Part shown: piece after piece, positions 1-64,000 of the stretch
Position numbering within the stretch: the first letter of the stretch is position 1
Layout of the letters: the number at the start of each line of letters is the position of its first letter
Source: Gammaproteobacteria bacterium
GTDB lineage: Bacteria > Pseudomonadota > Gammaproteobacteria > Eutrophobiales > Eutrophobiaceae
Assembly: GCA_965116495.1 (NCBI GenBank)
Contig: OZ220696.1
Coordinates: 1,472,001-1,536,000 of the forward strand
Direction: 5' to 3'
Length of the DNA: 64,000 bases
Program-made: the position numbers and the translations under genes
The notes under the pieces: model-generated
The model's database searches: none
What the model was told of the DNA's origin: nothing
What the model saw: the letters and a program-made list of their open reading frames with translations, nothing else

Positions 1-957
1 CAGGATATTGTAAGGCTGGCCGCCCTGCCCCAGGTGATTCGGACGGAATTTTTCAAAGTTCCAGATCACCTGGAAGTTCAGGTCATCAAAGGCGCCTACT
101 GCGCCGGCACGGTATTCGGCGGAGAATATCCCCAGGGGAATACGGCTGTCTTCGAACTCTTCATAAATGCTCTGGATGGAGAAGTCGATGGGATTGACCT
201 GGTCCAGCACCCGGAACAGGTCGGTGCGGCCCCAAACTACCTGCTGGCGGCCAATACGGAGGTTGATCTCATCGCCGTTGTTGACCGGCACCGTGGCGTC
301 AACATAAATCTCCCGCAGCCAGCCGTGGTCGTCGGTGAACTCGGGGAAGCGCAGGTCGTCCATGGTCGCGTCCATGTAACCGGGGATACAGCCACGGGAA
401 TCCACGTCGCAGGGCCGGGTAGGGGCAAAGAACTCCAGGCCGCCGCCGAACTCACCGTTATTGTTTTTTATACCCAGTTCGCCGCCCACCTTTTTTAACC
501 CTTCATTGGGATTGGTTGCAAGATCAAATCCAAAACCACCCCCACCAGGTAGCGCGGGATTATTGGCAGTAACCGGTGAGTGACCCCATGGAGTCTGCAG
601 GCCGTTGGCATGACCGATAGGTATGCCTGAACTGGAACCGAAAACCTGACCACCTGAACGGTCACCAAACCTGTCATCATTCAGGTCATACACACCATCA
701 TAGCTGGCCCGTAAAGTCCCGTGGAACGAGAGTTCGGAGAAGAATCCCGTGGGCTTGAATACCTTGGACCACTCGATCTGGCCGCGCACGCGCTCCTTGG
801 TAATACCGTAATCAGCGCGATGGTGGTAGGTATTATCGAGGAAACCATGGATTTCCAAAGTACCGTCCTTGGAATTCCAGGCGGATGCCGTCAGTGATGC
901 GACAGCGAGGACACAGCCGAACGACAGCGTAAGTAAGAACCTGCGGATATTCATCAT
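1..957 (-). CDS. DUF1302-family outer-membrane protein (partial, runs off left edge)
   Basis: Manual translation from ATG 957 (RBS GGAGG upstream): signal peptide MMNIRRFLLTLSFGCVLAVASLTASA, then WLREIYVD...LRIGRQQVVWGRTDLFRVLDQVNP motif; context with RND and YCF48 genes. Not in the ORF track because there is no stop in the window. Confidence 0.8.
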   Translation of the reverse strand, partial: MMNIRRFLLTLSFGCVLAVASLTASAWNSKDGTLEIHGFLDNTYHHRADYGITKERVRGQIEWSKVFKPTGFFSELSFHGTLRASYDGVYDLNDDRFGDRSGGQVFGSSSGIPIGHANGLQTPWGHSPVTANNPALPGGGGFGFDLATNPNEGLKKVGGELGIKNNNGEFGGGLEFFAPTRPCDVDSRGCIPGYMDATMDDLRFPEFTDDHGWLREIYVDATVPVNNGDEINLRIGRQQVVWGRTDLFRVLDQVNPIDFSIQSIYEEFEDSRIPLGIFSAEYRAGAVGAFDDLNFQVIWNFEKFRPNHLGQGGQPYNIL

Positions 958-997
958 TTATCCTCCCATGCTATATGGCCAAGGTTTAGGTGATGGT

Positions 998-1015
998 AAA
1001 AATATCGATATTTTT
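998..1015. promoter_or_regulatory. Perfect 18-bp palindrome AAAAATATCGATATTTTT, putative GntR/FadR-type operator
   Basis: Upstream of the DUF1302 gene; the same ATATCGATAT core recurs at 11353-11384 next to the gntR gene. Confidence 0.6.
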
Positions 1016-1076
1016 TCATTATAGCCTCTTTAACGGTCAATGCTATCAATAATTTGACATTTGGCAAGTGTGCCTG

Positions 1077-3479
1077 TCAGGACAGGTCTTCAATCTCATC
1101 AATCGTCGAACCGGCGCCCTTCTCCCAGCGTTCCTCACCCGCCCTCATGATGAATTTGGGCTTGAAGATGTTCACCCAGGCCGGCACCAGGAACATGGCG
1201 GAGGCCATGTTCATCACCAGCATGATGATCAGCAGCCTGGCCGCGTCGGCCTGGAAGCGCAACTCGGAAATGAACACCCACATGATAATGCCGCCGACCA
1301 GGGTCGTGGCGGTCAGGGCGATGGCAACACCGGTGGTGCTCACTGCGCGGCGGATGGCGTCCTGCACGTTGTCCGCCACGTGCATCTCCTCCTTGATGCG
1401 ATCCATCATGTAGATGGCGTAATCCACCCCCAGTCCGATACCCACCGCGATCATGGGCACGGTATTGACGTTCAGTCCCATGTTCAGCAAGCCCATGCAG
1501 GCGTAGGTCAGCGTGGTGGCAAACGTCATGGAGACCAGCATCATGAAACCCGAGTGGAACGACCCGTAAAACCACAGGGTAAAAGCCAGGATCAGGACCA
1601 GCACCGCGGGCACTACAATCACGTTGGTCTCAAAGGCCTCCTCGTTGATGGCCGCAGTCACCCCCACCGGCCCACCGGCCAGGTCAATGTGCAGACCTTC
1701 CACCTGGCTGCCGGTAGTATCTATCCATTCCTTGGCCATGTGGATGGCGCGCCGGATAGTCTCGCCGGTATGGTCTTTATAGTAGAACACCATGTTGGCC
1801 AGGCGGTCGTCGGTGTCGATATACTCCTGCAACGCACCCTGGGTCGGCGCGGACATCATGAACATGAACAACAGGCCGCCGATATTCTGGTCGATGGAAG
1901 GAATCACCGACCAGCGCGGGTCGTTGTTACGGGTCATCTGGTTCACCTGCATCAGCAGGTTGTTCACCCCTTTGACCCCACCCAGCTTGGGATCCAGCAT
2001 CATGTGGTTCTGGAAATCAGCCAGAGCCTTCATGATCTCCGGTTTCTTCAGTCCGCCGTTCTCATCCGCGCGGGCGATGATGAACAGTTCCTCGGCGCCC
2101 GGGAAGCGGTCGTTGATCGCGGTGGAGGAAATATTGAAGTCATGATCGTGGTAAAGCAAAGGCGAGCCCGGTTCCGGTTCGCCGATCTGCACCCAGGAAC
2201 TGAAGTAAGTGGCGCACAGCGCAATAATCAGGCAGGTAATCAACACCGTTTTTGAACGCCCGCGGGTGCCGACCACCTGGGCAAACTTGGGAAAGATAAC
2301 CCGCGCCATGGTATGCTTGACGGCCACGTCTTTCGGCCTGGGCAACTCTGCCAGCAGCATGGGGATCACTATCAATACCGTGACGACCATGCACACCGCC
2401 CAGAACGATGCATAGATGGCCATTTTGTCGTTGATAGGCACGGAACCCAGCCCGATGAGATACAGGGCCGAAGCATCCGCAACAATCGCCAGCGCGCCGG
2501 GCCTGAACAGCGCATTAAACGTGTTCCTGGCAGCAGACACCTTCTCGTGGGTGCGGGACAATTCAAGAAAATAGCGTTCCATCTTCTGGATGCCGTGGGA
2601 CATGGACCGGGCCGAGATGAGAAACGGCACCACCAGCATCAACGGGTCCAGGTTATAACCGAACACCCCCATGAAACCCACTCCCCAGATACTGGTTAAT
2701 ATCATGCCCAGCAGCGGCAACAGGATGCCATACAGCCGGCGCGAGTAGAAGACCAGGATAGCCAGGACGATCAGTATGGTGTAGAAAAAGATGAGCAGGA
2801 TATCGCCGCTGTAGGAATCAACCCAACCCACCAGTACCGGATGGCCGGTTGCATGGATATTTACGCCGGACACAATTTCCGACGCCCGAATTTCCTGTAT
2901 TTCCTCAAACACCTTGCCGTAATCCAGTTGGCCTTCATTCAGGGTGCCCTTGATAAGGGCCGACTTCATGTCCGGCGACACCAGCAGGCCGTATACGTTG
3001 GTACTGGCCACCACGTCCCGCTGGATTTTTGCCAGTTGTTCTTCCGTATATTCATCATGGTGCGGGTCGTAATAGGTCTGCGATCGTATCGTCCCGTCCG
3101 GCGTCAGGAAGATTTTCCGGGTATTGCGATGGGTCAGGCTGCTCACCAGGTTATGGTTGATGTTGGATACGCTGTCCAGTTTCTGGGTAATGCGGTGGAT
3201 CCGGTCCAGGGAATCATTGGTGAAGATCGTGCCCTCCTCCACTTCCATGGCCATGACAATGATATTGGCGCCCCCGAAGGTATCCCGGATACTGTTATGC
3301 AGTTGTATATAGGGGTGCTCCTGGGGTAACAGGTCGGCAAAATCCGACAACATGCGAACGGCAGGTATATTCCATGCAAACATGGCCGTAATCAGGAAGA
3401 TAACGGCCAGTACAAATTTTCTGTTATTGAACAGGAAATTACCAAAAGTAGGAAAAATCTGACTGGTATCTAGTTTCAT
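1077..3479 (-). CDS. RND/MMPL-family transporter permease
   Basis: 800 aa, two repeats of periplasmic domain plus TM bundle, GIGLGVDYAIY motif. Confidence 0.9.
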   Translation of the reverse strand: MKLDTSQIFPTFGNFLFNNRKFVLAVIFLITAMFAWNIPAVRMLSDFADLLPQEHPYIQLHNSIRDTFGGANIIVMAMEVEEGTIFTNDSLDRIHRITQKLDSVSNINHNLVSSLTHRNTRKIFLTPDGTIRSQTYYDPHHDEYTEEQLAKIQRDVVASTNVYGLLVSPDMKSALIKGTLNEGQLDYGKVFEEIQEIRASEIVSGVNIHATGHPVLVGWVDSYSGDILLIFFYTILIVLAILVFYSRRLYGILLPLLGMILTSIWGVGFMGVFGYNLDPLMLVVPFLISARSMSHGIQKMERYFLELSRTHEKVSAARNTFNALFRPGALAIVADASALYLIGLGSVPINDKMAIYASFWAVCMVVTVLIVIPMLLAELPRPKDVAVKHTMARVIFPKFAQVVGTRGRSKTVLITCLIIALCATYFSSWVQIGEPEPGSPLLYHDHDFNISSTAINDRFPGAEELFIIARADENGGLKKPEIMKALADFQNHMMLDPKLGGVKGVNNLLMQVNQMTRNNDPRWSVIPSIDQNIGGLLFMFMMSAPTQGALQEYIDTDDRLANMVFYYKDHTGETIRRAIHMAKEWIDTTGSQVEGLHIDLAGGPVGVTAAINEEAFETNVIVVPAVLVLILAFTLWFYGSFHSGFMMLVSMTFATTLTYACMGLLNMGLNVNTVPMIAVGIGLGVDYAIYMMDRIKEEMHVADNVQDAIRRAVSTTGVAIALTATTLVGGIIMWVFISELRFQADAARLLIIMLVMNMASAMFLVPAWVNIFKPKFIMRAGEERWEKGAGSTIDEIEDLS

Positions 3480-4468
3480 CGTTTTTCACTGTTCAACAAT
3501 TCATCGATGGAAAAAACATGTAACACGCCACCGGGACCGCTGACTATTAACCGGTGATCAGGCAAGGGCTGTATCCCGCGCAGGTACAGCCGGAACGGTT
3601 GGCCGTGATCGACCGGCGCCCACTTTCCTCCTTCATAACGGAATATGGTGCCTTCGCCACCGACAACGAATATATGGCCGTTGGATTCAGCCAGGGTGTA
3701 CAAGGTGACCAGGCTGCCGGTGGCTTGAATCTGCCAGGTCTGTCCGCCGTCGAAAGTTTCCAGGACGACACCTCCCAGACCGGCAATCCATCCCTTGTCC
3801 TGATCTTCAAAATACATGCTCTGCGGATAAAACTCATCGGGCATGGGGGGCATCAATTCCCAGGTGGCTCCAGCGTCCCCGGTTTTCAGCAGAGTGCCGA
3901 ACTCACCGGCGATATAAGCGGTCCGTTCATCGAAGAACTGGATGCCCGTATAAATCACATCTTCATCCCGGGAGGATACTTCCCAGGTGGCGCCGCCATC
4001 CCGGCTGATGGATACGGTGGAAAAACTGCCTACCACCCATAAATTGCCGGCAGGGTCGCACTGGATGGCCTGCGGCGCTTCCTCGGTGGTCAGTCTGCTC
4101 TGGTTCCAGACCCGGCCTCCGTCACTGGAAAGCCACACCTCACCTTCAAAAGCCAGCGCGGCAAACAGGCCGTTACTGCAACTGGCGATGTCCAGGAAAG
4201 AGGGCCAGGAAGAAATTTCCTGGCGCTGCCAGGTCGCTCCGCTATCTCCCGATGTCAGGATGACCCCGCTTGCCCCCACTGCAACAACATTCTGCCCGGA
4301 GGAGCCGACTGCCTGGAAATTATCCGTCCTGCGGATCGGAGACTGTCCCATTTTTTCAACCTCGTCCAGTACCAGCGGCGCTTCACAGCCGGAGGACAGC
4401 AGGCAGACAACAGCCAGCAGGCAGCAACAGGCCAACCTGGTCATACTTGTTATCTTGTTATTATTCAC
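3476..4468 (-). CDS. YCF48/BNR-repeat beta-propeller lipoprotein
   Basis: Repeated SxDGGxTW (BNR) motifs, lipobox-like LLSSGC; start reassigned to GTG 4468 after GGGGAG RBS (ORF track start 4579 runs through repeats). Confidence 0.85.
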   Translation of the reverse strand: MNNNKITSMTRLACCCLLAVVCLLSSGCEAPLVLDEVEKMGQSPIRRTDNFQAVGSSGQNVVAVGASGVILTSGDSGATWQRQEISSWPSFLDIASCSNGLFAALAFEGEVWLSSDGGRVWNQSRLTTEEAPQAIQCDPAGNLWVVGSFSTVSISRDGGATWEVSSRDEDVIYTGIQFFDERTAYIAGEFGTLLKTGDAGATWELMPPMPDEFYPQSMYFEDQDKGWIAGLGGVVLETFDGGQTWQIQATGSLVTLYTLAESNGHIFVVGGEGTIFRYEGGKWAPVDHGQPFRLYLRGIQPLPDHRLIVSGPGGVLHVFSIDELLNSEKR

Positions 4469-4517
4469 TATCTCCCCTTTATCCGAAAAAGTGTCACCAC
4501 AGGCGACTGTTTGTCCA

Positions 4518-4602
4518 CTGGCTTCCTGCTTTCGCAGGAATGGCCTCCCCGTCTGCCATCCCGTCCCCTCGTCCGCCATGCCGGGCTTGACCCGGCATCC
4601 AG
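4518..4602. repeat. Two RPE/REP-like palindromes (CTGGxTTCC...GGAATG and CGCCATGCCGGGCTTGACCCGGCATCCAG)
   Basis: Same family as 8336, 22241, 34878, 35908. Confidence 0.7.
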
Positions 4603-4644
4603 TATAAATACCGTGTCGCCTCCGACGACTCCTTTTTATCGTTT

Positions 4645-5427
4645 TCAGATCATACGGAAGCTGACCTTGCCCAGGTCCTGGAAACGTACATTGAGACTAT
4701 CGCCCTTCCCCACGGCTACTGCTGCCGTTATGCCACCTGTCATGATAAATGTCCCGGCAGGTATCACTTCGCCGCGTTCTGCCAGCATATTCGCCAGCAT
4801 GGCAACGCTGGACGCCGGGTGTCCCAGTACCGCCGCGCCTGCGCCGGTCTCGACTACCTCGCCGTTCTTTTCCATAACTACTCCCAGGACAGGCATGTCG
4901 ACGGCTGCCGCGTCCCGCATCACGCTGCCGCTGACAAAGCCGGCAGCCGAGGTGTTATCGGCGATAACGCTCTTCAGGTCGAAGCGGAAATTTTCATAGC
5001 GGGAATCTATGATCTCCACTGCCCCGACAATGAAATCAATGGCTGTCAATACCTGGCCGATATGACAACCCGGTCCTGCCAGTTCAGTCCTGGTCATAAC
5101 GGCCACCTCCGCTTCCACCCGGGGATGGATAAACATCCCCGTATCGATTTCCGCGCCGTCGCCATAACTGCCGTAATCGGACAAAAACCCATACACCGGC
5201 GTTGTCACGCCCATCTGTTTCATTTTTGCCTGGGAGGTCAGACCCATTTTCAGGCCGGCGATTTTACCGCCGCGCTCTGTTTTGCGACGGCGGATCTCAT
5301 ACTGGATGGAATACGCGTCTTCCCAGTCAAGTTCCGGGTGGGCATCGGTGATTTTCGTCACCGGCTGCCTGTTGAGCTCGGCATTTTCCAGGAGCTCTGC
5401 CAGTTGGCTGATCGTTTCCTGATCCAT
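4645..5427 (-). CDS. dmpH: 4-oxalocrotonate (2-oxo-3-hexenedioate) decarboxylase
   Basis: FAH fold; GLKMGLTSQAKMKQMGV, HPRVEAE, DSRYENFRFDLKSVIADNTS. Confidence 0.9.
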   Translation of the reverse strand: MDQETISQLAELLENAELNRQPVTKITDAHPELDWEDAYSIQYEIRRRKTERGGKIAGLKMGLTSQAKMKQMGVTTPVYGFLSDYGSYGDGAEIDTGMFIHPRVEAEVAVMTRTELAGPGCHIGQVLTAIDFIVGAVEIIDSRYENFRFDLKSVIADNTSAAGFVSGSVMRDAAAVDMPVLGVVMEKNGEVVETGAGAAVLGHPASSVAMLANMLAERGEVIPAGTFIMTGGITAAVAVGKGDSLNVRFQDLGKVSFRMI

Positions 5428-5429
5428 GG

Positions 5430-6551
5430 TTATTGCGCTGCCCCCTGCTTACTGCCTGCAGGGGCAGGCCCCTGCTTAATACCTGCAGAGCCTGCCCCCG
5501 CAGTAGTAAGCGGGGGGACGGGCTTCAGTTCACGGCGTGCGCGCACCATGTTCAGCGCCACGTCCTCAATCATGTCTTCCTGGCCGCCGATGGTTTTCAT
5601 CTTCCCCAGTTCAACCAGGATATCTCCCGATGGGATATTGTATTTTTCCCCCACACGTTGTGCATGCAGGAGAAAGGAGGAGTACACGCCTGCATAGCCC
5701 ATGATCAGTGAATCACGGTCAACCCGGATCTGCTGGTCCATCATGGGCACTACATTGTCCTCCGCCACGTTCATCAGCTTATATACATCCACACCGGTTT
5801 TAACACCCATACGGTCCAGCACCGCATTGAATACTTCCAGGGGGGTGTTGCCGGCGCCGGCACCCAGACCCGCGGCGGAACCGTCAATCCGATCCGCGCC
5901 GGCTTCTACGGCCGCCAATGAGTTGGCAATACCCATAGCCATATTGTGGTGCCCATGAAAACCAATCTCGGTGTCCTCATTCAACCCTGCGCGCAAGGCC
6001 CCGATACGGGCCGTGACGTCATCCGGCAACATGTAGCCGGCGGAATCGGTACAGTAAATACAATTGGCGCCGTAGGATTCCATCAGTTTTCCCTGCTCAA
6101 GCAATTGCTGCGGCTCCACCATGTGCGCCATCATCAGGAAGCCTACCGTGTCCAGGTCAAGCTTTCGGGCGGAACTGATGTGTTGTTCGGACACATCCGC
6201 TTCAGTACAGTGGGTCGCCACGCGAATAGTGTGCACCCCACAGTCCCGGGCCATGTTCAAATGGTCCACGGTGCCGATCCCGGGCAACAATAACGCCGAT
6301 ATTTTTGCATTCTTCATGCGCGGGATGACTGCCCGCAAATATTCTTCATCCGAACTGGCGGGGAAACCGTAATTGATGGAAGCGCCGCCCAGTCCGTCAC
6401 CATGGGTGACTTCGATAAGGTGTATTCCCGCATCGTCCAGTGCAGAAGCGATATCAACCATCTGTTCAATGCTGATCAGGTGACGTTTGGCATGCATTCC
6501 GTCACGCAGGCACATATCATGCAATTTGACTGTTTTGCCCGTCAGGTTCAT
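5430..6551 (-). CDS. dmpG: 4-hydroxy-2-oxovalerate aldolase
   Basis: [31 protein letters not shown] motifs. Confidence 0.95.
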
Positions 6552-6562
6552 AGCTGCCTCTC

Positions 6563-7471
6563 CTAGGCGTTTACGGCTGCCGGCTGCACGGCGCCATTGA
6601 TTATCTCTTCCGCAAACATCTCACCGGTGCGTAACGCCGCAGCAGTCATGATGTCCAGGTTGCCCGCATATTCCGGCAGGTAATCTCCCAGGCCTTTCAC
6701 CTCCATGAAGATGGACACGCGGTTGCCGTCGAATACCGGGCCGTTTTTCAGTTGATATCCCGGCACGTATTTTTGCACCTCCCTGATCATGTCATGGACG
6801 GAGCGTGTGATAGCGTCCTCATCCGGAGTGTCTTCCGTCAGGCAATGGATGGTATCACGCATAATCATTGGAGGTTCTGCCGGGTTCAGGATGATGATCG
6901 CCTTGCCCTGTCCGGCGCCGCCTACCCGTTCCAGTCCGTTAGCCGTAGTGCGGGTAAATTCATCAATATTCTTGCGCGTACCGGGTCCTGCCGACTTTGA
7001 CGCGACGGTGGCAACAATTTCCGCATATTTCACCGGTTGTATCCTGCTCACTGCGGCTACCATGGGAATGGTCGCCTGCCCGCCGCAACTGACCATGTTT
7101 ACGTTGGTCTCCTGTCTCCCCACGTGCTCCTGCAGGTTAACGGGCGGCACACAGTAAGGGCCGATAGCCGCCGGGGTCAGGTCGATGACCAGCACACCGC
7201 GCGCCTCCAGCTTGCTGGAGTTTTCCGGATGGATATAGGCGGAGGTTGCATCAAAAGCAATTTTGATGCCGTCGGCATCTATGTGTTCAAGCAACTCATC
7301 CACACCCGCGTGGGTCGTCTTCAAGCCGCTGGCTCTTGCCTGCGCCAAGCCGTCCGAGGCGGGGTCTATACCCACCATCCAGACCGGATTAATCCAGTCA
7401 CTGCGCAGTGCTTTCATCATCAGGTCTGTTCCGATATTCCCGGAACCGACCAGCGCAGCATTTACTTTCAT
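6563..7471 (-). CDS. dmpF: Acetaldehyde dehydrogenase (acylating)
   Basis: [41 protein letters not shown]. Confidence 0.95.
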
Positions 7472-7491
7472 ATCATCAGCCTCAAGTTTAA

Positions 7492-7515
7492 GGGGACGGA
7501 GTTAAATCCGTCCCC
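7492..7515. repeat. REP-like palindrome GGGGACGGA-N6-TCCGTCCCC
   Basis: Related copies at 29224, 36818 and degenerate at 46742. Confidence 0.7.
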
Positions 7516-7541
7516 GGAGGTTGGATCCCAACGCAAGACAA

Positions 7542-8333
7542 TTACGTAAACCGCACGGATGCATTGCCGATACCGCCAATGGATAAACTCATCGAATCTC
7601 CCGCCACGACCGGATGCAGGGGAACAAGGGAACCCGACAGGATCACTTCGCCGGCCTCCAGCTTGATACCGAATCCACCCAGGGTATTCGCCAGCCAGGC
7701 AACACAGTTAACCGGCGAACCCAGGGCCGCGGCGCCGGCGCCCGTGGCAATGACTTCACCGTTCTTTGAATGCACCATACCGCAGGTAACCAGGTCTACG
7801 TTACGCGGGTCAACACCCCTGTCGCCCAGCATGAATGCGCCGCAGGAGGCATTATCCGAAATGGTATCCTGGATCCTGATTTTCCAGTCCCGGATACGGG
7901 AGTCCACAATTTCAAAACAGGGCATCACGCATTCCGTGGCGCGCAGGACATCGGCATTGGTGACACCCGGTCCCTCCAGGTCATGTTTCAGGATGAATGC
8001 TATCTCTCCCTCCGCCCGTGGTTGTATCATTTCCGAACTGATGGGTATTTCGTCCCCGTTGTTATAAACCATGCGGTCTGTCAGGTAACCGAAATCCGGC
8101 TGGTCGACCTGGAGCATGTTCATTACTGCCTTGCTGGTAACACCGATTTTTTTGCCGATGACTACTTCACCATCATCCAGGCGCCGCTGCAGCAACCGCA
8201 GTGAAATACGGTAAGCGTCCTCGATGGTTATATCAGGCTCCCGCTCCGTTAACGGCTCGATAGTTTTACGCTTGCGCAGACAATCGTAGAGCGTATTACC
8301 GTAGGACAGTATTTTGTCAGCAGCAAAAATCAT
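7542..8333 (-). CDS. dmpE: 2-oxopent-4-enoate hydratase
   Basis: GKKIGVTSKAV, QPDFGYL, QPRAEGE, DSRIRDWKIRIQDT. Confidence 0.9.
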   Translation of the reverse strand: MIFAADKILSYGNTLYDCLRKRKTIEPLTEREPDITIEDAYRISLRLLQRRLDDGEVVIGKKIGVTSKAVMNMLQVDQPDFGYLTDRMVYNNGDEIPISSEMIQPRAEGEIAFILKHDLEGPGVTNADVLRATECVMPCFEIVDSRIRDWKIRIQDTISDNASCGAFMLGDRGVDPRNVDLVTCGMVHSKNGEVIATGAGAAALGSPVNCVAWLANTLGGFGIKLEAGEVILSGSLVPLHPVVAGDSMSLSIGGIGNASVRFT

Positions 8334-8335
8334 AT

Positions 8336-8374
8336 CGTCATTCCCGCGTCATTCCCGCGCAAGCGGGAATCCAG
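8336..8374. repeat. RPE/dRS3-like palindrome CGTCATTCCCGCGCAAGCGGGAATCCAG with partial duplication
   Basis: ATTCCC-N8-GGGAAT core. Confidence 0.7.
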
Positions 8375-8392
8375 TCAACCACATAATATTCT

Positions 8393-9883
8393 TCATAATT
8401 TCAAACACACGTTGCGCATTTCAGTGTAAAACTCCAGCGAGTGTACACCACCTTCACGGCCTATGCCTGATTGTTTGGAGCCGCCGAAGGGTGTCCTCAG
8501 GTCCCGCAGGAACCAGCAGTTGACCCAGGTAATACCCACTTCAATAGCGGTAGCAACCCGGTGCGCGCGCGCTGCGTCCCCGGTCCAGATTGCCGTTGCC
8601 AGTCCATACGGCGTATCGTTAGCCATGCTGATCACTTCTGCTTCTTCATCAAAGGGCTGAATATGGCAGCAGGGACCGAAGATCTCTTCTCGAATAACCG
8701 GCGATGACTCGGGCAGACCCGTCCAGATAGTCGGCTCCACCCAGAAACCGCCTCCCAGTTCATCCGGCACTTGTGGAACAGCGCCGCCGGTAACAATTTC
8801 TGCCCCCTCCTCCCTGGCCTTTTGGTAGTAGGACAACACCTTCTCCCTTTGCTGCCGGCTGATCATGGGTCCGAGGGTGGTCGTTGCGAGTTCGGGCCGT
8901 CCGGCCACCAGGTTTTCCGCGCCCAGCTTGAGCCGTTGCACGAATTCGTCAAACACGGACCGCTCAACGTAAACCCTTTCCGTACCCAGGCAAACCTGGC
9001 CGCAATTGGCAAACGCCGAGCGCATGGTTCCCACTATGGCTTGATCCATATCACAGTCGGCAAACACCACACCCGCATTCTTGCCGCCCAGTTCAAACGA
9101 TACGTCGCGCAGGCCAACCGCCGCCGCCTGCATGATCTGGCTGCCCGTGGCCGTTTCCCCGGTAAACGTGATGGCGTCCACGCCCGGGTGTTCGGTCAGG
9201 AACTGGCCGGCGGAATCGGGACCGAAACCGTGCACCACGTTATATACACCCGCCGGTATGCCGACTGAATTCATCACCTCGCCCAGCAGGGTTGCCGTCG
9301 CAGGAGTCTCCTCCGACGGCTTGACCACAACGCTGTTGCCGCAGGCCAGTGCCGGCCCGACCTTCCAGGTCATCAGCAGCAAGGGCAAATTCCAGGGACA
9401 GATGACAGCGATAACACCCTTGGGCACCCGTAGCGCATAATTCAGCGCCCCGGCGCCGTCCGGGGTATCCATCATGAAGGATTCTGCGGGTACGTTCTTG
9501 ATGACATCCGCAAAGATTTTGAAGTTGGCCGCGCCCCGTGGAATATCAATGTGCCTGGCCAATGACCAAGGCTTGCCGGTATCCAGACATTCCGCTTCAA
9601 GAAAATCATCGAAGCGGGCGTTAATCCCGTCGGCTAGGTCATACAGTAACGCGACCCGCTGCTGTACAGTCATTGCGCCCCAGGGTCCCGTCAGGGCGGC
9701 ACGGGCAGCGTTGACTACCGTGTCGACCTCTTCCCTGCCCGCTTCATGGACCTGTGCATAGGCCTCGCCCGTTACCGGGTTAAGCGTATCGAACATCCTG
9801 CCGCCGGCAGACCCGATAAATTCGCCGTTAACAAAATGACAAAACGGCGTACCTGAAATGACTTGTTCTACTTTTGCGTGCAT
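8393..9883 (-). CDS. dmpC: 2-hydroxymuconic semialdehyde dehydrogenase
   Basis: ALDH: HIDIPRGAANF, FELGGKN, NCGQVCLGTER, EEIFGPC, WFLRDLRTPFGG. Confidence 0.93.
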   Translation of the reverse strand: MHAKVEQVISGTPFCHFVNGEFIGSAGGRMFDTLNPVTGEAYAQVHEAGREEVDTVVNAARAALTGPWGAMTVQQRVALLYDLADGINARFDDFLEAECLDTGKPWSLARHIDIPRGAANFKIFADVIKNVPAESFMMDTPDGAGALNYALRVPKGVIAVICPWNLPLLLMTWKVGPALACGNSVVVKPSEETPATATLLGEVMNSVGIPAGVYNVVHGFGPDSAGQFLTEHPGVDAITFTGETATGSQIMQAAAVGLRDVSFELGGKNAGVVFADCDMDQAIVGTMRSAFANCGQVCLGTERVYVERSVFDEFVQRLKLGAENLVAGRPELATTTLGPMISRQQREKVLSYYQKAREEGAEIVTGGAVPQVPDELGGGFWVEPTIWTGLPESSPVIREEIFGPCCHIQPFDEEAEVISMANDTPYGLATAIWTGDAARAHRVATAIEVGITWVNCWFLRDLRTPFGGSKQSGIGREGGVHSLEFYTEMRNVCLKL

Positions 9884-9898
9884 TATCCCGAACCCTCA

Positions 9899-9990
9899 AA
9901 TGGGGTCAGGTCGCACAATGCACACGCAAAGATAATAAGTGCGAAGTCTTGGCAAACCTCTGCGTGTGCATTGTGCGACCTGACCCCATT
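9899..9990. repeat. REPIN/MITE-like hairpin element, copy A (ATGGGGTCAGGTCGCACAATGCACAC...inverted)
   Basis: ~30-bp perfect inverted arms; homologous copies at 11240 and 39823. Confidence 0.85.
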
Positions 9991-10421
9991 CATGCATTGT
10001 CATGCAGAATTTTCAGCGCATATTCTGCAATTTCCTCATCCTGCTTCTCACTCGCCCCGGAGACACCGATGGCGCCAACGCGGCGCCCGTCGACTTCTAT
10101 GGGGACACCCCCGCCGCAGGTCAAAAGCCGGTCCACCGAGGGCAGGCCGGATCGACACGACACAGACAGGTTGGCGATCACTTCCTCCCACTTCGACGTG
10201 GGCATACCGAAACTCATTGCCGTGTACGCCTTGCTGACGGCCACGTCAATGGAATGGAATGCCGAACCCGGCATGCGCAGGAAAGCAGCCAGGTGACCGC
10301 CGCTGTCCACGACCGCGACGTTGACTTTTACGTCCATTTCATCTGCCTGCTGCACTGCGGCCCGTACCAGTGCATGGGCTGCTTCCCAATGGATGTTGTT
10401 CTGCTCTACAGTGACTTTCAT
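9990..10421 (-). CDS. GlcG/HbpS-family heme-binding protein (NahX/CmpX-like)
   Basis: VAVVDSGGHL..FLRM, SIDVAVSKAYTA, GGGVPI...GAIGVSG; common in meta-cleavage operons. Confidence 0.9.
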   Translation of the reverse strand: MKVTVEQNNIHWEAAHALVRAAVQQADEMDVKVNVAVVDSGGHLAAFLRMPGSAFHSIDVAVSKAYTAMSFGMPTSKWEEVIANLSVSCRSGLPSVDRLLTCGGGVPIEVDGRRVGAIGVSGASEKQDEEIAEYALKILHDNA

Positions 10422-10423
10422 CT

Positions 10424-11215
10424 TTATCCTGCACCCAGGTGTTCTTGTATTTTACGCCATGGCGCGGCGCCCTTGTCTTTCAGTTCAGCCAGTTTTTGTG
10501 CAGGGAAATCGTCCGCAACTCCCGTTTTATAGGATGGACGATCGACACACCTCTCATACCAGGCCGCAACGTTTTTACGACCCAGGTACCACTCAGTCCA
10601 GCCAAATTGATACAGGGTTTGAAAATACGGCGCCATGGCCGCATCAGCCAGGGAAAACCGGTCACCCGCCAGCCAGTCCTGCCTGCTCAATAACTGTTCC
10701 ATATCCGCAATGGTTTTCTCGTATGTAGCAACGGCATCAACGACATCCGGGGCGTCATAACCCAGTTTCAGCAAGCGCCGCTGGCGTTCGCGCCGGGGTT
10801 TTTCCACAACCCGGTTTATCACGGCCTCCCGCTCCGCCTCCGACATCTGCAGGAGCTTGTCCGCCATCAGCAACGGCCATTGCAGGGCCCCGCAACTGGG
10901 ATGAACCTTGATGTCCACGTGTTTCATCCAGAAGCGCATCTGTGCCCTGTGGTAGGGATTATCAGGCCGCAGTTCCGGCCCGGGGAATTTATCTTCCAGG
11001 TACTCACAGATAATGGATGATTCGATGACCGGATTCCCCCCGTCCACCAGGGTCGGCACGACACCCAGGGGATTTAACCTGAGATACTCCGGGGTGAGGT
11101 TCTCCTTTTCCGCCAGGTTAACGTGGCGTTTCTCCCAATCAAGACTCTTTTCCGCCAGTACAATTCGCACCTTCTGGGAGCAAGGTGACATGGGATGGGT
11201 ATATAATTCCAGCAT
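10424..11215 (-). CDS. Glutathione S-transferase, long LigF/PcpC-like type
   Basis: SPCSQKVR, LNPLGVVPTL, IESSIICEYLED, FSLAD; start set at ATG 11215 (ORF track N-terminus is translated repeat). Confidence 0.85.
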   Translation of the reverse strand: MLELYTHPMSPCSQKVRIVLAEKSLDWEKRHVNLAEKENLTPEYLRLNPLGVVPTLVDGGNPVIESSIICEYLEDKFPGPELRPDNPYHRAQMRFWMKHVDIKVHPSCGALQWPLLMADKLLQMSEAEREAVINRVVEKPRRERQRRLLKLGYDAPDVVDAVATYEKTIADMEQLLSRQDWLAGDRFSLADAAMAPYFQTLYQFGWTEWYLGRKNVAAWYERCVDRPSYKTGVADDFPAQKLAELKDKGAAPWRKIQEHLGAG

Positions 11216-11239
11216 GTTGTTATTTAATGTATTATCAGA

Positions 11240-11338
11240 AGAATATGGGGTCAGGTCGCACAATGCACACTCAAAGAAATGAGTACGAAGTCTTGACAAA
11301 CCTTTGAGTGTGCATTGTGCGACCTGACCCCATATTCT
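11240..11338. repeat. REPIN/MITE-like hairpin element, copy B
   Basis: Long inverted arms; lies in the leader of the GST operon. Confidence 0.85.
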
Positions 11339-11352
11339 CATATTCTTTTCTT

Positions 11353-11384
11353 ATATCGATATTTGTTTATTTTATCGATATTTT
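11353..11384. promoter_or_regulatory. Tandem ATATCGATAT/TTATCGATAT boxes, putative GntR operators in divergent promoter
   Basis: Between divergent GST operon and gntR; same core as 998-1015. Confidence 0.6.
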
Positions 11385-11422
11385 GATATAGTGGCAAATA
11401 TAATCATCAATAACTTTCAGTA

Positions 11423-12133
11423 ATGCCGCCTGCACCTGCCAGAACGCTGGTTGAAGCCTCCTATAACCGGCTTCGCTCCGACATCATAGCCGGAAAACTT
11501 GCGCCGGGCGCCAAGCTCCGTATCGAGGAACTGAGGGAGGATTACCGAATCGGGGCAAGCCCGCTGCGGGAAGCACTGAACAGGCTCGCCGGTGAAGGAT
11601 TTGTCACGGTCGAGGAACAACGGGGCTTCAAGGTCGCACCCATTTCCATGAACGACCTGCAAGACCTGAGTCGCATGCGCATCATGCTGGAATGTGAAGC
11701 ACTGCGGAAAAGCATCACGAACGGTGACGATGAGTGGGAAGCAAACCTTGTTGCGGCGCATCACCGCCTGCAAAAAGCCGAACAGAGCTATGGCAGGAAC
11801 CTGGGCGAGTGGGAGCAGCGCAACGAAGAATTTCATGAGGCCCTTGTTGCCGCCTGTGCCTCCCCCTGGCTGCTACGCCTGCGCCATATACTCTACGAAC
11901 AACACAAGAGATACCGCTTCATTGCCATATTAACCCCCCAGGATAATCGGAATGTTCACCTTGAACACCTGAAAATCATGGAAACAGCCCTGTCCCGTGA
12001 CGTAGACGCTGCCTGTGCGGCAACGGAATATCATATCCAGAGAACCCTGGAAACCAGCACCCGGGTATTTGCTGAACTGGAAAAGAATCCCATCGAACCC
12101 GCCCCCCGACCAGGACAAATACATACTTTGTGA
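11423..12133 (+). CDS. GntR/FadR-family regulator with FCD domain (AphS/BphS-like)
   Basis: LRSDIIAGKLAPGAKL...GASPLREALNRL wHTH; NEEFHEAL FCD motif. Confidence 0.9.
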   Translation: MPPAPARTLVEASYNRLRSDIIAGKLAPGAKLRIEELREDYRIGASPLREALNRLAGEGFVTVEEQRGFKVAPISMNDLQDLSRMRIMLECEALRKSITNGDDEWEANLVAAHHRLQKAEQSYGRNLGEWEQRNEEFHEALVAACASPWLLRLRHILYEQHKRYRFIAILTPQDNRNVHLEHLKIMETALSRDVDAACAATEYHIQRTLETSTRVFAELEKNPIEPAPRPGQIHTL

Positions 12134-12157
12134 AGCCCGGCTATCATCGTCCGGCGA

Positions 12158-12174
12158 TTGGCATAGTAATTGCT
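12158..12174 (+). promoter_or_regulatory. Sigma-54 -24/-12 promoter (TTGGCATAGTAATTGCT)
   Basis: GG-N10-GC spacing is exact; upstream of TBDR-urease operon. Confidence 0.7.
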
Positions 12175-12219
12175 GTAGTTTAATAGATAGTTGCCGGATT
12201 ACAGTAATATTTTGTTTAT

Positions 12220-12236
12220 TGCGCCATAATTGTGCA
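12220..12236. promoter_or_regulatory. NtrC-like box TGCGCCA-TAA-TTGTGCA
   Basis: Resembles TGCACCA-N3-TGGTGCA; lies downstream of the sigma-54 box, which is atypical. Confidence 0.4.
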
Positions 12237-12320
12237 TTAATGCGTCTATATGCGCGCAGAAGCATAAAATAGGGCGTCATATGATCCCCGAAAAATTAAA
12301 AACCTGATTAAGAGCTTGCC

Positions 12321-14615
12321 ATGAAAACTTTGATATCTGTCACATACCTGATCAGCATAATTATCGTCCTGTTGCCCTTGAATGCCGTGGCGCAAGATGA
12401 AAGACCGCTGTTGGAAGAAATCATAGTCACCGCGGAAAAACGCTCCGAAAGCCTGCAGGACCTGTCCCAGGCCGTCACGGCGCTGTCCGGCGAGGACATA
12501 GATAACCGGAACATCACCAGCTTCGTGGATCTGAGCAACATCGCGCCGGGGGTGACAGTCGCCAAAAATGAAGGCTTCAAGACCGTGATCGCTATTCGCG
12601 GCGTGGGTAATGAGGCCAACCAGAACGCCATAGCCAATCCTTCCGTGTCTTATCACCTGGACGGTATTTATGTGGCCTCACCCTATGCATTGCACACGGA
12701 TTTCCTGGACCTGGAACGTATCGAAGTATTGCGCGGGCCCCAGGGAACCCTGTTCGGACAAAACTCTACTGGTGGCGCGATCAACGTGATCACCCAGGCG
12801 CCCGACACCGAGGAGTTTTCCGGTAAAGCCGATGTAACCGTGGGCAACTACAGCCTGATTCGGGCGCGGGGTTCGGTAAACGTCCCTATCAGTGACACCA
12901 TGGCCCTGCGCGCCTCCGTCGCGTCACACAACCACGACGGTTTCAGCAGGAATATCGTAATCGACCAGGAACTGGACCAGGCAGACAGTATCTCCGCCCG
13001 CGCCCGACTGCTCTGGGCGCCTGCGGATAACCTGCGCTTCAACTTCACCGCCCAGTATTACGATGAGAATACCAACGGCGCGGCGCAAAAAGGCATTCTT
13101 GACCCTACCCCCGGTGACCGTAAACTGGCGCAGGACTGGGACAACAGTTATGAACTGGAAAGCCAGTTGTACAGCCTGGTTGCCGAATGGGACCTACCTG
13201 CCTTCACGGTGCGCTCACTGAGCAGTTACCAGGACGATGATATCGCCGTGGTGCGGGATAACGACCGGCACGATTTTTTGACCCTCATCAACCAGGGCAT
13301 CTTTCTCCTGCCCAGTATCTTCGACCCCGAGACCAACCGGCAGAAGACCTTCACCCAGGAACTCAACATAATTTCCTCCGAACCTCTGTTCGGAAAGCTG
13401 GACTGGGTGGCGGGCGTTTTTTACCTGGATACGGAGGTGGATATTCTCATTCGTGAATACATAGACTTCAATACTGACGGTACCTACGGTCCCGGTACGG
13501 TCACGGTGGAGGAAGTGCTGAACTTCGGCGGGGAAGTCGGCTTCATCTCCGATTCCAAACCGGAGCGGGACTCGATCTCCGTGTACGGCCAGGGGACTTT
13601 CAACCTCACCGACAGCCTGCGCCTGGTAGCCGGCCTGCGGTATACGGATGATGAGGTTTACTCCGAGGTGACCAATTTCTTCGGCCGCGGCGGCAGCGCG
13701 GCTCTGGAGATACAAAGCGACAAGCTGACTGGCCGCGGCGTGGTGGAATACGACTTGAATGACGACACCATGGTGTATGTTTCGTACACCCGCGGCTTCA
13801 AGCCGGGCGGCAGTAACCTGACCTACGGCCGCGAGGACATCATCGCCCCCATCGTGGTGCTGCCCACCTTCAAGGATGAGACGGTTGAAGCCTGGGAACT
13901 GGGTATCAAGGCGGACTTTGCCGACAACCGGGTACGGTTGAACGCCGCGGCATTCTATTACGACTACAAGAACCTGCAATACCAGGCGACGGACCCCGAG
14001 TTGTTCGAGGGCGGTGTCGGCAACCTGCCTGAATCCGAGATCTACGGCGCAGAAGTGGAACTGCTCGGATTCATCACCGACAGTTTCAGCGTGGACGCCC
14101 GCCTGGCCTGGCTGGAAACCGAGGTGTCCGCCTCTCACCTGGCCCTGGATAACGTACGCTCGGACGATGCGACCAATGCCCTGTTGCCCGCATGCAATTT
14201 CAACATATTCTGTGATGACATCCAGCGCGCGCGCGCCGCCGCGGTGACGGACGTCAAGGGTAACGAACTGGCCAAGACACCCAATTTCACTGCGGATGTG
14301 ATGCTGCGCTACCGCGGGCGCCTGGGCAATTGGGGTGACTTCGAAGGCAGTGCACAATATATCTATCGCGACGGTTTCCAGCACCGTATCTTCAATAACC
14401 CGAAGACCGATGACGTGCCCAGCTATGACGTCGTCAACCTGATGCTCACCATCACACCGGACGCCTACCCCTGGTACGTCGACCTGATGGCGATGAACCT
14501 GGGCGATGAAGACGGCATCAATGCCCGCTTCACGGACGTCTTCGGAGTAGGCGCCACCGGGGATGAACTGATTGCACCCCGCCAGTACATGGTTCGCCTC
14601 GGCATGGAATTCTGA
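12321..14615 (+). CDS. TonB-dependent receptor
   Basis: Signal peptide, LEEIIVTAEKR TonB box, IEVLRGPQGTLFG, C-terminal F. Confidence 0.95.
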   Translation: MKTLISVTYLISIIIVLLPLNAVAQDERPLLEEIIVTAEKRSESLQDLSQAVTALSGEDIDNRNITSFVDLSNIAPGVTVAKNEGFKTVIAIRGVGNEANQNAIANPSVSYHLDGIYVASPYALHTDFLDLERIEVLRGPQGTLFGQNSTGGAINVITQAPDTEEFSGKADVTVGNYSLIRARGSVNVPISDTMALRASVASHNHDGFSRNIVIDQELDQADSISARARLLWAPADNLRFNFTAQYYDENTNGAAQKGILDPTPGDRKLAQDWDNSYELESQLYSLVAEWDLPAFTVRSLSSYQDDDIAVVRDNDRHDFLTLINQGIFLLPSIFDPETNRQKTFTQELNIISSEPLFGKLDWVAGVFYLDTEVDILIREYIDFNTDGTYGPGTVTVEEVLNFGGEVGFISDSKPERDSISVYGQGTFNLTDSLRLVAGLRYTDDEVYSEVTNFFGRGGSAALEIQSDKLTGRGVVEYDLNDDTMVYVSYTRGFKPGGSNLTYGREDIIAPIVVLPTFKDETVEAWELGIKADFADNRVRLNAAAFYYDYKNLQYQATDPELFEGGVGNLPESEIYGAEVELLGFITDSFSVDARLAWLETEVSASHLALDNVRSDDATNALLPACNFNIFCDDIQRARAAAVTDVKGNELAKTPNFTADVMLRYRGRLGNWGDFEGSAQYIYRDGFQHRIFNNPKTDDVPSYDVVNLMLTITPDAYPWYVDLMAMNLGDEDGINARFTDVFGVGATGDELIAPRQYMVRLGMEF

Positions 14616-15463
14616 TGGCGTTGTCTGCGGCGCAGTCCTGGCCGGCAAACGTCGAACTGGGCCTGCGCTCCGAAGCCGGCAGGACCCGTCTGGCGCGCTG
14701 TTCCCACAATGGCCCCCTGTATGTGCAAAGACCCTTTTACCCGGAAGGCAAGGAGCACCCCCACCTGTACCTGCTGCACCCTCCCGGCGGTATTGTCTCA
14801 GGCGATTGTCTGGATATTGAGGTTGACGTCGCCGCCGACAGCGGCGCCCTGGTCACCACGCCCGGCGCGACCCGGGTTTACCGGGCCCGTGACGACAATC
14901 CGCTACAACGCCAGCGCTGCCGCCTGCGCCTTGGTACGGATGCAGTTCTGGAATGGTTCCCCATGGAAACCATTGTGTTCGACGGCGCCTGGGTAGAGCT
15001 GGAAACAACGGTGGAGTTGGCCCGGAACAGTCGTTTTGTCGGTTGGGAGGTAAGTTGCTTCGGACTGCCTGCAAGCCAGCAACCCTTCCGTAGTGGACGT
15101 TTTTCACAGCGTTACCGTGTGCTGCAGGAGGGAACGCCGGTATTCGTCGAGAGCTTCTCCCTGGATGAAGATAATCGCGAGGCGATGCTGCACGGTCCGG
15201 CAGGGTTGTGTGGCCAACCGGTTACCGGCATTTTTCTGGCCGGGCCCATCGCTGCCGAAAAACACGCTCCCTTGCTGGAATTACTACGACAGGCAGCGCC
15301 GGAGTCCAACGTGGCGATAAGCTGGCTGGGTAACTTTCTGGTGGGACGTTATCTTGGCAACAGCGCACACAGCGCACGCAAACAGTACAGCGCCTGGTGG
15401 CGGACCCTGCGTCCGTCACTACTCGGACGCAACGCCTGTGCGCCGCGTATCTGGTCTACATAA
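14615..15463 (+). CDS. ureD: Urease accessory protein UreD
   Basis: GPLYVQRPFYPEG, LLHPPGGIVSGD, C-terminal PRIWST. Confidence 0.95.
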   Translation: MALSAAQSWPANVELGLRSEAGRTRLARCSHNGPLYVQRPFYPEGKEHPHLYLLHPPGGIVSGDCLDIEVDVAADSGALVTTPGATRVYRARDDNPLQRQRCRLRLGTDAVLEWFPMETIVFDGAWVELETTVELARNSRFVGWEVSCFGLPASQQPFRSGRFSQRYRVLQEGTPVFVESFSLDEDNREAMLHGPAGLCGQPVTGIFLAGPIAAEKHAPLLELLRQAAPESNVAISWLGNFLVGRYLGNSAHSARKQYSAWWRTLRPSLLGRNACAPRIWST

Positions 15464-15478
15464 ACAGAGAATAACAGT

Positions 15479-15781
15479 ATGGAGTTGCTGCCGAGAGAGA
15501 AAGACAAACTGCTGGTGTTTGCCGCGGCGCTGCTGGCGGAACGTCGCCTGAACAGGGGACTCAAGCTTAACTACCCGGAGGCCGTAGCTTACCTGTCGCT
15601 GGAGATCATGGAAGGCGCACGCGACGGAAAAACGGTAGCGGAATTAATGAGCTACGGCAAGAATATACTCTGTGCAGACCAGGTAATGGACGGCGTGGTG
15701 GAAATGATCAAGGATGTACAGGTAGAAGCCACTTTTCCGGACGGAACCAAGCTGGTTACCGTACATGATCCCATCCGTTAA
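15479..15781 (+). CDS. ureA: Urease gamma subunit
   Basis: [11 protein letters not shown]...LNYPEA...[17 protein letters not shown]. Confidence 0.97.
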
Positions 15782-15794
15782 TAGTTATAGCACT

Positions 15795-16120
15795 ATGATC
15801 CCTGGTGAAATCCTCGTGGCCGAGGGTGAAATCAACCTGAACCAGGGACGGGAGACCCTGACCTTGCTGGTAAAAAACAGCGGAGACCGGCCGGTGCAGG
15901 TCAGTTCCCACTACCATTTTTTTGAGACGAATCCCGCCTTGCTGTTCGATCGTGGCCGGACTCGGGGGTTTCGCCTGAATATTGCCTCCGGCACCGCCGT
16001 CCGGTTTGAGCCGGGGCAGGACCGGGAGGTGGAACTGGTCGCCTACGTCGGCATTCGCAAGGTATACGGTTTTCGAGGTGATATAATGGGCTCGCTGGAT
16101 GGAGAGTCAGCGGGTGAAAC

Positions 16121-16124
<4 letters not shown>
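15795..16124 (+). CDS. ureB: Urease beta subunit
   Basis: [28 protein letters not shown]. Confidence 0.96.
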
Positions 16125-17824
<1,700 letters not shown>

Positions 17825-17832
17825 GGAATGCC

Positions 17833-18285
17833 ATGCTGGAAGTCTATGAACTGCTGGCCCATCTGGAACCTGGTTCTGACGCCGAGGTACTGGCGCTTGA
17901 CCACCTGCAACGAGAGAAGGGCAGGTTCAAAACCTTCCTGGCTGACGGCACCGAGGTTCGAGTCTTCCTGGAGCGGGGCAACGTCCTGCACCTCGGTCAG
18001 GGACTGCGCAGCGCCTGCGGCCGGCACCTGGTGGTAACCGGAGCGACGGAATCGGTCGTCCTGGCACACACCGACGATTGGTCTGTATTCGCCAGCGCCT
18101 GTTATCACCTTGGCAATCGACATGTGCGATTGCAGATAGGGGAGCGTTGGCTGCGTATGACCCCCGATCACGTGCTGGAGGAAATGCTGGTGAAACTGGG
18201 CCTGGAGGTGGTTCACCAGGAGGCAGTTTTCGAACCGGAGTCGGGGGCTTACAGTGGAGCCGGTCATGCCCATCACCACCACTGA
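17833..18285 (+). CDS. ureE: Urease accessory protein UreE
   Basis: YHLGNRHV, FEPESGAY, His-rich tail. Confidence 0.95.
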   Translation: MLEVYELLAHLEPGSDAEVLALDHLQREKGRFKTFLADGTEVRVFLERGNVLHLGQGLRSACGRHLVVTGATESVVLAHTDDWSVFASACYHLGNRHVRLQIGERWLRMTPDHVLEEMLVKLGLEVVHQEAVFEPESGAYSGAGHAHHHH

Positions 18286-18943
18286 AAGCGCGTTACTGCG
18301 CCTGCTGCAATTAAGCAGCGCCGCCCTGCCCGTAGGGGGCTACTCCTTCTCCCAGGGCCTGGAGGCGGCGGCAGAAGAAGGCTGGTTGCGCAACAGGGAA
18401 GAGATTAATGCCTGGTTGTCATTACAGTTGAGCGAAGGTCATGCAAAGGTTGATCTGCCTTTGCTGCTGCGCCAGATGGACGCTGCCCGGCGGCGCAATG
18501 CAGGTGACCTGCGCCGCTGGAATGCCTGGATCCTTGCCTGCCGGGATACGACCGAATTGCGTTCGGCGGAGATTGCAATGGGTGAAGCCCTGTTGCGTCT
18601 GGCGCCTCCTCTTAACATTGAGGTACCCTGGCAGGCGCAGGGTGAAACTGCGTTCATTACCAGCTTTGCGATGGTGGCAACACACTGGCACATTGAGCCG
18701 CAACTCGCCTGCCATGGCTATCTCTGGAGCTGGTTGGAAAACCAGGTCGCCGCAGCAACCCGCCTGACAGCGCTGGGACAAACGGCGGCGCAGCAGTTGC
18801 TGGACAGCGTCATGGGTGAGTTGCCGGGTATCGTCAATAAGGCTGGGCAGCTTGCCGACGAGGAAATCGGCAGTTCCCTGCCGGCCCTGGCACTGGCCAG
18901 TAGCCGGCACGAGCAACAATACTGCCGGTTATTCAGGTCCTGA
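18266..18943 (+). CDS. ureF: Urease accessory protein UreF
   Basis: LLQLSSAALPVGGYSFSQGLE; C-terminal HEQQYCRLFRS. Confidence 0.95.
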   Translation: MPITTTESALLRLLQLSSAALPVGGYSFSQGLEAAAEEGWLRNREEINAWLSLQLSEGHAKVDLPLLLRQMDAARRRNAGDLRRWNAWILACRDTTELRSAEIAMGEALLRLAPPLNIEVPWQAQGETAFITSFAMVATHWHIEPQLACHGYLWSWLENQVAAATRLTALGQTAAQQLLDSVMGELPGIVNKAGQLADEEIGSSLPALALASSRHEQQYCRLFRS

Positions 18944-18984
18944 GAAGAAACCATACCAGATGATTACAGACAATCCGGAGACTT

Positions 18985-19620
18985 ATGCAAACTAAACAAA
19001 CCCTGAGGGTTGGCGTCGGTGGACCGGTAGGTTCAGGCAAGACCGCGTTATTGAAGGCATTGTGCCAGGCGCTGCGCGATCACTACGATATATGTGTCGT
19101 CACCAATGACATCTACACCCGTGAAGATGCCGAGTTTCTTACCCGCCACCAGGCGCTGGAGGCGGACCGCATCATCGGCGTAGAGACGGGAGGTTGCCCG
19201 CATACGGCCATCCGTGAAGATGCTTCGATGAACCTGGCAGCCATCGATACGCTGCAACAGCGTCACGGCGAAGTAGACCTGGTGTTTGTGGAAAGCGGAG
19301 GTGACAACCTCAGCGCTACCTTCAGCCCCGAACTCTCGGACCTGACCCTCTACGTGATAGACGTGTCGGCCGGGGACAAAATCCCGCGCAAGGGAGGACC
19401 GGGCATCACCCGCTCCGACCTGTTGATCATCAACAAGACAGACCTGGCTCCCAGCGTCGGCGCTTCCCTCGATGTCATGGATCGCGATGCCCGCAGGATG
19501 CGCAAGGACAAGCCCTTCGTTTTCTCCAATCTCAAGACCGGTGAAGGCCTTGAGGCCATCATCCGCTTTATCGTCACCGAGGGCATGCTCCCTGACACCC
19601 TGCGGGCGACATGTAATTGA
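18985..19620 (+). CDS. ureG: Urease accessory GTPase UreG
   Basis: [26 protein letters not shown]. Confidence 0.97.
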
Positions 19621-19632
19621 CTTTTTTCGACA
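19607..19632 (-). promoter_or_regulatory. TGTCG-N16-TGTCG direct repeat, putative GlxA/GbdR-type box
   Basis: 21-bp spaced half-sites upstream of GcvT-family genes; similar motifs at 27809, 29436, 50286. Confidence 0.5.
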
Positions 19633-19745
19633 TCGCCAACCGGCACTTAAGATGTAAATCCGATATTTGGTAGACTATACGGCTGTAACCAGACTCCCGG
19701 CAAGAGAACTCCTTATTCTTTTCACTACTGATTGCCTGGCATACA

Positions 19746-22172
19746 ATGAAGAACAGCACGGACAGTCATGCCCGCATCGTCATCGTTGGGGGCGGTATCA
19801 TGGGAGTCGGACTGCTCTACCACCTGGCTGAAGAGGGTTGCACTGACGTTCTCCTGATCGAGAAAGGCGAGCTTACCTCGGGTTCGACCTGGCATGCAGC
19901 CGGGCAATGCCCGAACTTCGTCGGTAATTACAATCTCGCCAAGATCCATGAATACAGTATCTCCTTATATAAGAGACTGGAGGAACTCACCGGACAGTCT
20001 GTCAGTTGGCACACGTCGGGCAGTGTCAGGTTCGCGTTGACCGAACGCGACTTGGACTGGTTTAAATTTGTGAAGGGGATCGCAGACAACGTCGGGTTTC
20101 ACATGGAAATCATAGGCGTCGACCGGATCAGGAAGCTCAACCCGTTCATATCCACCGACGGCGTCCTGGCCGGCGCCTGGACACGCGATGACGGTCATGC
20201 GGACCCGGCGGGTCTTACCAACGCGATGGCCCGCGGCGCGCGCAACATGGGCGCCACAATCGTCCGGCATAACCGGGTCGTCGATATCAACCCGCTGCCT
20301 TCCGGGGAATGGCAGGTGGTGACCGAGAAGGGCGTCGTCATTGCGGAAACCGTCGTCAACGCAGCCGGGTGTTACGCAAGGCAGGTGGCGCAAATGGTGG
20401 GCACGGACCTGCCCATCTGTAATATTCAACATCACTATCTCGTCTCCGGCCCGATCCAGGAATTTATCGACAGGGAGGAAGAGATCCCGGTGATGCGCGA
20501 CCCGTATGCCTCGGCCTACCTGCGCCAGGAACAGAAATCCGGCCTCATCGGCATTTATGAGCACGATAACCTTGCCGAAGCGTGGCCGCCGCAGGGGCTG
20601 CCGGAGTGGGAGTCAGACAGCGAACTGTTTGACGAGGACCTGGATCGCCTGATGCCGTGGCTGGAGCGCGCGATGGAGCGTATGCCGATCATCGAAAACG
20701 CCGGCCTCAAACGAATCGTTAACGGCGCCATTCCCCATTCTGCCGATGGCCCGCCTCTTCTGGGACCTGTAGCCGGTCTCAAGAATTTCTGGCTCTGTTG
20801 CGGTTCCTCGTTCGGCATTGCCCAGGGTGCGGGCTGCGGCAAGTACCTGGCGCAGTGGATGCTCTACGGTGACGCGGAGATCAACATGACCGGGTTCGAC
20901 CCTCGCCGTTTCGGCACCTTTGCCGATGATAGCTACATGAAGGCAAAAGGACGCCAGGATTACGGCATGACCTATTTTACCCCGCTCCCCGGTGAAGAGC
21001 TGCCCGCCGCCCGGCCGCAGCGCGTCAGCCCGCTGTACGAAAAGCTGAAGGCGCGGGGCTGCGTATATACCGAGACATTCGGCTGGGAACGGCCCAAATG
21101 GTTCTCTCCGGATGCTCGTGAAGAAGAATACGACTACCGCCGCAACAACGTATTCGACGTAGTGCGTAATGAGTGCCTGGCGGTGCGCGAGCGGGCCGGC
21201 ATCCTGGATTTATCGGGTTTTGCCAAGTACGACGTGACCGGCGCCGGCGCCCAGGCGTTCCTGGACCGTATTTGCGCCAACAGGATGCCGCAAATGAACG
21301 GCATAGTCCTTGCGCACGTACTTTCCGAAGGCGGACGTATCGGCGGCGAGATGACGATCACGCATCTTGCCGACGATCATTTCTACGTATTGTCCGCCGC
21401 CGGCGCCGAGCTGCGCGACCTTGATCATTTGATCCGGTCAGCGCAGGCAGATGAACAAGTCCGGGTCGCCAACGTCACCGATGAACGGGGTGTGCTGGTA
21501 CTTGCCGGACCGCGCGCGCGGGATGTCCTTGCCCGGCTTACGGACACACCCCTGGACAGCGGCGCGTTCCGCTGGTTGAGCGGCAGGGAAATTACCGTGG
21601 CGGGACAACCAGTCCGGGCGTTGCGGGTCAACTACGTCGGTGAACTGGGTTGGGAGTTGCACCCGCCGATGGAATACATGGAAGAGTTATACGATGCCAT
21701 TCAGGAAGCCGGCGCAGCGGCCGGTATTGCCGATTTCGGGCTGTACGCCGTCAACAGCCTGCGCATGGAGAAGGCGTACCGGGGCTGGGGGGCGGAGTTG
21801 ACCAACGAGGTTACGATGATCGATGCCGACATGGCGCGATTTATCCGGTTTGACAAGGGAGACTTCGTGGGCCGGCAGGCCACGCTGGACCAACAGGATC
21901 GAATCATGCAACTCGTGTATTTCGAGGTCGATGCAACTGACTCGGATATTCGGGGCAGTGAACCCATGTATAGGGGCGATGAATGCGTCGGAGTGACGAC
22001 GTCCGGCAGTTACGGCCATTACGTGCAAAAAAGTCTGGGCTTTGGTTACGTGACCCCGGAACTGGCCGCACCCGGCACGGAGTTGAGTATTGACCTCCTC
22101 GGAGAACGCTGTCAGGCAAGGGTACTGAAGGATCCGGCTTATGACCCTGCCAATGAACGACTAAGGATATAA
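19746..22172 (+). CDS. GcvT-family FAD-dependent oxidoreductase (dimethylglycine dehydrogenase-like)
   Basis: GGGIMG, LTSGSTWHAAG, GWERP, YVGELGWELH, SLRMEKAY; DAO plus GcvT domains. Confidence 0.9.
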   Translation: MKNSTDSHARIVIVGGGIMGVGLLYHLAEEGCTDVLLIEKGELTSGSTWHAAGQCPNFVGNYNLAKIHEYSISLYKRLEELTGQSVSWHTSGSVRFALTERDLDWFKFVKGIADNVGFHMEIIGVDRIRKLNPFISTDGVLAGAWTRDDGHADPAGLTNAMARGARNMGATIVRHNRVVDINPLPSGEWQVVTEKGVVIAETVVNAAGCYARQVAQMVGTDLPICNIQHHYLVSGPIQEFIDREEEIPVMRDPYASAYLRQEQKSGLIGIYEHDNLAEAWPPQGLPEWESDSELFDEDLDRLMPWLERAMERMPIIENAGLKRIVNGAIPHSADGPPLLGPVAGLKNFWLCCGSSFGIAQGAGCGKYLAQWMLYGDAEINMTGFDPRRFGTFADDSYMKAKGRQDYGMTYFTPLPGEELPAARPQRVSPLYEKLKARGCVYTETFGWERPKWFSPDAREEEYDYRRNNVFDVVRNECLAVRERAGILDLSGFAKYDVTGAGAQAFLDRICANRMPQMNGIVLAHVLSEGGRIGGEMTITHLADDHFYVLSAAGAELRDLDHLIRSAQADEQVRVANVTDERGVLVLAGPRARDVLARLTDTPLDSGAFRWLSGREITVAGQPVRALRVNYVGELGWELHPPMEYMEELYDAIQEAGAAAGIADFGLYAVNSLRMEKAYRGWGAELTNEVTMIDADMARFIRFDKGDFVGRQATLDQQDRIMQLVYFEVDATDSDIRGSEPMYRGDECVGVTTSGSYGHYVQKSLGFGYVTPELAAPGTELSIDLLGERCQARVLKDPAYDPANERLRI

Positions 22173-22240
22173 CGGCCTGAAACTTTAGTATTGTTCGATG
22201 AGTTATCTTGACGAAATAACCACGCAGTATCAGTCAGCCG

Positions 22241-22333
22241 CGTCATTCCGGGGGAAGCCGGAATCCAGTGAAACAGAACGCCGCCTTTGGCAGCACGTTA
22301 TTGGACTGGATTCCGGCTTCCGCCGGAACGACG
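22241..22333. repeat. Complete RPE-like inverted pair (CGTCATTCCGG..GCCGGAATCCAG / CTGGATTCCGGC..CCGGAACGACG)
   Basis: Two inverted palindromic units around a short spacer. Confidence 0.8.
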
Positions 22334-22409
22334 ACGAGAGGCGCGGAAGGACGACGGGGGACGCGGTATGACGACGAGGGACGCGGTATGACGACGAGGG
22401 ACGCGGTAT
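22330..22409 (+). repeat. 20-bp tandem repeat x4 (GACGACGAGGGACGCGGTAT)
   Basis: Directly visible; first units degenerate. Confidence 0.85.
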
Positions 22410-22433
22410 GATAGTCCTGTCAGTTGGCTGATA

Positions 22434-24890
22434 GTGTCCAATACACCAGCCAATCTCCCCGAGCGCGCCGACGTGGTGATCATCGGTGGCGGCGTGATCG
22501 GCTGCTCAATCGCTTATCACCTGGCAAAATTCCACTCGCCGGACGTTGTACTGCTGGAGCGCAAACAGATCACATCCGGAACCACCTGGCATGCGGCTGG
22601 CCTGATCGGGCAGTTGCGCGGCTCCATCAATATGACCAAGCTCGCCCGTTACACCAGGGAACTCTACGACGGCCTGGAGGCGGAAACGGGACAGGCGACG
22701 GGCTACCGGCAATGCGGATCGGTCTCAATCGCCACCAGTGAAGAACGCTTCGAGGAACTGAAACGCAACGCATCGATGGCGCAGGTGTTCGGACTGAAAG
22801 TCGATGTCGTCACACCCGGAGCAATCAAGGAGCGGGTACCGCTGCTTCATACCGACGACGTGCTCGGCGGGATACATATTCCTTCCGACGGATACGGCAA
22901 CGCGGTCGATATCACCCAGGCACTGGCCAAAGGGGCACGGGCCAACGGCGCGCGGATTTACCAGAACGTGCCGGTAACGGCAATTCGTACCGGCGCCGGA
23001 CGGGCCACCGGCGTCAGCACCGGGTACGGCGATATGGATGCCGGCCACGTGGTGCTCTGCGCCGGTATGTGGACGCGGGACCTGGCCGCCACAATCGGGG
23101 TCAACGTCCCGCTGCACGCCTGCGAGCACTACTACGCGCTGTTTGAATCCGTCCGGGGACTGGATGAAAACCTGCCGGTGATACGCGACTACGACGCCTG
23201 CACCTATTACAAACACGACGCCGGCAAATTACTGGTAGGTGCGTTTGAACCCAGCGCCCGCCCCTGGGGTATGGGCGGCATTCCCGAAGACTTCTGCTTC
23301 GATGAGATTGCCGGTAATTTCGATCACTTCGAGCCAATCCTGAGTGATGCCATGGCGCGCGTGCCCGCGCTGGAATCGGCAGGAATACAGAAGTTCTTTT
23401 GCGGTCCGGAGAGCTTTACCCCGGACGTTCGTTACCATCTCGGCCAGGCGCCCGGTTTCGGGAATTGCTTTGTCGCCGCGGGCTTGAACTCAATCGGTCT
23501 GCAGTCCGCGGGGGGAATAGGAAAAGTCATGGCGGAATGGATCCGCGCCGGGCAGCCGCCGGCCGACCTCTGGGAAGTGGACGTGCGGCGCAACATGCCT
23601 TTCCAGGGCAACCGCAAATACCTGCGTGAGCGCGTATCCGAGAGCCTGGGCCTGCTCTACGCCAGGCACTACCCTTTTCGCCAATATGAGACTGCGCGGG
23701 GCGTGCGCAGGTCACCGCTTTACGATTGCCTGAAATCAGCAGGCGCCTGTCACGGTGAAACGGCCGGGTGGGAACGGCCGAACTGGTACGCGCCCCGGGG
23801 AGTGGAAGCCAGGTACGAATACAGTTACGGGCGCCAGAACTGGTTCGAATACTCGGCTGCCGAACACAGGGCGGTACGTGACAACGTCGGCCTGTTCGAC
23901 CAGTCGTCCTTCGCCAAGTACCGCCTGGAAGGAAGAGACGCGGCGCGGGTGCTGAACCATATTTGCGCCAACGACGTTGACGTCCGGCCCGGCCGTATCG
24001 TCTACACGCAATGGTTGAACGAGAAGGGCGGGATCGAAGCAGATCTGACGGTCACGCGTCTTGCGGAGGACAGCTTCCTGATCGTCACGGCTGCTGCCAC
24101 GGAAGTGCGCGATTTCCACTGGCTCAGACAACATATCCCAGACGCTGCCCATTGCGTGTTGACCAACGTGACATCGGCCATGGGCGTCATTTCCGTAATG
24201 GGTCCGAATGCGCGCAAACTGCTGCAACCATTGACACCGGCCGACCTGTCGAATGAGGCGTTCGGCTTTGCTACCAGCCGGGAGATAGAACTGGGTTACG
24301 CATTGGTGCGCGCTTCAAGAATTACCTTCGTCGGTGAGTTGGGCTGGGAGCTTTATATACCGACCGAGTTCGTAGCTGGAGTATACGAAACGATTGTCGC
24401 TGCCGGCGAGACGGCCGGTCTGGCCCACGCTGGTTATCATGCCCTCGATTCCCTGCGCATGGAAAAAGCCTACCGCCATTGGAGTCACGATATCACCGAC
24501 GAGGACACGCCGCTCGAAGCGGGCCTGGAATTTACGGTAAAGTTCGACAAGCCGGGCGGTTTCATCGGCCGCGACGCGTTACTGAAACAAAAGGAGCAAG
24601 GCATACGCAGACGCCTGTTGCAATTCAGGCTGCTGGATCCTGAACCCCTGCTTTACCACAACGAACCGATCTGGCACCGGGACAGGATTATCGGCCACGT
24701 GACATCCGGTAGTTACGGTCATACCCTGGGCGGAAGCATCGGCCTGGGCTACGTCGACACGTCGGAGGTTCGCGACCTGGAGGAGTTCGCCGGAGATGCG
24801 TTCGAAATCGAAGTGGCAGGCGCCCGCATCAGGGCTGAGGCTTCGCTGCGCCCCATGTACGATCCCGATGGGAGGAGAATTAGGAATTGA
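22434..24890 (+). CDS. GcvT-family FAD-dependent oxidoreductase (sarcosine/dimethylglycine dehydrogenase-like)
   Basis: GGGVIG, TSGTTWHAAG, GPESFTPD, GWERPNW, LRMEKAY. Confidence 0.9.
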   Translation: MSNTPANLPERADVVIIGGGVIGCSIAYHLAKFHSPDVVLLERKQITSGTTWHAAGLIGQLRGSINMTKLARYTRELYDGLEAETGQATGYRQCGSVSIATSEERFEELKRNASMAQVFGLKVDVVTPGAIKERVPLLHTDDVLGGIHIPSDGYGNAVDITQALAKGARANGARIYQNVPVTAIRTGAGRATGVSTGYGDMDAGHVVLCAGMWTRDLAATIGVNVPLHACEHYYALFESVRGLDENLPVIRDYDACTYYKHDAGKLLVGAFEPSARPWGMGGIPEDFCFDEIAGNFDHFEPILSDAMARVPALESAGIQKFFCGPESFTPDVRYHLGQAPGFGNCFVAAGLNSIGLQSAGGIGKVMAEWIRAGQPPADLWEVDVRRNMPFQGNRKYLRERVSESLGLLYARHYPFRQYETARGVRRSPLYDCLKSAGACHGETAGWERPNWYAPRGVEARYEYSYGRQNWFEYSAAEHRAVRDNVGLFDQSSFAKYRLEGRDAARVLNHICANDVDVRPGRIVYTQWLNEKGGIEADLTVTRLAEDSFLIVTAAATEVRDFHWLRQHIPDAAHCVLTNVTSAMGVISVMGPNARKLLQPLTPADLSNEAFGFATSREIELGYALVRASRITFVGELGWELYIPTEFVAGVYETIVAAGETAGLAHAGYHALDSLRMEKAYRHWSHDITDEDTPLEAGLEFTVKFDKPGGFIGRDALLKQKEQGIRRRLLQFRLLDPEPLLYHNEPIWHRDRIIGHVTSGSYGHTLGGSIGLGYVDTSEVRDLEEFAGDAFEIEVAGARIRAEASLRPMYDPDGRRIRN

Positions 24891-25066
24891 GAATTACGAA
24901 TTAGGAATTACGAATTACGAATTAGGAATTGGGGGGTACTGCGTCACAGTGTACCATGAACAGGCCTGCGGAAAATATGCGATTCTATGGTAAATGGCCG
25001 CCGCAGGCGGCATATTCATTCGTAATTCGTAATTCCTAATTCGTAATTCCTAATTGATCCTAATTC
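24877..25066 (+). mobile_element. Heptamer-array cassette, non-coding copy 1: (GAATTAN)8 - 89-bp core - (NTAATTC)n
   Basis: Inverted heptamer arrays; core is colinear with 58646-58733; mobility is inferred. Confidence 0.7.
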
Positions 25067-26604
25067 CTGCCGACAGCCGCGCGGGAAAGAAAAATCGGGA
25101 ACCTGGCCCGCACCTCGGAATCAGTCTCGTCACTGATATGGCGGGGAAAATGGCTGGCGAGAATGTCCCGCTTTTTCTCAATAGCCATTTGCAACATAAC
25201 CGGTTTTCCGCTTTCCTCCCACACGTTCGGGCTGGTGCGATCGCTGAAATCCGGATATATGTATTCGCTTTGCATGACCTTCAAGGTCCGGTCGGAGCCC
25301 AGGTAGTGGCCTTCGCCGCTGTTGCAGACCTGTTTTATTTCATCAAAACTCAGGGTTTCGGGATTAACTTCAATCCCTCTCGTTACCCGCATGGCGGCGC
25401 CCAGCACGTCGTTGTCCAGCAGGAGGCTCTCCGGGCAGGTGCCCAGGAGACTCGCGTACATACCTGCCGATTCGTAGACGAGGTTGGAGCCCGACAACGC
25501 CGCGGCCAGGGTCGTCGCGGCGCGTTCGGCGCCGGCCTGAAAATCCGGGAACTTCGAATCAGTCATGCCGCAGGCCGTACCGAAGGGTAGGTCGTAGACG
25601 TTGCCCATTTGCGCGCAGGCCGCAGACAGCAGCCCCTGTTCGGGCGAACCGCCGCTCATGGCGCCGGTGCGCAGGTCGGAAACGAATGGCCAGGCGCCGA
25701 GAATGGCCGGGGCGCCAGGTTCGATCGCGTTCACGTAGACCAGGCCGCCGAGACATTCGGCCCAGGCCTGGGATACCGCGCCGGCCAGACAGGCCGGCGT
25801 TGTCGCCCCTGCCTGTCCTGCGGACAGGAGCAGCACCGGCATACCGCCCTGCACTGCGATCCGCAAACATTCCAGGGACTCCTGGGCAAACTTCATGGGC
25901 GGCACGACAAAGCAGTTGGATTGACTGACAAACGGTCGCGCCCGCCACTCGGCCTCACCGCCCGCAATGATGTGCAACATTTCCAGGGTTTTTTCAAGAT
26001 GCCAGGATTCGGTCCAGCTCGAAGCCACGTGTTTGCCGGTGCCCATGACAACGCAGTAGGCGGTATTGAGGTCCATTTCGTAATTGTCAGCTATATCCCG
26101 CAACACACAGGTGCGCTGGAACATGTGTATGTGTTCACAGGTGTCGGCGATGCGCGCCATGTCGTAGAGGTCCTGTGCCGTCGACTCGCGGTACAGGTTG
26201 TTTTCAGGGTCGGCTATCATGACCGCGGCGCCGGCCGTTGCGAAGTGGACCTTGCTGCCGCTGAGGTGTAAATCGTGTGCGGGGTCCTGGCCGTGCAGCA
26301 CCAGGTTGCGTCTGGAAAGGCCCATGGCGCCTTCGACCACGGCTCTCGGCATTCTGAGACGGCCGTCATCGCCGAGCACGGCGCCGACGCCGGTACAGGT
26401 CTCTATGCAGTGGGGTGTCGCGTCGCCGAAGCCGACTTCTTCCAGAATCCTGAAGACGTTATCGTTTATCGCTGCGATATCCGCATCCTTCAGAGGCCGG
26501 AATTGTCCGCCGACTTCGCCAGGGTGAACGGGCTTGAGTTCAGCGGCCAGCGGTGCGCTGCGCAATGCCCTGCGCGCCTTTCTCCCACCGGATTGTCTTG
26601 CCAT
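25060..26604 (-). CDS. Trimethylamine methyltransferase (MttB) family, non-pyrrolysine (MtgB-like)
   Basis: AGQAGATTPACLAG, SDLRTGAMSGGSPE, DSKFPDFQAGAE, GHYLG; no in-frame TAG; start set at MARQSGGR. Confidence 0.9.
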   Translation of the reverse strand: MARQSGGRKARRALRSAPLAAELKPVHPGEVGGQFRPLKDADIAAINDNVFRILEEVGFGDATPHCIETCTGVGAVLGDDGRLRMPRAVVEGAMGLSRRNLVLHGQDPAHDLHLSGSKVHFATAGAAVMIADPENNLYRESTAQDLYDMARIADTCEHIHMFQRTCVLRDIADNYEMDLNTAYCVVMGTGKHVASSWTESWHLEKTLEMLHIIAGGEAEWRARPFVSQSNCFVVPPMKFAQESLECLRIAVQGGMPVLLLSAGQAGATTPACLAGAVSQAWAECLGGLVYVNAIEPGAPAILGAWPFVSDLRTGAMSGGSPEQGLLSAACAQMGNVYDLPFGTACGMTDSKFPDFQAGAERAATTLAAALSGSNLVYESAGMYASLLGTCPESLLLDNDVLGAAMRVTRGIEVNPETLSFDEIKQVCNSGEGHYLGSDRTLKVMQSEYIYPDFSDRTSPNVWEESGKPVMLQMAIEKKRDILASHFPRHISDETDSEVRARFPIFLSRAAVGRN

Positions 26605-26729
26605 CGCCGTTCTCTCCAGGGTTGGATTAAACCATCTCAGCAAAGCCGGGGAAATTATGGCAGATTGGCATGGAACGCGTCAATTCCCGAATTAACACCC
26701 ATGTGCTTGATCTAGTACTCTTTCCAGGA

Positions 26730-27467
26730 TCAGGCGCTGATGATTCCCCGTGTGCGTACAAGGCGCGTGCCGGTGTCGGCTGCTTCCGCAGCATCCCGGC
26801 AATATGCATCGGCGCCGACTGCCCTGCCGAACTCCTCGTTCAGAGGGGCGCCGCCGACCATGACGATATAATCATTGCGAATGTTTTGTGAGACCATCTC
26901 GTCAACCACGACTTTCATGTACGGCATGGTGGTGGTGAGCAGGGCGGACATCCCAAGAATGTCCGGCTGATGCTGTTCCAGGGCGGCAAAATAGTCTTCA
27001 ACGCTGTTGTTGATGCCGAGATTGATGACTTCAAATCCGGCCCCTTCCATCATCATCCCCACCAGGTTCTTACCGATGTCGTGGATGTCGCCCTTGACGG
27101 TGCCGATCACCATCTTGCCGATGGGTTTCGCCCCCGTTTCCGCCAGCAGCGGGCGTAACACTGCCATCCCGCCCTTCATGGCATTGGCCGCCAGCAACAC
27201 CTCCGGCACGAATAATATCCCGTCACGGAAATCAATACCCACGATTTGCATGCCGCCCACCAGGGCCTCGTTAAGCACCTTGTCCGCGCCCCAACCCCGG
27301 TCCAGGAGGAGTTGCGTACCCTCTATGATCTCGTCCTTAAGGCCGTCGTAGAGGTCATCGTGCATCTGTTCCACCAGTTCCGTGTCGTCCAGTTCGGACA
27401 GGACGAAGTCATCGTCCTGCTCGTCGTTCCAGATTTCTGCAGCGGCTTCTATATTCATTGCTGTCAT
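26730..27467 (-). CDS. Corrinoid (B12-binding) protein, MtgC-like
   Basis: GTVKGDIHDIGKNLV, MSALLTTTM, VGGAP. Confidence 0.93.
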   Translation of the reverse strand: MTAMNIEAAAEIWNDEQDDDFVLSELDDTELVEQMHDDLYDGLKDEIIEGTQLLLDRGWGADKVLNEALVGGMQIVGIDFRDGILFVPEVLLAANAMKGGMAVLRPLLAETGAKPIGKMVIGTVKGDIHDIGKNLVGMMMEGAGFEVINLGINNSVEDYFAALEQHQPDILGMSALLTTTMPYMKVVVDEMVSQNIRNDYIVMVGGAPLNEEFGRAVGADAYCRDAAEAADTGTRLVRTRGIISA

Positions 27468-27486
27468 GCCCCGTGAGTTAAGGTTA

Positions 27487-27717
27487 AAGAAGCGCTGATC
27501 AAGTCCGTCCAGGACTTGATCAGAACAAGGAAAACAAAAATGCGATTTTTGTTTTCACTCCCTACATCCCTGTAGCTTGCCGCAAAGCGGCAACAGCAAC
27601 TTGTTGTGCAAATCGGCTTTCCTGCCGATTTGTCCTTCCAAAATCAATGACTATGTATCATTGATTTTGGTGGTACATCCCGTACCGCAGAAACCTCAGA
27701 CTTAATCAGAGGTTCCT
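27487..27717. mobile_element. MITE with IS5-like terminal inverted repeats and multiple internal hairpins
   Basis: AAGAAGCGCTGATCAAGTC vs reverse complement AGGAACCTCTGATTAAGTC (15/19); same ends fused at 53840-53868. Confidence 0.6.
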
Positions 27718-27808
27718 GAAGGGAGTACGGTTTTAACTCTGCCCGCTTTCCTGAACGGCAATTTCGCGCAAGTCTGGATTAGCTGGTAATTTCGTGTATA
27801 TGGCAACA

Positions 27809-27834
27809 CGACGTTGTTACATGCATATGCGACA
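27809..27834 (-). promoter_or_regulatory. TGTCG-N16-CGTCG putative GlxA/GbdR-type box
   Basis: Upstream of the corrinoid/MttB operon, 21-bp spacing. Confidence 0.5.
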
Positions 27835-27917
27835 TATATCGTTACCGGCGGACGCTCGACAACCTGACGCTGCAGATTCCGGCGGGCCAGGATAATGCGC
27901 TCCCTGGCGTTTTCGGG

Positions 27918-29264
27918 TTAAATAAACACAAACCTGGCCAGGAAGATCAGCACCAGAAACCAGACGCCGGCAGAAATCTCCCTGAATTTACCGCTTGCCA
28001 GTTTGACGCTGACGTAGGTAATAAAGCCCACGGCAATGCCGTCAGCAATGGAGAAGGTCAACGGGATCGCCACGATAGTCAGCAACGCCGGGACCAGTTC
28101 GGTGGCATCCTCCCAGTCCAGTTCGCGCATGCCGCCCAGCATCAGCATGGCCACAAACAGCAGCGCCCCTGATGTCGCGAATTCAGGCACCATCTGCGCC
28201 AACGGGGCAAAGAATACCGCCAGCAGGAACAGGATACCCACCGTTACCGCGCTGAGTCCGGTGCGGCCGCCGCTGGCAATGCCCGCTACGCTTTCCACGT
28301 AGCTGGTGACCGGGGTACAGCCGAGACAGGCGCCCACCACGCTGGAGGAACTGTCAGCCTTAAGCGCACGCTCCAGGTTTTGTACCCTGCCCCCGGTGTC
28401 GATCAAACCGGCCCGTTGTGCAACTCCCATCAGGGTGCCGGTGGTATCGAACAGGTTGACGAACAGGAAGGCCGCCACCACGCTGATCATGGTTACATCC
28501 AGGGCGCCCGCAATGTCCAGTTGCAAGAAGGTTGCGGCCATATCCGGCGGCGCTGAAACCAGGCCCTGGTAGGATACCAGCCCGGTGAGCAGCCCGGCAG
28601 CGGTTATCGCCAGGATGCCCAGCATGATGGCCCCGGGCACCCCCCTCACCCCCAGGCCGGCTATCAGCAGGAAACCGACAGCAGCCAGCAGTGGTTCGGG
28701 CCGGGTCAGGTCGCCGAGAGTCAGGATAGTTGCGGGGTCGGCCACGACCAGCCCACCGTTCTGCAAGCCGATAAAGCCGATGAACAGGCCCACCCCGCAC
28801 CCCATGGCAAAACGCAGGTTCATGGGAATGCTGTTCAGCATCCAGCCGCGCAGGCGGGTAACGCTGATGATCACGAACAGCACGCTGGAAAGAAACACCG
28901 CCCCCAAACCGACCTGCCAACTGTGGCCCATGCTGCCCACCACCGTGTACGTGAAAAATGCATTCATGCCCATACCCGGCGCCAGGCCGACCGGCCAGTT
29001 CGCATACAGGCCCATGACCAGACAGGCCAGGGCGGAGGCCAGGCAGGTGGCGACAAAACTGGCGCCCTGATCGATCCCGGCGGCGGCCATCATCTGCGGA
29101 TTGACGAAGATAATATAGGCCATGGTGACGAAGGTGGTAAGACCTGCCAGGACTTCGGTACTGATCTTCGTGCCATGCTCCGACAGTCTGAACCGGCGCT
29201 CCAACAGGGTGGTGATTATATAAGGGACGGACTTGAGTCCGTCTCCGGACACGGTGTTTGTCAT
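27918..29264 (-). CDS. NCS2/AzgA-family permease
   Basis: EVLAGLTTFVTMAYIIFVNP, LAPGMGMNAFF, FDTTGT, YVES..G..GGRTG; start uncertain. Confidence 0.9.
   Translation of the reverse strand: MTNTVSGDGLKSVPYIITTLLERRFRLSEHGTKISTEVLAGLTTFVTMAYIIFVNPQMMAAAGIDQGASFVATCLASALACLVMGLYANWPVGLAPGMGMNAFFTYTVVGSMGHSWQVGLGAVFLSSVLFVIISVTRLRGWMLNSIPMNLRFAMGCGVGLFIGFIGLQNGGLVVADPATILTLGDLTRPEPLLAAVGFLLIAGLGVRGVPGAIMLGILAITAAGLLTGLVSYQGLVSAPPDMAATFLQLDIAGALDVTMISVVAAFLFVNLFDTTGTLMGVAQRAGLIDTGGRVQNLERALKADSSSSVVGACLGCTPVTSYVESVAGIASGGRTGLSAVTVGILFLLAVFFAPLAQMVPEFATSGALLFVAMLMLGGMRELDWEDATELVPALLTIVAIPLTFSIADGIAVGFITYVSVKLASGKFREISAGVWFLVLIFLARFVFI
29224..29246. repeat. REP-like palindrome GGGACGGACTTGAGTCCGTCTCC
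   Basis: Family of 7492 and 36818. Confidence 0.65.
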
Positions 29265-29435
29265 GATGCCAACAGGTTACAGGGATGGCAACCGGTTTTC
29301 CAGCCTGCTACGTGTGCCGGGATGATTTGAGCCGCCTGGAGGTATTGCGCAGAAAAGGCCGGGACCACCGTCAGACCTGATATTCGGGAATCTGTCCTGT
29401 GAGCCTGGGGCGGGTATGTATCTTTATTCCAACAA

Positions 29436-29460
29436 TGTCGTATATAGTATAAAAAAGTCG
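29436..29460 (+). promoter_or_regulatory. TGTCG-N15-AGTCG putative GlxA/GbdR-type box
   Basis: Upstream of TBDR; spacing is 20 rather than 21 bp. Confidence 0.35.
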
Positions 29461-29530
29461 AATTTTTATTTGTATTCAGACTTCCCTTTACCTATAATTG
29501 GCAGATAATCAAAAAACCAAGGGGAATACC

Positions 29531-32437
29531 ATGCCCAATAGGGTTGATATCAAACGGAATAAACTGAGCTACGCGATACTGTCCGCCATTACAGCAACGG
29601 CCGTCAGCGCACCGGCCAGTGCCCAGATTGAGGAAATAATCGTAACCGCAACCAAACGCGCCGAATCCACCCAGGATATTCCTGTATCGGTATCGGCCCT
29701 GCAAGGTGAAGACCTCCAGGAACTGCGCATCAGCACCTTCGATGATTATGTCAGGTACTTGCCCAACGTGGTGACCATGGGTACGGGACCGGGACAAAGC
29801 GAGCTCTACATTCGCGGCGCGGCCACAGAACAGTCGAAAGTCACCATCTCCGCGATCCAGGGATCGGCGCCGGCGGTGGCATTGTACGTGGATGAGATGC
29901 CGGTCGCCTTCGGCGGACGCAACCTCGACGTTTATGCGACAGACCTCAACCGTATCGAAGTGTTGCCGGGACCCCAGGGCACCCTGTTCGGCGCCAGTTC
30001 CCAGTCCGGCACGGTACGGCTGATCACCAATAAACCGGTCCAGGGCGAATTCCAGGCCGGCGCCAGTGCCGATGTTTCCACCACCAGGGGTGGAGATGTC
30101 AGCAACTCCCAGGAAGCCTACCTCAACGTGGCCCTGACGGACGACCTGGCGGTGCGCATTGCCGCCTACCATGACAACCAGGCCGGTTGGATCGACAACA
30201 TCAGCAACCTCGACGGCAGCGGTAATGTTATCCCGGGTGGTTTCGAAACCAACGACGGTGGTCTTGTCACCGTGCTTAACCGAAATACCGCGAATGTTTC
30301 AGCAGGATTTATTCATCCGGACAGCCCCGTCGAAGCGGCGGACAACAGCGCACTGGTTGAAGAGGACTTTAACGATGCCGAATATATCGGCGGACGCATC
30401 AGCCTGGCTTACGAGCCCACGGATAACTTTGGCCTGCTGGTGCAGCACACACAGCAGTCACTGGAGACGGACGGAGTGTTCGCCTACGACCCCAACCTCG
30501 ACGACAAGAGCAGCACGACCCGTTTTACCCGCGATACCAGTGAGGACGATTTCGGTCTGACCACCCTGACCCTCAACGGCCGCATCGGCATGCTGGATAT
30601 GATCTACACCGTCGGCTACCTGGACCGCGAAATGGAGTCTTACATAGACTACACGGACTACACCGCCGGCGGCGGCTACCAGGTGTACTACCTGTGTGCC
30701 CCGGTCAGGGATTGGAGCGGCAACGGCTTTGTGGGTTATGGCGGCACGGTGGGTGTGAGCGAATGCTGGGACCCGGAGGCGCAGTACGCCGATAATAACG
30801 ACAGCAAACGGGTCACCCAGGAGTTTCGCGTCTCCATGCCGGACGACTACCGTATGCGGGTGACTGCAGGCGCGTTCTTTGACGAACAGACAACCAACGG
30901 AACTGCGGCATTCGAGGACGCAGCCACCCAGGACGATGGCGACGGTTCCTGGTTGCCACTGGCTTTGGTAGGCGACCAGGTGCAAGGGACGAACGCCGAT
31001 CCCAATGTGCCATTCAATCCCAAGGTCAGTTTCGTCAACGACTACACCCGCAAGACCGAGCAGATGGCCCTGTTCGGCCAGCTTGATTTTGACATCACGC
31101 CGACGGTCACCGCCAGTTTCGGCGCGCGCTGGTACGATATCGATTTCGATTTCAAGGGTAACAGCAGCTTTTCATTCGGCTGCAAGGACTTTGACGGTGT
31201 GGTCAATGGCGATGATGTTCCATGTGACTCCAGTTTTGGAAGGGGCGGCTTTGACGCCACCAGTCCAACCTCCGGGAACAATGTGACTGCCCGGCTCGCG
31301 GCCCTCGGTGAGGGTACCCTGGAGGCTCTCGCGACCGTCAATGCCGATGCCTGCCGGCCTGACGCCCCCAGGTGTCGTGGCGGTACCGGGGATACGTTCA
31401 GCTCCAGTGCAGAGGACGTACTGGCAGACATCCAGAACGGTTCCCTTAATGTCAGTAACCTGGACAGCGATGGTGTCCTGAATGAATCCGACGTCATCTT
31501 CCGGGCTTCTCTGGACTGGAAGGTGACCGACGATATCCTGTTGTTCACCACCTTCGGCCAGGGCTTTCGACCACCGGTGACGAACCGGAATGCCGGCAAA
31601 CGTTCGAACAGGCAAACCGGTCCGTATGAGGGTTACCGTGTGCCGGCCATTGCCTTGACAGACAAGATGGACAACTACGAATGGGGCATCAAGGCGGATT
31701 TATTCGACAATACCTTACGCGTGAACGCCACCGGCTATTATTCAGAGATAGATGACCTGCAGGTATCCCGGTTCGACCCGGCTAACGTGGCCTTCCTGGT
31801 GTTTATCGAGAACGTGGGCGATGCCGAGATACTGGGGGCTGACGGTGATTTTACCTGGGCGCCCACAGCGAACCTGACGATCGCCGGTGCCTTCAGTTTC
31901 GTCGACAGCGAGATCACCCGCCTCAACCCGCAACTGGACGGGATTTCCGTACCGGTTGGCAGCGAACTGCCGTTCACCCCGGACTTTTCCGGCAGCCTGC
32001 GGGCGCGCTATGACTTCGACCTGCCCATCAACGGCGGGACCGGCGCTTATATTTCCGCCGGCCTCAGCTACACCGGCGAGAGCAAGTCGGGCATCGCCGG
32101 TAGCGCCTTCTCCGTTGAAGACACGCTCAGGCGCACCCACGGCGGCCGCGGGTCAGGACTCAAGATTGCCAATGAGGGCGGCAATTTTGCTGCCGGCAAC
32201 TGCGGCGCCTACGACGCGCCCGTCGCCTGCCCGAACGGCAGGTACGTGCAGGATGACTATGTCCTGCTGGACCTTGCGGTCGGTTTCAGGAGTGATACCT
32301 GGGGTGCGGAACTGTTCGTAAACAACGTGACGGACGAACGGGCCGAACTGCATGTCGATACCTTGCAGTACGTACCCAAGGTGGTAACCAACCGGCCGCG
32401 TACCTTTGGCGTGCGTTTCTCCTACGACTACAACTAG
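29531..32437 (+). CDS. TonB-dependent receptor (large)
   Basis: Signal peptide, IEEIIVTATKR, IEVLPGPQGTLFGAS, C-terminal PRTFGVRFSYDY; start 29531 after GGGG RBS (ORF opens 29498). Confidence 0.95.
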   Translation: MPNRVDIKRNKLSYAILSAITATAVSAPASAQIEEIIVTATKRAESTQDIPVSVSALQGEDLQELRISTFDDYVRYLPNVVTMGTGPGQSELYIRGAATEQSKVTISAIQGSAPAVALYVDEMPVAFGGRNLDVYATDLNRIEVLPGPQGTLFGASSQSGTVRLITNKPVQGEFQAGASADVSTTRGGDVSNSQEAYLNVALTDDLAVRIAAYHDNQAGWIDNISNLDGSGNVIPGGFETNDGGLVTVLNRNTANVSAGFIHPDSPVEAADNSALVEEDFNDAEYIGGRISLAYEPTDNFGLLVQHTQQSLETDGVFAYDPNLDDKSSTTRFTRDTSEDDFGLTTLTLNGRIGMLDMIYTVGYLDREMESYIDYTDYTAGGGYQVYYLCAPVRDWSGNGFVGYGGTVGVSECWDPEAQYADNNDSKRVTQEFRVSMPDDYRMRVTAGAFFDEQTTNGTAAFEDAATQDDGDGSWLPLALVGDQVQGTNADPNVPFNPKVSFVNDYTRKTEQMALFGQLDFDITPTVTASFGARWYDIDFDFKGNSSFSFGCKDFDGVVNGDDVPCDSSFGRGGFDATSPTSGNNVTARLAALGEGTLEALATVNADACRPDAPRCRGGTGDTFSSSAEDVLADIQNGSLNVSNLDSDGVLNESDVIFRASLDWKVTDDILLFTTFGQGFRPPVTNRNAGKRSNRQTGPYEGYRVPAIALTDKMDNYEWGIKADLFDNTLRVNATGYYSEIDDLQVSRFDPANVAFLVFIENVGDAEILGADGDFTWAPTANLTIAGAFSFVDSEITRLNPQLDGISVPVGSELPFTPDFSGSLRARYDFDLPINGGTGAYISAGLSYTGESKSGIAGSAFSVEDTLRRTHGGRGSGLKIANEGGNFAAGNCGAYDAPVACPNGRYVQDDYVLLDLAVGFRSDTWGAELFVNNVTDERAELHVDTLQYVPKVVTNRPRTFGVRFSYDYN

Positions 32438-32456
32438 CGTCAAAAAAAAGGAAGCG

Positions 32457-32495
32457 AAAAAAGCCGGCGTGTCCATCAAACACGCCGGCTTTTTT
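32457..32495. terminator. Bidirectional rho-independent terminator
   Basis: AAAAAAGCCGGCGTGT-loop-ACACGCCGGCTTTTTT. Confidence 0.85.
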
Positions 32496-32547
32496 GTGCT
32501 ACAATCGAGCCGTCGTAAACAACAATGGACTATAAGGAGATATCAAG

Positions 32548-32886
32548 ATGGCTGTAGCGATGTTTGACACACATGTATTTGTAAAAGAACTTGTGCAGGT
32601 TGGCATGCCGGAAGAGCAGGCAGAGGTTTTGGCGCGAACCCATACAACGCTGATTGACGAAAAGCTTGCGACCAAGAGGGGTTTGAAAGAACTGGAGCTG
32701 GCTACGAAGAGGGATTTGAAAGAATTGGAAACTGGCCTCAAACGCGACATGAAAGGAATGGAAACCGGCCTCAAACGCGATATGAAAGAAATGGAGCTGC
32801 GGTTGAAACACGATTTGACGGTGCGCCTCGGTTCCATGATGGTGCTTGCAATCGGTGTAGTCGCCGCGCTGGTCAAATTGCTGTGA
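32548..32886 (+). CDS. DUF1640/CCDC90-family membrane-anchored coiled-coil protein
   Basis: FDTHVFVKEL..GMPEEQAE head, LATKxDL, 11-aa repeats, C-terminal TM; AAGGAG RBS. Confidence 0.85.
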   Translation: MAVAMFDTHVFVKELVQVGMPEEQAEVLARTHTTLIDEKLATKRGLKELELATKRDLKELETGLKRDMKGMETGLKRDMKEMELRLKHDLTVRLGSMMVLAIGVVAALVKLL

Positions 32887-34961
32887 AACCGGGGCAAGCC
32901 GGCACATCTGAAAATCTCACCCAAGCAAAAGAACTGATCCGGACAGCCAGGTTTGGTGATGCAATCTTTTGGCTGAAACAACTGCTTGCCTCAGAACCGG
33001 AAGACGACGACCGGGTGGAGGCCCTGTATATGCTGGCCGTCGCACAGCGTTACGGCAATCAGCCCGGCAAGGCTTTGACGACACTCGATACCCTGCTTGC
33101 CGATAATTCCGAATATGCACGAGCCCACCAGGAACGCGGCCACCTCTTTTTATCCCTTAACCGCGGCGAAGACGCTGCCCGGGCTTATGCCAGGGCGGTT
33201 GAATTAAACCCTGCCCTGAAAGCAAGCCTGAATGCGCTCGTCAACCTGGAAGAACGCGCCGGCAGGAAGGAACTGGCCCTGCCGGCCCGTGAAAGGCTGG
33301 ATTTTCTCAACCGGCTGCCTGCGGAACTGGTCAACGTGCTGGACCTCGTCCACGAGAATAAACTCTACAAGGCCGAACAGTTGTGCAGGGATTACCTGCA
33401 AAAACACAAACACCACATCGAAGCCATGCGTCTCCTGGCCGAAATAGGAGTACGGCTGAGCATTTACGATGATGCTGAATTCCTGCTGGAAAGCTGCGTG
33501 GAATTTGCGCCGGACCACGTTCAGGCCCGCATCGATTACGTCAATATCCTGATCCGGAAAACCCGGTTCGAGAAGGCACACGAACAAGCCAAAATCCTGC
33601 TGGATCTGGAACCGGATAATCCGGGCTTCCAAAGCACCCTGGCCGGCACGCTCGTCGGCCTGGGCAGGTTCGATGAAGGCATTGCCCTGTACGAAAAGGT
33701 ATTGGACACCCACCCCGGCCGCGCCGAGTTGCATGTTCAGGTGGGCCATGCCCGGAAAACCACGGGCCTGCTGGATAACGCGATTCAATCCTACCGGGAC
33801 GCGTACAGTCGCAGACCCGATTTCGGCGATGCCTACTGGAGTCTCGCCAACACCAAGACCTATCAGTTTACGGATGATGAGATCGACCTCATCAGGCATA
33901 ATGCCGACGCCCCGGGCGTATCGTTAAACGACAGGATTCACCTGTGTTTTGCCGGCGGCAAGGCGCTGGAAGACCGCGGTGAATATGCCGCTTCATTCGC
34001 CAGTTATGAGAAAGGCAATAATCTCAAGATGAGGCAGACCGGCTACAGGATTGAAAAGATGGAAGCGCGCGTCCAGGCGCAGACAGAGACCTGTACCAGC
34101 GAACTCTTTGAGAACCGGCAAGGTGTTGGGCTCGATTGCAGAGATCCGATCTTCATTGTCGGCCTGCCCCGCTCCGGTTCCACCCTGCTGGAACAGATCC
34201 TGGCGTCTCACAGTATGGTGGACGGCACCATGGAACTGCATAACATACTTGCCCTGGCGCAGAAACTGCGCGGAAGGGAATCTGAGAAGACCTCCAGATA
34301 TCCCGCTATCCTGCATGAATTGGAAGAAGACTATTTCCGTCGCTTTGGGGAGCAATTTATCAGGGATACCCGGATCTATCGCGCCGATGCGCCCCTGTTC
34401 ATCGACAAGATGCCGAATAACTTCATGCACGTCGGACTCATCCGCCTCATATTGCCGAATGCCAGGGTGATCGACGCCCGGCGCGAACCCATGGCCTGTT
34501 GTTTCAGTTGCTTCAAGCAGTTATTCGGTGAGGGCCAGGAGTTTACCTACGGCCTGGAGGAAGTAGGACGCTATTACCGCGCCTACGTGCGGTTGATGGA
34601 CCACTGGGACCGTGTACTGCCCGGTTTTGTCCTGCGTGTGATGCACGAAGACGTGGTCAACGACCTGGAAACCCAGGTGCGACGCATCCTCGATTTCTGC
34701 GACTTGCCTTTTGAAGAGGCCTGTATCAACTTCCACGAAACCGAACGCAGCGTCAGGACGCCCAGTTCCGAACAGGTCAGGCAACCCATCTACCGCAGCG
34801 GCCTGGAGCAATGGCGTAATTTCGAACCCTGGCTGGACCCACTGAAACAGGCGCTGGGGCCTGAGATCCTCGGAGTTCGTCATTCCGGCGAAAGCCCCTC
34901 TCGTCATTCCGGCGAAAGCCCCTCTCGTCGTTCCGGCGAAAGCCGGAATCCAGCGAAATAA
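32883..34961 (+). CDS. TPR-repeat sulfotransferase
   Basis: N-terminal TPRs; PIFIVGLPRSGSTLLEQIL, IDKMPNNF, VRTPSSEQVRQP. Confidence 0.92.
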   Translation: MKPGQAGTSENLTQAKELIRTARFGDAIFWLKQLLASEPEDDDRVEALYMLAVAQRYGNQPGKALTTLDTLLADNSEYARAHQERGHLFLSLNRGEDAARAYARAVELNPALKASLNALVNLEERAGRKELALPARERLDFLNRLPAELVNVLDLVHENKLYKAEQLCRDYLQKHKHHIEAMRLLAEIGVRLSIYDDAEFLLESCVEFAPDHVQARIDYVNILIRKTRFEKAHEQAKILLDLEPDNPGFQSTLAGTLVGLGRFDEGIALYEKVLDTHPGRAELHVQVGHARKTTGLLDNAIQSYRDAYSRRPDFGDAYWSLANTKTYQFTDDEIDLIRHNADAPGVSLNDRIHLCFAGGKALEDRGEYAASFASYEKGNNLKMRQTGYRIEKMEARVQAQTETCTSELFENRQGVGLDCRDPIFIVGLPRSGSTLLEQILASHSMVDGTMELHNILALAQKLRGRESEKTSRYPAILHELEEDYFRRFGEQFIRDTRIYRADAPLFIDKMPNNFMHVGLIRLILPNARVIDARREPMACCFSCFKQLFGEGQEFTYGLEEVGRYYRAYVRLMDHWDRVLPGFVLRVMHEDVVNDLETQVRRILDFCDLPFEEACINFHETERSVRTPSSEQVRQPIYRSGLEQWRNFEPWLDPLKQALGPEILGVRHSGESPSRHSGESPSRRSGESRNPAK
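34878..34953 (+). repeat. RPE-like unit amplified x3 (24 bp) inside CDS 3' end
   Basis: CGTCATTCCGGCGAAAGCCCCTCT repeats encode RHSGESPS. Confidence 0.85.
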
Positions 34962-36814
34962 TGAACAAACTCGCACAATCAACCATTAAATCCTTATTCG
35001 AGTTATACCGGTCCGGCGATTACCGAACATTGCTGGAACGGACGCGCTCCCTGCTCGAGACAAACCCCGATGAGTTGGCCCTGCACAGCCTGTCAGGTTC
35101 GGCCTGTCTGGAACTGGAAGAGTATGACGCTGCAATCCACAGCTACCAGGCGGCGCTGTCCATCAAACCGGACTTCACCAAGATACATAACAGCCTGGGG
35201 ATCGCTTTTCTCCGTAACGGACAACTGAAGGAAGCGGCCGGCAGTTTTCACAATGCCGTCAGGTATGACTCGCAATTCGCCCAGGCCTGGTTCAATCTCG
35301 GCATCGTCTACGAGAACCGGCAGCGACTGCCGGAAGCCGCCGGTTACTATAAGAAGGCAACGCTGCTCAACCCGGTTTATTACCAGGCCTTCAGTTCACT
35401 GGCAAAACTGCTGTGGGAATTACGGGAGCCTGATCAGGTTGAGACGTATTTTGAAAAAGCGCTGGCCATCCAGGAATCTTACCTGCCCGCGCACCTGGGG
35501 TTAATGCACTTCCTTGAACAAAGCAATCAACATGACAAGTTACGCAATGCCGTAGCCCGGGCCCGCGACGCGTTTGGTTCACATGTTCAGGTCAGGCTCT
35601 ACGAAGGTATCCTGACCGATATCAAGGGCGAGCATGAAAAAGCGAGATCGTTACTGGAGGCATTCTCCATCGAACCGGCAGACGCCTTGACCAGACACGG
35701 AGAGAGAACGCGGCTGGCCCGTCTGACCCATCTCTGCGACAGGCTGCATGATACCGCCGCAGCGATTCGATACGCGCAAAGAGCTAATGACCTGTCCCGG
35801 GAGATGAGCACCGCCAAGGGTATCGACAAGTCGGGATTCCTGCAATTTGTAGAAAACCGGCGGCGCTATTTTGTCGCCGTGAACATCAACCAATGGCCTG
35901 TTCATAATCCCGGCGAAAGCCCCTCTCGTCGTTCCGGCGAAAGCCGGAACCCAGTAAAACACAGAGTCGCCTCCAGCGACACATCTTTCGACAAGATACC
36001 GGGTCAAGCCCGGCATGACGACCCGGCAGGTCAAGCCCGGCATGACGAAAGAAATGATCCCGTGTTCATCATCGGCTTCCCCCGCTCCGGCAGCACGTTG
36101 CTCGACACGCTGCTGCGGGGACACCCGGACATTCGGGTGGCGGAAGAGTCCGACGCTGTGTCTGCAATGGTGAATCGGCTCTCGGGGCAATCGGATGAAC
36201 GACTCGAAACTCTGGCTGACCTGCCGGACCAGGACATTGAGGATTTCAGGCAACACTATTTCAATGCGCTGGCTCGCCACGTAAAACCAGATGACGGCGT
36301 CGTGCTCATCGACCGGTTTGCCCTCGACATCATTTACGCCGGCGAAATAGTTCGCCTGTTCCCGCAGGCCAGGTTCGTCCTCCTGTTACGCCACCCCGCC
36401 GATTGTGTATTGAGTTGCCTCATGCAAACCTTCTACGAAACTTCGGCAAACGCCAGTTTTTTCACCCTGGAAGACAGCGCCCACCTGTATGACCAGGTAT
36501 TCGGCCTGTGGCGGCAATACACCGACACCCTGCAATTGAACGTGCTCCAGGTGAAATACGAAGAGTTGATCGCGGACGTCGAATCAACCTGCCGCCGGAT
36601 AACGGACTTTCTGGAAATGCCCTGGCACCCGGGTATCCTGGAACACGAGCGAACCGCCATGGACAGGCCCCTCATCGGCACCGCAAGCTATAACCAGGTA
36701 ACCCGTCCCCTGTATGCCGAAGCGCAGGGCCGCTGGCAGCGCTACCGCGCTGAGATGCAGGCGGTGCTGCCGGTACTCGAGCCCTGGATACGTTATTTTG
36801 AATATGAAGAATGA
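34961..36814 (+). CDS. TPR-repeat sulfotransferase (second paralog)
   Basis: TPRs; PVFIIGFPRSGSTLLDTLL, RHPADCVLS, TASYNQVTRP. Confidence 0.9.
   Translation: MNKLAQSTIKSLFELYRSGDYRTLLERTRSLLETNPDELALHSLSGSACLELEEYDAAIHSYQAALSIKPDFTKIHNSLGIAFLRNGQLKEAAGSFHNAVRYDSQFAQAWFNLGIVYENRQRLPEAAGYYKKATLLNPVYYQAFSSLAKLLWELREPDQVETYFEKALAIQESYLPAHLGLMHFLEQSNQHDKLRNAVARARDAFGSHVQVRLYEGILTDIKGEHEKARSLLEAFSIEPADALTRHGERTRLARLTHLCDRLHDTAAAIRYAQRANDLSREMSTAKGIDKSGFLQFVENRRRYFVAVNINQWPVHNPGESPSRRSGESRNPVKHRVASSDTSFDKIPGQARHDDPAGQARHDERNDPVFIIGFPRSGSTLLDTLLRGHPDIRVAEESDAVSAMVNRLSGQSDERLETLADLPDQDIEDFRQHYFNALARHVKPDDGVVLIDRFALDIIYAGEIVRLFPQARFVLLLRHPADCVLSCLMQTFYETSANASFFTLEDSAHLYDQVFGLWRQYTDTLQLNVLQVKYEELIADVESTCRRITDFLEMPWHPGILEHERTAMDRPLIGTASYNQVTRPLYAEAQGRWQRYRAEMQAVLPVLEPWIRYFEYEE
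35908..36047 (+). repeat. In-frame RPE-like insertion between TPR and sulfotransferase domains
   Basis: CGTCGTTCCGGCGAAAGCCGGAACCCAG...CCGGGTCAAGCCCGGCATGACG (duplicated). Confidence 0.8.
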
Positions 36815-36817
36815 GAA

Positions 36818-36841
36818 GGGGACGGACTTAAGTCCGTCCCT
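36818..36841. repeat. REP-like palindrome GGGGACGGACTTAAGTCCGTCCCT
   Basis: Family of 7492 and 29224. Confidence 0.7.
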
Positions 36842-36869
36842 GATTGAGGTGGCAGGGTCGTTAAAAACG

Positions 36870-37035
36870 GTAAACGAATTCTTGCTCTGGTAGTTGAAAT
36901 CACCCTGTCCATGACGCGCAGCCAACCGATTACCCGCTCCGCCTGGTGTGACCCGTTCACGACATCGTGGGTAAAAACCAGGTCGTAATCCTCACGGGTG
37001 CCGTGGTCCATTACGGTAAAATTCACTTCACTCAC
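36870..37035 (-). pseudogene. 5' remnant of an HD-domain metalloprotein gene
   Basis: MSEVNFTVMDHGTREDYDL...QAERVIGWLRVMD resembles the N-terminus of HD-domain proteins; no HD motif follows; GAGG RBS; 3' boundary approximate. Confidence 0.5.
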
Positions 37036-37049
37036 AACTGTTACCTCAT

Positions 37050-38045
37050 TCAGTTCTCCACATGCTCGACAAATTGATCGTAGATGTCGGACGCCAGGGC
37101 CGCGCGCAGTATACGTTGTACGATGACGGGGTTCACGCCGATTTCGTTGGACGCAATAAGCAGGGCGCGGCGGTCCGGGTGTAATTCACTTTTTACCCGG
37201 TCAATCAGGCGCCGGTAATGGGGCAGCCCCTGTTTGCGTATACCGTAACGGTGCCAGGCTTCCCGCCAGTCGCTGGCAAAATCCGTCAATAACTGTGTAT
37301 AACGTTCCACCAGGACTGGGTCATTAGCGGGATGATCCTCGAATTCACGGACCAGGTCAGCTACCAGTGCATCAATTTCCCCGGGCGCCATGACCGGTGA
37401 AATATTGTAATTCTCGGTGAGGATGTTCACCTGCTTGTCCGGCTCGTACGGCACGAATTCAACTTGCCTGCCGACGTCTGCGCGGTCCCCAGCGGGATCG
37501 GCTTCAAGTGCCTGGCTTACCAGCCTCCAGAAACGTGATGAACCCGCCAGGTCTATCACCAGGTGTATCCGGTCCTGCGCGCCGGCGTTGATCACGTTGT
37601 GCCGGCGCCAGTTATCGAAGATCCAGCATTCGCCCTCCCGCATGTGGACGTTTTCGGCGCCGCAATAAAATACTACTCCGGGATTCGTACTGGTCGGTAT
37701 GTGTATGCGTACCCGGGAATACCAGTGGTAATTAAAATCGACGTGGTACTGCACTTCGCAGCCCGCATCCAGTTTCATCAGGCGGGAGCGCGCCAATACC
37801 TCGCCAAAACTCGCCATGACCTGGCAGTGGTATGGACAATGATCAAGGTGGGGGGTGGCCGCCATGCGCCCACCGAATTCATCGTTGTCCCCGCCGGCCC
37901 TGGAAATGAGCGCAACGGCCGAGTTGCCCTTCAGTCCCAACGGGTGCGGCCTCCAGGCAACCTGTTCCAGGTGCGCAGCTTCCTGCGCCAGGCGGGCGGC
38001 GTCAAAGGCCAGTGGAAGGCGGATGAAGGGTCTGGCGAGTTTCAT
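37050..38045 (-). CDS. Aspartyl/asparaginyl beta-hydroxylase-domain 2OG/Fe(II) oxygenase
   Basis: RSRLMKL, HVD, RIHIP, GECWIFDNWRRHNV, DRIHLVID. Confidence 0.88.
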   Translation of the reverse strand: MKLARPFIRLPLAFDAARLAQEAAHLEQVAWRPHPLGLKGNSAVALISRAGGDNDEFGGRMAATPHLDHCPYHCQVMASFGEVLARSRLMKLDAGCEVQYHVDFNYHWYSRVRIHIPTSTNPGVVFYCGAENVHMREGECWIFDNWRRHNVINAGAQDRIHLVIDLAGSSRFWRLVSQALEADPAGDRADVGRQVEFVPYEPDKQVNILTENYNISPVMAPGEIDALVADLVREFEDHPANDPVLVERYTQLLTDFASDWREAWHRYGIRKQGLPHYRRLIDRVKSELHPDRRALLIASNEIGVNPVIVQRILRAALASDIYDQFVEHVEN

Positions 38046-38746
38046 GGCGTGTCCGGCGTGTACTCCTTGCTTGTCAACGGTACGGTGGCAATCTTTCCTG
38101 CATCATAACCGAAAAGTTCGAAATCCATGCGGTAATAGTCGGCAATCGACTCCTGCAGGGCAGCGTCATAATAACACTCGTAATCCCGGTGCCGGGACTC
38201 ATTCCTGCGACTCAATCCCGATGGGACAAGACCTACCTGGCGACAGATCTCATCGAATGACTCCTGCAGGGTCTCATAGTGTCCCACGTAGTCCATCATG
38301 AGCCGATCATTCTCATCCGTGAGTAACCGGTACTGGGGTTTCACCAGGACCCGCTGCCGGAAGCGCGTATTGTCAAGGGCCTGGCGCATGAATTTGACCT
38401 CGTTTCCGGCAAACCCGCGGTTGCGGCGATTAAGAAAAAAACAGGTCGAAACATACCGGTCAAAGGGATTCCGGACAAAACCGAATTTGAAATAGGAAGA
38501 CCAGGTTTGCGCCGGCAGACACGCCCTGACCTGCCGGAAGGAAACATGACCGTGCTTGAGGGCGGCGATGTCCGGAACCGGGATGCGCTGTTCACCGAAC
38601 AACGCCTGCTGCTCCCAGTCGTCCTCACCCAGGTGCGGCCTGAGCGCCTGGCGCACGGCATGGGTTGCCGTCCTGGGGACGGCAAAGAAAATAAACCGAT
38701 GTTTATGAGAGATGATCACTGATGAATATATAGACTTTGCCATCAT
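38042..38746 (-). CDS. Sulfotransferase family 2 protein
   Basis: IISHKHRFIFFAVPRTAT, FGFVRNPFDRYVS, DFELFGY. Confidence 0.88.
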   Translation of the reverse strand: MMAKSIYSSVIISHKHRFIFFAVPRTATHAVRQALRPHLGEDDWEQQALFGEQRIPVPDIAALKHGHVSFRQVRACLPAQTWSSYFKFGFVRNPFDRYVSTCFFLNRRNRGFAGNEVKFMRQALDNTRFRQRVLVKPQYRLLTDENDRLMMDYVGHYETLQESFDEICRQVGLVPSGLSRRNESRHRDYECYYDAALQESIADYYRMDFELFGYDAGKIATVPLTSKEYTPDTP

Positions 38747-38820
38747 CCACCCTGGCCGGGTGGGTCTTCAGGTCAATGCATACCGGCGCGCCTTTCGCCT
38801 TGCCGTAAGGAACAGGTCAT

Positions 38821-39786
38821 TCATGCTTCGGAATACTTGGCGCGCTCCTGGGTAGGCCTGAGCTTGAAATACTCGTGGTAACATTTGCTGAAGTGCTGTA
38901 AGGATTTGAAGCCGGTTTCTATTGCGATCCCACGTACGTTCGTGCCGGTGTGACGCAGGAGATTACGCGCGGCAATCAGCCGCAACCTCAGGTAATACTG
39001 GCTCGGGGAATAGTGGAAATATTGCCGAAACGCTCGCTCCAGTTGCCGTGTGGATACATTGAGGTATTTGGCAATCTCTTCTACGAACAACGGTTCGGAA
39101 ATATTATTGCGCATGAGCAGCACGGCTTCATTCAGGTAATCCGGCGCGCCTGGGGCCTGGCTGCGTACCGATATATACTGGGGCTCTCCCCGCTCCCTGA
39201 TGCGGTCAACCGTAAACTGTTCGGAAATAGCCGAGGCGACCTCCCGGTTGTAGTCGCGTCGAATCAGGAACAGCATCAGGTCCAGCGGCGCCGTGCCGCC
39301 GGCACAGGTAAAACGCCGGCGGTCAATCTCAAACAACTCGTCGGTCACCTTCAACCGGGGAAATTCTTCTCGCAGGCTGCCTATGTTTTCCCAGTGTATC
39401 GTGCAGCGGTGATCGTTAAGCACACCGGATTTTGCCAACAGGTATGAGCCGGTACATAACGCACCCATAGGTAAACTGGTACAGGCAAGCCGGCGCAATG
39501 CCTTGCCCAGCGGCGGATTCCAGGAGTCCTTGACATGGACACCGGCACAGACGAACAGCATGTCCAGTTTTTTTGCCTGGTCAAACGGAAGTGTAGGCTG
39601 GATTTGCAGGTTGGCGCTTGATGTGACGGGGGCGTCGTCAAAAGTCAAAACGGACCAGCGATACAGCTCCTGCTCCGAGGTTAGATTTGCCATACGCAAC
39701 GCTTCAACCGCCGAGGAAAACGCTATCAGCGTAAAGTTGGGCACCAGCAGGAATCCGTAATGGAGTGGTTGTTTGGCAGCTACCAC
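38821..39786 (-). CDS. GlxA/GbdR-type AraC regulator (DJ-1 domain plus HTH)
   Basis: AVEALRMAN, ALCTGSYLLA, TIHWEN, TCAGGTAPLDL, STRQLERAF; start set at GTG 39786 after GGAGG. Confidence 0.92.
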   Translation of the reverse strand: MVAAKQPLHYGFLLVPNFTLIAFSSAVEALRMANLTSEQELYRWSVLTFDDAPVTSSANLQIQPTLPFDQAKKLDMLFVCAGVHVKDSWNPPLGKALRRLACTSLPMGALCTGSYLLAKSGVLNDHRCTIHWENIGSLREEFPRLKVTDELFEIDRRRFTCAGGTAPLDLMLFLIRRDYNREVASAISEQFTVDRIRERGEPQYISVRSQAPGAPDYLNEAVLLMRNNISEPLFVEEIAKYLNVSTRQLERAFRQYFHYSPSQYYLRLRLIAARNLLRHTGTNVRGIAIETGFKSLQHFSKCYHEYFKLRPTQERAKYSEA

Positions 39787-39822
39787 AAATCCCTCCGAAT
39801 CATTGTAATAATAGCACGGAGG

Positions 39823-39945
39823 AATGGGGTCAGGTCGCACATTGCACACACTGCCGAAATGGGTGCGAACATGTGACAAACCTCAGTGTGTGCAATGTGC
39901 GACCTGACCCCATTTTACTCTGCGACCTGACCCCATTTTACTCTG
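39823..39945. repeat. REPIN/MITE-like hairpin element, copy C, with 23-bp terminal duplication
   Basis: Homologous to 9899 and 11240; TGCGACCTGACCCCATTTTACTC twice. Confidence 0.85.
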
Positions 39946-39947
39946 GA

Positions 39948-41537
39948 TTAAATCTCGCGTACTTCCGTTGCGCCGTCCTGACGGTGTTCAAGTGCATATT
40001 TAACCGACCTGAGCGTATTACCAAAGTCCTTATGCAGCCATTTGAATAAGGATACCTGAAGGATAACCAGAACCGGGATCAACGGCAATGCGGCAATTAC
40101 CGTTGACGTCTGTACAGTCTTCAAGCCGCCGGCCGCGATCAGTCCGACCGCTATGACGGCAAGAGCAAAGGCCCAGGCAAAACGGTTCCAGCGGGCCGGT
40201 TGCCCCTCGCCGGTCAGGTTCTTGGTACTCATGCTGGACAGTACGTAAGCGGCGGAGTCCAGCGTCGTAGCGAGGAAAATAATGCACAGGAGAGTAAATA
40301 TGAACAGCGTGAGCGACCCGCCCGGAAGGCTGCCGACGATGGCAACGACAGCGGCGGGGATACCTGATTCGTTCAGCACAGAGGATATGTCCAGAGTGCC
40401 GTTGATCTCCATATCCAGGGAATACCCGCCACCGATTGCAAAAAAGGCCATGCAACCAAGGCTCCCCCATATCATCTGGCCGATGATGACCTCCCTGATC
40501 GTACGCCCCCTGGAAATGCGCGCCACGAACAGTCCGACCATCGGCGCATAAGCAATCCACCAGCCCCAGTAGAACACCGTCCAATCCTCGGGGAAGCCGC
40601 TTTTTGTAACCGGATCCATCCAGAAACTCATGCGGAACAGGTTGTCCAGCAGCAGGCCGAAACTGTTTACAGACATATTCAGGATGAATACGGTCGGACC
40701 GACAACCAGCACGAATATCAGGAACAGGATGGCGAACACTGCGTTCACGTCGGCCAGGATCCGGATACCCTTCTCCAGTCCCATGTAAACGCTTGTTACA
40801 AAGATGGCGGTCCACACCACCAGGACGCCGAATTGCAACATACGCGTATCCGGCAGGGAAAAAGATTCGGCGACAAGTGCAGAGACAAGGGGAAGACCCA
40901 GTCCCAGACTGGTGCCGGTACCGCCTATGATGGCGATGATCACAATCACATCGATTCCGGTGCCAAACCAGCCGGCGCTGTGCCGGCCGAGCACACCGGC
41001 GCTTGCGGTGCTGATCCTGCAGAAAGGCTGTTTTCGCACATACAGGGAATAGGCAATCGGTAACGCCGGCAACGCGTAGAAAGCCCAGGGAACTATCGAC
41101 CAGTGAAACTGGCCGTACATGTGCGCCCACTCGGCCGCCTCCGGTGTACCTGCCCCGACTCCGAACGGGGGCGATTGGAAATAATATATAGGTTCGACAA
41201 ATGCCCAGTTGGTAAGGCCGATGCCTATCCCCACGGTAAACATCATGGCAATCCAGCTTAGCTTCGAGAACTCGGGGCCGTCGTCAGGGGCGCCTAATTT
41301 TACCCGTCCGTAACGACTGAACGCCAGCCAGGTAAGCACCGCGATGGTGCTGAAGCCCACCAGGAGATACAACCAGCCGAAATAGCCGGTAACCACCTGC
41401 AGCGCATCATCGAGAAGCAACTGGGCACGCTCGGGTTTCAGGACCAGCAACGCGGCGATGATCATGACCAGGATAAAGGTCGGCAGGAAAACCCTTTTAT
41501 CCAGGGCCGGTTGCAGGGATGGAGGGCTTGAATTCAC
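39948..41537 (-). CDS. BCCT-family transporter
   Basis: SWIAMMFTVGIG, WTVFYWGWWIAYAPMVGLFVARISRGRTIRE. Confidence 0.95.
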   Translation of the reverse strand: MNSSPPSLQPALDKRVFLPTFILVMIIAALLVLKPERAQLLLDDALQVVTGYFGWLYLLVGFSTIAVLTWLAFSRYGRVKLGAPDDGPEFSKLSWIAMMFTVGIGIGLTNWAFVEPIYYFQSPPFGVGAGTPEAAEWAHMYGQFHWSIVPWAFYALPALPIAYSLYVRKQPFCRISTASAGVLGRHSAGWFGTGIDVIVIIAIIGGTGTSLGLGLPLVSALVAESFSLPDTRMLQFGVLVVWTAIFVTSVYMGLEKGIRILADVNAVFAILFLIFVLVVGPTVFILNMSVNSFGLLLDNLFRMSFWMDPVTKSGFPEDWTVFYWGWWIAYAPMVGLFVARISRGRTIREVIIGQMIWGSLGCMAFFAIGGGYSLDMEINGTLDISSVLNESGIPAAVVAIVGSLPGGSLTLFIFTLLCIIFLATTLDSAAYVLSSMSTKNLTGEGQPARWNRFAWAFALAVIAVGLIAAGGLKTVQTSTVIAALPLIPVLVILQVSLFKWLHKDFGNTLRSVKYALEHRQDGATEVREI

Positions 41538-41688
41538 TTAGTGTACAGTCTGTGGGTTGGCGCCAGCATACCATTACCAGGGTAATATTAAAAGAAATCC
41601 CGGCCGGCATAAGGGTTCATCCGGACCCGGCGGCAGGGAATTAATGGAGTCAGACTCGATTGATTTTCAAAATGGGGTCTGCTCCCAT

Positions 41689-43248
41689 TTATTCCCCAGC
41701 TTCGGAACGCAGACCCAGTACCAGGCACAGGCAGGACAGGAGCAGTACCAGGGTAAACGGCACGGCCATGGTGATGGTGCCTGCCTGTAATGCGCTCAAG
41801 GCGTCGTCGCCGCCGCCGATTAGCAGGGCTGCCGCAATGAGACCCAGCAAAACCGCCCAGAAGGCGCGCTGGTAGCGGGGTGAATCCAGTTTTCCTCCGA
41901 CAGTGATGATGTCTACAACCAGCGAACCGGAATCGGCCGAGGTGATAAAAAAAGTCAGTACCAGCACCACGGCCACCAGTGAAGCAAGGATGGTAAACGG
42001 CAGGTTCTCCAGCATATGGAACAGCGCCAGGGAGGGATCGTCAATGCCGCCCGCCAGTGCCCCGACACCCTGCTGGACCTGGTCCAGCGCAATGGCGCCG
42101 AACACCGACATCCAGATGGCGCTGACCAGTGCCGGCAGCAGCAACACTGCCGTTACGAACTCCCTGACTGTACGGCCCCTGGAAATACGGGCGATAAACA
42201 CGCCGACAAAAGGCGACCAGGAGATCCACCAGGCCCAATAAAACACGGTCCAGCCCTTGTACCATGCCTCATCTTCCCGACTGACCCAGTGGCTCAATGG
42301 AATGAAGTATGTCAGGTAGTGTGACAGGTTCTCACCGACGGCGGAAACAGCCGGTAAAGTGGGGCCGGCAACGACAACGAAAACAAGGAGCGACAGGGCA
42401 ACCGCTATATTGAAGTTGCTCAATACCTTGACACCCCGGTTCAGGCCGCGCATGACCGATATGATGGCAATCGCCGTGATCACGGCGATAATCAACAGTT
42501 GTGTCGTCAACCCGTTGTCAACGCCAAATACTGAGTGCAGCCCTCCAGTGGCTTGCTTCGCGCCCAGGCCAAGGGAAGTAGCCAGACCGAAGATGGTGGC
42601 AAAGACAGCCACCACGTCAATGACATGGCCCGGCCAGCGCCAGCAATACTCACCGAACAACGGATAAAATATGGAGCGGGTCACCAGCGGCAATCCCTTG
42701 TTGAATGAAAAAAAGGCCAGGGACAGCGCCACCACGGCAAAGATAGCCCAGGGGTGCAGGCCCCAGTGGAACAGTGTCGCCCCCATCGCAACGGCTGCCG
42801 CTTCCGGCGAATGGGGCTGTACATTCAGCGGCGTACCCGACCAGTTCGTGTAATAGGCGACCGGTTCGGCTACGCACCAGAACATCAGGCCGATACCCAT
42901 ACCTGCGGCAAACAGCATGGAAAACCAGGATAGCCGGGAAAACTCTGGTACCGCCGCCTCTCCGCCCAGGCGTACCTTCCCCCAGGGCAGCACGATCAAC
43001 AGCAGGCAAAAGATAACAAAAAAATTGCCGGAGATCATGACCAGCCAGTCGAAGTTTCCTATTGACCAGCTCTTGGCCTGTTCAAGAATCGCCTTCGCGT
43101 CCCGGGGGAATAATAACGTCCCTATTACGAAACCGATGGTGATGACCGCAGTGATAAAAAACACCGGGTTATGCAGTTCCATTCCAAACATGCGGACGTT
43201 GTCCTGGCCCACTTTATGAGAACTGTCGTAACGATTGCCGGATTGCAC
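41689..43248 (-). CDS. BCCT-family transporter (second)
   Basis: SWFSMLFAAGMGIG, FHWGLHPW, WTVFYWAWWISWSPFVG; start uncertain (GTG 43248 chosen). Confidence 0.93.
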   Translation of the reverse strand: MQSGNRYDSSHKVGQDNVRMFGMELHNPVFFITAVITIGFVIGTLLFPRDAKAILEQAKSWSIGNFDWLVMISGNFFVIFCLLLIVLPWGKVRLGGEAAVPEFSRLSWFSMLFAAGMGIGLMFWCVAEPVAYYTNWSGTPLNVQPHSPEAAAVAMGATLFHWGLHPWAIFAVVALSLAFFSFNKGLPLVTRSIFYPLFGEYCWRWPGHVIDVVAVFATIFGLATSLGLGAKQATGGLHSVFGVDNGLTTQLLIIAVITAIAIISVMRGLNRGVKVLSNFNIAVALSLLVFVVVAGPTLPAVSAVGENLSHYLTYFIPLSHWVSREDEAWYKGWTVFYWAWWISWSPFVGVFIARISRGRTVREFVTAVLLLPALVSAIWMSVFGAIALDQVQQGVGALAGGIDDPSLALFHMLENLPFTILASLVAVVLVLTFFITSADSGSLVVDIITVGGKLDSPRYQRAFWAVLLGLIAAALLIGGGDDALSALQAGTITMAVPFTLVLLLSCLCLVLGLRSEAGE

Positions 43249-43489
43249 TATATATCTGATTGAACGAAGTTTTTCTTCCCTGACACTATAACCCGGAACA
43301 GGATGTAAATCCATGTACCGATTGTACTTGACTACCTGCAAAATTAATGGAAAATTGCGCCACCTGCCGATAAGGAGGTGACAGAAGCCACCCATAAACT
43401 CAGGGGTTCAGACACTAATCGGGTTACTACTCTTGAAGCATTCAGGTCAACAAATAAAAAAAGCCGCGGATCCTGGCAGAGCGGTTTTT

Positions 43490-43775
43490 CCGTTGCCGAA
43501 AGCGCCTTGCTGGTAGGCACCCTGATGTTCGGCGGGTTGGCGCTGCTGCTGCCGGTCGGCGGGTTGTCAGGCCCCGTACTCAGTACCCAGGTGATGAAGT
43601 TCTTCGGTCCGGGCAGCCTGTATTACTTCGTGGCCCTGGTTTACCTGTTCATGGCGCTGTTCACCCTGTACCGGATGTCGGTGCGAGCGCCGATTACCGC
43701 CGGGGAGCAATCCCACGGCATGGCGGTCATATTGCAGACCTCACAGGTCATCGTGGCCGAGGCGATGTATGAAAC
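43490..43775 (+). pseudogene. 3' remnant of an MFS transporter gene (YcaD-like)
   Basis: GGLALLLPVGGLS|GPVLSTQVMKFFGP..LYRMSVRAP; no N-terminal half; boundaries approximate. Confidence 0.5.
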
Positions 43776-43850
43776 GACCCAAAATCCTCTCAGCTTCCTT
43801 CGTCAGGACCATCAACCAACCCGGCCGCTACGGCGACGGCCGCGGAGGTC
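43769..43850 (+). pseudogene. N-terminal remnant of a P4-type tyrosine integrase (arm-binding domain)
   Basis: MKRPKILSASFVRTINQPGRYGDGRGG preceded by GAGG; similarity stops at the RTX gene stop codon. Confidence 0.6.
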
Positions 43851-46482
43851 AGTGCATTACCGTCACTTCGTCCACAAAGAACACAAAATGGGCGTCCATC
43901 AAATCTGCCACATCCAAGTCCTTAAGCGTAACCGTTCCGCCACCATGGGAAGCCAAATCGATGACGAGACCGTTATCCTGTTGTAGTATGTCCAGGTCTT
44001 CCACAGACTGAATGTCCACAAACGCGGCAAGGTCCAATTTGTCTTCGCCATTGCCGAAATCCAGGATAGTGTCATTACCCTCCCCGGTGGCGAAAAAGGT
44101 ATCATCGCCTTCACCCCCATCCAGCACATCATCATCGGGGCCGCCCCGAAGCCGGTCATCGCCGGGACCACCTTCCAGGGTATCATTGCCGATGCCCCCG
44201 TAAAGCTTGTCATCACCGGGCCCGCCCAGCAACAAATCATCGCCGCCGCCGGGACCGCCGTACAACACGTCATTGCCGGCATCAGCGTCGATCCTGTTGT
44301 CTCTGAGATCACCCGCCAATACATCATCGAAGGTGGAGCCCAGGAGATTTTCTATGTCAGGCACCTCCATGGTCTGTACGTTGCCCTCGGAGTCGGTATA
44401 TTCGACTACATCCGTGCCCGCAAAAATATCACCTTCGGCCTCACCACCACTGGCCGTGCCGTCATGCAAACGCACTACCACACCTTCAGAGAAAAATATG
44501 GCCCCAAACAGGTAGGTAGCAGTGTCATTGCCTTCTCCGCCACGCAGCAGGTCCGCACCGGGACCCCCATTCAGCCAGTCATCACCTTCCCTGCCGTCCA
44601 ACTCGTCATCACCTCGGTCGCCACTGATGCGGTTGGGGCCATGGGCGCCGACCAATATGTCATCATAGACAGAACCTACCAGATCTTCGACATCAGGCAC
44701 TTCAATCTCCACGGTATCACCCGCGGAATTTATGTGCTCAACTGTCTTGCGACCGGGAAAGCTGTCGCCCTCAGCATCACCGCCCAGAGCCGTGCCATCA
44801 TACAAACGCACTTCCACAGCCTCGTCTGAATACAAATAATAGGCCAGATCATTACCAGCGCCGCCCCGCAGCACGTCGGCGCCTGCGCGGCCTTCCAGCA
44901 GATCATGGCCGCCTCTGCCGTCCAACTCATCATCGCCCCCGCGGCCTACCAATCGGTTCGACCCATCAGAGCCGACCAGTATGTCATCATGATAATAGCT
45001 GCCATACAGGTTCTCGATGTCAGGGATCTCAATTTCCACGCTATCACCCGCGGCGTTTTCGTACTCAATCGTCTGCTTGCCGGGAAAGGTATCGCCATCG
45101 GCATAGCCTCCGCGAGCCACACCGTCATGCAGGCTTACTTCCACCCCTTCATTCGATGAGAAGTAGCCGACTGTATCATTGCCCTCACCACCAATAAGCA
45201 CATCCGCGCCAGCGCCGCCCCAAAGCCTGTCATTGCCTTCCTTGCCATCCAGCGTATCATCACCGTAATAACCCCACAGCCAGTTTGCATCCTGGTTACC
45301 GACCAGCACGTCTTCATGGACAGAGCCAAACAGGTCGGAGATATCAAGAATCTCGATTTCCGTTACTTCCTTATCCGCACCAGGGAAGTAAAATGAAAGC
45401 AAGCCCTCCACAGAACCGGGTAAGTCGAAGTCCCACTCCACGGCTCCACCCCGCGTTTGCTCTATGGTCTTCGTGTTAGGAAATGTATCTCCTTCTGCAT
45501 CGCCACCACGAGCCGTGCCGTCATCCAGGCGCACCTCCACGCCGGCGTCGGAATACTGGTAGGAAGCAATATCCCAGTTGCCACTGCCAATGAGGGTGTC
45601 CGCGCCGGGACCGCCTTCGAGCCAGTCCCATCCTGCCCCGCCGTCCAGTACGTCATTACCGGGACCACCGATGAGCCGGGTGTGAAAGTAGTCGCTTGCC
45701 TCCGTGCCGGTAAGGCTCAGCGCTTCCGCGTTAATGTCATACACTGCCAACTGGTAGCGGCCGGAATTGTCCTGGGTCGGGTTACCCGTGAAGGCGCCGA
45801 CGCTGAGGTAGTACGTGGCCGTGACCTCGGGTGAGAACATCAGCTTTGAATTAACCATCCCCGCGGCATAGTCCACGTCGTCATGAAAGCCCACCTGCTC
45901 CCCTGCCTGGTTGTAAATCCTGAGCACTGTATCCGTGTCCGCATCAGGCCCGATACCTTGCAGCCTGATGTCATAGGTTTTCCCTTCGCTCAGCTCTACC
46001 TTGATCCAGTCCTGGTCAAACTTGCTGTCCAGCGTGCCCTGGAATCGCCCGCCCACAGAAACTGTCAGGAGGGTCTCAAGGTTATCGTCTGCCTCGTCAA
46101 ATACGGTAATTTCATAAGTGCCGACGTTATCCCTGCGCTGGCTCGGATAACCGCTGGCGCTGAGGTAATACGCACCGGTGTGTTCCGGGCTGAACTCCAG
46201 CATGGAGAAGAGGTTGTAGGATTCATTTTCGATATCGTCATTGCTGGCAACCTCCTGGCCCTCGGAGTCGTAAATCGTCAGCACGGTATCCGTCACTGCA
46301 TCGGGCCCGGTGCCGCTGAGCCTGATGTTATAGTTTCTCCCTTCCACCAGCTCAACCCTGATCCAGTCCTCATCAGACCTGTCCGATATAACGCCTTCAA
46401 AGCCCTCACCGACGGATATTGTGTATGCCGTGTCAATAGATGCGGTCGCATCCCGAGTATTGTCTTCAGTCGAATGTGTCAT
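43849..46482 (-). CDS. RTX calcium-binding protein with two N-terminal PPC-like domains
   Basis: DxDWIxVEL..DTVLxIY..TGAYYL PPC repeats; many GGxGxD nonamers; four GTARGGDAEGDTF modules; no Sec signal. Confidence 0.88.
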   Translation of the reverse strand: MTHSTEDNTRDATASIDTAYTISVGEGFEGVISDRSDEDWIRVELVEGRNYNIRLSGTGPDAVTDTVLTIYDSEGQEVASNDDIENESYNLFSMLEFSPEHTGAYYLSASGYPSQRRDNVGTYEITVFDEADDNLETLLTVSVGGRFQGTLDSKFDQDWIKVELSEGKTYDIRLQGIGPDADTDTVLRIYNQAGEQVGFHDDVDYAAGMVNSKLMFSPEVTATYYLSVGAFTGNPTQDNSGRYQLAVYDINAEALSLTGTEASDYFHTRLIGGPGNDVLDGGAGWDWLEGGPGADTLIGSGNWDIASYQYSDAGVEVRLDDGTARGGDAEGDTFPNTKTIEQTRGGAVEWDFDLPGSVEGLLSFYFPGADKEVTEIEILDISDLFGSVHEDVLVGNQDANWLWGYYGDDTLDGKEGNDRLWGGAGADVLIGGEGNDTVGYFSSNEGVEVSLHDGVARGGYADGDTFPGKQTIEYENAAGDSVEIEIPDIENLYGSYYHDDILVGSDGSNRLVGRGGDDELDGRGGHDLLEGRAGADVLRGGAGNDLAYYLYSDEAVEVRLYDGTALGGDAEGDSFPGRKTVEHINSAGDTVEIEVPDVEDLVGSVYDDILVGAHGPNRISGDRGDDELDGREGDDWLNGGPGADLLRGGEGNDTATYLFGAIFFSEGVVVRLHDGTASGGEAEGDIFAGTDVVEYTDSEGNVQTMEVPDIENLLGSTFDDVLAGDLRDNRIDADAGNDVLYGGPGGGDDLLLGGPGDDKLYGGIGNDTLEGGPGDDRLRGGPDDDVLDGGEGDDTFFATGEGNDTILDFGNGEDKLDLAAFVDIQSVEDLDILQQDNGLVIDLASHGGGTVTLKDLDVADLMDAHFVFFVDEVTVMH

Positions 46483-46747
46483 TGCCTCTCCCCTGTCATG
46501 AAAAAAAACTCAGCCCGCCTATAATGGGCCAACTCAAATAATATACTATTTTAATGATGTTTAGTTTCTCTAGAAATGCAAATTGGTGACCTCCTCCCTA
46601 AATATTTACCCACCTGTCGCTTAATATTTTCCCATAAACAACGATCCATCAATCAGTTCTGATAATAGACAAAGTGATAACTTAATGATTTAATATCATA
46701 TTAATTTACTATAATATCAATGAGTTATAAATTACAAAGGGCGGAAT

Positions 46748-47563
46748 TCAATTCCGTCCCCGTATCCTTGTAACATCGGGGATGAAGAGTTGCTCGCCTG
46801 AAATCCTGAATTCACGAATAATACGCTGCCCCTGCTCTCCCCGGATGAAGTCCACGTATTTCTGCGCCAGCGCCGTTTGGATATGGGGGTGTTTTTCGGG
46901 ATTAATGAGGATAACGTGGTAAGGATTGCGTAGCTCCGCTGCGCCTTGATGGACGATTACCAAATCTGTCTTGCCTTTAAATGCCAGGTACGTGCCCCTG
47001 TCAGACAGCGTGTACGCCTGCCTGTCATCGGTGATCTTCAATACGGCGCCCATTCCCTGGCCGACAGACAAGTACCATTCCCCTTCCGGCATGACGCGGG
47101 CCGCCTGCCAGAGAGCTATTTCTTTCTTGTGTGTCCCCGAAGCATCCCCTCTCGAGATAAAACCGGCAGCGGATTGTGCAATCCGAGTCATGGCGTCTGC
47201 CAGGGAATTCGCCGCGGCCACGGCTGCCGGGTCTGCGGCCGGACCGGCCAGGACAAAATCGTTGTGCATGACAGGCAGACGTTCCACACCGTAGCCGCTC
47301 TGCACGAATTCCTGTTCCGCTGCCGGCGCGTGAACCATGACCACGTCCACGTCGCCGTTCTCCGCCAGACGCAAGGCCTTGCCGCTGCCGACGGCGATCA
47401 CATCCACCGTGACGTTGTACCGCTCTTCAAAAGGCGGGTGCAGCAGGGATAGCAAGCCCGAGTTTTCCGTGCTGGTGGTGGTGGCCAGCCTTAATCGTTG
47501 TTCCGCACAAACAGTGTTTGAAATTAAAACTGCCGAGAGTAATGAGCATAAAACTCTCTTCAT
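46748..47563 (-). CDS. tupA: Tungstate ABC transporter substrate-binding protein
   Basis: LATTTSTENSGLL, VHAP, FISRGDASGTHKKE, YTLSDRGTY. Confidence 0.88.
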   Translation of the reverse strand: MKRVLCSLLSAVLISNTVCAEQRLRLATTTSTENSGLLSLLHPPFEERYNVTVDVIAVGSGKALRLAENGDVDVVMVHAPAAEQEFVQSGYGVERLPVMHNDFVLAGPAADPAAVAAANSLADAMTRIAQSAAGFISRGDASGTHKKEIALWQAARVMPEGEWYLSVGQGMGAVLKITDDRQAYTLSDRGTYLAFKGKTDLVIVHQGAAELRNPYHVILINPEKHPHIQTALAQKYVDFIRGEQGQRIIREFRISGEQLFIPDVTRIRGRN

Positions 47564-47770
47564 TGCTAATTTAATTTCATGCCATCGGCCATTGTCATCA
47601 CGTCTTGCAGGTATTTGTCATAGTAGTATCTGAGTTGTGAATCTTGTGTACGAAAAGCATAGCAAACATCCCCCTTGTAAATTTTCTACTAATTTCCAGT
47701 GGCTGGAAGATTGTACCAATTTTCACTATGATCTAAATTTTGGTTCTTCAGACTTTTCTGTGGGTTCATA

Positions 47771-50209
47771 TTAAGCTGTGAGGCGTTCGTTGTCGGGGTC
47801 GAACGGGCTCTCCGGGACCACGACGGCCCGGTAGTTTTTGTTGAGGATATCGATCTCCATTTCAGTGCCTGCTACCGCGTATTCCGGCTTAACCATACCC
47901 AACGCCAGGGATTTGCCGACCCGGAAGCCAAAACCGCCTCCGGTGGCGCGCCCGATCAGTTCGCCATCCCTGGTCAGGGCATTGTTTCCCAGCGCATCGG
48001 CATCATCTGTGTCATGGACTTCCAGGGTGGCCAGTCTGTAGTTGAGACCGCGTTCCCTGCCTGCCAGCAGTTGTTCGCGGCCCAGGAAGTCCCCCTTATC
48101 CGGGAATACGAAGCGGTCCATTGCCGATTCCCAGGCGGAGTATTCGATGGACAACTCGGTGCCTACCATGCGATAGGATTTCTCCAGGCGCAGCGAATCC
48201 ATGGCGCGGATGCCGAAAGGCTGCAGACCCAGGTCTTCACCGGCTTTAAACAGCGCATCGAACAACGCGTTCTGCCGGTCGATGGGGTGATGCAGTTCCC
48301 AGCCCAGTTCGCCCACGTAGTTCAGCCGCAGGGCATGCACCGGTATCCCGGCCATATCGACCTGCCTGGCAGCCAGGAACGGGAATGCCCTATTGGACAA
48401 ATCATCAGTAGACACGCGTTGCAACAAGTGACGGGCAAAAGGACCGGCAACGACGAATACGCCGATGTTGTCGGTCAGGTGCTCGTAGTTAACCGAACCG
48501 TCGGCGGGCATAAATTTTGCCAGGTAATCGTGATCCAGTCTTTGCAATGCGGCAGCCGACACCAGGTAGAACGAATCTTCGGCCTCGCGGGTGATGGTAA
48601 ATTCTGAATGGATACCGCCGCGCCGGTTGAGTGAATGGCAGAGACGTATCCGTCCTGTCTTTGCGGGCAACCGGTTGGCGACCATGAAGTCCAGAAACGC
48701 CTCGGCGCCCGGCCCTGATATCCGGCACTTGGCAAATGGCGTCATATCCAGCAGCCCTACTCTCCGGTTCACGTGCAGCGCCTCTTTTCCAATGGCTTCG
48801 AACCAGCGCGACCTGCGGAACGACCATTCATCCTGCCGTAGCATGCCGTCTACGGCAAACCAGTTAGGCCGCTCCCAACCGAATTTCTGCCCGAATACGG
48901 CCCCCATTTCCATCAGACGGCCATAACAGGGCGCGGTCTTCAGCGGGCGGGCCGCCGGCCGCTCCTCATCGGGGTAATGGATGATGAACACATGGGAGTA
49001 GGCTTCCTTATTCTTTTTGACGAGATAATCCTTACTGACGTAATCGCCATAGCGGCGCGGCTCAACCCCCAGCATGTCAATACCGGGTTCACCTTCGACT
49101 ATCCATTCCGCCAGTTGCCTGCCGGCGCCGCCGGCTGCGGTAATACCAAAGCTGTGGCCTTCGTTGAGCCAGAAGTTCCTCAGGCCCCAGGCCGGACCGA
49201 CGATGGGGTTGCCGTCCGGGGTGTAGGCGATAGCACCGTTGTATACCTGCTTGATGCCGCATTCGGCAAAGGCCGGCACCCGGTTCATCGCTGCCTCGAT
49301 ATGGGGTTCCAGGCGCTCGATATCTTCCTGGAACAGTTCATATTCTGCGGTCTCGTCGGGACCGTCCACGTAACAGCAGGGCGCACCTCTCTCATAGGGA
49401 CCCAGGATAAATCCCTGGTTTTCCTCGCGCAGGTACCAGGAGCCGTCGGATTCACGCAGGACAGCCATCTCAGGCAGGTCCTGCCCGGCCCGGGCAACCA
49501 GGTCGGGGTGGGATTCCGTCACGATATACTGGTGTTCAACCGGCATCACCGGGATGTCCAGACCGACCATGGCCCCGGTGCGGCGGGCATAGTTGCCCGT
49601 CGCGGAGACGACGTGTTCGCAGGTGATGTCGCCTCTTGCGGTCCTGACCCGCCATTCCCCCGTGGCGCTGCGTTCAATGCCTTCGACCATGGTGTTGCGG
49701 TAAATCAGCGCACCGCGCGCCCGGGCGCCTTTTGCCAGGGCCTGGGTCAGGTCAGCCGGCTGGATATAACCGTCTTCAGGATGGAACAGCGCGCCGACCA
49801 ACCCGTCCGTATTGCACAGGGGCCAGATTTCTCCTATTTGTCCCGGTGTCAGGAATTCAACATTGACCCCAATAGTGCGGGCAGTCGCCGCGTATTGATA
49901 GTACTCATCCATACGCTCCCGGTTCATGGCCAGGCGCAGGTTGCCGACCCGCTTGAAGCCGACCTGTTGTCCGGTTTCAGCCTCAAGTTGCTGGTAAAGA
50001 TTTACCGAATATTTGTGGATCTGGCCGACGCTGTAGCTCATGTTGAACAGCGGCAGCAGGCCGGCAGCATGCCAGGTGGAACCGGACGTCAGTTCCGCTT
50101 TTTCCACCAGCACGACATCTTCCCCCCAGCCTTTTAGGGCCAGGTGATACAGGGTGCTGACACCGACAACACCGCCGCCTATAACCACTACCCGGGCGTG
50201 TGTTTTCAT
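47771..50209 (-). CDS. GcvT-family dimethylglycine dehydrogenase-like protein
   Basis: MKTHARVVVIGGGVVG, LTSGSTWHAAGLLPLFNMSYSVG, GWERPNWF, SLRLEKSY. Confidence 0.9.
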   Translation of the reverse strand: MKTHARVVVIGGGVVGVSTLYHLALKGWGEDVVLVEKAELTSGSTWHAAGLLPLFNMSYSVGQIHKYSVNLYQQLEAETGQQVGFKRVGNLRLAMNRERMDEYYQYAATARTIGVNVEFLTPGQIGEIWPLCNTDGLVGALFHPEDGYIQPADLTQALAKGARARGALIYRNTMVEGIERSATGEWRVRTARGDITCEHVVSATGNYARRTGAMVGLDIPVMPVEHQYIVTESHPDLVARAGQDLPEMAVLRESDGSWYLREENQGFILGPYERGAPCCYVDGPDETAEYELFQEDIERLEPHIEAAMNRVPAFAECGIKQVYNGAIAYTPDGNPIVGPAWGLRNFWLNEGHSFGITAAGGAGRQLAEWIVEGEPGIDMLGVEPRRYGDYVSKDYLVKKNKEAYSHVFIIHYPDEERPAARPLKTAPCYGRLMEMGAVFGQKFGWERPNWFAVDGMLRQDEWSFRRSRWFEAIGKEALHVNRRVGLLDMTPFAKCRISGPGAEAFLDFMVANRLPAKTGRIRLCHSLNRRGGIHSEFTITREAEDSFYLVSAAALQRLDHDYLAKFMPADGSVNYEHLTDNIGVFVVAGPFARHLLQRVSTDDLSNRAFPFLAARQVDMAGIPVHALRLNYVGELGWELHHPIDRQNALFDALFKAGEDLGLQPFGIRAMDSLRLEKSYRMVGTELSIEYSAWESAMDRFVFPDKGDFLGREQLLAGRERGLNYRLATLEVHDTDDADALGNNALTRDGELIGRATGGGFGFRVGKSLALGMVKPEYAVAGTEMEIDILNKNYRAVVVPESPFDPDNERLTA

Positions 50210-50285
50210 GGTTTTAGGTACCTGGTAATGAGATCACACAGACACGCATATTAAGCGGCAGAAAATGACCGCTTAATCACGAGAA

Positions 50286-50311
50286 CGACCGGGATTAGTC
50301 AAAATACGCCA
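50286..50311 (-). promoter_or_regulatory. TGGCG-N16-GGTCG putative GlxA/GbdR-type box
   Basis: Upstream of the dehydrogenase start at 50209, 21-bp spacing. Confidence 0.45.
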
Positions 50312-50339
50312 TCAGAAAGGGAATCCTGATCCTGATGGC

Positions 50340-50396
50340 CATCCCTGGCTCTCTCCAATTCCTGCTTCCTAATTCCTAATTCTTAATTCCTAATTT
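50340..50396 (-). mobile_element. Heptamer-array cassette remnant (one arm plus leader and ATG, no ORF)
   Basis: GAATTGGAGAGAGCCAGGGATG matches 19/22 the leader GAATTGGAGTGAGTCAAGGATG of the four-helix gene. Confidence 0.65.
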
Positions 50397-50857
50397 TCTT
50401 CTTTTGCTGCCTGCGCGGCATCCCAGGCTTCCTGGACGGTCTGCCAGGTCACCAGGGCAACGGTATTACCATCATCGTCAACAAAATTCAGGGGGCCGAG
50501 AAACGTCATGTAAAACTCACTGTCTTCAAGAAAGTTTGTCAACCCATGAAAAGCCTGGCATGCCTCGTAGCCGTAGGCGGGGGCTTTTACGCTGACGCCA
50601 CCTTCTTCTTCGCCGCCCCGGACTTCCATGTGACCTTTCGTCAGGAAATATTCGCCGGGACCGATATGTACGTGGCTGGCAAAAGACGAGCCTTTCGGGC
50701 AATCGTATATGGCTGCCCAGGAACCCAGTTCGGGCGCCACGTTCAACAATTTCCAGCGTATGCCGCCCTGGCTCAACGGCCCCGGAAAATCTACCCAGTC
50801 AACTTCATCGATCTGCACAGAACGGCCGGGGACAGGGTCATACTTTTGTGGATTCAT
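50390..50857 (-). CDS. dke1: Acetylacetone (beta-diketone)-cleaving dioxygenase, Dke1-like cupin
   Basis: GSSFASHVHIGPGEYFLTKGHMEVRGG...FHG...FYMTFLGPLNF closely follows Acinetobacter johnsonii Dke1 as recalled; 3-His site present. Confidence 0.85.
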   Translation of the reverse strand: MNPQKYDPVPGRSVQIDEVDWVDFPGPLSQGGIRWKLLNVAPELGSWAAIYDCPKGSSFASHVHIGPGEYFLTKGHMEVRGGEEEGGVSVKAPAYGYEACQAFHGLTNFLEDSEFYMTFLGPLNFVDDDGNTVALVTWQTVQEAWDAAQAAKEEN

Positions 50858-50893
50858 GTTATTACCTCCTCATATATCAGGTTTTTTTACTGG

Positions 50894-51430
50894 TTACTGG
50901 TTACATAAAGCTGCCGATATTCCTGCTTCCAGTATTTCAATCCAGTATCCGTCCGGATCTTTAATGAAAGCGATACCCTTCATCTTGCCGTCATCCGGCC
51001 GCTTGACGAATTCTACCCCTAACTCCTCGAAGCGGCTACAGGCTTGATAAACATCGGGAACGGACAGTCCTATGTGGCCGTAACCACGCGGGTCATTGTT
51101 ACCGTTATGGTAACCATCAAATGATTCGTCATTTTCCGTGCCCCAGTTATGGGTCAGTTCCAGTAACGCTTTTTGCTCAAACGTGTAGGTTGTCCGTTCC
51201 AGCGGGTCCTGTGGAACAGGCCCATCTTCCGGCCGGACATAGCCCATAAAGAACAACGAGAATTCCATCTCGGGGAAGTCAAGTTTCTTGACCAGGGTCA
51301 TGCCCAGCACGTCCCGGTAAAACGCAAGGGAACGTTCCGGGTCCTTGATGCGAAGCATGGTCTGGTTGAATACAAACCCTTCCGTTTCAGGGGACTTCGT
51401 AATGCCGCCCTCTTGAACCGTATCACTCAT
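50894..51430 (-). CDS. gloA: Lactoylglutathione lyase (glyoxalase I, long type)
   Basis: [37 protein letters not shown]. Confidence 0.95.
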
Positions 51431-51526
51431 TGCGTATATACCCTTTTCAATCTCTCACAGAGCCTTACATGACCCGTCCCTGGGCATAACTTTAACCCGT
51501 GACTGCGTTTACAGGAACCGTATCCA

Positions 51527-53812
51527 TTAGAAATGGTACTGTACCGAACCGACTACGCGGCGCGGCTGCTCCAGGGTGCCGATGATGATATAACCTGGAG
51601 CTCCGGGCAGTTTGCTACCCGCAAAGTTCGGGAATTCCTGCACGTCGATGTAGTAGTCCTCGTCGAACAGGTTCTCTATATGAACGCCGAACTCCCAGTT
51701 GTTCCACTCCACCCCGGCGCCCAGGTCCACGACGGTAAAATCAGGGTTCGTCCAGAACGGAAAATCATCCCCGGGAGAATCCCATAGTTGGGCATTGGTG
51801 GAAGCCTCCCCCTTGTAGCGCAGTTGCAGGCGCCCGAACAGGCGCATGTCATCGTTCACCTGCTGGTCGTAATCCAGGGCCGCGGTCGCGCTCCACTTTG
51901 CGGTGTTGGGCGGTCTCCTTCCCGAAAGGTCGGAGAGATAATCGCTTGGGGTCACGAATTCAGTACCATCGACCCATTCCGCGTCCACATAGCCAAACCC
52001 GGCGGACAGGGTCCAGTTCTCATGCATGGACAGGACCATATCGCCCTCCAGTCCCCATTGCTCTGAATCGCCGATATTGAAAATGCCCTCAAGTACGGTA
52101 CCGGTTTGAGGGTTCTTCGTCTGAAGTTCGAACTGCCGGCCCTCGTAATCGATATAGAAACCCGCCAGGGTCAATATCAGGCGGTCATCCAGCAACCTTC
52201 CCTTGTAGCCGATTTCAACCTGTGTTGCCTCTTCCGGTTCAATGTCGAACAGGGCGTTCTCGCCCTCCAGGTCGAACGCATTAAAACTCCCCGGCTCAAA
52301 ACCCTGGGAGAACGTCGCGTAGACCATTGACCGGTCATCATCAAAGAACATGGAGACGGACGCACGGCCCAATACCTCGGTGTTGGACTGATTTCCGGTG
52401 GTGCCACTGTCACGGTTGTGCGCGTCGAATTCCCAGTGGTCCACGCGCACACCGCCACCAATCTCGATGTTGTTCATGCGATAACTGAAGTTGGCAAAAC
52501 CCGCCACCTGTTCGCGTTTTTCGCTGAGGTTCTCGAAAGGAACTACTGCAATTATTGTCTCCTCGTCGCCGGGCGGTGGCAACTGGTAACCATGGAACTC
52601 GCTATAGTAAGGCGGAGTCAAGCTGTCTTCACAAGCGTTATCCAGGAAATAGCAGAAACTCAGGGGAACCGGAAGTTCCCCGAACTTGTGCCTCTTCCAG
52701 TCCAGGTAGTAGGCGCCGGCCTGCCATTGCAAGGGACTGTCATCCGTGGAGGTAAAGCGCAATTCCTGGGTCCATACCTCGACCGGCCATGACCGTGTCA
52801 GGTCGAGCACGAACTCCTGATCGATATCAAGATCGGTCTCGCGGTACGAGTCCGTGTCCGTATAGGAGGTAAGATATGTGGCGTCGAAGTTGCCGAAATC
52901 ATAGGTCAGTTCTATGCTGCCCGCGACGGTTTCCCGCTCGTGGCCCGCATTGTAGCTGGTGTCGATGATGTTGGTGTGGGTGAGATCACCGCTCATCTCC
53001 CGGTTCCAGATGTTGTTGGGCCCGTCGTACTCGTTGTAACGCAGGGTAGCGTAGAGCGAAAGCTGTTCGCTGATACTGCCGGCCAGGGCCGCGCGCACGC
53101 CGTATTTCTCCGTGTGCCCCACGTCGGGATCAACGTCCGGAACGCCGCCGTTCAGGCGCGGGGTGTTGGGGTTGACCAGGTACGAATCATCGGTCATGGC
53201 AAACCCATACAGCGCCAGTGCCCAATCATTGCCCAGCGGCACATTCAACTGGATCTCGCCATCATAGTAATTGTCTTCACCGGCCTGCGCTTTAACCCGG
53301 CCCGAAAAGGCTTCCGGGTCCGGCCGCCTGGTAACAAATTTGATCGCGCCGCCGATGTTGGCGCCGCCATACAGGATGCCCTGCGGCCCTTTCAACACCT
53401 CGATCCGTTCGAAATTGCCGAAGCGGGACGAAGCATCCCCGAACAACTGCACGTCATCCAGGTAAAACCCGGCCCCCTGGGTATTGCCGAATCCCCCCAG
53501 ACTGCGAATGGAGACATTGGGGTAACCGTCCAGGCGCCGGCTCATCCAGAGATTCGGCACGAGCAGCCCGATATCTTCCAGGCCGTTGATATTTGCGCTC
53601 TCCACCATGTCACCGGTGAAAGTGGTCAGCGATTCCGGTATCTCCAGCACGTTTTCCTGACGCTTACGGGCGGTAACGATGATCTCCTCCAACAGCGTAT
53701 CCCCTTGTGCCATGACTGCCTGACTGCTCAATAGCGCCCCCGCCGGTGTGAGCAACGTAATTGCGAGCATTGTCGTTGCCAACGCAGTGCTGCTGAAATG
53801 GTATCTGTTCAT
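51527..53812 (-). CDS. TonB-dependent receptor
   Basis: LEEIIVTARKR, IEVLKGPQGILYG, C-terminal QYHF. Confidence 0.95.
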   Translation of the reverse strand: MNRYHFSSTALATTMLAITLLTPAGALLSSQAVMAQGDTLLEEIIVTARKRQENVLEIPESLTTFTGDMVESANINGLEDIGLLVPNLWMSRRLDGYPNVSIRSLGGFGNTQGAGFYLDDVQLFGDASSRFGNFERIEVLKGPQGILYGGANIGGAIKFVTRRPDPEAFSGRVKAQAGEDNYYDGEIQLNVPLGNDWALALYGFAMTDDSYLVNPNTPRLNGGVPDVDPDVGHTEKYGVRAALAGSISEQLSLYATLRYNEYDGPNNIWNREMSGDLTHTNIIDTSYNAGHERETVAGSIELTYDFGNFDATYLTSYTDTDSYRETDLDIDQEFVLDLTRSWPVEVWTQELRFTSTDDSPLQWQAGAYYLDWKRHKFGELPVPLSFCYFLDNACEDSLTPPYYSEFHGYQLPPPGDEETIIAVVPFENLSEKREQVAGFANFSYRMNNIEIGGGVRVDHWEFDAHNRDSGTTGNQSNTEVLGRASVSMFFDDDRSMVYATFSQGFEPGSFNAFDLEGENALFDIEPEEATQVEIGYKGRLLDDRLILTLAGFYIDYEGRQFELQTKNPQTGTVLEGIFNIGDSEQWGLEGDMVLSMHENWTLSAGFGYVDAEWVDGTEFVTPSDYLSDLSGRRPPNTAKWSATAALDYDQQVNDDMRLFGRLQLRYKGEASTNAQLWDSPGDDFPFWTNPDFTVVDLGAGVEWNNWEFGVHIENLFDEDYYIDVQEFPNFAGSKLPGAPGYIIIGTLEQPRRVVGSVQYHF

Positions 53813-53839
53813 GTACTTACCCCCGTTGCTGATATATTA

Positions 53840-53868
53840 GGGAAGCTCTGATTTAATCAGAGGTTCCT
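53840..53868. repeat. Head-to-head IS5-like termini with no interior (GGGAAGCTCTGATTTAATCAGAGGTTCCT)
   Basis: Right half identical to the MITE end at 27702-27717. Confidence 0.6.
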
Positions 53869-54092
53869 TTGTTGTATTTTAGCCAGGCGAGTGTACTAGA
53901 TAATACAGTAACCGGCTTGTTTACCGGTGAAACTGTAGCTGTCTGAACGTGCAATCAACCCGGAACAGGGGCTTTTGCCGGTCAACCCGGTAGCCCCCGC
54001 AGCTTGACGTTGGCCATTCCCGTCTATCAGTTGCCAACTCTGGATTAATCTTGACCCGTCAATCGATCGATCAGAATTAAATGGAAAGAGTA

Positions 54093-55139
54093 CTAGAAAC
54101 TGTACCTCATCGACAACACGGCCCTGGTGTCTTTGGTATCAATGAAATTCAGGTGTCCGACGTCTGCCCGGGCGTCTTCGTGGTTGAGGCCGAGGTTGGC
54201 AGACAGGCCGCGTGCCACGTCATACCGGAGTCCCAGCGCGGCGGAGATTTTATCCTCGCCTTCCAGTTGGCCGTAATGGCCTTCCACGGATAAAGTGAGC
54301 ATGCGGATCTTGAGATGGGCGCCGGATGAAACATACCATTGCATCGTGTCCGGGACCAGCGGCAGCGTTGCGGAAAAATGTTCATAGCCGGCGCCGATAT
54401 CGAACAACATGCTGCCGTAGACCAACTCGCCGACGAGGCCCGCTCCCTTGGTCTCGTATCGGTAGGTGGTATGCTCGGGGGTATAGGTTCCCTGGGTATA
54501 GCGCGCGGTGAAACGGTAGTCCCGGGTACCGAGGGGACGCTGGAACATGGCGCCCAGGTCGAAATTGCTTTCTTCATCTACTACGGCGCTCATTACCACC
54601 GGCCCGAAACGGCCCACGTAAGCGCCGCCCCAGTTTTCCAGCCCACCGAACGCGTCATCGAAAGCCAGGAAGGCATTGCCGGCGCCACGCAAGCGCCGTG
54701 TCTGTTCGCGCACTATACCGGAGAGATTACCGCCCAGCACCGTGCCCCAGGCGCCGCCCACGGACAGCGCGACGTTGTCCTGATAGTTTTCTCCCATATC
54801 AACGGCCATTTCCGGGTCGGTGGTGTACTGGCCGAAATACGCCAGGTTGACGCGCCAGCGGTTCGGCAATTGGGTGGTAGCGCTGACCTGGAAATTGCCA
54901 ATGAAACCTTCGTCGTCATTCCCGTCTCCATCCAGACCGAAACTCACCGGGGTGTCTACCAGGCCGTTCAGCCTTAATGTAACGTCTGCCAGTTCAAGCG
55001 CCAGCGGCTCCTCCAGCGACGACAAGCGGTCATAATTCAGGGACGCGCCCTGTGCCGCCGCCGTATTGAAGACGGCGTTTGCGCCGACGCAGGCCACGAG
55101 GAAAACAAGTACGGCGTGCAATTTGCTGTAAACGTTCAT
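54093..55139 (-). CDS. Porin-like outer-membrane beta-barrel protein
   Basis: Signal peptide, amphipathic strands, C-terminal MRYSF. Confidence 0.75.
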   Translation of the reverse strand: MNVYSKLHAVLVFLVACVGANAVFNTAAAQGASLNYDRLSSLEEPLALELADVTLRLNGLVDTPVSFGLDGDGNDDEGFIGNFQVSATTQLPNRWRVNLAYFGQYTTDPEMAVDMGENYQDNVALSVGGAWGTVLGGNLSGIVREQTRRLRGAGNAFLAFDDAFGGLENWGGAYVGRFGPVVMSAVVDEESNFDLGAMFQRPLGTRDYRFTARYTQGTYTPEHTTYRYETKGAGLVGELVYGSMLFDIGAGYEHFSATLPLVPDTMQWYVSSGAHLKIRMLTLSVEGHYGQLEGEDKISAALGLRYDVARGLSANLGLNHEDARADVGHLNFIDTKDTRAVLSMRYSF

Positions 55140-55143
55140 GACG

Positions 55144-56520
55144 TCAGACCTTTTTTGGGAAGGTGGAATGGAAGGCCTGACGGGCGATGGCGCGGCCGGC
55201 CTTCATTGCTTGGGTATGATCCAGCTCCCAGTGCACTCCGCCGTAGAGACGGCTCATGCCATTCTCTTCCGCCGCCTGGCTCAGACTGCTCCAATGCCGG
55301 GTAACGCCCCTTAACTGCGGCCACAGTACTTCATCAGGTGAACGTGCTGAAAACGCAACGTCGTCACGATCGCAAAACAGCCCTATCATCTCTGCGCCAG
55401 CGCTGCCAAAAGTGGAGTGTCCCGCAGTGTAGGAAGGAAATTCCGGAGTCGGGATAAAACTGAGCCAATCAGGCTGCAGCTTGACGCGCGGGTCCGGGTT
55501 TTGAAACTCCGGCGCTCGAACCCGAATGGCGGTTTCCGGTCGAATGATATCATGGTGGTACTTGCTGTCCCAGGCGCTGATGGAGGCATCGCACTGGGTC
55601 ATGCCAATTAAGGCAAAGGCACGCGCCAGGTCTATGAAACTGAGATCGAGGTACTGCAACAGTTGTATCGCGATATAGATAAAGTGTCCCGCTGGGGTGA
55701 TGCCCCATGGACCGTCCTCCCAGAACAGCGCTATCTCCTCCTCGGCGGCAGTCCGGATCTTGCTATCCATGCCGCCCAGCCTCCTTATATTATTGAATTC
55801 ATTAGCAAATTCCGGGCTTTCCGGGTCATGGAAGTCAACTGCGCGAAATTGTGACCCGCTTTTCATGGTCCAGGGTTTGATGTGACCGTGGCCGGGATAC
55901 AGGCAACGCGTGAAGGAAGAAAAAGCCGGCCCCGGCCTGGCGCCGTAGAACGGGCCGGTGGGACTCCAGCGCAACGAGTCGCCACGCCGGGGATAACGCC
56001 CGAGATAATAGGTGGCTTCCTCAGGCTCACTCCCGTCGTTGGTACGCATTTTGACCACATGCAAACCGACCGCGCGTCCCCATTCCGCCCCCAGGGATTT
56101 GGCTTCACCAGCGGGGAATCGACTCTGGAACGCGAGACGTTCAATCAGAAACGGTTGTTGAAACGCTTCCGCGGCGGCTATCGCGAACGCAGCGCCATAG
56201 GCTACCTCCGGGTCTGCGCCACTCGGACCATGACCGATACCAAATGGTTCCTCATAAGCCTGGACGATCCCGTTGGCAGCCAGAAACCCGGCGGCCATGG
56301 GCATGGCATAGTTATACGCCGCCCGGGGCGGTGTGACGCGCTGGTCGCGTACCTGCTGCAACACAATATCCACCCAGTGAAACACCGTGTTCCGGTTCTG
56401 CGGTTCAAGAATCTGACTCAGGTACGATGCTCTGCTGCCGTAAGCACTGGCGCATCCTTTGGCCAGCAAGGCAGACGCAGCGCCCGCTCCGGCCAGGAAT
56501 TGTCTTCGTGAAAATTTCAT
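55144..56520 (-). CDS. Tat-exported vanadium-dependent haloperoxidase (PAP2 superfamily)
   Basis: SRRQFL Tat motif; WDSKY...RP, PSYTAGHS, SRLYGGVHW. Confidence 0.85.
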   Translation of the reverse strand: MKFSRRQFLAGAGAASALLAKGCASAYGSRASYLSQILEPQNRNTVFHWVDIVLQQVRDQRVTPPRAAYNYAMPMAAGFLAANGIVQAYEEPFGIGHGPSGADPEVAYGAAFAIAAAEAFQQPFLIERLAFQSRFPAGEAKSLGAEWGRAVGLHVVKMRTNDGSEPEEATYYLGRYPRRGDSLRWSPTGPFYGARPGPAFSSFTRCLYPGHGHIKPWTMKSGSQFRAVDFHDPESPEFANEFNNIRRLGGMDSKIRTAAEEEIALFWEDGPWGITPAGHFIYIAIQLLQYLDLSFIDLARAFALIGMTQCDASISAWDSKYHHDIIRPETAIRVRAPEFQNPDPRVKLQPDWLSFIPTPEFPSYTAGHSTFGSAGAEMIGLFCDRDDVAFSARSPDEVLWPQLRGVTRHWSSLSQAAEENGMSRLYGGVHWELDHTQAMKAGRAIARQAFHSTFPKKV

Positions 56521-56728
56521 TGTTAAGGCCCTCCCAAATCAACAAAATCACTCACATCCATACAACAATTTATTTTCTGAGAAAGTAATTATAATTATAT
56601 CAATATGATATGTCAACATTATTATAAAATAAATTAAAAACCCTTGCTAACTGCGCATAATGAGGTGTGCGCCTGCTTGCCCCGGTTGACATAGCCCTGC
56701 CCCGGCAACTCCTATATAATTCCCCGTT

Positions 56729-57079
56729 ATGCCTGAGTACCTAATCGCGCCGTCAATACTCTCCGCCGACATGGCCCGCCTGGGTGAGGAGGTGGAGACC
56801 GTCGTTGCCGCGGGCGCCGACTACATCCACGTGGATGTGATGGATAACCACTACGTGCCGAACCTGACGTTTGGCCTGGTGGCGGCGCACGCGCTGCGGG
56901 AACACGGTATTACCGCACCCCTGGACGTGCACCTGATGATTGAACCGGTGGACCGGATCATCCCGGACTTTGCCGCGGCCGGTGCGGATACGTTTGTGGC
57001 GGGTTCAGCGATATTCGGCAGCGCTGATTACGCCACCACTATCGCAGCGATGAGAGCAGCATTGACCACGGCAGGGTAA
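56729..57079 (+). pseudogene. rpe: Ribulose-phosphate 3-epimerase with large in-frame internal deletion
   Basis: [28 protein letters not shown], then IPDFAAAGA joined to [11 protein letters not shown]; MSVNPGFGGQ and DGG missing; 116 aa. Confidence 0.85.
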
Positions 57080-57085
57080 CAGGCC

Positions 57086-57607
57086 ATGCTGTTGATGATT
57101 GACAATTACGATTCCTTTACCTACAACCTGGTTCAATACTTCGGCGAACTGGGCCAGGAGGTTGATGTCTACCGCAATGACCAGGTTTCCCCGGAGCGGA
57201 TCCACGAACTGGGGCCGGAACACATCGTGATCTCCCCGGGACTCTGCACACCGAGCGAAGCCGGCATATCGGTTGACGTGATCAACGAGTTCATGGATAA
57301 GGTCCCGATCCTGGGGGTGTGCCTGGGGCACCAGAGCATCGGCCAGGCATTGGGCGGACGCATCGTCCATGCCAACCGCATCATGCACGGCAAGACCTCT
57401 GACATACATCATCGAAATACGGATGTTTTTACCGGCCTGGACTGCCTGCAGGTGACGGCCTGGACCTGCTCTGAAGCTGGGGATGTCGATGAAATCATGG
57501 GAGTAAGGCACAAGAATTATCCCGTTTACGGCGTGCAGTTCCATCCCGAGTCGATCCTGACCACTTTCGGCCATGACCTGCTCAGGAATTTCCTGCAAAT
57601 CAACTAG
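57086..57607 (+). pseudogene. trpG: Anthranilate synthase/PabA component II with in-frame deletion
   Basis: [24 protein letters not shown] present; RYHSL segment missing (VFTGL|DCLQV); PGP changed to PGL. Confidence 0.75.
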
Positions 57608-57618
57608 TGCGGAGGGCA

Positions 57619-58596
57619 ATGGCAAAGACTAATTCACAATCGTGCGTCAATACCTGGTCCACGGACAGCCTGGCGAAGAGCGACCGCTTCGATGCCTGGG
57701 CAACCGTTCTCAATGAGGCGTATGGCCGCTGGGAAATGGATCGGGCGCAGGCGCCCGACTTCTTCAGCCGCGTCAAGCATTACGACGACACCCTGCTGAA
57801 GGTCATTGAATGCACCTGCGACCCGTGCGGCGCGACCCGCACCCGCGCCAGCATCCGCGCCGACGGGCTGGAGAACCTGACCGTACAGGCGGTACTGGCT
57901 GGCCGGGAATATATCAACTTCAACGGCGAGGACATCCTACTGAAAGCAGGCGATCTCCTGATCTGGGACAGCACCCGGCCCATGACGTTCCAGGTGCAGA
58001 ACCGCTTGCACAAGATCTCCGTGATGCTGCCCTTGCCGCGCTTTCAATCCTGGCTGCCCCGCTCCTGGTTCTCCATTCGCCACTCGCTGGATGGGCAATC
58101 AAACAGCGGCCTGTTATTGACCAACCATATCAAATCACTGCGGGATTCGGTCTTCGACGGCGGCTGCAAGGACAACCATGCCTTGGTTGATGCGACCATC
58201 GGCGTGCTGGTCAACGCACTGGAGATGGGCAGCGCGGATGATCCGACCCCGCTGCGCGTCACCCAGTTACGCTATATCAAGGAATACATCCGGGCCAACA
58301 TTCGCGACCCTGAGCTGTCCCCGGCCTTGATCGCCAAGGCCGGCGGCATGTCCTCCCGTTACCTGCACTGGCTGTTCAATGCCAACGAGGATGAGGATAC
58401 GGTCAAACAGTATATTTTCCACCAGCGCCTGGACCTGTGCGCCCGTGACCTGTCGAATCCGCACATGAAACACAGGAAAATCTCCGATATTGCCTTCTAC
58501 TGGGGTTTCCAGGACACCGCCCATTTCAACAAACGCTTCAAGCAGCAGCACCAGTTGTCGCCGGGCGCGTTTCGGGAGAAGATGCAGAAGGATTAA
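57619..58596 (+). CDS. AraC-family regulator (FeaR-like)
   Basis: IRANIRDPELSP, SSRYLHWLF, ISDIAFYWGFQDTAHFNKRFK; GGAGG RBS. Confidence 0.9.
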   Translation: MAKTNSQSCVNTWSTDSLAKSDRFDAWATVLNEAYGRWEMDRAQAPDFFSRVKHYDDTLLKVIECTCDPCGATRTRASIRADGLENLTVQAVLAGREYINFNGEDILLKAGDLLIWDSTRPMTFQVQNRLHKISVMLPLPRFQSWLPRSWFSIRHSLDGQSNSGLLLTNHIKSLRDSVFDGGCKDNHALVDATIGVLVNALEMGSADDPTPLRVTQLRYIKEYIRANIRDPELSPALIAKAGGMSSRYLHWLFNANEDEDTVKQYIFHQRLDLCARDLSNPHMKHRKISDIAFYWGFQDTAHFNKRFKQQHQLSPGAFREKMQKD

Positions 58597-58747
58597 GAAT
58601 TAGGAATTAAGAATTACGAATTAGGAATTAAGAATTAGGAATTGGAGTTGTTGCATTACCGTGTTTCCTACTCCGGCCTGCGGAAGTTCTTTGATTAACA
58701 GGTAAACAGCCGCCACCGGCGGCACATTCATTCTTAATTCCTAATTC
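58590..58747 (+). mobile_element. Heptamer-array cassette, non-coding copy 2
   Basis: (GAATTAN)n-GAATTGG, 88-bp core homologous to 24933-25021, short inverted arm. Confidence 0.7.
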
Positions 58748-58791
58748 ACAGTGATAAACTATTATGGCCTTTCCGGCCCCAGGGGAACAAC

Positions 58792-60747
58792 ATGACAAAA
58801 CCGCACAACACCCGTGAAGACAAACTGCTCGGCTTCGACGCCGATATCACCCGCCGGGATTTTATCGGCAGCACCATAATCGGCACCGGCGCCGGTTTGT
58901 TATACGCCAATGCGCCCGGTCTGATGCGCAGCGCAAACGCCCAGACGCTGCCTGTTCCCCTGACCGGCGTAGGTCCCGACTGGACCGGGCCCGGCGGCAT
59001 CGGCGACTACAGGGACGCAAACGGCAATACCCATCAGGTAATGAACGACGGCCACGGCATCCGCAATGGCGCCTACGAAAAAGCCTTCAAGGACGCTGTT
59101 GATTCCGGCGAAGTCTATGATCTGGTCGTAGTCGGCGGCGGTTTTGCCGGCCTCGCGGCCGCATACCGTTACCACGAGGACAGACCGGACGCGCCGGTAT
59201 TGATCCTGGACAACCATGCCATGTTTGGCGGGGAGGCCAAACAGAACGAGTTCGAAGTGGACGGCGTCCATTTATGGGCGCCGCAAGGCTCGAATGGCAG
59301 CGTATTCCCGCCCAACCGCACCAAGCCCATCGGCTGGCATCATGATTACTGGGACAAGCTGGGATTGCCCATGGAGTTTAAATACCAGGCCGCAAAAGGC
59401 CTGGACAAGGACCTGAAAATCCCCAGGGACGTGTACAGCCCCATGCACATCGCCTGGGAACACGCTGACCTGGCCCATTATCATGAAAACCATGGCATGG
59501 TGATGAACCCCTGGAACAGCGGATTCAAGGATGCACCGATAGCGGACAGCCTGAAGCGCGAGCTGTTGCAGATGGAGCTTTACAAGGATGTGCCGTACCG
59601 GAAGGAAGACTGGCACCACTGGCTGGACACCATGACCTATGAGGAGTTCCTGACCCGTTACGTAGGCGTCTCAAAAGAGGTGACGCCTTATCTCAACCCG
59701 CAGACTGCGGCCATGGGCTGCGGCCTGGGCGCAGACGTCATTTCCGCGTATTCCGCCTACGAGTTCGTCCAGCCCGGGGTGATTACCTACAAGCGCCATG
59801 CCGGCCTGGAAGACCCATCCGAGTATGTTTACCTGGCCAGTTTCCCGGGCGGCAACACGGGAATCGCCCGCCATTTCGTCAAGGCCATGATCCCGGCTGC
59901 CATCGAGGGGGATAACTCCCTGTCCGCGGTGCTGTTCAATAATATCAACTGGAACGAACTGGACCGGGCCGGCCAGCCTACGCGCATGCGCCTGTCCGCC
60001 ACCGTTGCCGGCGTTATGCACGACGGCTCGCCGAATTCCGCCAAAAGCGTATCGGTAATCTATTACCGGGACGGCAAACTGCACAAGGTCAAGGCGAAAA
60101 ACGTCGTTATGGCAAGCGGCCAGTGGGTGAACCGGTTGGTCTGCAAGGACCTGCCGCCAAAATACCAGGACGCCATGGCCACGTTCCACCATGCGCCCAT
60201 GCACACCGTCAACGTGGCGTTGCGCAACTGGAAGTTCCTGGAGAAACTGGGCGCGACTGCGGTACGCTGGTTCGAAGGTTACGGCTGGTTCTTCAGCATG
60301 CGCCGGCAGATGATCATCGACGGCAAGGAGCCCATGCCCCTGGACCCCTCCAAGCCGACAGTGCTCACCATGTACAACTCGTTCTGCAACCCGGGCATCC
60401 CCATGCCGCAGCAGGCAACCACAGCCCGCATGCAGTTGTTCGGCCTGTCTTATGCAGACGTAGAACGCGGGGTGCGAGAGCAATTCACCAAAATGTTTTC
60501 GGAGTACGGCTTCGACGCCAAACGCGATATCGCCGGCATCGTATCAAACCGCTGGGGACATGCTTACGTCGTATCGCCGCCCGGGTTTTATTACGGCAAA
60601 CACGGCGAACCGTCAGCCAGTGACGTTATCCGCGAGCCACACGGCCGTATTGCCTTCGGCCATTCCGAACTGACCGGCGCCCAGCTCTGGGGGACGGCCG
60701 CGGAAGAAGGAGCGCGGGCGGCCAGCCAGGCTCTGGATATGACGTAG
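58792..60747 (+). CDS. Tat-type FAD oxidoreductase, spermidine dehydrogenase (SpdH)-like
   Basis: TRRDFIG, YDLVVVGGGFAG, LDNHAMFGGEAKQNEF, FPGGN, NRWGHAY. Confidence 0.75.
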   Translation: MTKPHNTREDKLLGFDADITRRDFIGSTIIGTGAGLLYANAPGLMRSANAQTLPVPLTGVGPDWTGPGGIGDYRDANGNTHQVMNDGHGIRNGAYEKAFKDAVDSGEVYDLVVVGGGFAGLAAAYRYHEDRPDAPVLILDNHAMFGGEAKQNEFEVDGVHLWAPQGSNGSVFPPNRTKPIGWHHDYWDKLGLPMEFKYQAAKGLDKDLKIPRDVYSPMHIAWEHADLAHYHENHGMVMNPWNSGFKDAPIADSLKRELLQMELYKDVPYRKEDWHHWLDTMTYEEFLTRYVGVSKEVTPYLNPQTAAMGCGLGADVISAYSAYEFVQPGVITYKRHAGLEDPSEYVYLASFPGGNTGIARHFVKAMIPAAIEGDNSLSAVLFNNINWNELDRAGQPTRMRLSATVAGVMHDGSPNSAKSVSVIYYRDGKLHKVKAKNVVMASGQWVNRLVCKDLPPKYQDAMATFHHAPMHTVNVALRNWKFLEKLGATAVRWFEGYGWFFSMRRQMIIDGKEPMPLDPSKPTVLTMYNSFCNPGIPMPQQATTARMQLFGLSYADVERGVREQFTKMFSEYGFDAKRDIAGIVSNRWGHAYVVSPPGFYYGKHGEPSASDVIREPHGRIAFGHSELTGAQLWGTAAEEGARAASQALDMT

Positions 60748-60749
60748 TT

Positions 60750-61260
60750 AATTACGAATTAGGAATTAGGAATTAGGAATTAGGAATTAGGGATGAATTT
60801 TGCTTCTTTCTGTCTCATTGTTTTGGTGATTGAGCCAGATAGTTTTAGAAGTTCCTCACAGTCTGCGACAACGGGGTTGATCTGTGCAGGTGTGAGTATG
60901 CCTGAATCCCGGAGTAAACGGAGCCAGTAGTGTGTTTCCCGGGCTTCCTTATAGGCAATGCTCATCTTGGAAATAAAATCCTTTGTTGACTGACCGCCGA
61001 TGGCCTCTTCCACGTTTGCGCCAATAGAGGTACCACTGCGAACCACCTGCTTTGACAAAACAAATTCCTTTTTCTCCTCTCGCAAATGACGGTAAACTTT
61101 CATAATACTCAGCGAAAAAGCATACGATTTTTCGCGTACAGGATTGTCCATTTTCATCCTTGACTCACTCCAATTCGTAGTCCCCAATTCCTAATTCGTA
61201 ATTCCTAATTCGTAATTCGTAATTCCTAATTCGTAATTCCTAATTCCTAATTCGTAATTG
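60750..61260 (-). mobile_element. Heptamer-array cassette carrying four-helix-bundle gene
   Basis: GAATTAG x5 at 60756-60790; ~13 in-phase (C/G)TAATTC-type units at 61170-61260. Confidence 0.75.
60780..61157 (-). CDS. Four helix bundle protein (TIGR02436 / 23S_rRNA_IVP family)
   Basis: KSYAFSL, LSKQVVRSGTSIGANVEEA, DFISKMSIAYKEARETHYWLRLL; visibly more AT-rich than neighbours. Confidence 0.92.
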   Translation of the reverse strand: MKMDNPVREKSYAFSLSIMKVYRHLREEKKEFVLSKQVVRSGTSIGANVEEAIGGQSTKDFISKMSIAYKEARETHYWLRLLRDSGILTPAQINPVVADCEELLKLSGSITKTMRQKEAKFIPNS

Positions 61261-62590
61261 TATTTATCACCTTGCGTACCGTGTCGAAGGTCTGGTCAAG
61301 CAGGTCCGGCGTGAATGTTAAAAACGGCGAGAACGCCAGGGTATCCATGCCGTGGCGCACCATCAGTCCCTGCTCAAAACATTTGACGTGGGCTTCCATT
61401 CCCCGGGCGCCCGGCGCGCCGGGACGCGGTTTCATTTCGATGGCGCCCATCAGGCCGAAATTACGTACGTCTATGACGTGGGGGGCATTCCGCAAGTCAT
61501 GCAACGCGGACTCAAAAATCGGTTCAAGCTCTCTCACCCTGGCGCCAATATCTTCCTCAACATAAATATCCAGCGCGGCGAGGCCTGCGGCTGCGGCTAC
61601 CGGGTGACCCGAATAGGTATAACCGTGGAAAAACTCGATGGCATGCTCGGGACCGTTCATGAAACTCCGGTAGATGTCATCACTGACCAGCACCGCGCCC
61701 ATGGGAATGACCCCGTTGGTAATCCCCTTGGCCGTGGTGATGATATCCGGCATCACGCCGAAGCGCTGGCAGCCGAATGGCGCGCCGATGCGATGGAACG
61801 CGGTAATCACTTCGTCAAATATCAGCAGGATACCGTGCTGCGTACAGATTTCCCGCAGGCGCTCCAGGTAACCCAGGGGTGGCACCAGCACGCCGGCTGA
61901 GCCGGATACGGGCTCCACGATTACCGCTGCAATATTTTCCGCATCATGCAACGCGACAATGCGTTCCAGTTCGTCGGCCAGGTGCCGGCCCCACTTGGGC
62001 TGGCCCTTGCTGAAGGCATTATGTTCCAGGTCAAGGACGTGGGGAAGATGGTCTACGTTCGGTAGCATGGCGTTGCCGAACATCTTGCGGTTTCCCGGGA
62101 TACCGCCCACCGACATCCCGCCGAAGTTGACACCATGGTAACCTCTCTCTCGCCCGATCAGCTTGATCCGGGTCCCGTCCCCGCGCACCCGGTGCCAGCC
62201 CAAGGCAATCTTCAAAGCGGTGTCTACGGCTTCCGAACCGGAATTGGTGAAGAACACATGGTCAAACCCGTCCGGCGCGAAATTGATTACCTTCTCTGCC
62301 AGTTCGAACGCCCCGGTATGGCCCACCTGGAAGGCTGCAGCGTAATCCAGCCTGGCAACCTGGTCCTGCACCGCCTTGACGATCCTGGGATGGCAGTGGC
62401 CCAGGCCGGTGCTCCATAACCCTGAAAAGGAATCCAGGACAGTCCGCCCTTCCCGGGTCCGGTAATAAAACCCCTGAGCGGACTCGATGATACGCGGGTC
62501 GTTCTTGAAGGCGCGATTCGCCGTATAGGGCAGCCAGTATGGCTCCAGGTTCAACTTAGTGCCGGTAACCGGCTTTGCAATATCGTCCAT
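61247..62590 (-). CDS. Class III omega-amino acid (beta-alanine):pyruvate aminotransferase
   Basis: YWLPYTANRAFK, FTNSGSEAVDTALK, GYHGVNFGG, FDEVIT, TAKG, FFHGYTYSGHP. Confidence 0.9.
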   Translation of the reverse strand: MDDIAKPVTGTKLNLEPYWLPYTANRAFKNDPRIIESAQGFYYRTREGRTVLDSFSGLWSTGLGHCHPRIVKAVQDQVARLDYAAAFQVGHTGAFELAEKVINFAPDGFDHVFFTNSGSEAVDTALKIALGWHRVRGDGTRIKLIGRERGYHGVNFGGMSVGGIPGNRKMFGNAMLPNVDHLPHVLDLEHNAFSKGQPKWGRHLADELERIVALHDAENIAAVIVEPVSGSAGVLVPPLGYLERLREICTQHGILLIFDEVITAFHRIGAPFGCQRFGVMPDIITTAKGITNGVIPMGAVLVSDDIYRSFMNGPEHAIEFFHGYTYSGHPVAAAAGLAALDIYVEEDIGARVRELEPIFESALHDLRNAPHVIDVRNFGLMGAIEMKPRPGAPGARGMEAHVKCFEQGLMVRHGMDTLAFSPFLTFTPDLLDQTFDTVRKVINTITN

Positions 62591-62721
62591 TAAACCAATT
62601 AAACAGAAACAGGTAATAAAAAGATAGCTGATTTAACCCGAAGAATAAAGACACGGGCGCGGATTAACAATACAATGTTTCCTCGCAGGAATTTATCCTT
62701 AATCGACACATTTAAGGCTGG

Positions 62722-63972
62722 ATGAACATGAGCGCAGTTATCAAGACCGATATTGACCGAATGATTGCCGGCTACCGCGACGGCCATTCCCTGGAGCAGC
62801 CATTTTACCTGTCGCCGGACATCTTTGCCCATGACATGGAGCGCCTGCTTTTCCGCAGATGGCTCCTGGTCGACCATGAATCACGCATCCCCGACAAGGG
62901 CGACTATTTCCTGTTTTACATTGCAAACGAGTCCCTCATCATCATTCGCGAGTCCGATGACAGGGTCAATGCTTTTTTCAACGTCTGCCGGCATCGCGGT
63001 TCGCGGGTGTGCCTGGAACAGCAGGGCAATAAAAGACTGCTCACCTGCCCCTACCACGCCTGGACCTACGACCTGAACGGGGAATTGCGGCCGCCGCAGT
63101 TGATGCCGGATGGTTTTGACAGGTCGCAACACAACCTGCATAAATGCCATGTGACCGTCTTCCACGGCTTTATCTTCGTGTGCCTGTCCGGGGATACTCC
63201 GCCTGATTTTGCCGAGGAATACGCACCCTTCGAAGAAATGCTGGGTTTTCACGGGTTCAAGGACGCGAAGATCGCAGTGAAGCGTGATTATCCGAACCGC
63301 TGCAACTGGAAACTGGTGGTGGAAAACTTTCTCGAATGCTACCACTGCGCCCCGTCGCACCCGGAATATTGCAGTGTCCATCCGCCCGACCAGTTGCTGG
63401 CGCTGGGGGCAGGTCCGGGCTCGGGCCCCGAGGAAGCCGTGGAGAAATACCAGCCCATACTGGATGAATGGACGGAAAAGACCCTGGCTATGGGCCACCC
63501 CGTCCCTGAGTTTGAACGGGATGAGTATTCCATTGATTTTGCACAGCTATCAAGAGTCCCGATCAATGACCGCAACTTTGCCTCGGAGACCCGGGACGGT
63601 AAACCCGGTTGCAGGAAACTGATGGGCGAATTCAGGGAATGCGATCACGGGGAAACGGCTTTCGTATTCAACCCGACCAATTACATCCTTGCGTTCAACG
63701 ATTTTGCGCTCATGGTGCGCTTCACGCCGCGGGATACCGTCAATACCGACGTGCAGTTCAGTTGGCTGGTGCACAAGGATGCCGAGGAAGGCGTGGATTA
63801 TGACCCGGAAAACCTGACCTGGGTGTGGCACGTGACCACACTACAAGACAAGAAGATCACCGAAGACAATAACGCAGGGATCATGTCCAGCCGTTACCGG
63901 CCCGGCCCTTATTCCATGCATGAAGGTAAGGTTGCGACGTTTATCCGCTGGTATTTGCACGGCATACGCTGA
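62722..63972 (+). CDS. Rieske oxygenase alpha subunit (GbcA/Stc2-like quaternary-amine group)
   Basis: CRHRG...CPYHAW Rieske motif; NWKLVVENFLECYHC..H; QD. Confidence 0.88.
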   Translation: MNMSAVIKTDIDRMIAGYRDGHSLEQPFYLSPDIFAHDMERLLFRRWLLVDHESRIPDKGDYFLFYIANESLIIIRESDDRVNAFFNVCRHRGSRVCLEQQGNKRLLTCPYHAWTYDLNGELRPPQLMPDGFDRSQHNLHKCHVTVFHGFIFVCLSGDTPPDFAEEYAPFEEMLGFHGFKDAKIAVKRDYPNRCNWKLVVENFLECYHCAPSHPEYCSVHPPDQLLALGAGPGSGPEEAVEKYQPILDEWTEKTLAMGHPVPEFERDEYSIDFAQLSRVPINDRNFASETRDGKPGCRKLMGEFRECDHGETAFVFNPTNYILAFNDFALMVRFTPRDTVNTDVQFSWLVHKDAEEGVDYDPENLTWVWHVTTLQDKKITEDNNAGIMSSRYRPGPYSMHEGKVATFIRWYLHGIR

Positions 63973-64000
63973 TAAATACCGGGAAACACCAATGGGGAGG

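What the first reader, a model, noticed from the sequence alone, without database searches (positions are those of the whole stretch)
24877..58747. Two non-coding heptamer cassettes share a conserved ~88-bp core
Cores at 24933-25021 and 58646-58733 align almost without gaps (TGC.T.AC.GTGT...GGCCTGCGGAA...GATT....GGTAAA..GCCGCC-NNN-GGCGGCA.ATTCATTC), including a GCCGCC/GGCGGC hairpin with a variable loop. They have the same arms and polarity as the four-helix cassette. They look like non-autonomous members or a small structured RNA cargo.
Basis: partly seen in the sequence, partly recalled or inferred. Interest (0 to 1): 0.7.

Follow-up and report, generated by a model that had tools for sequence, protein, structure and literature searches.

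The report
Flipping repeat cassettes between bacterial genes
The two sequences belong to a family of about 22 short non-coding inserts held between mirror-image 7-base repeats at gene ends; related species show these inserts present, absent, swapped or flipped at the same spots, and they likely travel between species by recombination at the repeats rather than acting as small RNAs.

Summary
In detail: the two cores match at 60 of 89 columns with one end gap. They are 2 of 22 copies in this genome, all beside GAATTAN arrays. The family is abundant in only 6 of 23 genus genomes, and these are not a clade. Of 56 relatives' copies at syntenic junctions, this genome has no array at 28, arrays without core at 8, the core in the same orientation at 12 and inverted at 8; site 2 is flipped in G005. 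Orthologous cores are often 90-100% identical while neighbouring synonymous sites are about 62%. The body shows no coding or folding signal; only the hairpin end is conserved, without covariation. Best reading: an exchangeable fill between recombining heptamer arms, flipped, copied and passed between species. A structured small RNA is not supported. The four-helix gene shares the arms but not the core, and was not found in 4 of 6 array-rich genomes.

The parts
24877..24932 (+). Site 1 left arm: 8 GAATTAN heptamers; overlaps the last codons and stop of the GcvT/dimethylglycine-oxidase-like gene (22434-24890)
24933..25014 (+). Site 1 core fill (82 bp). G005 holds a different core here (69% identical); G015, G016 and G022 hold only a stub
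24997..25011 (+). 6-bp GC hairpin, the conserved part of the core; terminator-like by pattern scan
25015..25056 (-). Site 1 right arm: inverted heptamer array next to the stop of the convergent trimethylamine-methyltransferase-like gene (25060-26643)
58590..58645 (+). Site 2 left arm: 8 heptamers; contains the stop codon of the AraC/FeaR-like gene (57607-58596)
58646..58726 (+). Site 2 core fill (81 bp); a 93% identical copy lies inverted at the same junction in G005
58709..58723 (+). 6-bp GC hairpin of core 2
58727..58747 (-). Site 2 right arm (3 units)
60749..60790 (+). Arm of the four-helix cassette; overlaps the gene's stop
60780..61157 (-). TIGR02436/PF05635 four-helix-bundle gene: another fill between the same arms. 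Inverted at the same junction in G007; stub only in G016 and G022
61184..61260 (-). Other arm of the four-helix cassette (11 units); overlaps the stop of the aptA-like gene
50369..50396 (-). Solo heptamer arm without core; longer in G022, paired and duplicated in G005

Best explanation
The core is a non-coding 81-base fill held between inverted heptamer arrays at gene junctions, and it likely flips, copies and passes between species by recombination that uses the arrays as homology. Shown: dispersal (22 copies), strict association with arms, empty or differently filled orthologous sites, both orientations at one junction, near-identical paralogs at unrelated junctions, patchy spread over the genus tree, and orthologous copies more alike than neighbouring synonymous sites. 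Inferred: (1) crossover between the two inverted arms flips the fill; (2) arm-to-arm conversion copies or replaces fills between loci; (3) DNA from a co-occurring species replaces a junction together with roughly 25 bases of flank; (4) this fill is the commonest because its GC hairpin is either a useful weak terminator or mRNA-end stabiliser, or a recognition signal. No dedicated enzyme was identified; host recombination is assumed.
For: 22 of 22 hits carry arms. Of 56 syntenic comparisons: 28 no array, 8 arms only, 12 same orientation, 8 inverted. Four of 13 shared sites have an inverted ortholog at 93-100% identity, three of them seen in single-contig genomes. Six within-genome paralog pairs are 95-99% identical, with unrelated flanks. 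Arm-bearing junctions often hold different fills: 13 of 16 pairs. Unrelated fills behave alike: 27-bp and 12-bp fills are 100% identical at orthologous sites with 79-87% flanks, and the four-helix gene is itself inverted in G007. Array-rich genomes are not a clade: AU p 2.9e-6 (rpoB), 7.4e-4 (mttB-like), 1.4e-55 (aptA-like). Cores are >=90% identical in 12 of 20 orthologous comparisons, against four-fold sites near 0.62 and a median of 0.76-0.77 for plain spacers of similar length. At 8 junctions, the 25 bases beside the cassette match G016/G022 (0.89-0.91) rather than the array-free sisters G001/G019 (0.68-0.69), and the pattern reverses at 250-500 bases; informative sites are 25:6 near and 229:484 beyond. 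A G005-type allele and this genome's allele occur in one sequencing run (one search read).
Against: Four-fold sites pooled over 20 comparisons show no rise towards the cassette (0.58 at 0-30 bases, 0.63 at 250-500). The near-flank signal could partly arise because the sisters replaced their own junctions; they carry other repeats there. Junctions with other repeat families show the same bias (16:5) while plain ones do not (9:23), so it is not specific to heptamers. About 20% of plain spacers also reach 90% identity, mostly beside recently exchanged genes, and several core sites have one such flank. Sites and genomes are not independent, so p-values overstate. Arm homology alone does not explain why the same core returns to the same junction, nor how arms first appear at 28 array-free sites. 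No breakpoint, intermediate or within-population inversion was seen. G016 and G007 are fragmented assemblies in which a flip could be an assembly error.
Confidence: 0.55

Rival explanations
1. The cores are non-autonomous elements copied in trans by the four-helix-bundle protein, which recognises the heptamer arms (REPIN/RAYT-like partnership, perhaps through an RNA hairpin).
For: Same arms and inner arm ends. 18 of 18 four-helix loci examined have inverted-repeat flanks (scores 18-33; control maximum 15). The four-helix cassette is itself absent or inverted at its junction in relatives. Conservation concentrates on the hairpin and linker beside one arm (0.89-0.93 against 0.73 for the body). 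New arm sites need some origin.
Against: No such gene was found in G005, G015, G016 or G022, two of them single-contig, despite recent copies. No homology between core and gene. The family is described as of unknown function (PMC4990558, passages); no catalytic activity was shown here. No adenine-biased substitution of the kind recalled for diversity-generating retroelements.
Confidence: 0.2
2. The cassettes are old, vertically inherited and domesticated: each is held by selection at its junction as a terminator or RNA-processing hairpin, and array-free species lost them.
For: Orthologous cores are highly conserved. Cores are enriched at convergent junctions (25 of 63 classified, against 51 of 298 for other repeats) and favour the sense orientation in operons (21:8). 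The T-rich tail is on the minus strand. Whole cassettes fold into long stems (z -8.9 and -4.4).
Against: It needs repeated complete purging in sister species. Paralog bodies drift to 67-73% identity with no structure. Either orientation is tolerated at one junction. Arbitrary short fills are equally conserved. The gene-orientation calls are rough, with many 'unsure', and count orthologs repeatedly.
Confidence: 0.15
3. The core is a small structured RNA gene carried as cargo.
For: Length is conserved (80-82 bp in most full copies) and the hairpin is kept (92.6% of cells paired).
Against: No Rfam match. Body folding z about 0. RNAalifold finds only the hairpin, covariation term 0.03. One compensatory cell, reached by 232 of 500 shuffles. 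No promoter-like site. Truncated copies and 10-19-base deletions are common.
Confidence: 0.06
4. The core is a decayed fragment of a protein gene once carried between the arms.
For: One frame reads open in the consensus; one reverse frame shows a synonymous excess (p 0.018, one of six tests).
Against: That frame has stops in 25 of 41 copies. Indels are not triplets. No match to a four-helix profile (best E 3). No match in plasmid or phage collections.
Confidence: 0.04

Closest known systems
REPINs / REP-RAYT systems (Bertels and Rainey, bioRxiv 10.1101/2021.07.10.451892; Di Nocera et al., PMC3733652; passages read)
   Same: About 100-200 bp, extragenic, non-autonomous, hairpin-forming, many diverged copies per genome.
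   Different: The arms are variable tandem heptamer arrays, not paired short palindromes with GTAG/CGTC tags. The spacer is a family of its own with one internal hairpin. No partner transposase was tied to it. The distribution looks horizontal, whereas REPINs are described as vertically inherited.
Heptameric repeat arrays of Xanthomonas/Nostoc (PMC4692102; abstract and passages) and Beggiatoaceae TAACTGA repeats (PMC4679880; passages)
   Same: Intergenic heptamer arrays of variable length near gene ends; convergent inverted pairs are reported in Xanthomonas; horizontal spread is suggested for TAACTGA.
   Different: The unit is AT-rich GAATTAN. The passages read report no conserved fill, inversion or exchange of fills; the Xanthomonas loci are described as stable.
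ORF-bearing 23S rRNA intervening sequence with S23p/PF05635 (Coxiella; PMC4990558, passages)
   Same: Same protein family, terminal inverted repeats forming a stem, heptameric repeats of variable number beside the ORF.
   Different: Here the cassettes lie at protein-gene junctions, most carry no ORF, and RNase III excision is untested.
MITEs (recalled definition)
   Same: Short, non-coding, terminal inverted repeats, dispersed, with filled and empty sites.
   Different: The ends are variable arrays; empty sites keep an arm stub and show no distinct target duplication; the interior flips and is replaced in place.

Membership tests
REPIN/REP | Two short palindromic REP units in inverted orientation with a variable spacer | tested here: not met
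   The arms are tandem heptamers; there is one internal palindrome only
REPIN/REP | Terminal GTAG or CGTC tag | tested here: not met
   Neither tag borders the hairpin in the consensus
REPIN/REP | Cognate RAYT gene flanked by the repeat | tested here: inconclusive
   The only intact gene recognised between paired arms in G000 is TIGR02436 (33 pairs within 1.5 kb); RAYT families were not searched
REPIN/REP | Extragenic, multicopy, diverged population | tested here: met
   22 copies; mean identity 67.5% among 14 full copies
REPIN/REP | Vertical inheritance | tested here: not met
   Array-rich genomes are not a clade in three gene trees; repeated loss is not formally excluded
MITE | Terminal inverted repeats | tested here: met
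   Inverted arrays, but of variable length
MITE | Target-site duplication | tested here: inconclusive
   Empty sites keep a heptamer stub; no distinct duplication seen by eye
MITE | Autonomous transposase partner with the same ends | tested here: not met
   Only a non-transposase four-helix gene shares the ends, and it was not found in 4 of 6 array-rich genomes
Structured non-coding RNA | Covarying secondary structure | tested here: not met
Structured non-coding RNA | Discrete transcript | not testable with these tools
   No RNA run holds more than 0.04 of the words
Heptamer-armed four-helix (PF05635) cassette | Inverted heptamer arms | tested here: met
   Cores 22 of 22 with an upstream array; four-helix loci 18 of 18 with inverted flanks
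Heptamer-armed four-helix (PF05635) cassette | Core derived from the four-helix gene by deletion | tested here: not met
   No nucleotide or protein homology
23S rRNA intervening sequence | Location in rRNA | tested here: not met
   Both window sites lie between protein genes
23S rRNA intervening sequence | RNase III excision | not testable with these tools
   Only a long stem is predicted

The most novel reading that the evidence does not exclude
Inverted heptamer arms are docking sites of an undescribed junction-homing system: any fill between them (this 81-bp core, short fills, the four-helix gene) is inverted, copied and moved between species into the same gene junction with only tens of bases of flank, with the pentameric PF05635 protein as a transient helper. 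That would give both bacterial heptamer repeats and this large protein family a mechanism.
Probability: 0.2. Interest if true: 0.8.

Novelty: new variant of a known kind. Interest (0 to 1): 0.5.

Why it matters
Heptamer repeats in bacteria are described but unexplained. This core is a traceable marker: long and variable enough to tell orthologs from paralogs, it shows directly that what lies between heptamer arms is gained, replaced and flipped, and probably crosses species boundaries into the same junction. That turns the question of how these repeats spread into a testable one (a marked fill between arms, with and without recA or the four-helix protein). The element itself is confined to one uncultured genus, so its direct reach is limited.

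Tried and rejected
Rfam: no hit at the cores. Coding remnant: no frame passes after six tests. Adenine-biased mutagenesis: none; transitions dominate. Covariation in the body: top pairs reflect subfamilies, with no stacked helix. One search used misplaced columns and is discarded; one search is the valid count. Plasmid and phage BLAST: no match. Viral contigs with GAATTAN arrays: in the 80 loci examined, no core and no tblastn hit to the four-helix protein. The pattern for the hairpin-arm end found 38 loci across GTDB: 37 in five genus genomes and one in a Treponema record. In metagenomes it found 9: five full cores, three short ones, and one hairpin-arm end in an unrelated-looking context. 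A sequence-only model found the core in 2 of 61 family genomes, both in the genus. mis-set the cassette limits at several sites and is not used; one search stopped after four sites. Sequencing runs are contigs only: no inversion polymorphism could be shown, RNA runs hold 0.04 of the words, and habitat labels come from small shares and are not evidence. No intact GxxExxY gene in G000. Eight paper searches found no description of this core or of fill exchange between heptamer arms; most subscription journals are not covered and no supplements were read.
Full report
OBSERVATION. The cores at 24933-25021 and 58646-58733 align with a single terminal gap and 60 of 89 identical columns. The body without the hairpin scores 12, where 5000 shuffles reach at most 3. 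Each core lies between a run of GAATTAN heptamers and an inverted run. Site 1 is between convergent GcvT-like and trimethylamine-methyltransferase-like genes; site 2 is between an AraC-like gene and an oxidoreductase. The arms overlap the stop codons of flanking genes. The third cassette, 60749-61260, holds a TIGR02436/PF05635 four-helix-bundle gene.

FAMILY IN THIS GENOME. A relaxed scan finds 45 forward and 43 reverse arrays (controls 2 and 3), forming 33 pairs and 22 solos. A profile of 14 full cores finds 22 hits at E<0.05, all with three or more upstream heptamers; none of the 23 weaker hits has an array. A body-only profile finds 14 hits at E<0.001, all within arms. The 14 full copies average 67.5% identity. 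Many arm pairs hold unrelated fills of 8-126 bp, so the arms do not need the core, but the core is never seen without arms.

WHAT THE CORE IS NOT. Rfam has no match there. Among 41 representatives under 90% identity, drawn from 60 distinct full cores, conservation is 0.73 in the body, 0.93 and 0.89 in the stem halves and 0.93 in the linker to the right arm; body folding z-scores are 0.4 and -0.05. RNAalifold predicts only the hairpin, with a covariation term of 0.03. In 36 aligned copies, 92.6% of stem cells pair, but there is one compensatory cell, matched by 232 of 500 shuffles. No frame shows a coding signature after six tests, and deletions of 10, 11 and 19 bases occur. The core has no homology to the four-helix gene.

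DISTRIBUTION. GAATTAN arrays are abundant in 6 of 23 genus genomes (G000, G005, G007, G015, G016, G022), nearly absent in two and absent in 15. The core was found in those six and in 2 of 61 family genomes sampled, both in the genus. The array-rich genomes are not one clade in rpoB (five of them present; AU p 2.9e-6), mttB-like (six; 7.4e-4) or aptA-like (five; 1.4e-55) trees. G000 groups with the array-free G001 and G019 in all three.

ORTHOLOGOUS SITES. Site 1 holds a stub of two or three heptamers in G015, G016 and G022, a different core (69%) in G005, and other repeats or short spacers in the rest. Site 2 holds a 93% identical core, inverted, in G005. Of 64 core copies collected from five relatives, 8 had no syntenic position. 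Of the other 56, G000 has no array at 28, arrays without a detected core at 8, a core in the same orientation at 12 and an inverted core at 8. The 20 core-to-core comparisons cover 13 sites; at four the inverted ortholog is 93-100% identical. The four-helix cassette does the same: stub in G016 and G022, inverted in G007. In a further 40 array loci from relatives, 24 arm pairs were found: 16 faced an arm pair in G000, with the same fill in 3 and a different fill in 13; 6 faced no array and 2 had no synteny. Six within-genome paralog pairs are 95-99% identical at unrelated junctions.

EXCHANGE BETWEEN SPECIES. Cores are at least 90% identical in 12 of 20 orthologous comparisons, while four-fold synonymous sites in the flanking genes average about 0.62. 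At G000:800335 the core is 100% identical to G016's with four-fold identity of 0.60 and 0.51 on either side. Plain spacers of similar length have medians of 0.77 (39 of 91 plain spacers, G022) and 0.76 (37 of 74, G005); about 20% reach 0.9, mostly beside nearly identical genes. At eight junctions, G000's first 25 flanking bases match G016/G022 (0.89-0.91) better than its sisters (0.68-0.69), reversing at 250-500 bases (0.81 against 0.87-0.89). Informative sites run 25:6 near and 229:484 beyond. Against this, pooled four-fold sites show no gradient (0.58 near, 0.63 far). The sisters carry other repeats at these junctions and may have replaced them. Junctions with other repeats show the same bias (16:5), plain ones the opposite (9:23) (the rpoB control used G022 in place of G016). 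One run's contigs carry both this genome's site 2 allele and one whose seven listed differences match G005 (one search read by eye), so the two types can co-occur.

THE FOUR-HELIX GENE. All 18 homolog loci examined have inverted-repeat flanks (scores 18-33; control maximum 15), heptameric by eye with differing units. Earlier scan notes report the same on other DNA, and the Coxiella 23S intervening sequence has heptameric repeats beside its ORF of this family (PMC4990558, passages). The closest solved structure is an uncharacterised protein, 2rld. The gene was not found in G005, G015, G016 or G022, so it cannot be the resident driver of their recent copies.

MECHANISM. I favour the arms as the working part (0.55). 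Inverted arms 81 bases apart would flip the fill by crossover. Arms shared among dozens of loci would let one fill overwrite another. Incoming DNA from a neighbour species would replace a junction where arms and gene ends give homology. These steps are inferred from end states; no intermediate or enzyme was seen, and the first appearance of arms at a new junction is unexplained. The hairpin may explain this fill's success: cores are enriched at convergent junctions (25 of 63 classified, against 51 of 298 for other repeats) and favour one orientation in operons (21:8) (rough gene calls, non-independent counts). Rivals are mobilisation by the four-helix protein (0.2), vertical domestication (0.15), small RNA (0.06) and gene remnant (0.04).

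COMPARISON AND NOVELTY. It works like a REPIN or MITE but fails their defining tests (paired tagged palindromes, cognate transposase, vertical descent). Inverted heptamer pairs are in print for Xanthomonas (PMC4692102; abstract and passages), and dispersed heptamers for Beggiatoaceae (PMC4679880; passages). REPIN and REP features are taken from passages of 10.1101/2021.07.10.451892 and PMC3733652; the MITE and retroelement definitions are recalled. Eight searches found no account of this core or of fill flipping and exchange. Verdict: a new variant of a known kind, interest 0.5. The core itself is a genus-restricted repeat; its value is as a marker that shows how heptamer-armed cassettes behave.

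Noticed in passing
L302 (G007) versus window 60749-61260: The four-helix cassette sits at the same oxidoreductase/aptA junction in the opposite orientation (87% protein identity); G016 and G022 keep only a palindromic heptamer stub there.
   Followed up: yes
L013-L028, L031-L046, L283-L298, L396-L415: The same gene junctions hold different repeat families in different species (GTCATTCC type, GGGGTCAGAGTAA type, GGGGACGGA type, CGCAGAT type, and one probable toxin-antitoxin pair in L020). Three repeat-bearing non-heptamer junctions also show the short-tract exchange signal (16:5).
   Followed up: partly
L303/L426 (G001), G003, G014: A second heptamer family (TTTTAGT type) brackets a distant four-helix gene in G001 and is dispersed in G003 (33 matches) and G014 (10), genomes almost free of GAATTAN arrays.
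   Followed up: partly
window 24877-24890, 58590-58596, 61247-61260: Arms overlap and rewrite the last codons and stops of flanking genes. At site 1 the array-free G001 already has heptamer-like words at both gene ends, a possible seed.
   Followed up: partly
L111, L124: The hairpin-ACATTCATTC-array end occurs without the body in a Treponema record and in an unrelated-looking metagenome contig, so this end motif is older or wider than the core.
   Followed up: partly
G000:C1:2158952-2159333; L329:10497: A ~250-bp GC-rich element with its own terminal inverted repeats (AGTACCCTTTCC...) is nested in the right arm of a short core, and occurs alone in G022.
   Followed up: no
L429, L440; G000:C1:3739391: A 27-bp non-core fill is identical at the orthologous site in G016 and G000 and duplicated at a second G016 locus: other fills form small families too.
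   Followed up: partly
window 22250-22411, 34877-34944, 8336-8359: GTCATTCC-type palindromic repeats (352 motif matches in the genome).
   Followed up: no
window 16271-16556: Rfam 5_ureB_sRNA match (RF02514), unrelated to this finding.
   Followed up: no
window 57607-58596: The AraC-like gene is 98% identical to G005's although G005 is distant by rpoB (80% nucleotide): a recent gene-scale exchange next to site 2.
   Followed up: partly

Follow-up and report, generated by a model that had tools for sequence, protein, structure and literature searches.

A four-helix-bundle gene with inverted heptamer arms forms a variable, probably mobile cassette at host stop codons

The cassette and its relatives in the window

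The window, the whole 64,000-nt stretch of DNA that was analyzed, carries a gene of the four-helix-bundle family TIGR02436/PF05635 between two convergent host genes (Table 1); the genome carrying the window is labeled G000. The protein was analyzed in its 123-aa form, which starts at 61151. It scored 105 bits against the TIGR02436 profile (cut-off 24) and 94.8 bits against the PF05635 profile (cut-off 33.8), a genome search revealed that it was the sole such match in G000, and exact look-ups placed it in a cluster of one. The initial annotation had described the gene as AT-richer, set between convergent neighbors and bounded by inverted arrays, and this description proved accurate: the gene had a GC of 45% and a GC3 of 47%, compared with a GC3 of 77% and 71% for the two neighbors, and the three-unit array pattern matched the window 23 times, with no match in any of 100 shuffles.

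Table 1. Coordinates of the cassette, its host genes and related copies in the window
Feature	Position	Strand	Remarks
Gene-less copy at 24877	24877-25067	+	88-nt cargo 24932-25019; convergent host genes on either side
Remnant at 50340 of a second gene cassette	50339-50395	-	Single arm, gene leader, ATG
Gene-less copy at 58590	58588-58747	+	88-nt cargo 58644-58731, including a GC hairpin, between one arm and a second, short one
Host gene, FAD-dependent oxidoreductase, left flank	58792-60747	+	
Left heptamer arm, (GAATTAG/C)n	60750-60791	+	3' arm of the gene; onset 2 nt past the oxidoreductase stop
Four-helix-bundle gene, TIGR02436/PF05635	60780-61157	-	125 aa from called start 61157; second ATG 61151
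Leader of four-helix gene	61158-61185	-	GAATTGGAG junction and likely ribosome-binding site
Right heptamer arm	61186-61259	-	5' arm of the gene; takes the place of the final aminotransferase codons, stop included
Host gene, omega-aminotransferase, right flank	61247-62590	-	Same orientation as the cassette gene

The structure model of the protein (pLDDT 94) was composed of four helices, and its closest fold matches were 2RLD (TM 0.85, 50% identity) and 2GSC (TM 0.76). Both crystals, which have 50% and 18% identity to the protein, contain five chains each, and by analogy with these entries we infer a homopentameric state. The protein is basic, with a pI of 9.4. Its fold had also been said to be shared with Avd of diversity-generating retroelements. 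The likeness stood (TM 0.71 for the predicted structure), but its specificity did not, because Avd, with 16% identity and E 0.04, ranked no better in the fold search than an unrelated plant four-helix protein. Comparison with the gene of the congener G007 showed 16 non-synonymous and 15 synonymous-only codon changes, which implied that the four-helix gene was under weak constraint.

The left arm provides the stop codon of the four-helix gene, and pairing of the two arms was predicted to form a stem of 40 bp (z -5.9). The cassette is located between two protein genes and not within an rRNA gene, and an Rfam search of it gave a single chance match (E 0.94). No promoter-like site was found upstream of the gene on its own strand; the omega-aminotransferase is its likely transcription source. 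Terminators and promoters at the arms were at or below the shuffle level, so that the role in termination control once suggested for the element was not supported. All matches to reverse transcriptase (PF00078) and Y1 transposase (PF01797) in G000 were outside the window, where the profile scan for domain content covered about 25 ORFs; the window had been described as free of such enzymes. One reverse transcriptase match, at G000:C1:4123428-4126148, was split into two pieces and contained stops.

Heptamer arrays in the window were located at 60750-60791, 61186-61259, 24877-24931/25018-25055, 58588-58643 and 50357-50395. The polar junctions reported to be common to the gene cassette and the copies at 24877 and 58590 were found where expected: GAATTGG[AG]G occurred at 61190/61176, 58639, 24926 and 50361, and A.ATTCAT[CT]C at 60800, 58724 and 25012. 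Among the 56 genes in the GAATT/GAATG clade, each junction motif was found at one gene only; the motifs are therefore lineage-specific and connect the cassette that carries the gene with the nearby non-coding copies. The leader of the gene recurs at 50340 and in G007, and the array onset at 24877 coincides with a host GAATT just 5' of the ancestral stop codon.

Elements across the genome and at orthologous sites

Arrays were found genome-wide in G000, 48 forward and 47 reverse, arranged as 35 facing pairs and 25 single arms, with no lone outward-facing pair among the array clusters. The four-helix gene was missing from 34 of the 35 facing pairs, and just one pair enclosed an ORF of that size. 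The 88-nt cargo, or its hairpin end, had 20 matching places, and 14 near-full copies showed 72-91% identity to their own consensus. The commonest changes in these copies were C>T and G>A, and adenine bias was absent (A 0.18, C 0.20, G 0.22, T 0.19). Two identities of the cargo were rejected: a small protein, because the six frames carried no codon signal, and a decayed four-helix gene, because no HMM or DNA similarity to the gene was found. The short spacers of the pairs gave only chance matches of 10-17 nt to the gene. The GC hairpin was also rejected as a general family trait, being present at 7 of 160 flanks compared with 6% of the control, and a search with the hairpin motif returned three metagenome loci, with no four-helix gene in the part inspected.

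With ORFs called crudely, a stop codon lay at most 20 nt from the end of 38 of the 52 intergenic elements. The corresponding share was 11% for randomly placed intergenic points and 20-44% for four further families of palindromes. The stop codon of the host gene was often provided by the array. Thirty of the 62 non-coding elements were located between convergent genes; when the elements were read in gene polarity, the upstream gene was in sense orientation in 49 of 61 (shared sites counted repeatedly). G000 carried 249, 134, 113 and 37 clusters of four families of unrelated palindromes. No arrays were found within 1.5 kb of 10 Y1-transposase loci, and a Y1/RAYT transposase link was rejected on this ground. 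The heptamer element at G000:C1:2158953-2159332 was interrupted by a repeat of 270 nt, present in about 67 copies that share 96-98% identity, a separate MITE-like family that was recently active.

The two genes flanking the cassette were adjacent in 13 of 22 congeners, in which the main site was inverted in one, had collapsed arms in two and had no GAATTAN arms in ten. The inverted allele, in G007, is the same cassette with 35 of 372 nt different, and in G016 and G022 the junctions of G000 surround fused arms of 20 and 34 nt only. The ten armless congeners had the GGGGTCAGAG palindrome in six cases, another palindrome in one and none in three. The gap orthologous to 60748-61246 in L091 and L093-L099 was observed to contain unrelated palindromes, GGGGTCAGAG..CTCTGACCCC or CCCGC..GCGGG. 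Such gaps, with cassette or palindrome, are hotspots for several repeat types. Empty, collapsed and inverted alleles of the same sites thus exist among the congeners and, together with the facing pairs across the genome, bear out the description of a repeat-bounded element family given in the initial annotation.

The other copies in the window varied in a similar manner. At the 58590 site, G005 had the same cargo inverted, with 82 of 88 positions identical, the next-nearest copy being 77% identical. At the 50340 site, arms were present in 4 of the 15 genomes having both flanks, and in G007 both arms surrounded an internally deleted four-helix gene (E 5e-10); because of this deleted copy at the same site, the array at 50340, described earlier as a leader-only remnant, can be assigned to a gene cassette. 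Among 17 genomes, the 24877 site was full in two, collapsed in three (G022, G016 and G015), began with two units followed by another repeat in one, and was armless in 11; its cargo was different in G005. The 24877 gap of G010 (L337) contained two short ORFs that looked by eye like a toxin-antitoxin pair.

Mapping from G005, G016 and G022 placed 51 of 59 motif matches onto G000, of which nine failed the element filter (two of them, L160 and L163, are visibly elements), five lacked synteny and 37 were scored. In these 37 syntenic non-coding comparisons, the element had the same orientation in nine and was inverted in five (three distinct sites), six had arms without the 88-nt cargo (two rows being one site), and 17 had no arms. 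Both orientations of the segment between the inverted repeats were therefore found, between species, at the gene site and at three non-coding sites. One of the three inverted non-coding sites holds an active subfamily, and its orientation may be due to re-insertion instead of a flip; any long inverted repeat is expected to invert and collapse. Near-identical cargo was present at different sites in G005 (93/94, 96/97 and 90/94) and G016 (84/88), and one cargo core of G000 was identical to a G016 copy at a different site; locus L133 was left out of this comparison. No target duplication was seen at the window sites. Our results showed that the gene forms a single unit together with its pair of inverted arms, and that at host stop codons this unit has been acquired, flipped, reduced to collapsed arms or exchanged. 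They also showed that a gene copy decayed to a gene-less pair and that non-coding cargo was copied to new sites.

Gene presence and array load did not go together within the genus. Four-unit GAATTAN matches were present in 7 of 23 genus genomes (186, 260, 110, 63, 39, 24 and 1 matches). The four-helix gene of the GAATTAN cassette was found in G000 and G007 only, and four of the six array-rich congeners (G005, G016, G022 and G015) had neither the gene nor a remnant; the gene-less G005 and G016 nonetheless held recently copied cargo. Similarly, the unit of the four-helix gene of G001 occurred four times in G001 and 108 and 32 times in the gene-less G003 and G014, where its arrays likewise faced each other and in part used host sites in common with the GAATTAN arrays. 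In the phylum sample, (GCAGTAG)3 was found in 8 of 301 genomes (three genera), all 8 among the 58 with the gene family. The array-rich, gene-less genomes and the GCAGTAG distribution together implied that a lineage must have the gene for arrays to occur, although an individual genome with arrays may be without it. In G016 and G022, the scar at the gene site indicates that the gene may have been lost recently. The uncoupling cuts both ways, being compatible with a transient visitor that seeds arms or with arms capable of spreading on their own.

A second heptamer family, TAGTTTT/AAAACTA, was observed in the same facing layout at L282-L297 (G003, G014 and G005), and it used some of the host gene ends also used by the GAATTAN family. 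Since the gaps are also used by palindromes, and some host sites are common to two heptamer families, the choice of site may reflect tolerance and not targeting. Unit usage was specific to the genome: AAG made up 35% in G005 and 5-14% in G000, G016, G022 and G007, and ACG made up 6% in G005 and 32-47% in the other four, which suggests genome-wide homogenization.

Heptamer units across the family and near-identical cassettes in other hosts

A family sample of 191 loci, half of them chosen by likeness to the query gene, gave through its own profile 183 full-length genes with flanks and 160 after duplicate removal. Period-7 arrays were found upstream of 74% and downstream of 78% of these genes, which come from many phyla, and on both sides of 98, compared with 8.3% of 327 control ORF ends; other periods (4-6 and 8-12) reached at most 6%. 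In the remaining 62 genes, at least one side had no scored array. In 75 of the 98, the upstream and downstream units were reverse complements of each other (shuffled mean 18, maximum 28), and outside the GAATTAG clade the units of the arms agreed in 24 of 34 (shuffled 1.7). Both the enrichment of inverted 7-mer arrays around four-helix genes and the covariation of protein and repeat, raised as expectations in the initial annotation, were found.

The covariation was analyzed in pairs of genes; these pairs lack independence, and a single clade dominates them. Units were alike at six or more of seven positions in 2% of the pairs below 40% protein identity, in 40-50% at 50-70% identity and in at least 70% above that. 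At 50-70% protein identity, four-fold sites were saturated (0.27-0.28 vs a background of 0.26), whereas the units were 0.75-0.77 alike against a background of 0.51, over a flank GC range of 31-68%. From these sequence comparisons, the heptamer unit appears to track the protein clade past the saturation of synonymous sites.

The upstream neighbor was co-oriented with the family gene in 129 of 140 scorable cases (11 opposed, 20 of the 160 unscored). A general target duplication was absent; flanking direct repeats occurred at 6 of the 160 genes, and two of these were tandem cassette copies. Arrays on both sides were present at 9 of 14 viral loci, one with reversed polarity and one direct. In the viral contig L362:1870-2470, the arms pointed outward around the gene, opposite to the usual polarity. 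Cassettes at L003, L005, L006, L007, L009, L014 and L017 adjoined genes that looked, by sequence, like type I restriction-modification subunits, and at L009 and L063 the start or end of a host gene was duplicated across the cassette. Full and partial four-helix gene copies in tandem, attributable to arm-driven amplification or assembly error, were observed at G048:C1:130619-131744, G041:C1:1684830-1686144 and G042:C1:808119-815580.

Sequencing runs were examined as assembled contigs (Logan), which break inside the arms and link cassette to host by depth and junction only. In X6, X7, X13 and X15, from four studies, the cassette differed from that of G000 at 3/450, 3/421, 3/447 and 5/440 positions, and two of the four had a 13-nt deletion in the leader. 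Host-gene contigs of like depth were 7-8% different from G000; several of them ran into arms, and some host positions had no G000 allele at all. The G000-G007 ratio gave an expectation of 17-19 differences in the cassette (P 6e-6 to 5e-4), and the identity of the host genes adjoining it was not raised. The host in X13 was rejected as G016, G022 or G015, with 25, 23 and 24 of 31 alleles, respectively. Near-identical cassettes in diverged hosts, as read from unphased contigs, point to a recent transfer between species. No close copy was found in a phage or plasmid vehicle: the best identity among the 14 viral loci was 51%, and the 31 hits among 72,556 plasmid records were all below 60%. In the source run X1, the depth of the cassette was 27.4 and that of the flanks 27-28.7, so that the excised or circular forms proposed earlier were not seen in these contigs; rare excised forms could not show since all runs were contigs. 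The joints that did occur in the run contigs derived from other arm pairs and were left out of account.

Explanation of the cassette and relation to known systems

Intervening sequences with an ORF have been described in the 23S rRNA of Coxiella burnetii, Leptospira, Xanthomonas and Brucella (PMC4990558). According to that paper, the Coxiella sequence has heptamers GACAGAT in variable number ahead of the ORF and is cut by RNase III, and a role of the ORF in mobility was suggested there with reference to Ralph and McClelland 1993. As far as described, these S23p intervening sequences share with the cassette the protein family, the sense orientation of the ORF to the host transcript, the upstream heptamers, terminal inverted repeats that form a stem, and a patchy, horizontally acquired distribution. 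Because the Coxiella case has the same gene family, heptamers and stem, the design of the cassette has a precedent. The intervening sequence is located in rRNA, whereas the cassette is found where protein genes end, at their stop codons; it is accompanied by dozens of gene-less copies in each genome and is subject to inversion and collapse. By analogy, the cassette may work like an ORF-bearing intervening sequence placed outside rRNA; RNase III cleavage, which was shown for the rRNA intervening sequence only, would extend to it in the same way.

Heptamer repeats are reported in Xanthomonas (GGGAATC) and Nostoc (GGGGA(C/T)T) (PMC4692102) and in Beggiatoaceae (TAACTGA) (PMC4679880); two genomes of Xanthomonas contain 70 and 75 inverted pairs in convergent arrangement (PMC4692102). 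Like the arrays here, they are dispersed, intergenic and close to ORF ends as described; the two papers relate them to quadruplexes or translation control, and the four-helix gene is absent from the portions available. The four-helix gene itself has been likened to Avd (PMC10053308; bioRxiv 2023.10.23.563531) and, in other reports, found within cas operons (PMC3936711), at scattered rRNA sites (bioRxiv 2024.02.27.582315) and, as four-helix-type genes, among strain-specific genes (PMC8700078). No description of the family with heptamer arms outside rRNA was found in the literature covered, which included few subscription papers and excluded supplements. The cassette is real, widespread and apparently undescribed outside rRNA.

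The cassette also differs from other known systems. Labels of the MITE and REP/RAYT type, and also dRS3, are used for bacterial repeats. MITE and REP/RAYT repeats resemble the elements here in their short non-coding copies, inverted ends, genome-wide distribution and frequent location between convergent genes. The cassette, however, ends in tandem arrays of variable length, has no general target duplication, encodes no known nuclease and shows no arrays at the Y1 loci mentioned above. With Avd of diversity-generating retroelements (4DWL, 8UB7), the cassette protein shares the four-helix fold, basic character and five-chain relatives, but there is no linked reverse transcriptase, template or variable repeat, and adenine mutagenesis is absent. 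A recombinase-driven invertible switch would likewise show the segment in both orientations, as found here between species, but the neighbors of the cassette are metabolic genes, there is no dedicated invertase, and the arms vary in length and unit order. By the features tested, the cassette is not a DGR or an invertase switch and is unlikely to be an IS.

The cassette is very probably a mobile unit in the broad sense. Our preferred explanation, to which we assign a probability of roughly 0.45, is a protein-assisted selfish cassette that has no transposase, is moved by host recombination through its arms and is parked at host stop codons. The Avd-like protein, predicted to recognize its own heptamer, would help host recombination to copy the unit into gene ends that bear arms or contain AATT. 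First entry would proceed via AATT microhomology and later entries via arm-to-arm gene conversion, which would make both orientations equivalent and leave no target duplication. The gene would be expressed by read-through from the upstream host gene, and the arms would pair into the predicted stem, a possible substrate for RNase III like the stem of the 23S intervening sequence. Homing between species would be horizontal. In a stronger form, which we propose only tentatively, an Avd-like pentamer would read a clade-specific 7-base code in the arms, home at stop codons and between species, and mobilize gene-less copies in trans; the cassette would then represent a new class free of transposase, integrase and reverse transcriptase, the 23S intervening sequence would be a stranded member, and most dispersed heptamers would be footprints.

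The copying of cargo in gene-less genomes, the uncoupling of gene and array load within the genus and the lack of a catalytic partner would also fit unstable arms that flip, collapse and swap cargo by host recombination alone, with the gene riding ordinary horizontal transfer and the protein being at most a self-regulatory transcript binder. The Coxiella protein, moreover, had no growth effect in E. coli, and its ORF is described as decaying (PMC4990558). We consider this explanation rather unlikely because it leaves unexplained why the unit persists past the saturation of synonymous sites and matches the protein clade in different hosts, as well as the near-identical cassette in diverged hosts, and because the scars in two gene-less genomes leave room for recent loss. 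It is improbable that the arms are elements useful to the host, that is, 3' stems or RNase III sites tuning the stability of operon mRNA, with the protein as a genome-wide repeat-binding regulator. The arms adjoin stop codons and occupy short gaps, nearly half of the non-coding elements lie between convergent genes, other palindromes fill the same gaps, and heptamers near ORF ends were taken as regulatory in PMC4679880 and PMC4692102; however, site conservation between species was poor (17 of 37 without arms), the four-helix gene was absent from most array-rich genomes, and no terminator-like signal was found at the arms. An orphan retro-element, in which a free-standing Avd would bind the excised stem RNA and recruit a reverse transcriptase in trans for cDNA homing via the arms as in DGR retrohoming, is quite improbable, since reverse transcriptase matches were absent from G005, G016 and G007 and only the broken one was present in G000, the 14 cargo copies lacked adenine bias and the Avd fold match was generic, even though the modeled fold is Avd-like, Avd is described as a pentamer that binds RNA and has been compared with S23 proteins (bioRxiv 2023.10.23.563531), the sense orientation predominates and replacement leaves no target duplication.

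The preferred reading of a mobile cassette, if true, would account for the 7-base repeats whose presence in many bacterial genomes has been puzzling. It would give a very large orphan protein family a testable role and tie together three loose ends, namely the S23p intervening sequences, the unexplained bacterial heptamer repeats and the origin of Avd. The genus offers the same sites in several allelic states (filled, inverted, collapsed, decayed and empty) as material for tracing the route of movement, and the clade-specific unit allows a direct protein-heptamer swap test.

At 32548-32886, the window also contains a small CCDC90-like coiled-coil ORF with 33-nt repeats. The 58590 gap 5' of the oxidoreductase in G008 and G021 (L095 and L098) was filled by a short ORF resembling it by eye, and the ORF is perhaps another small mobile gene.
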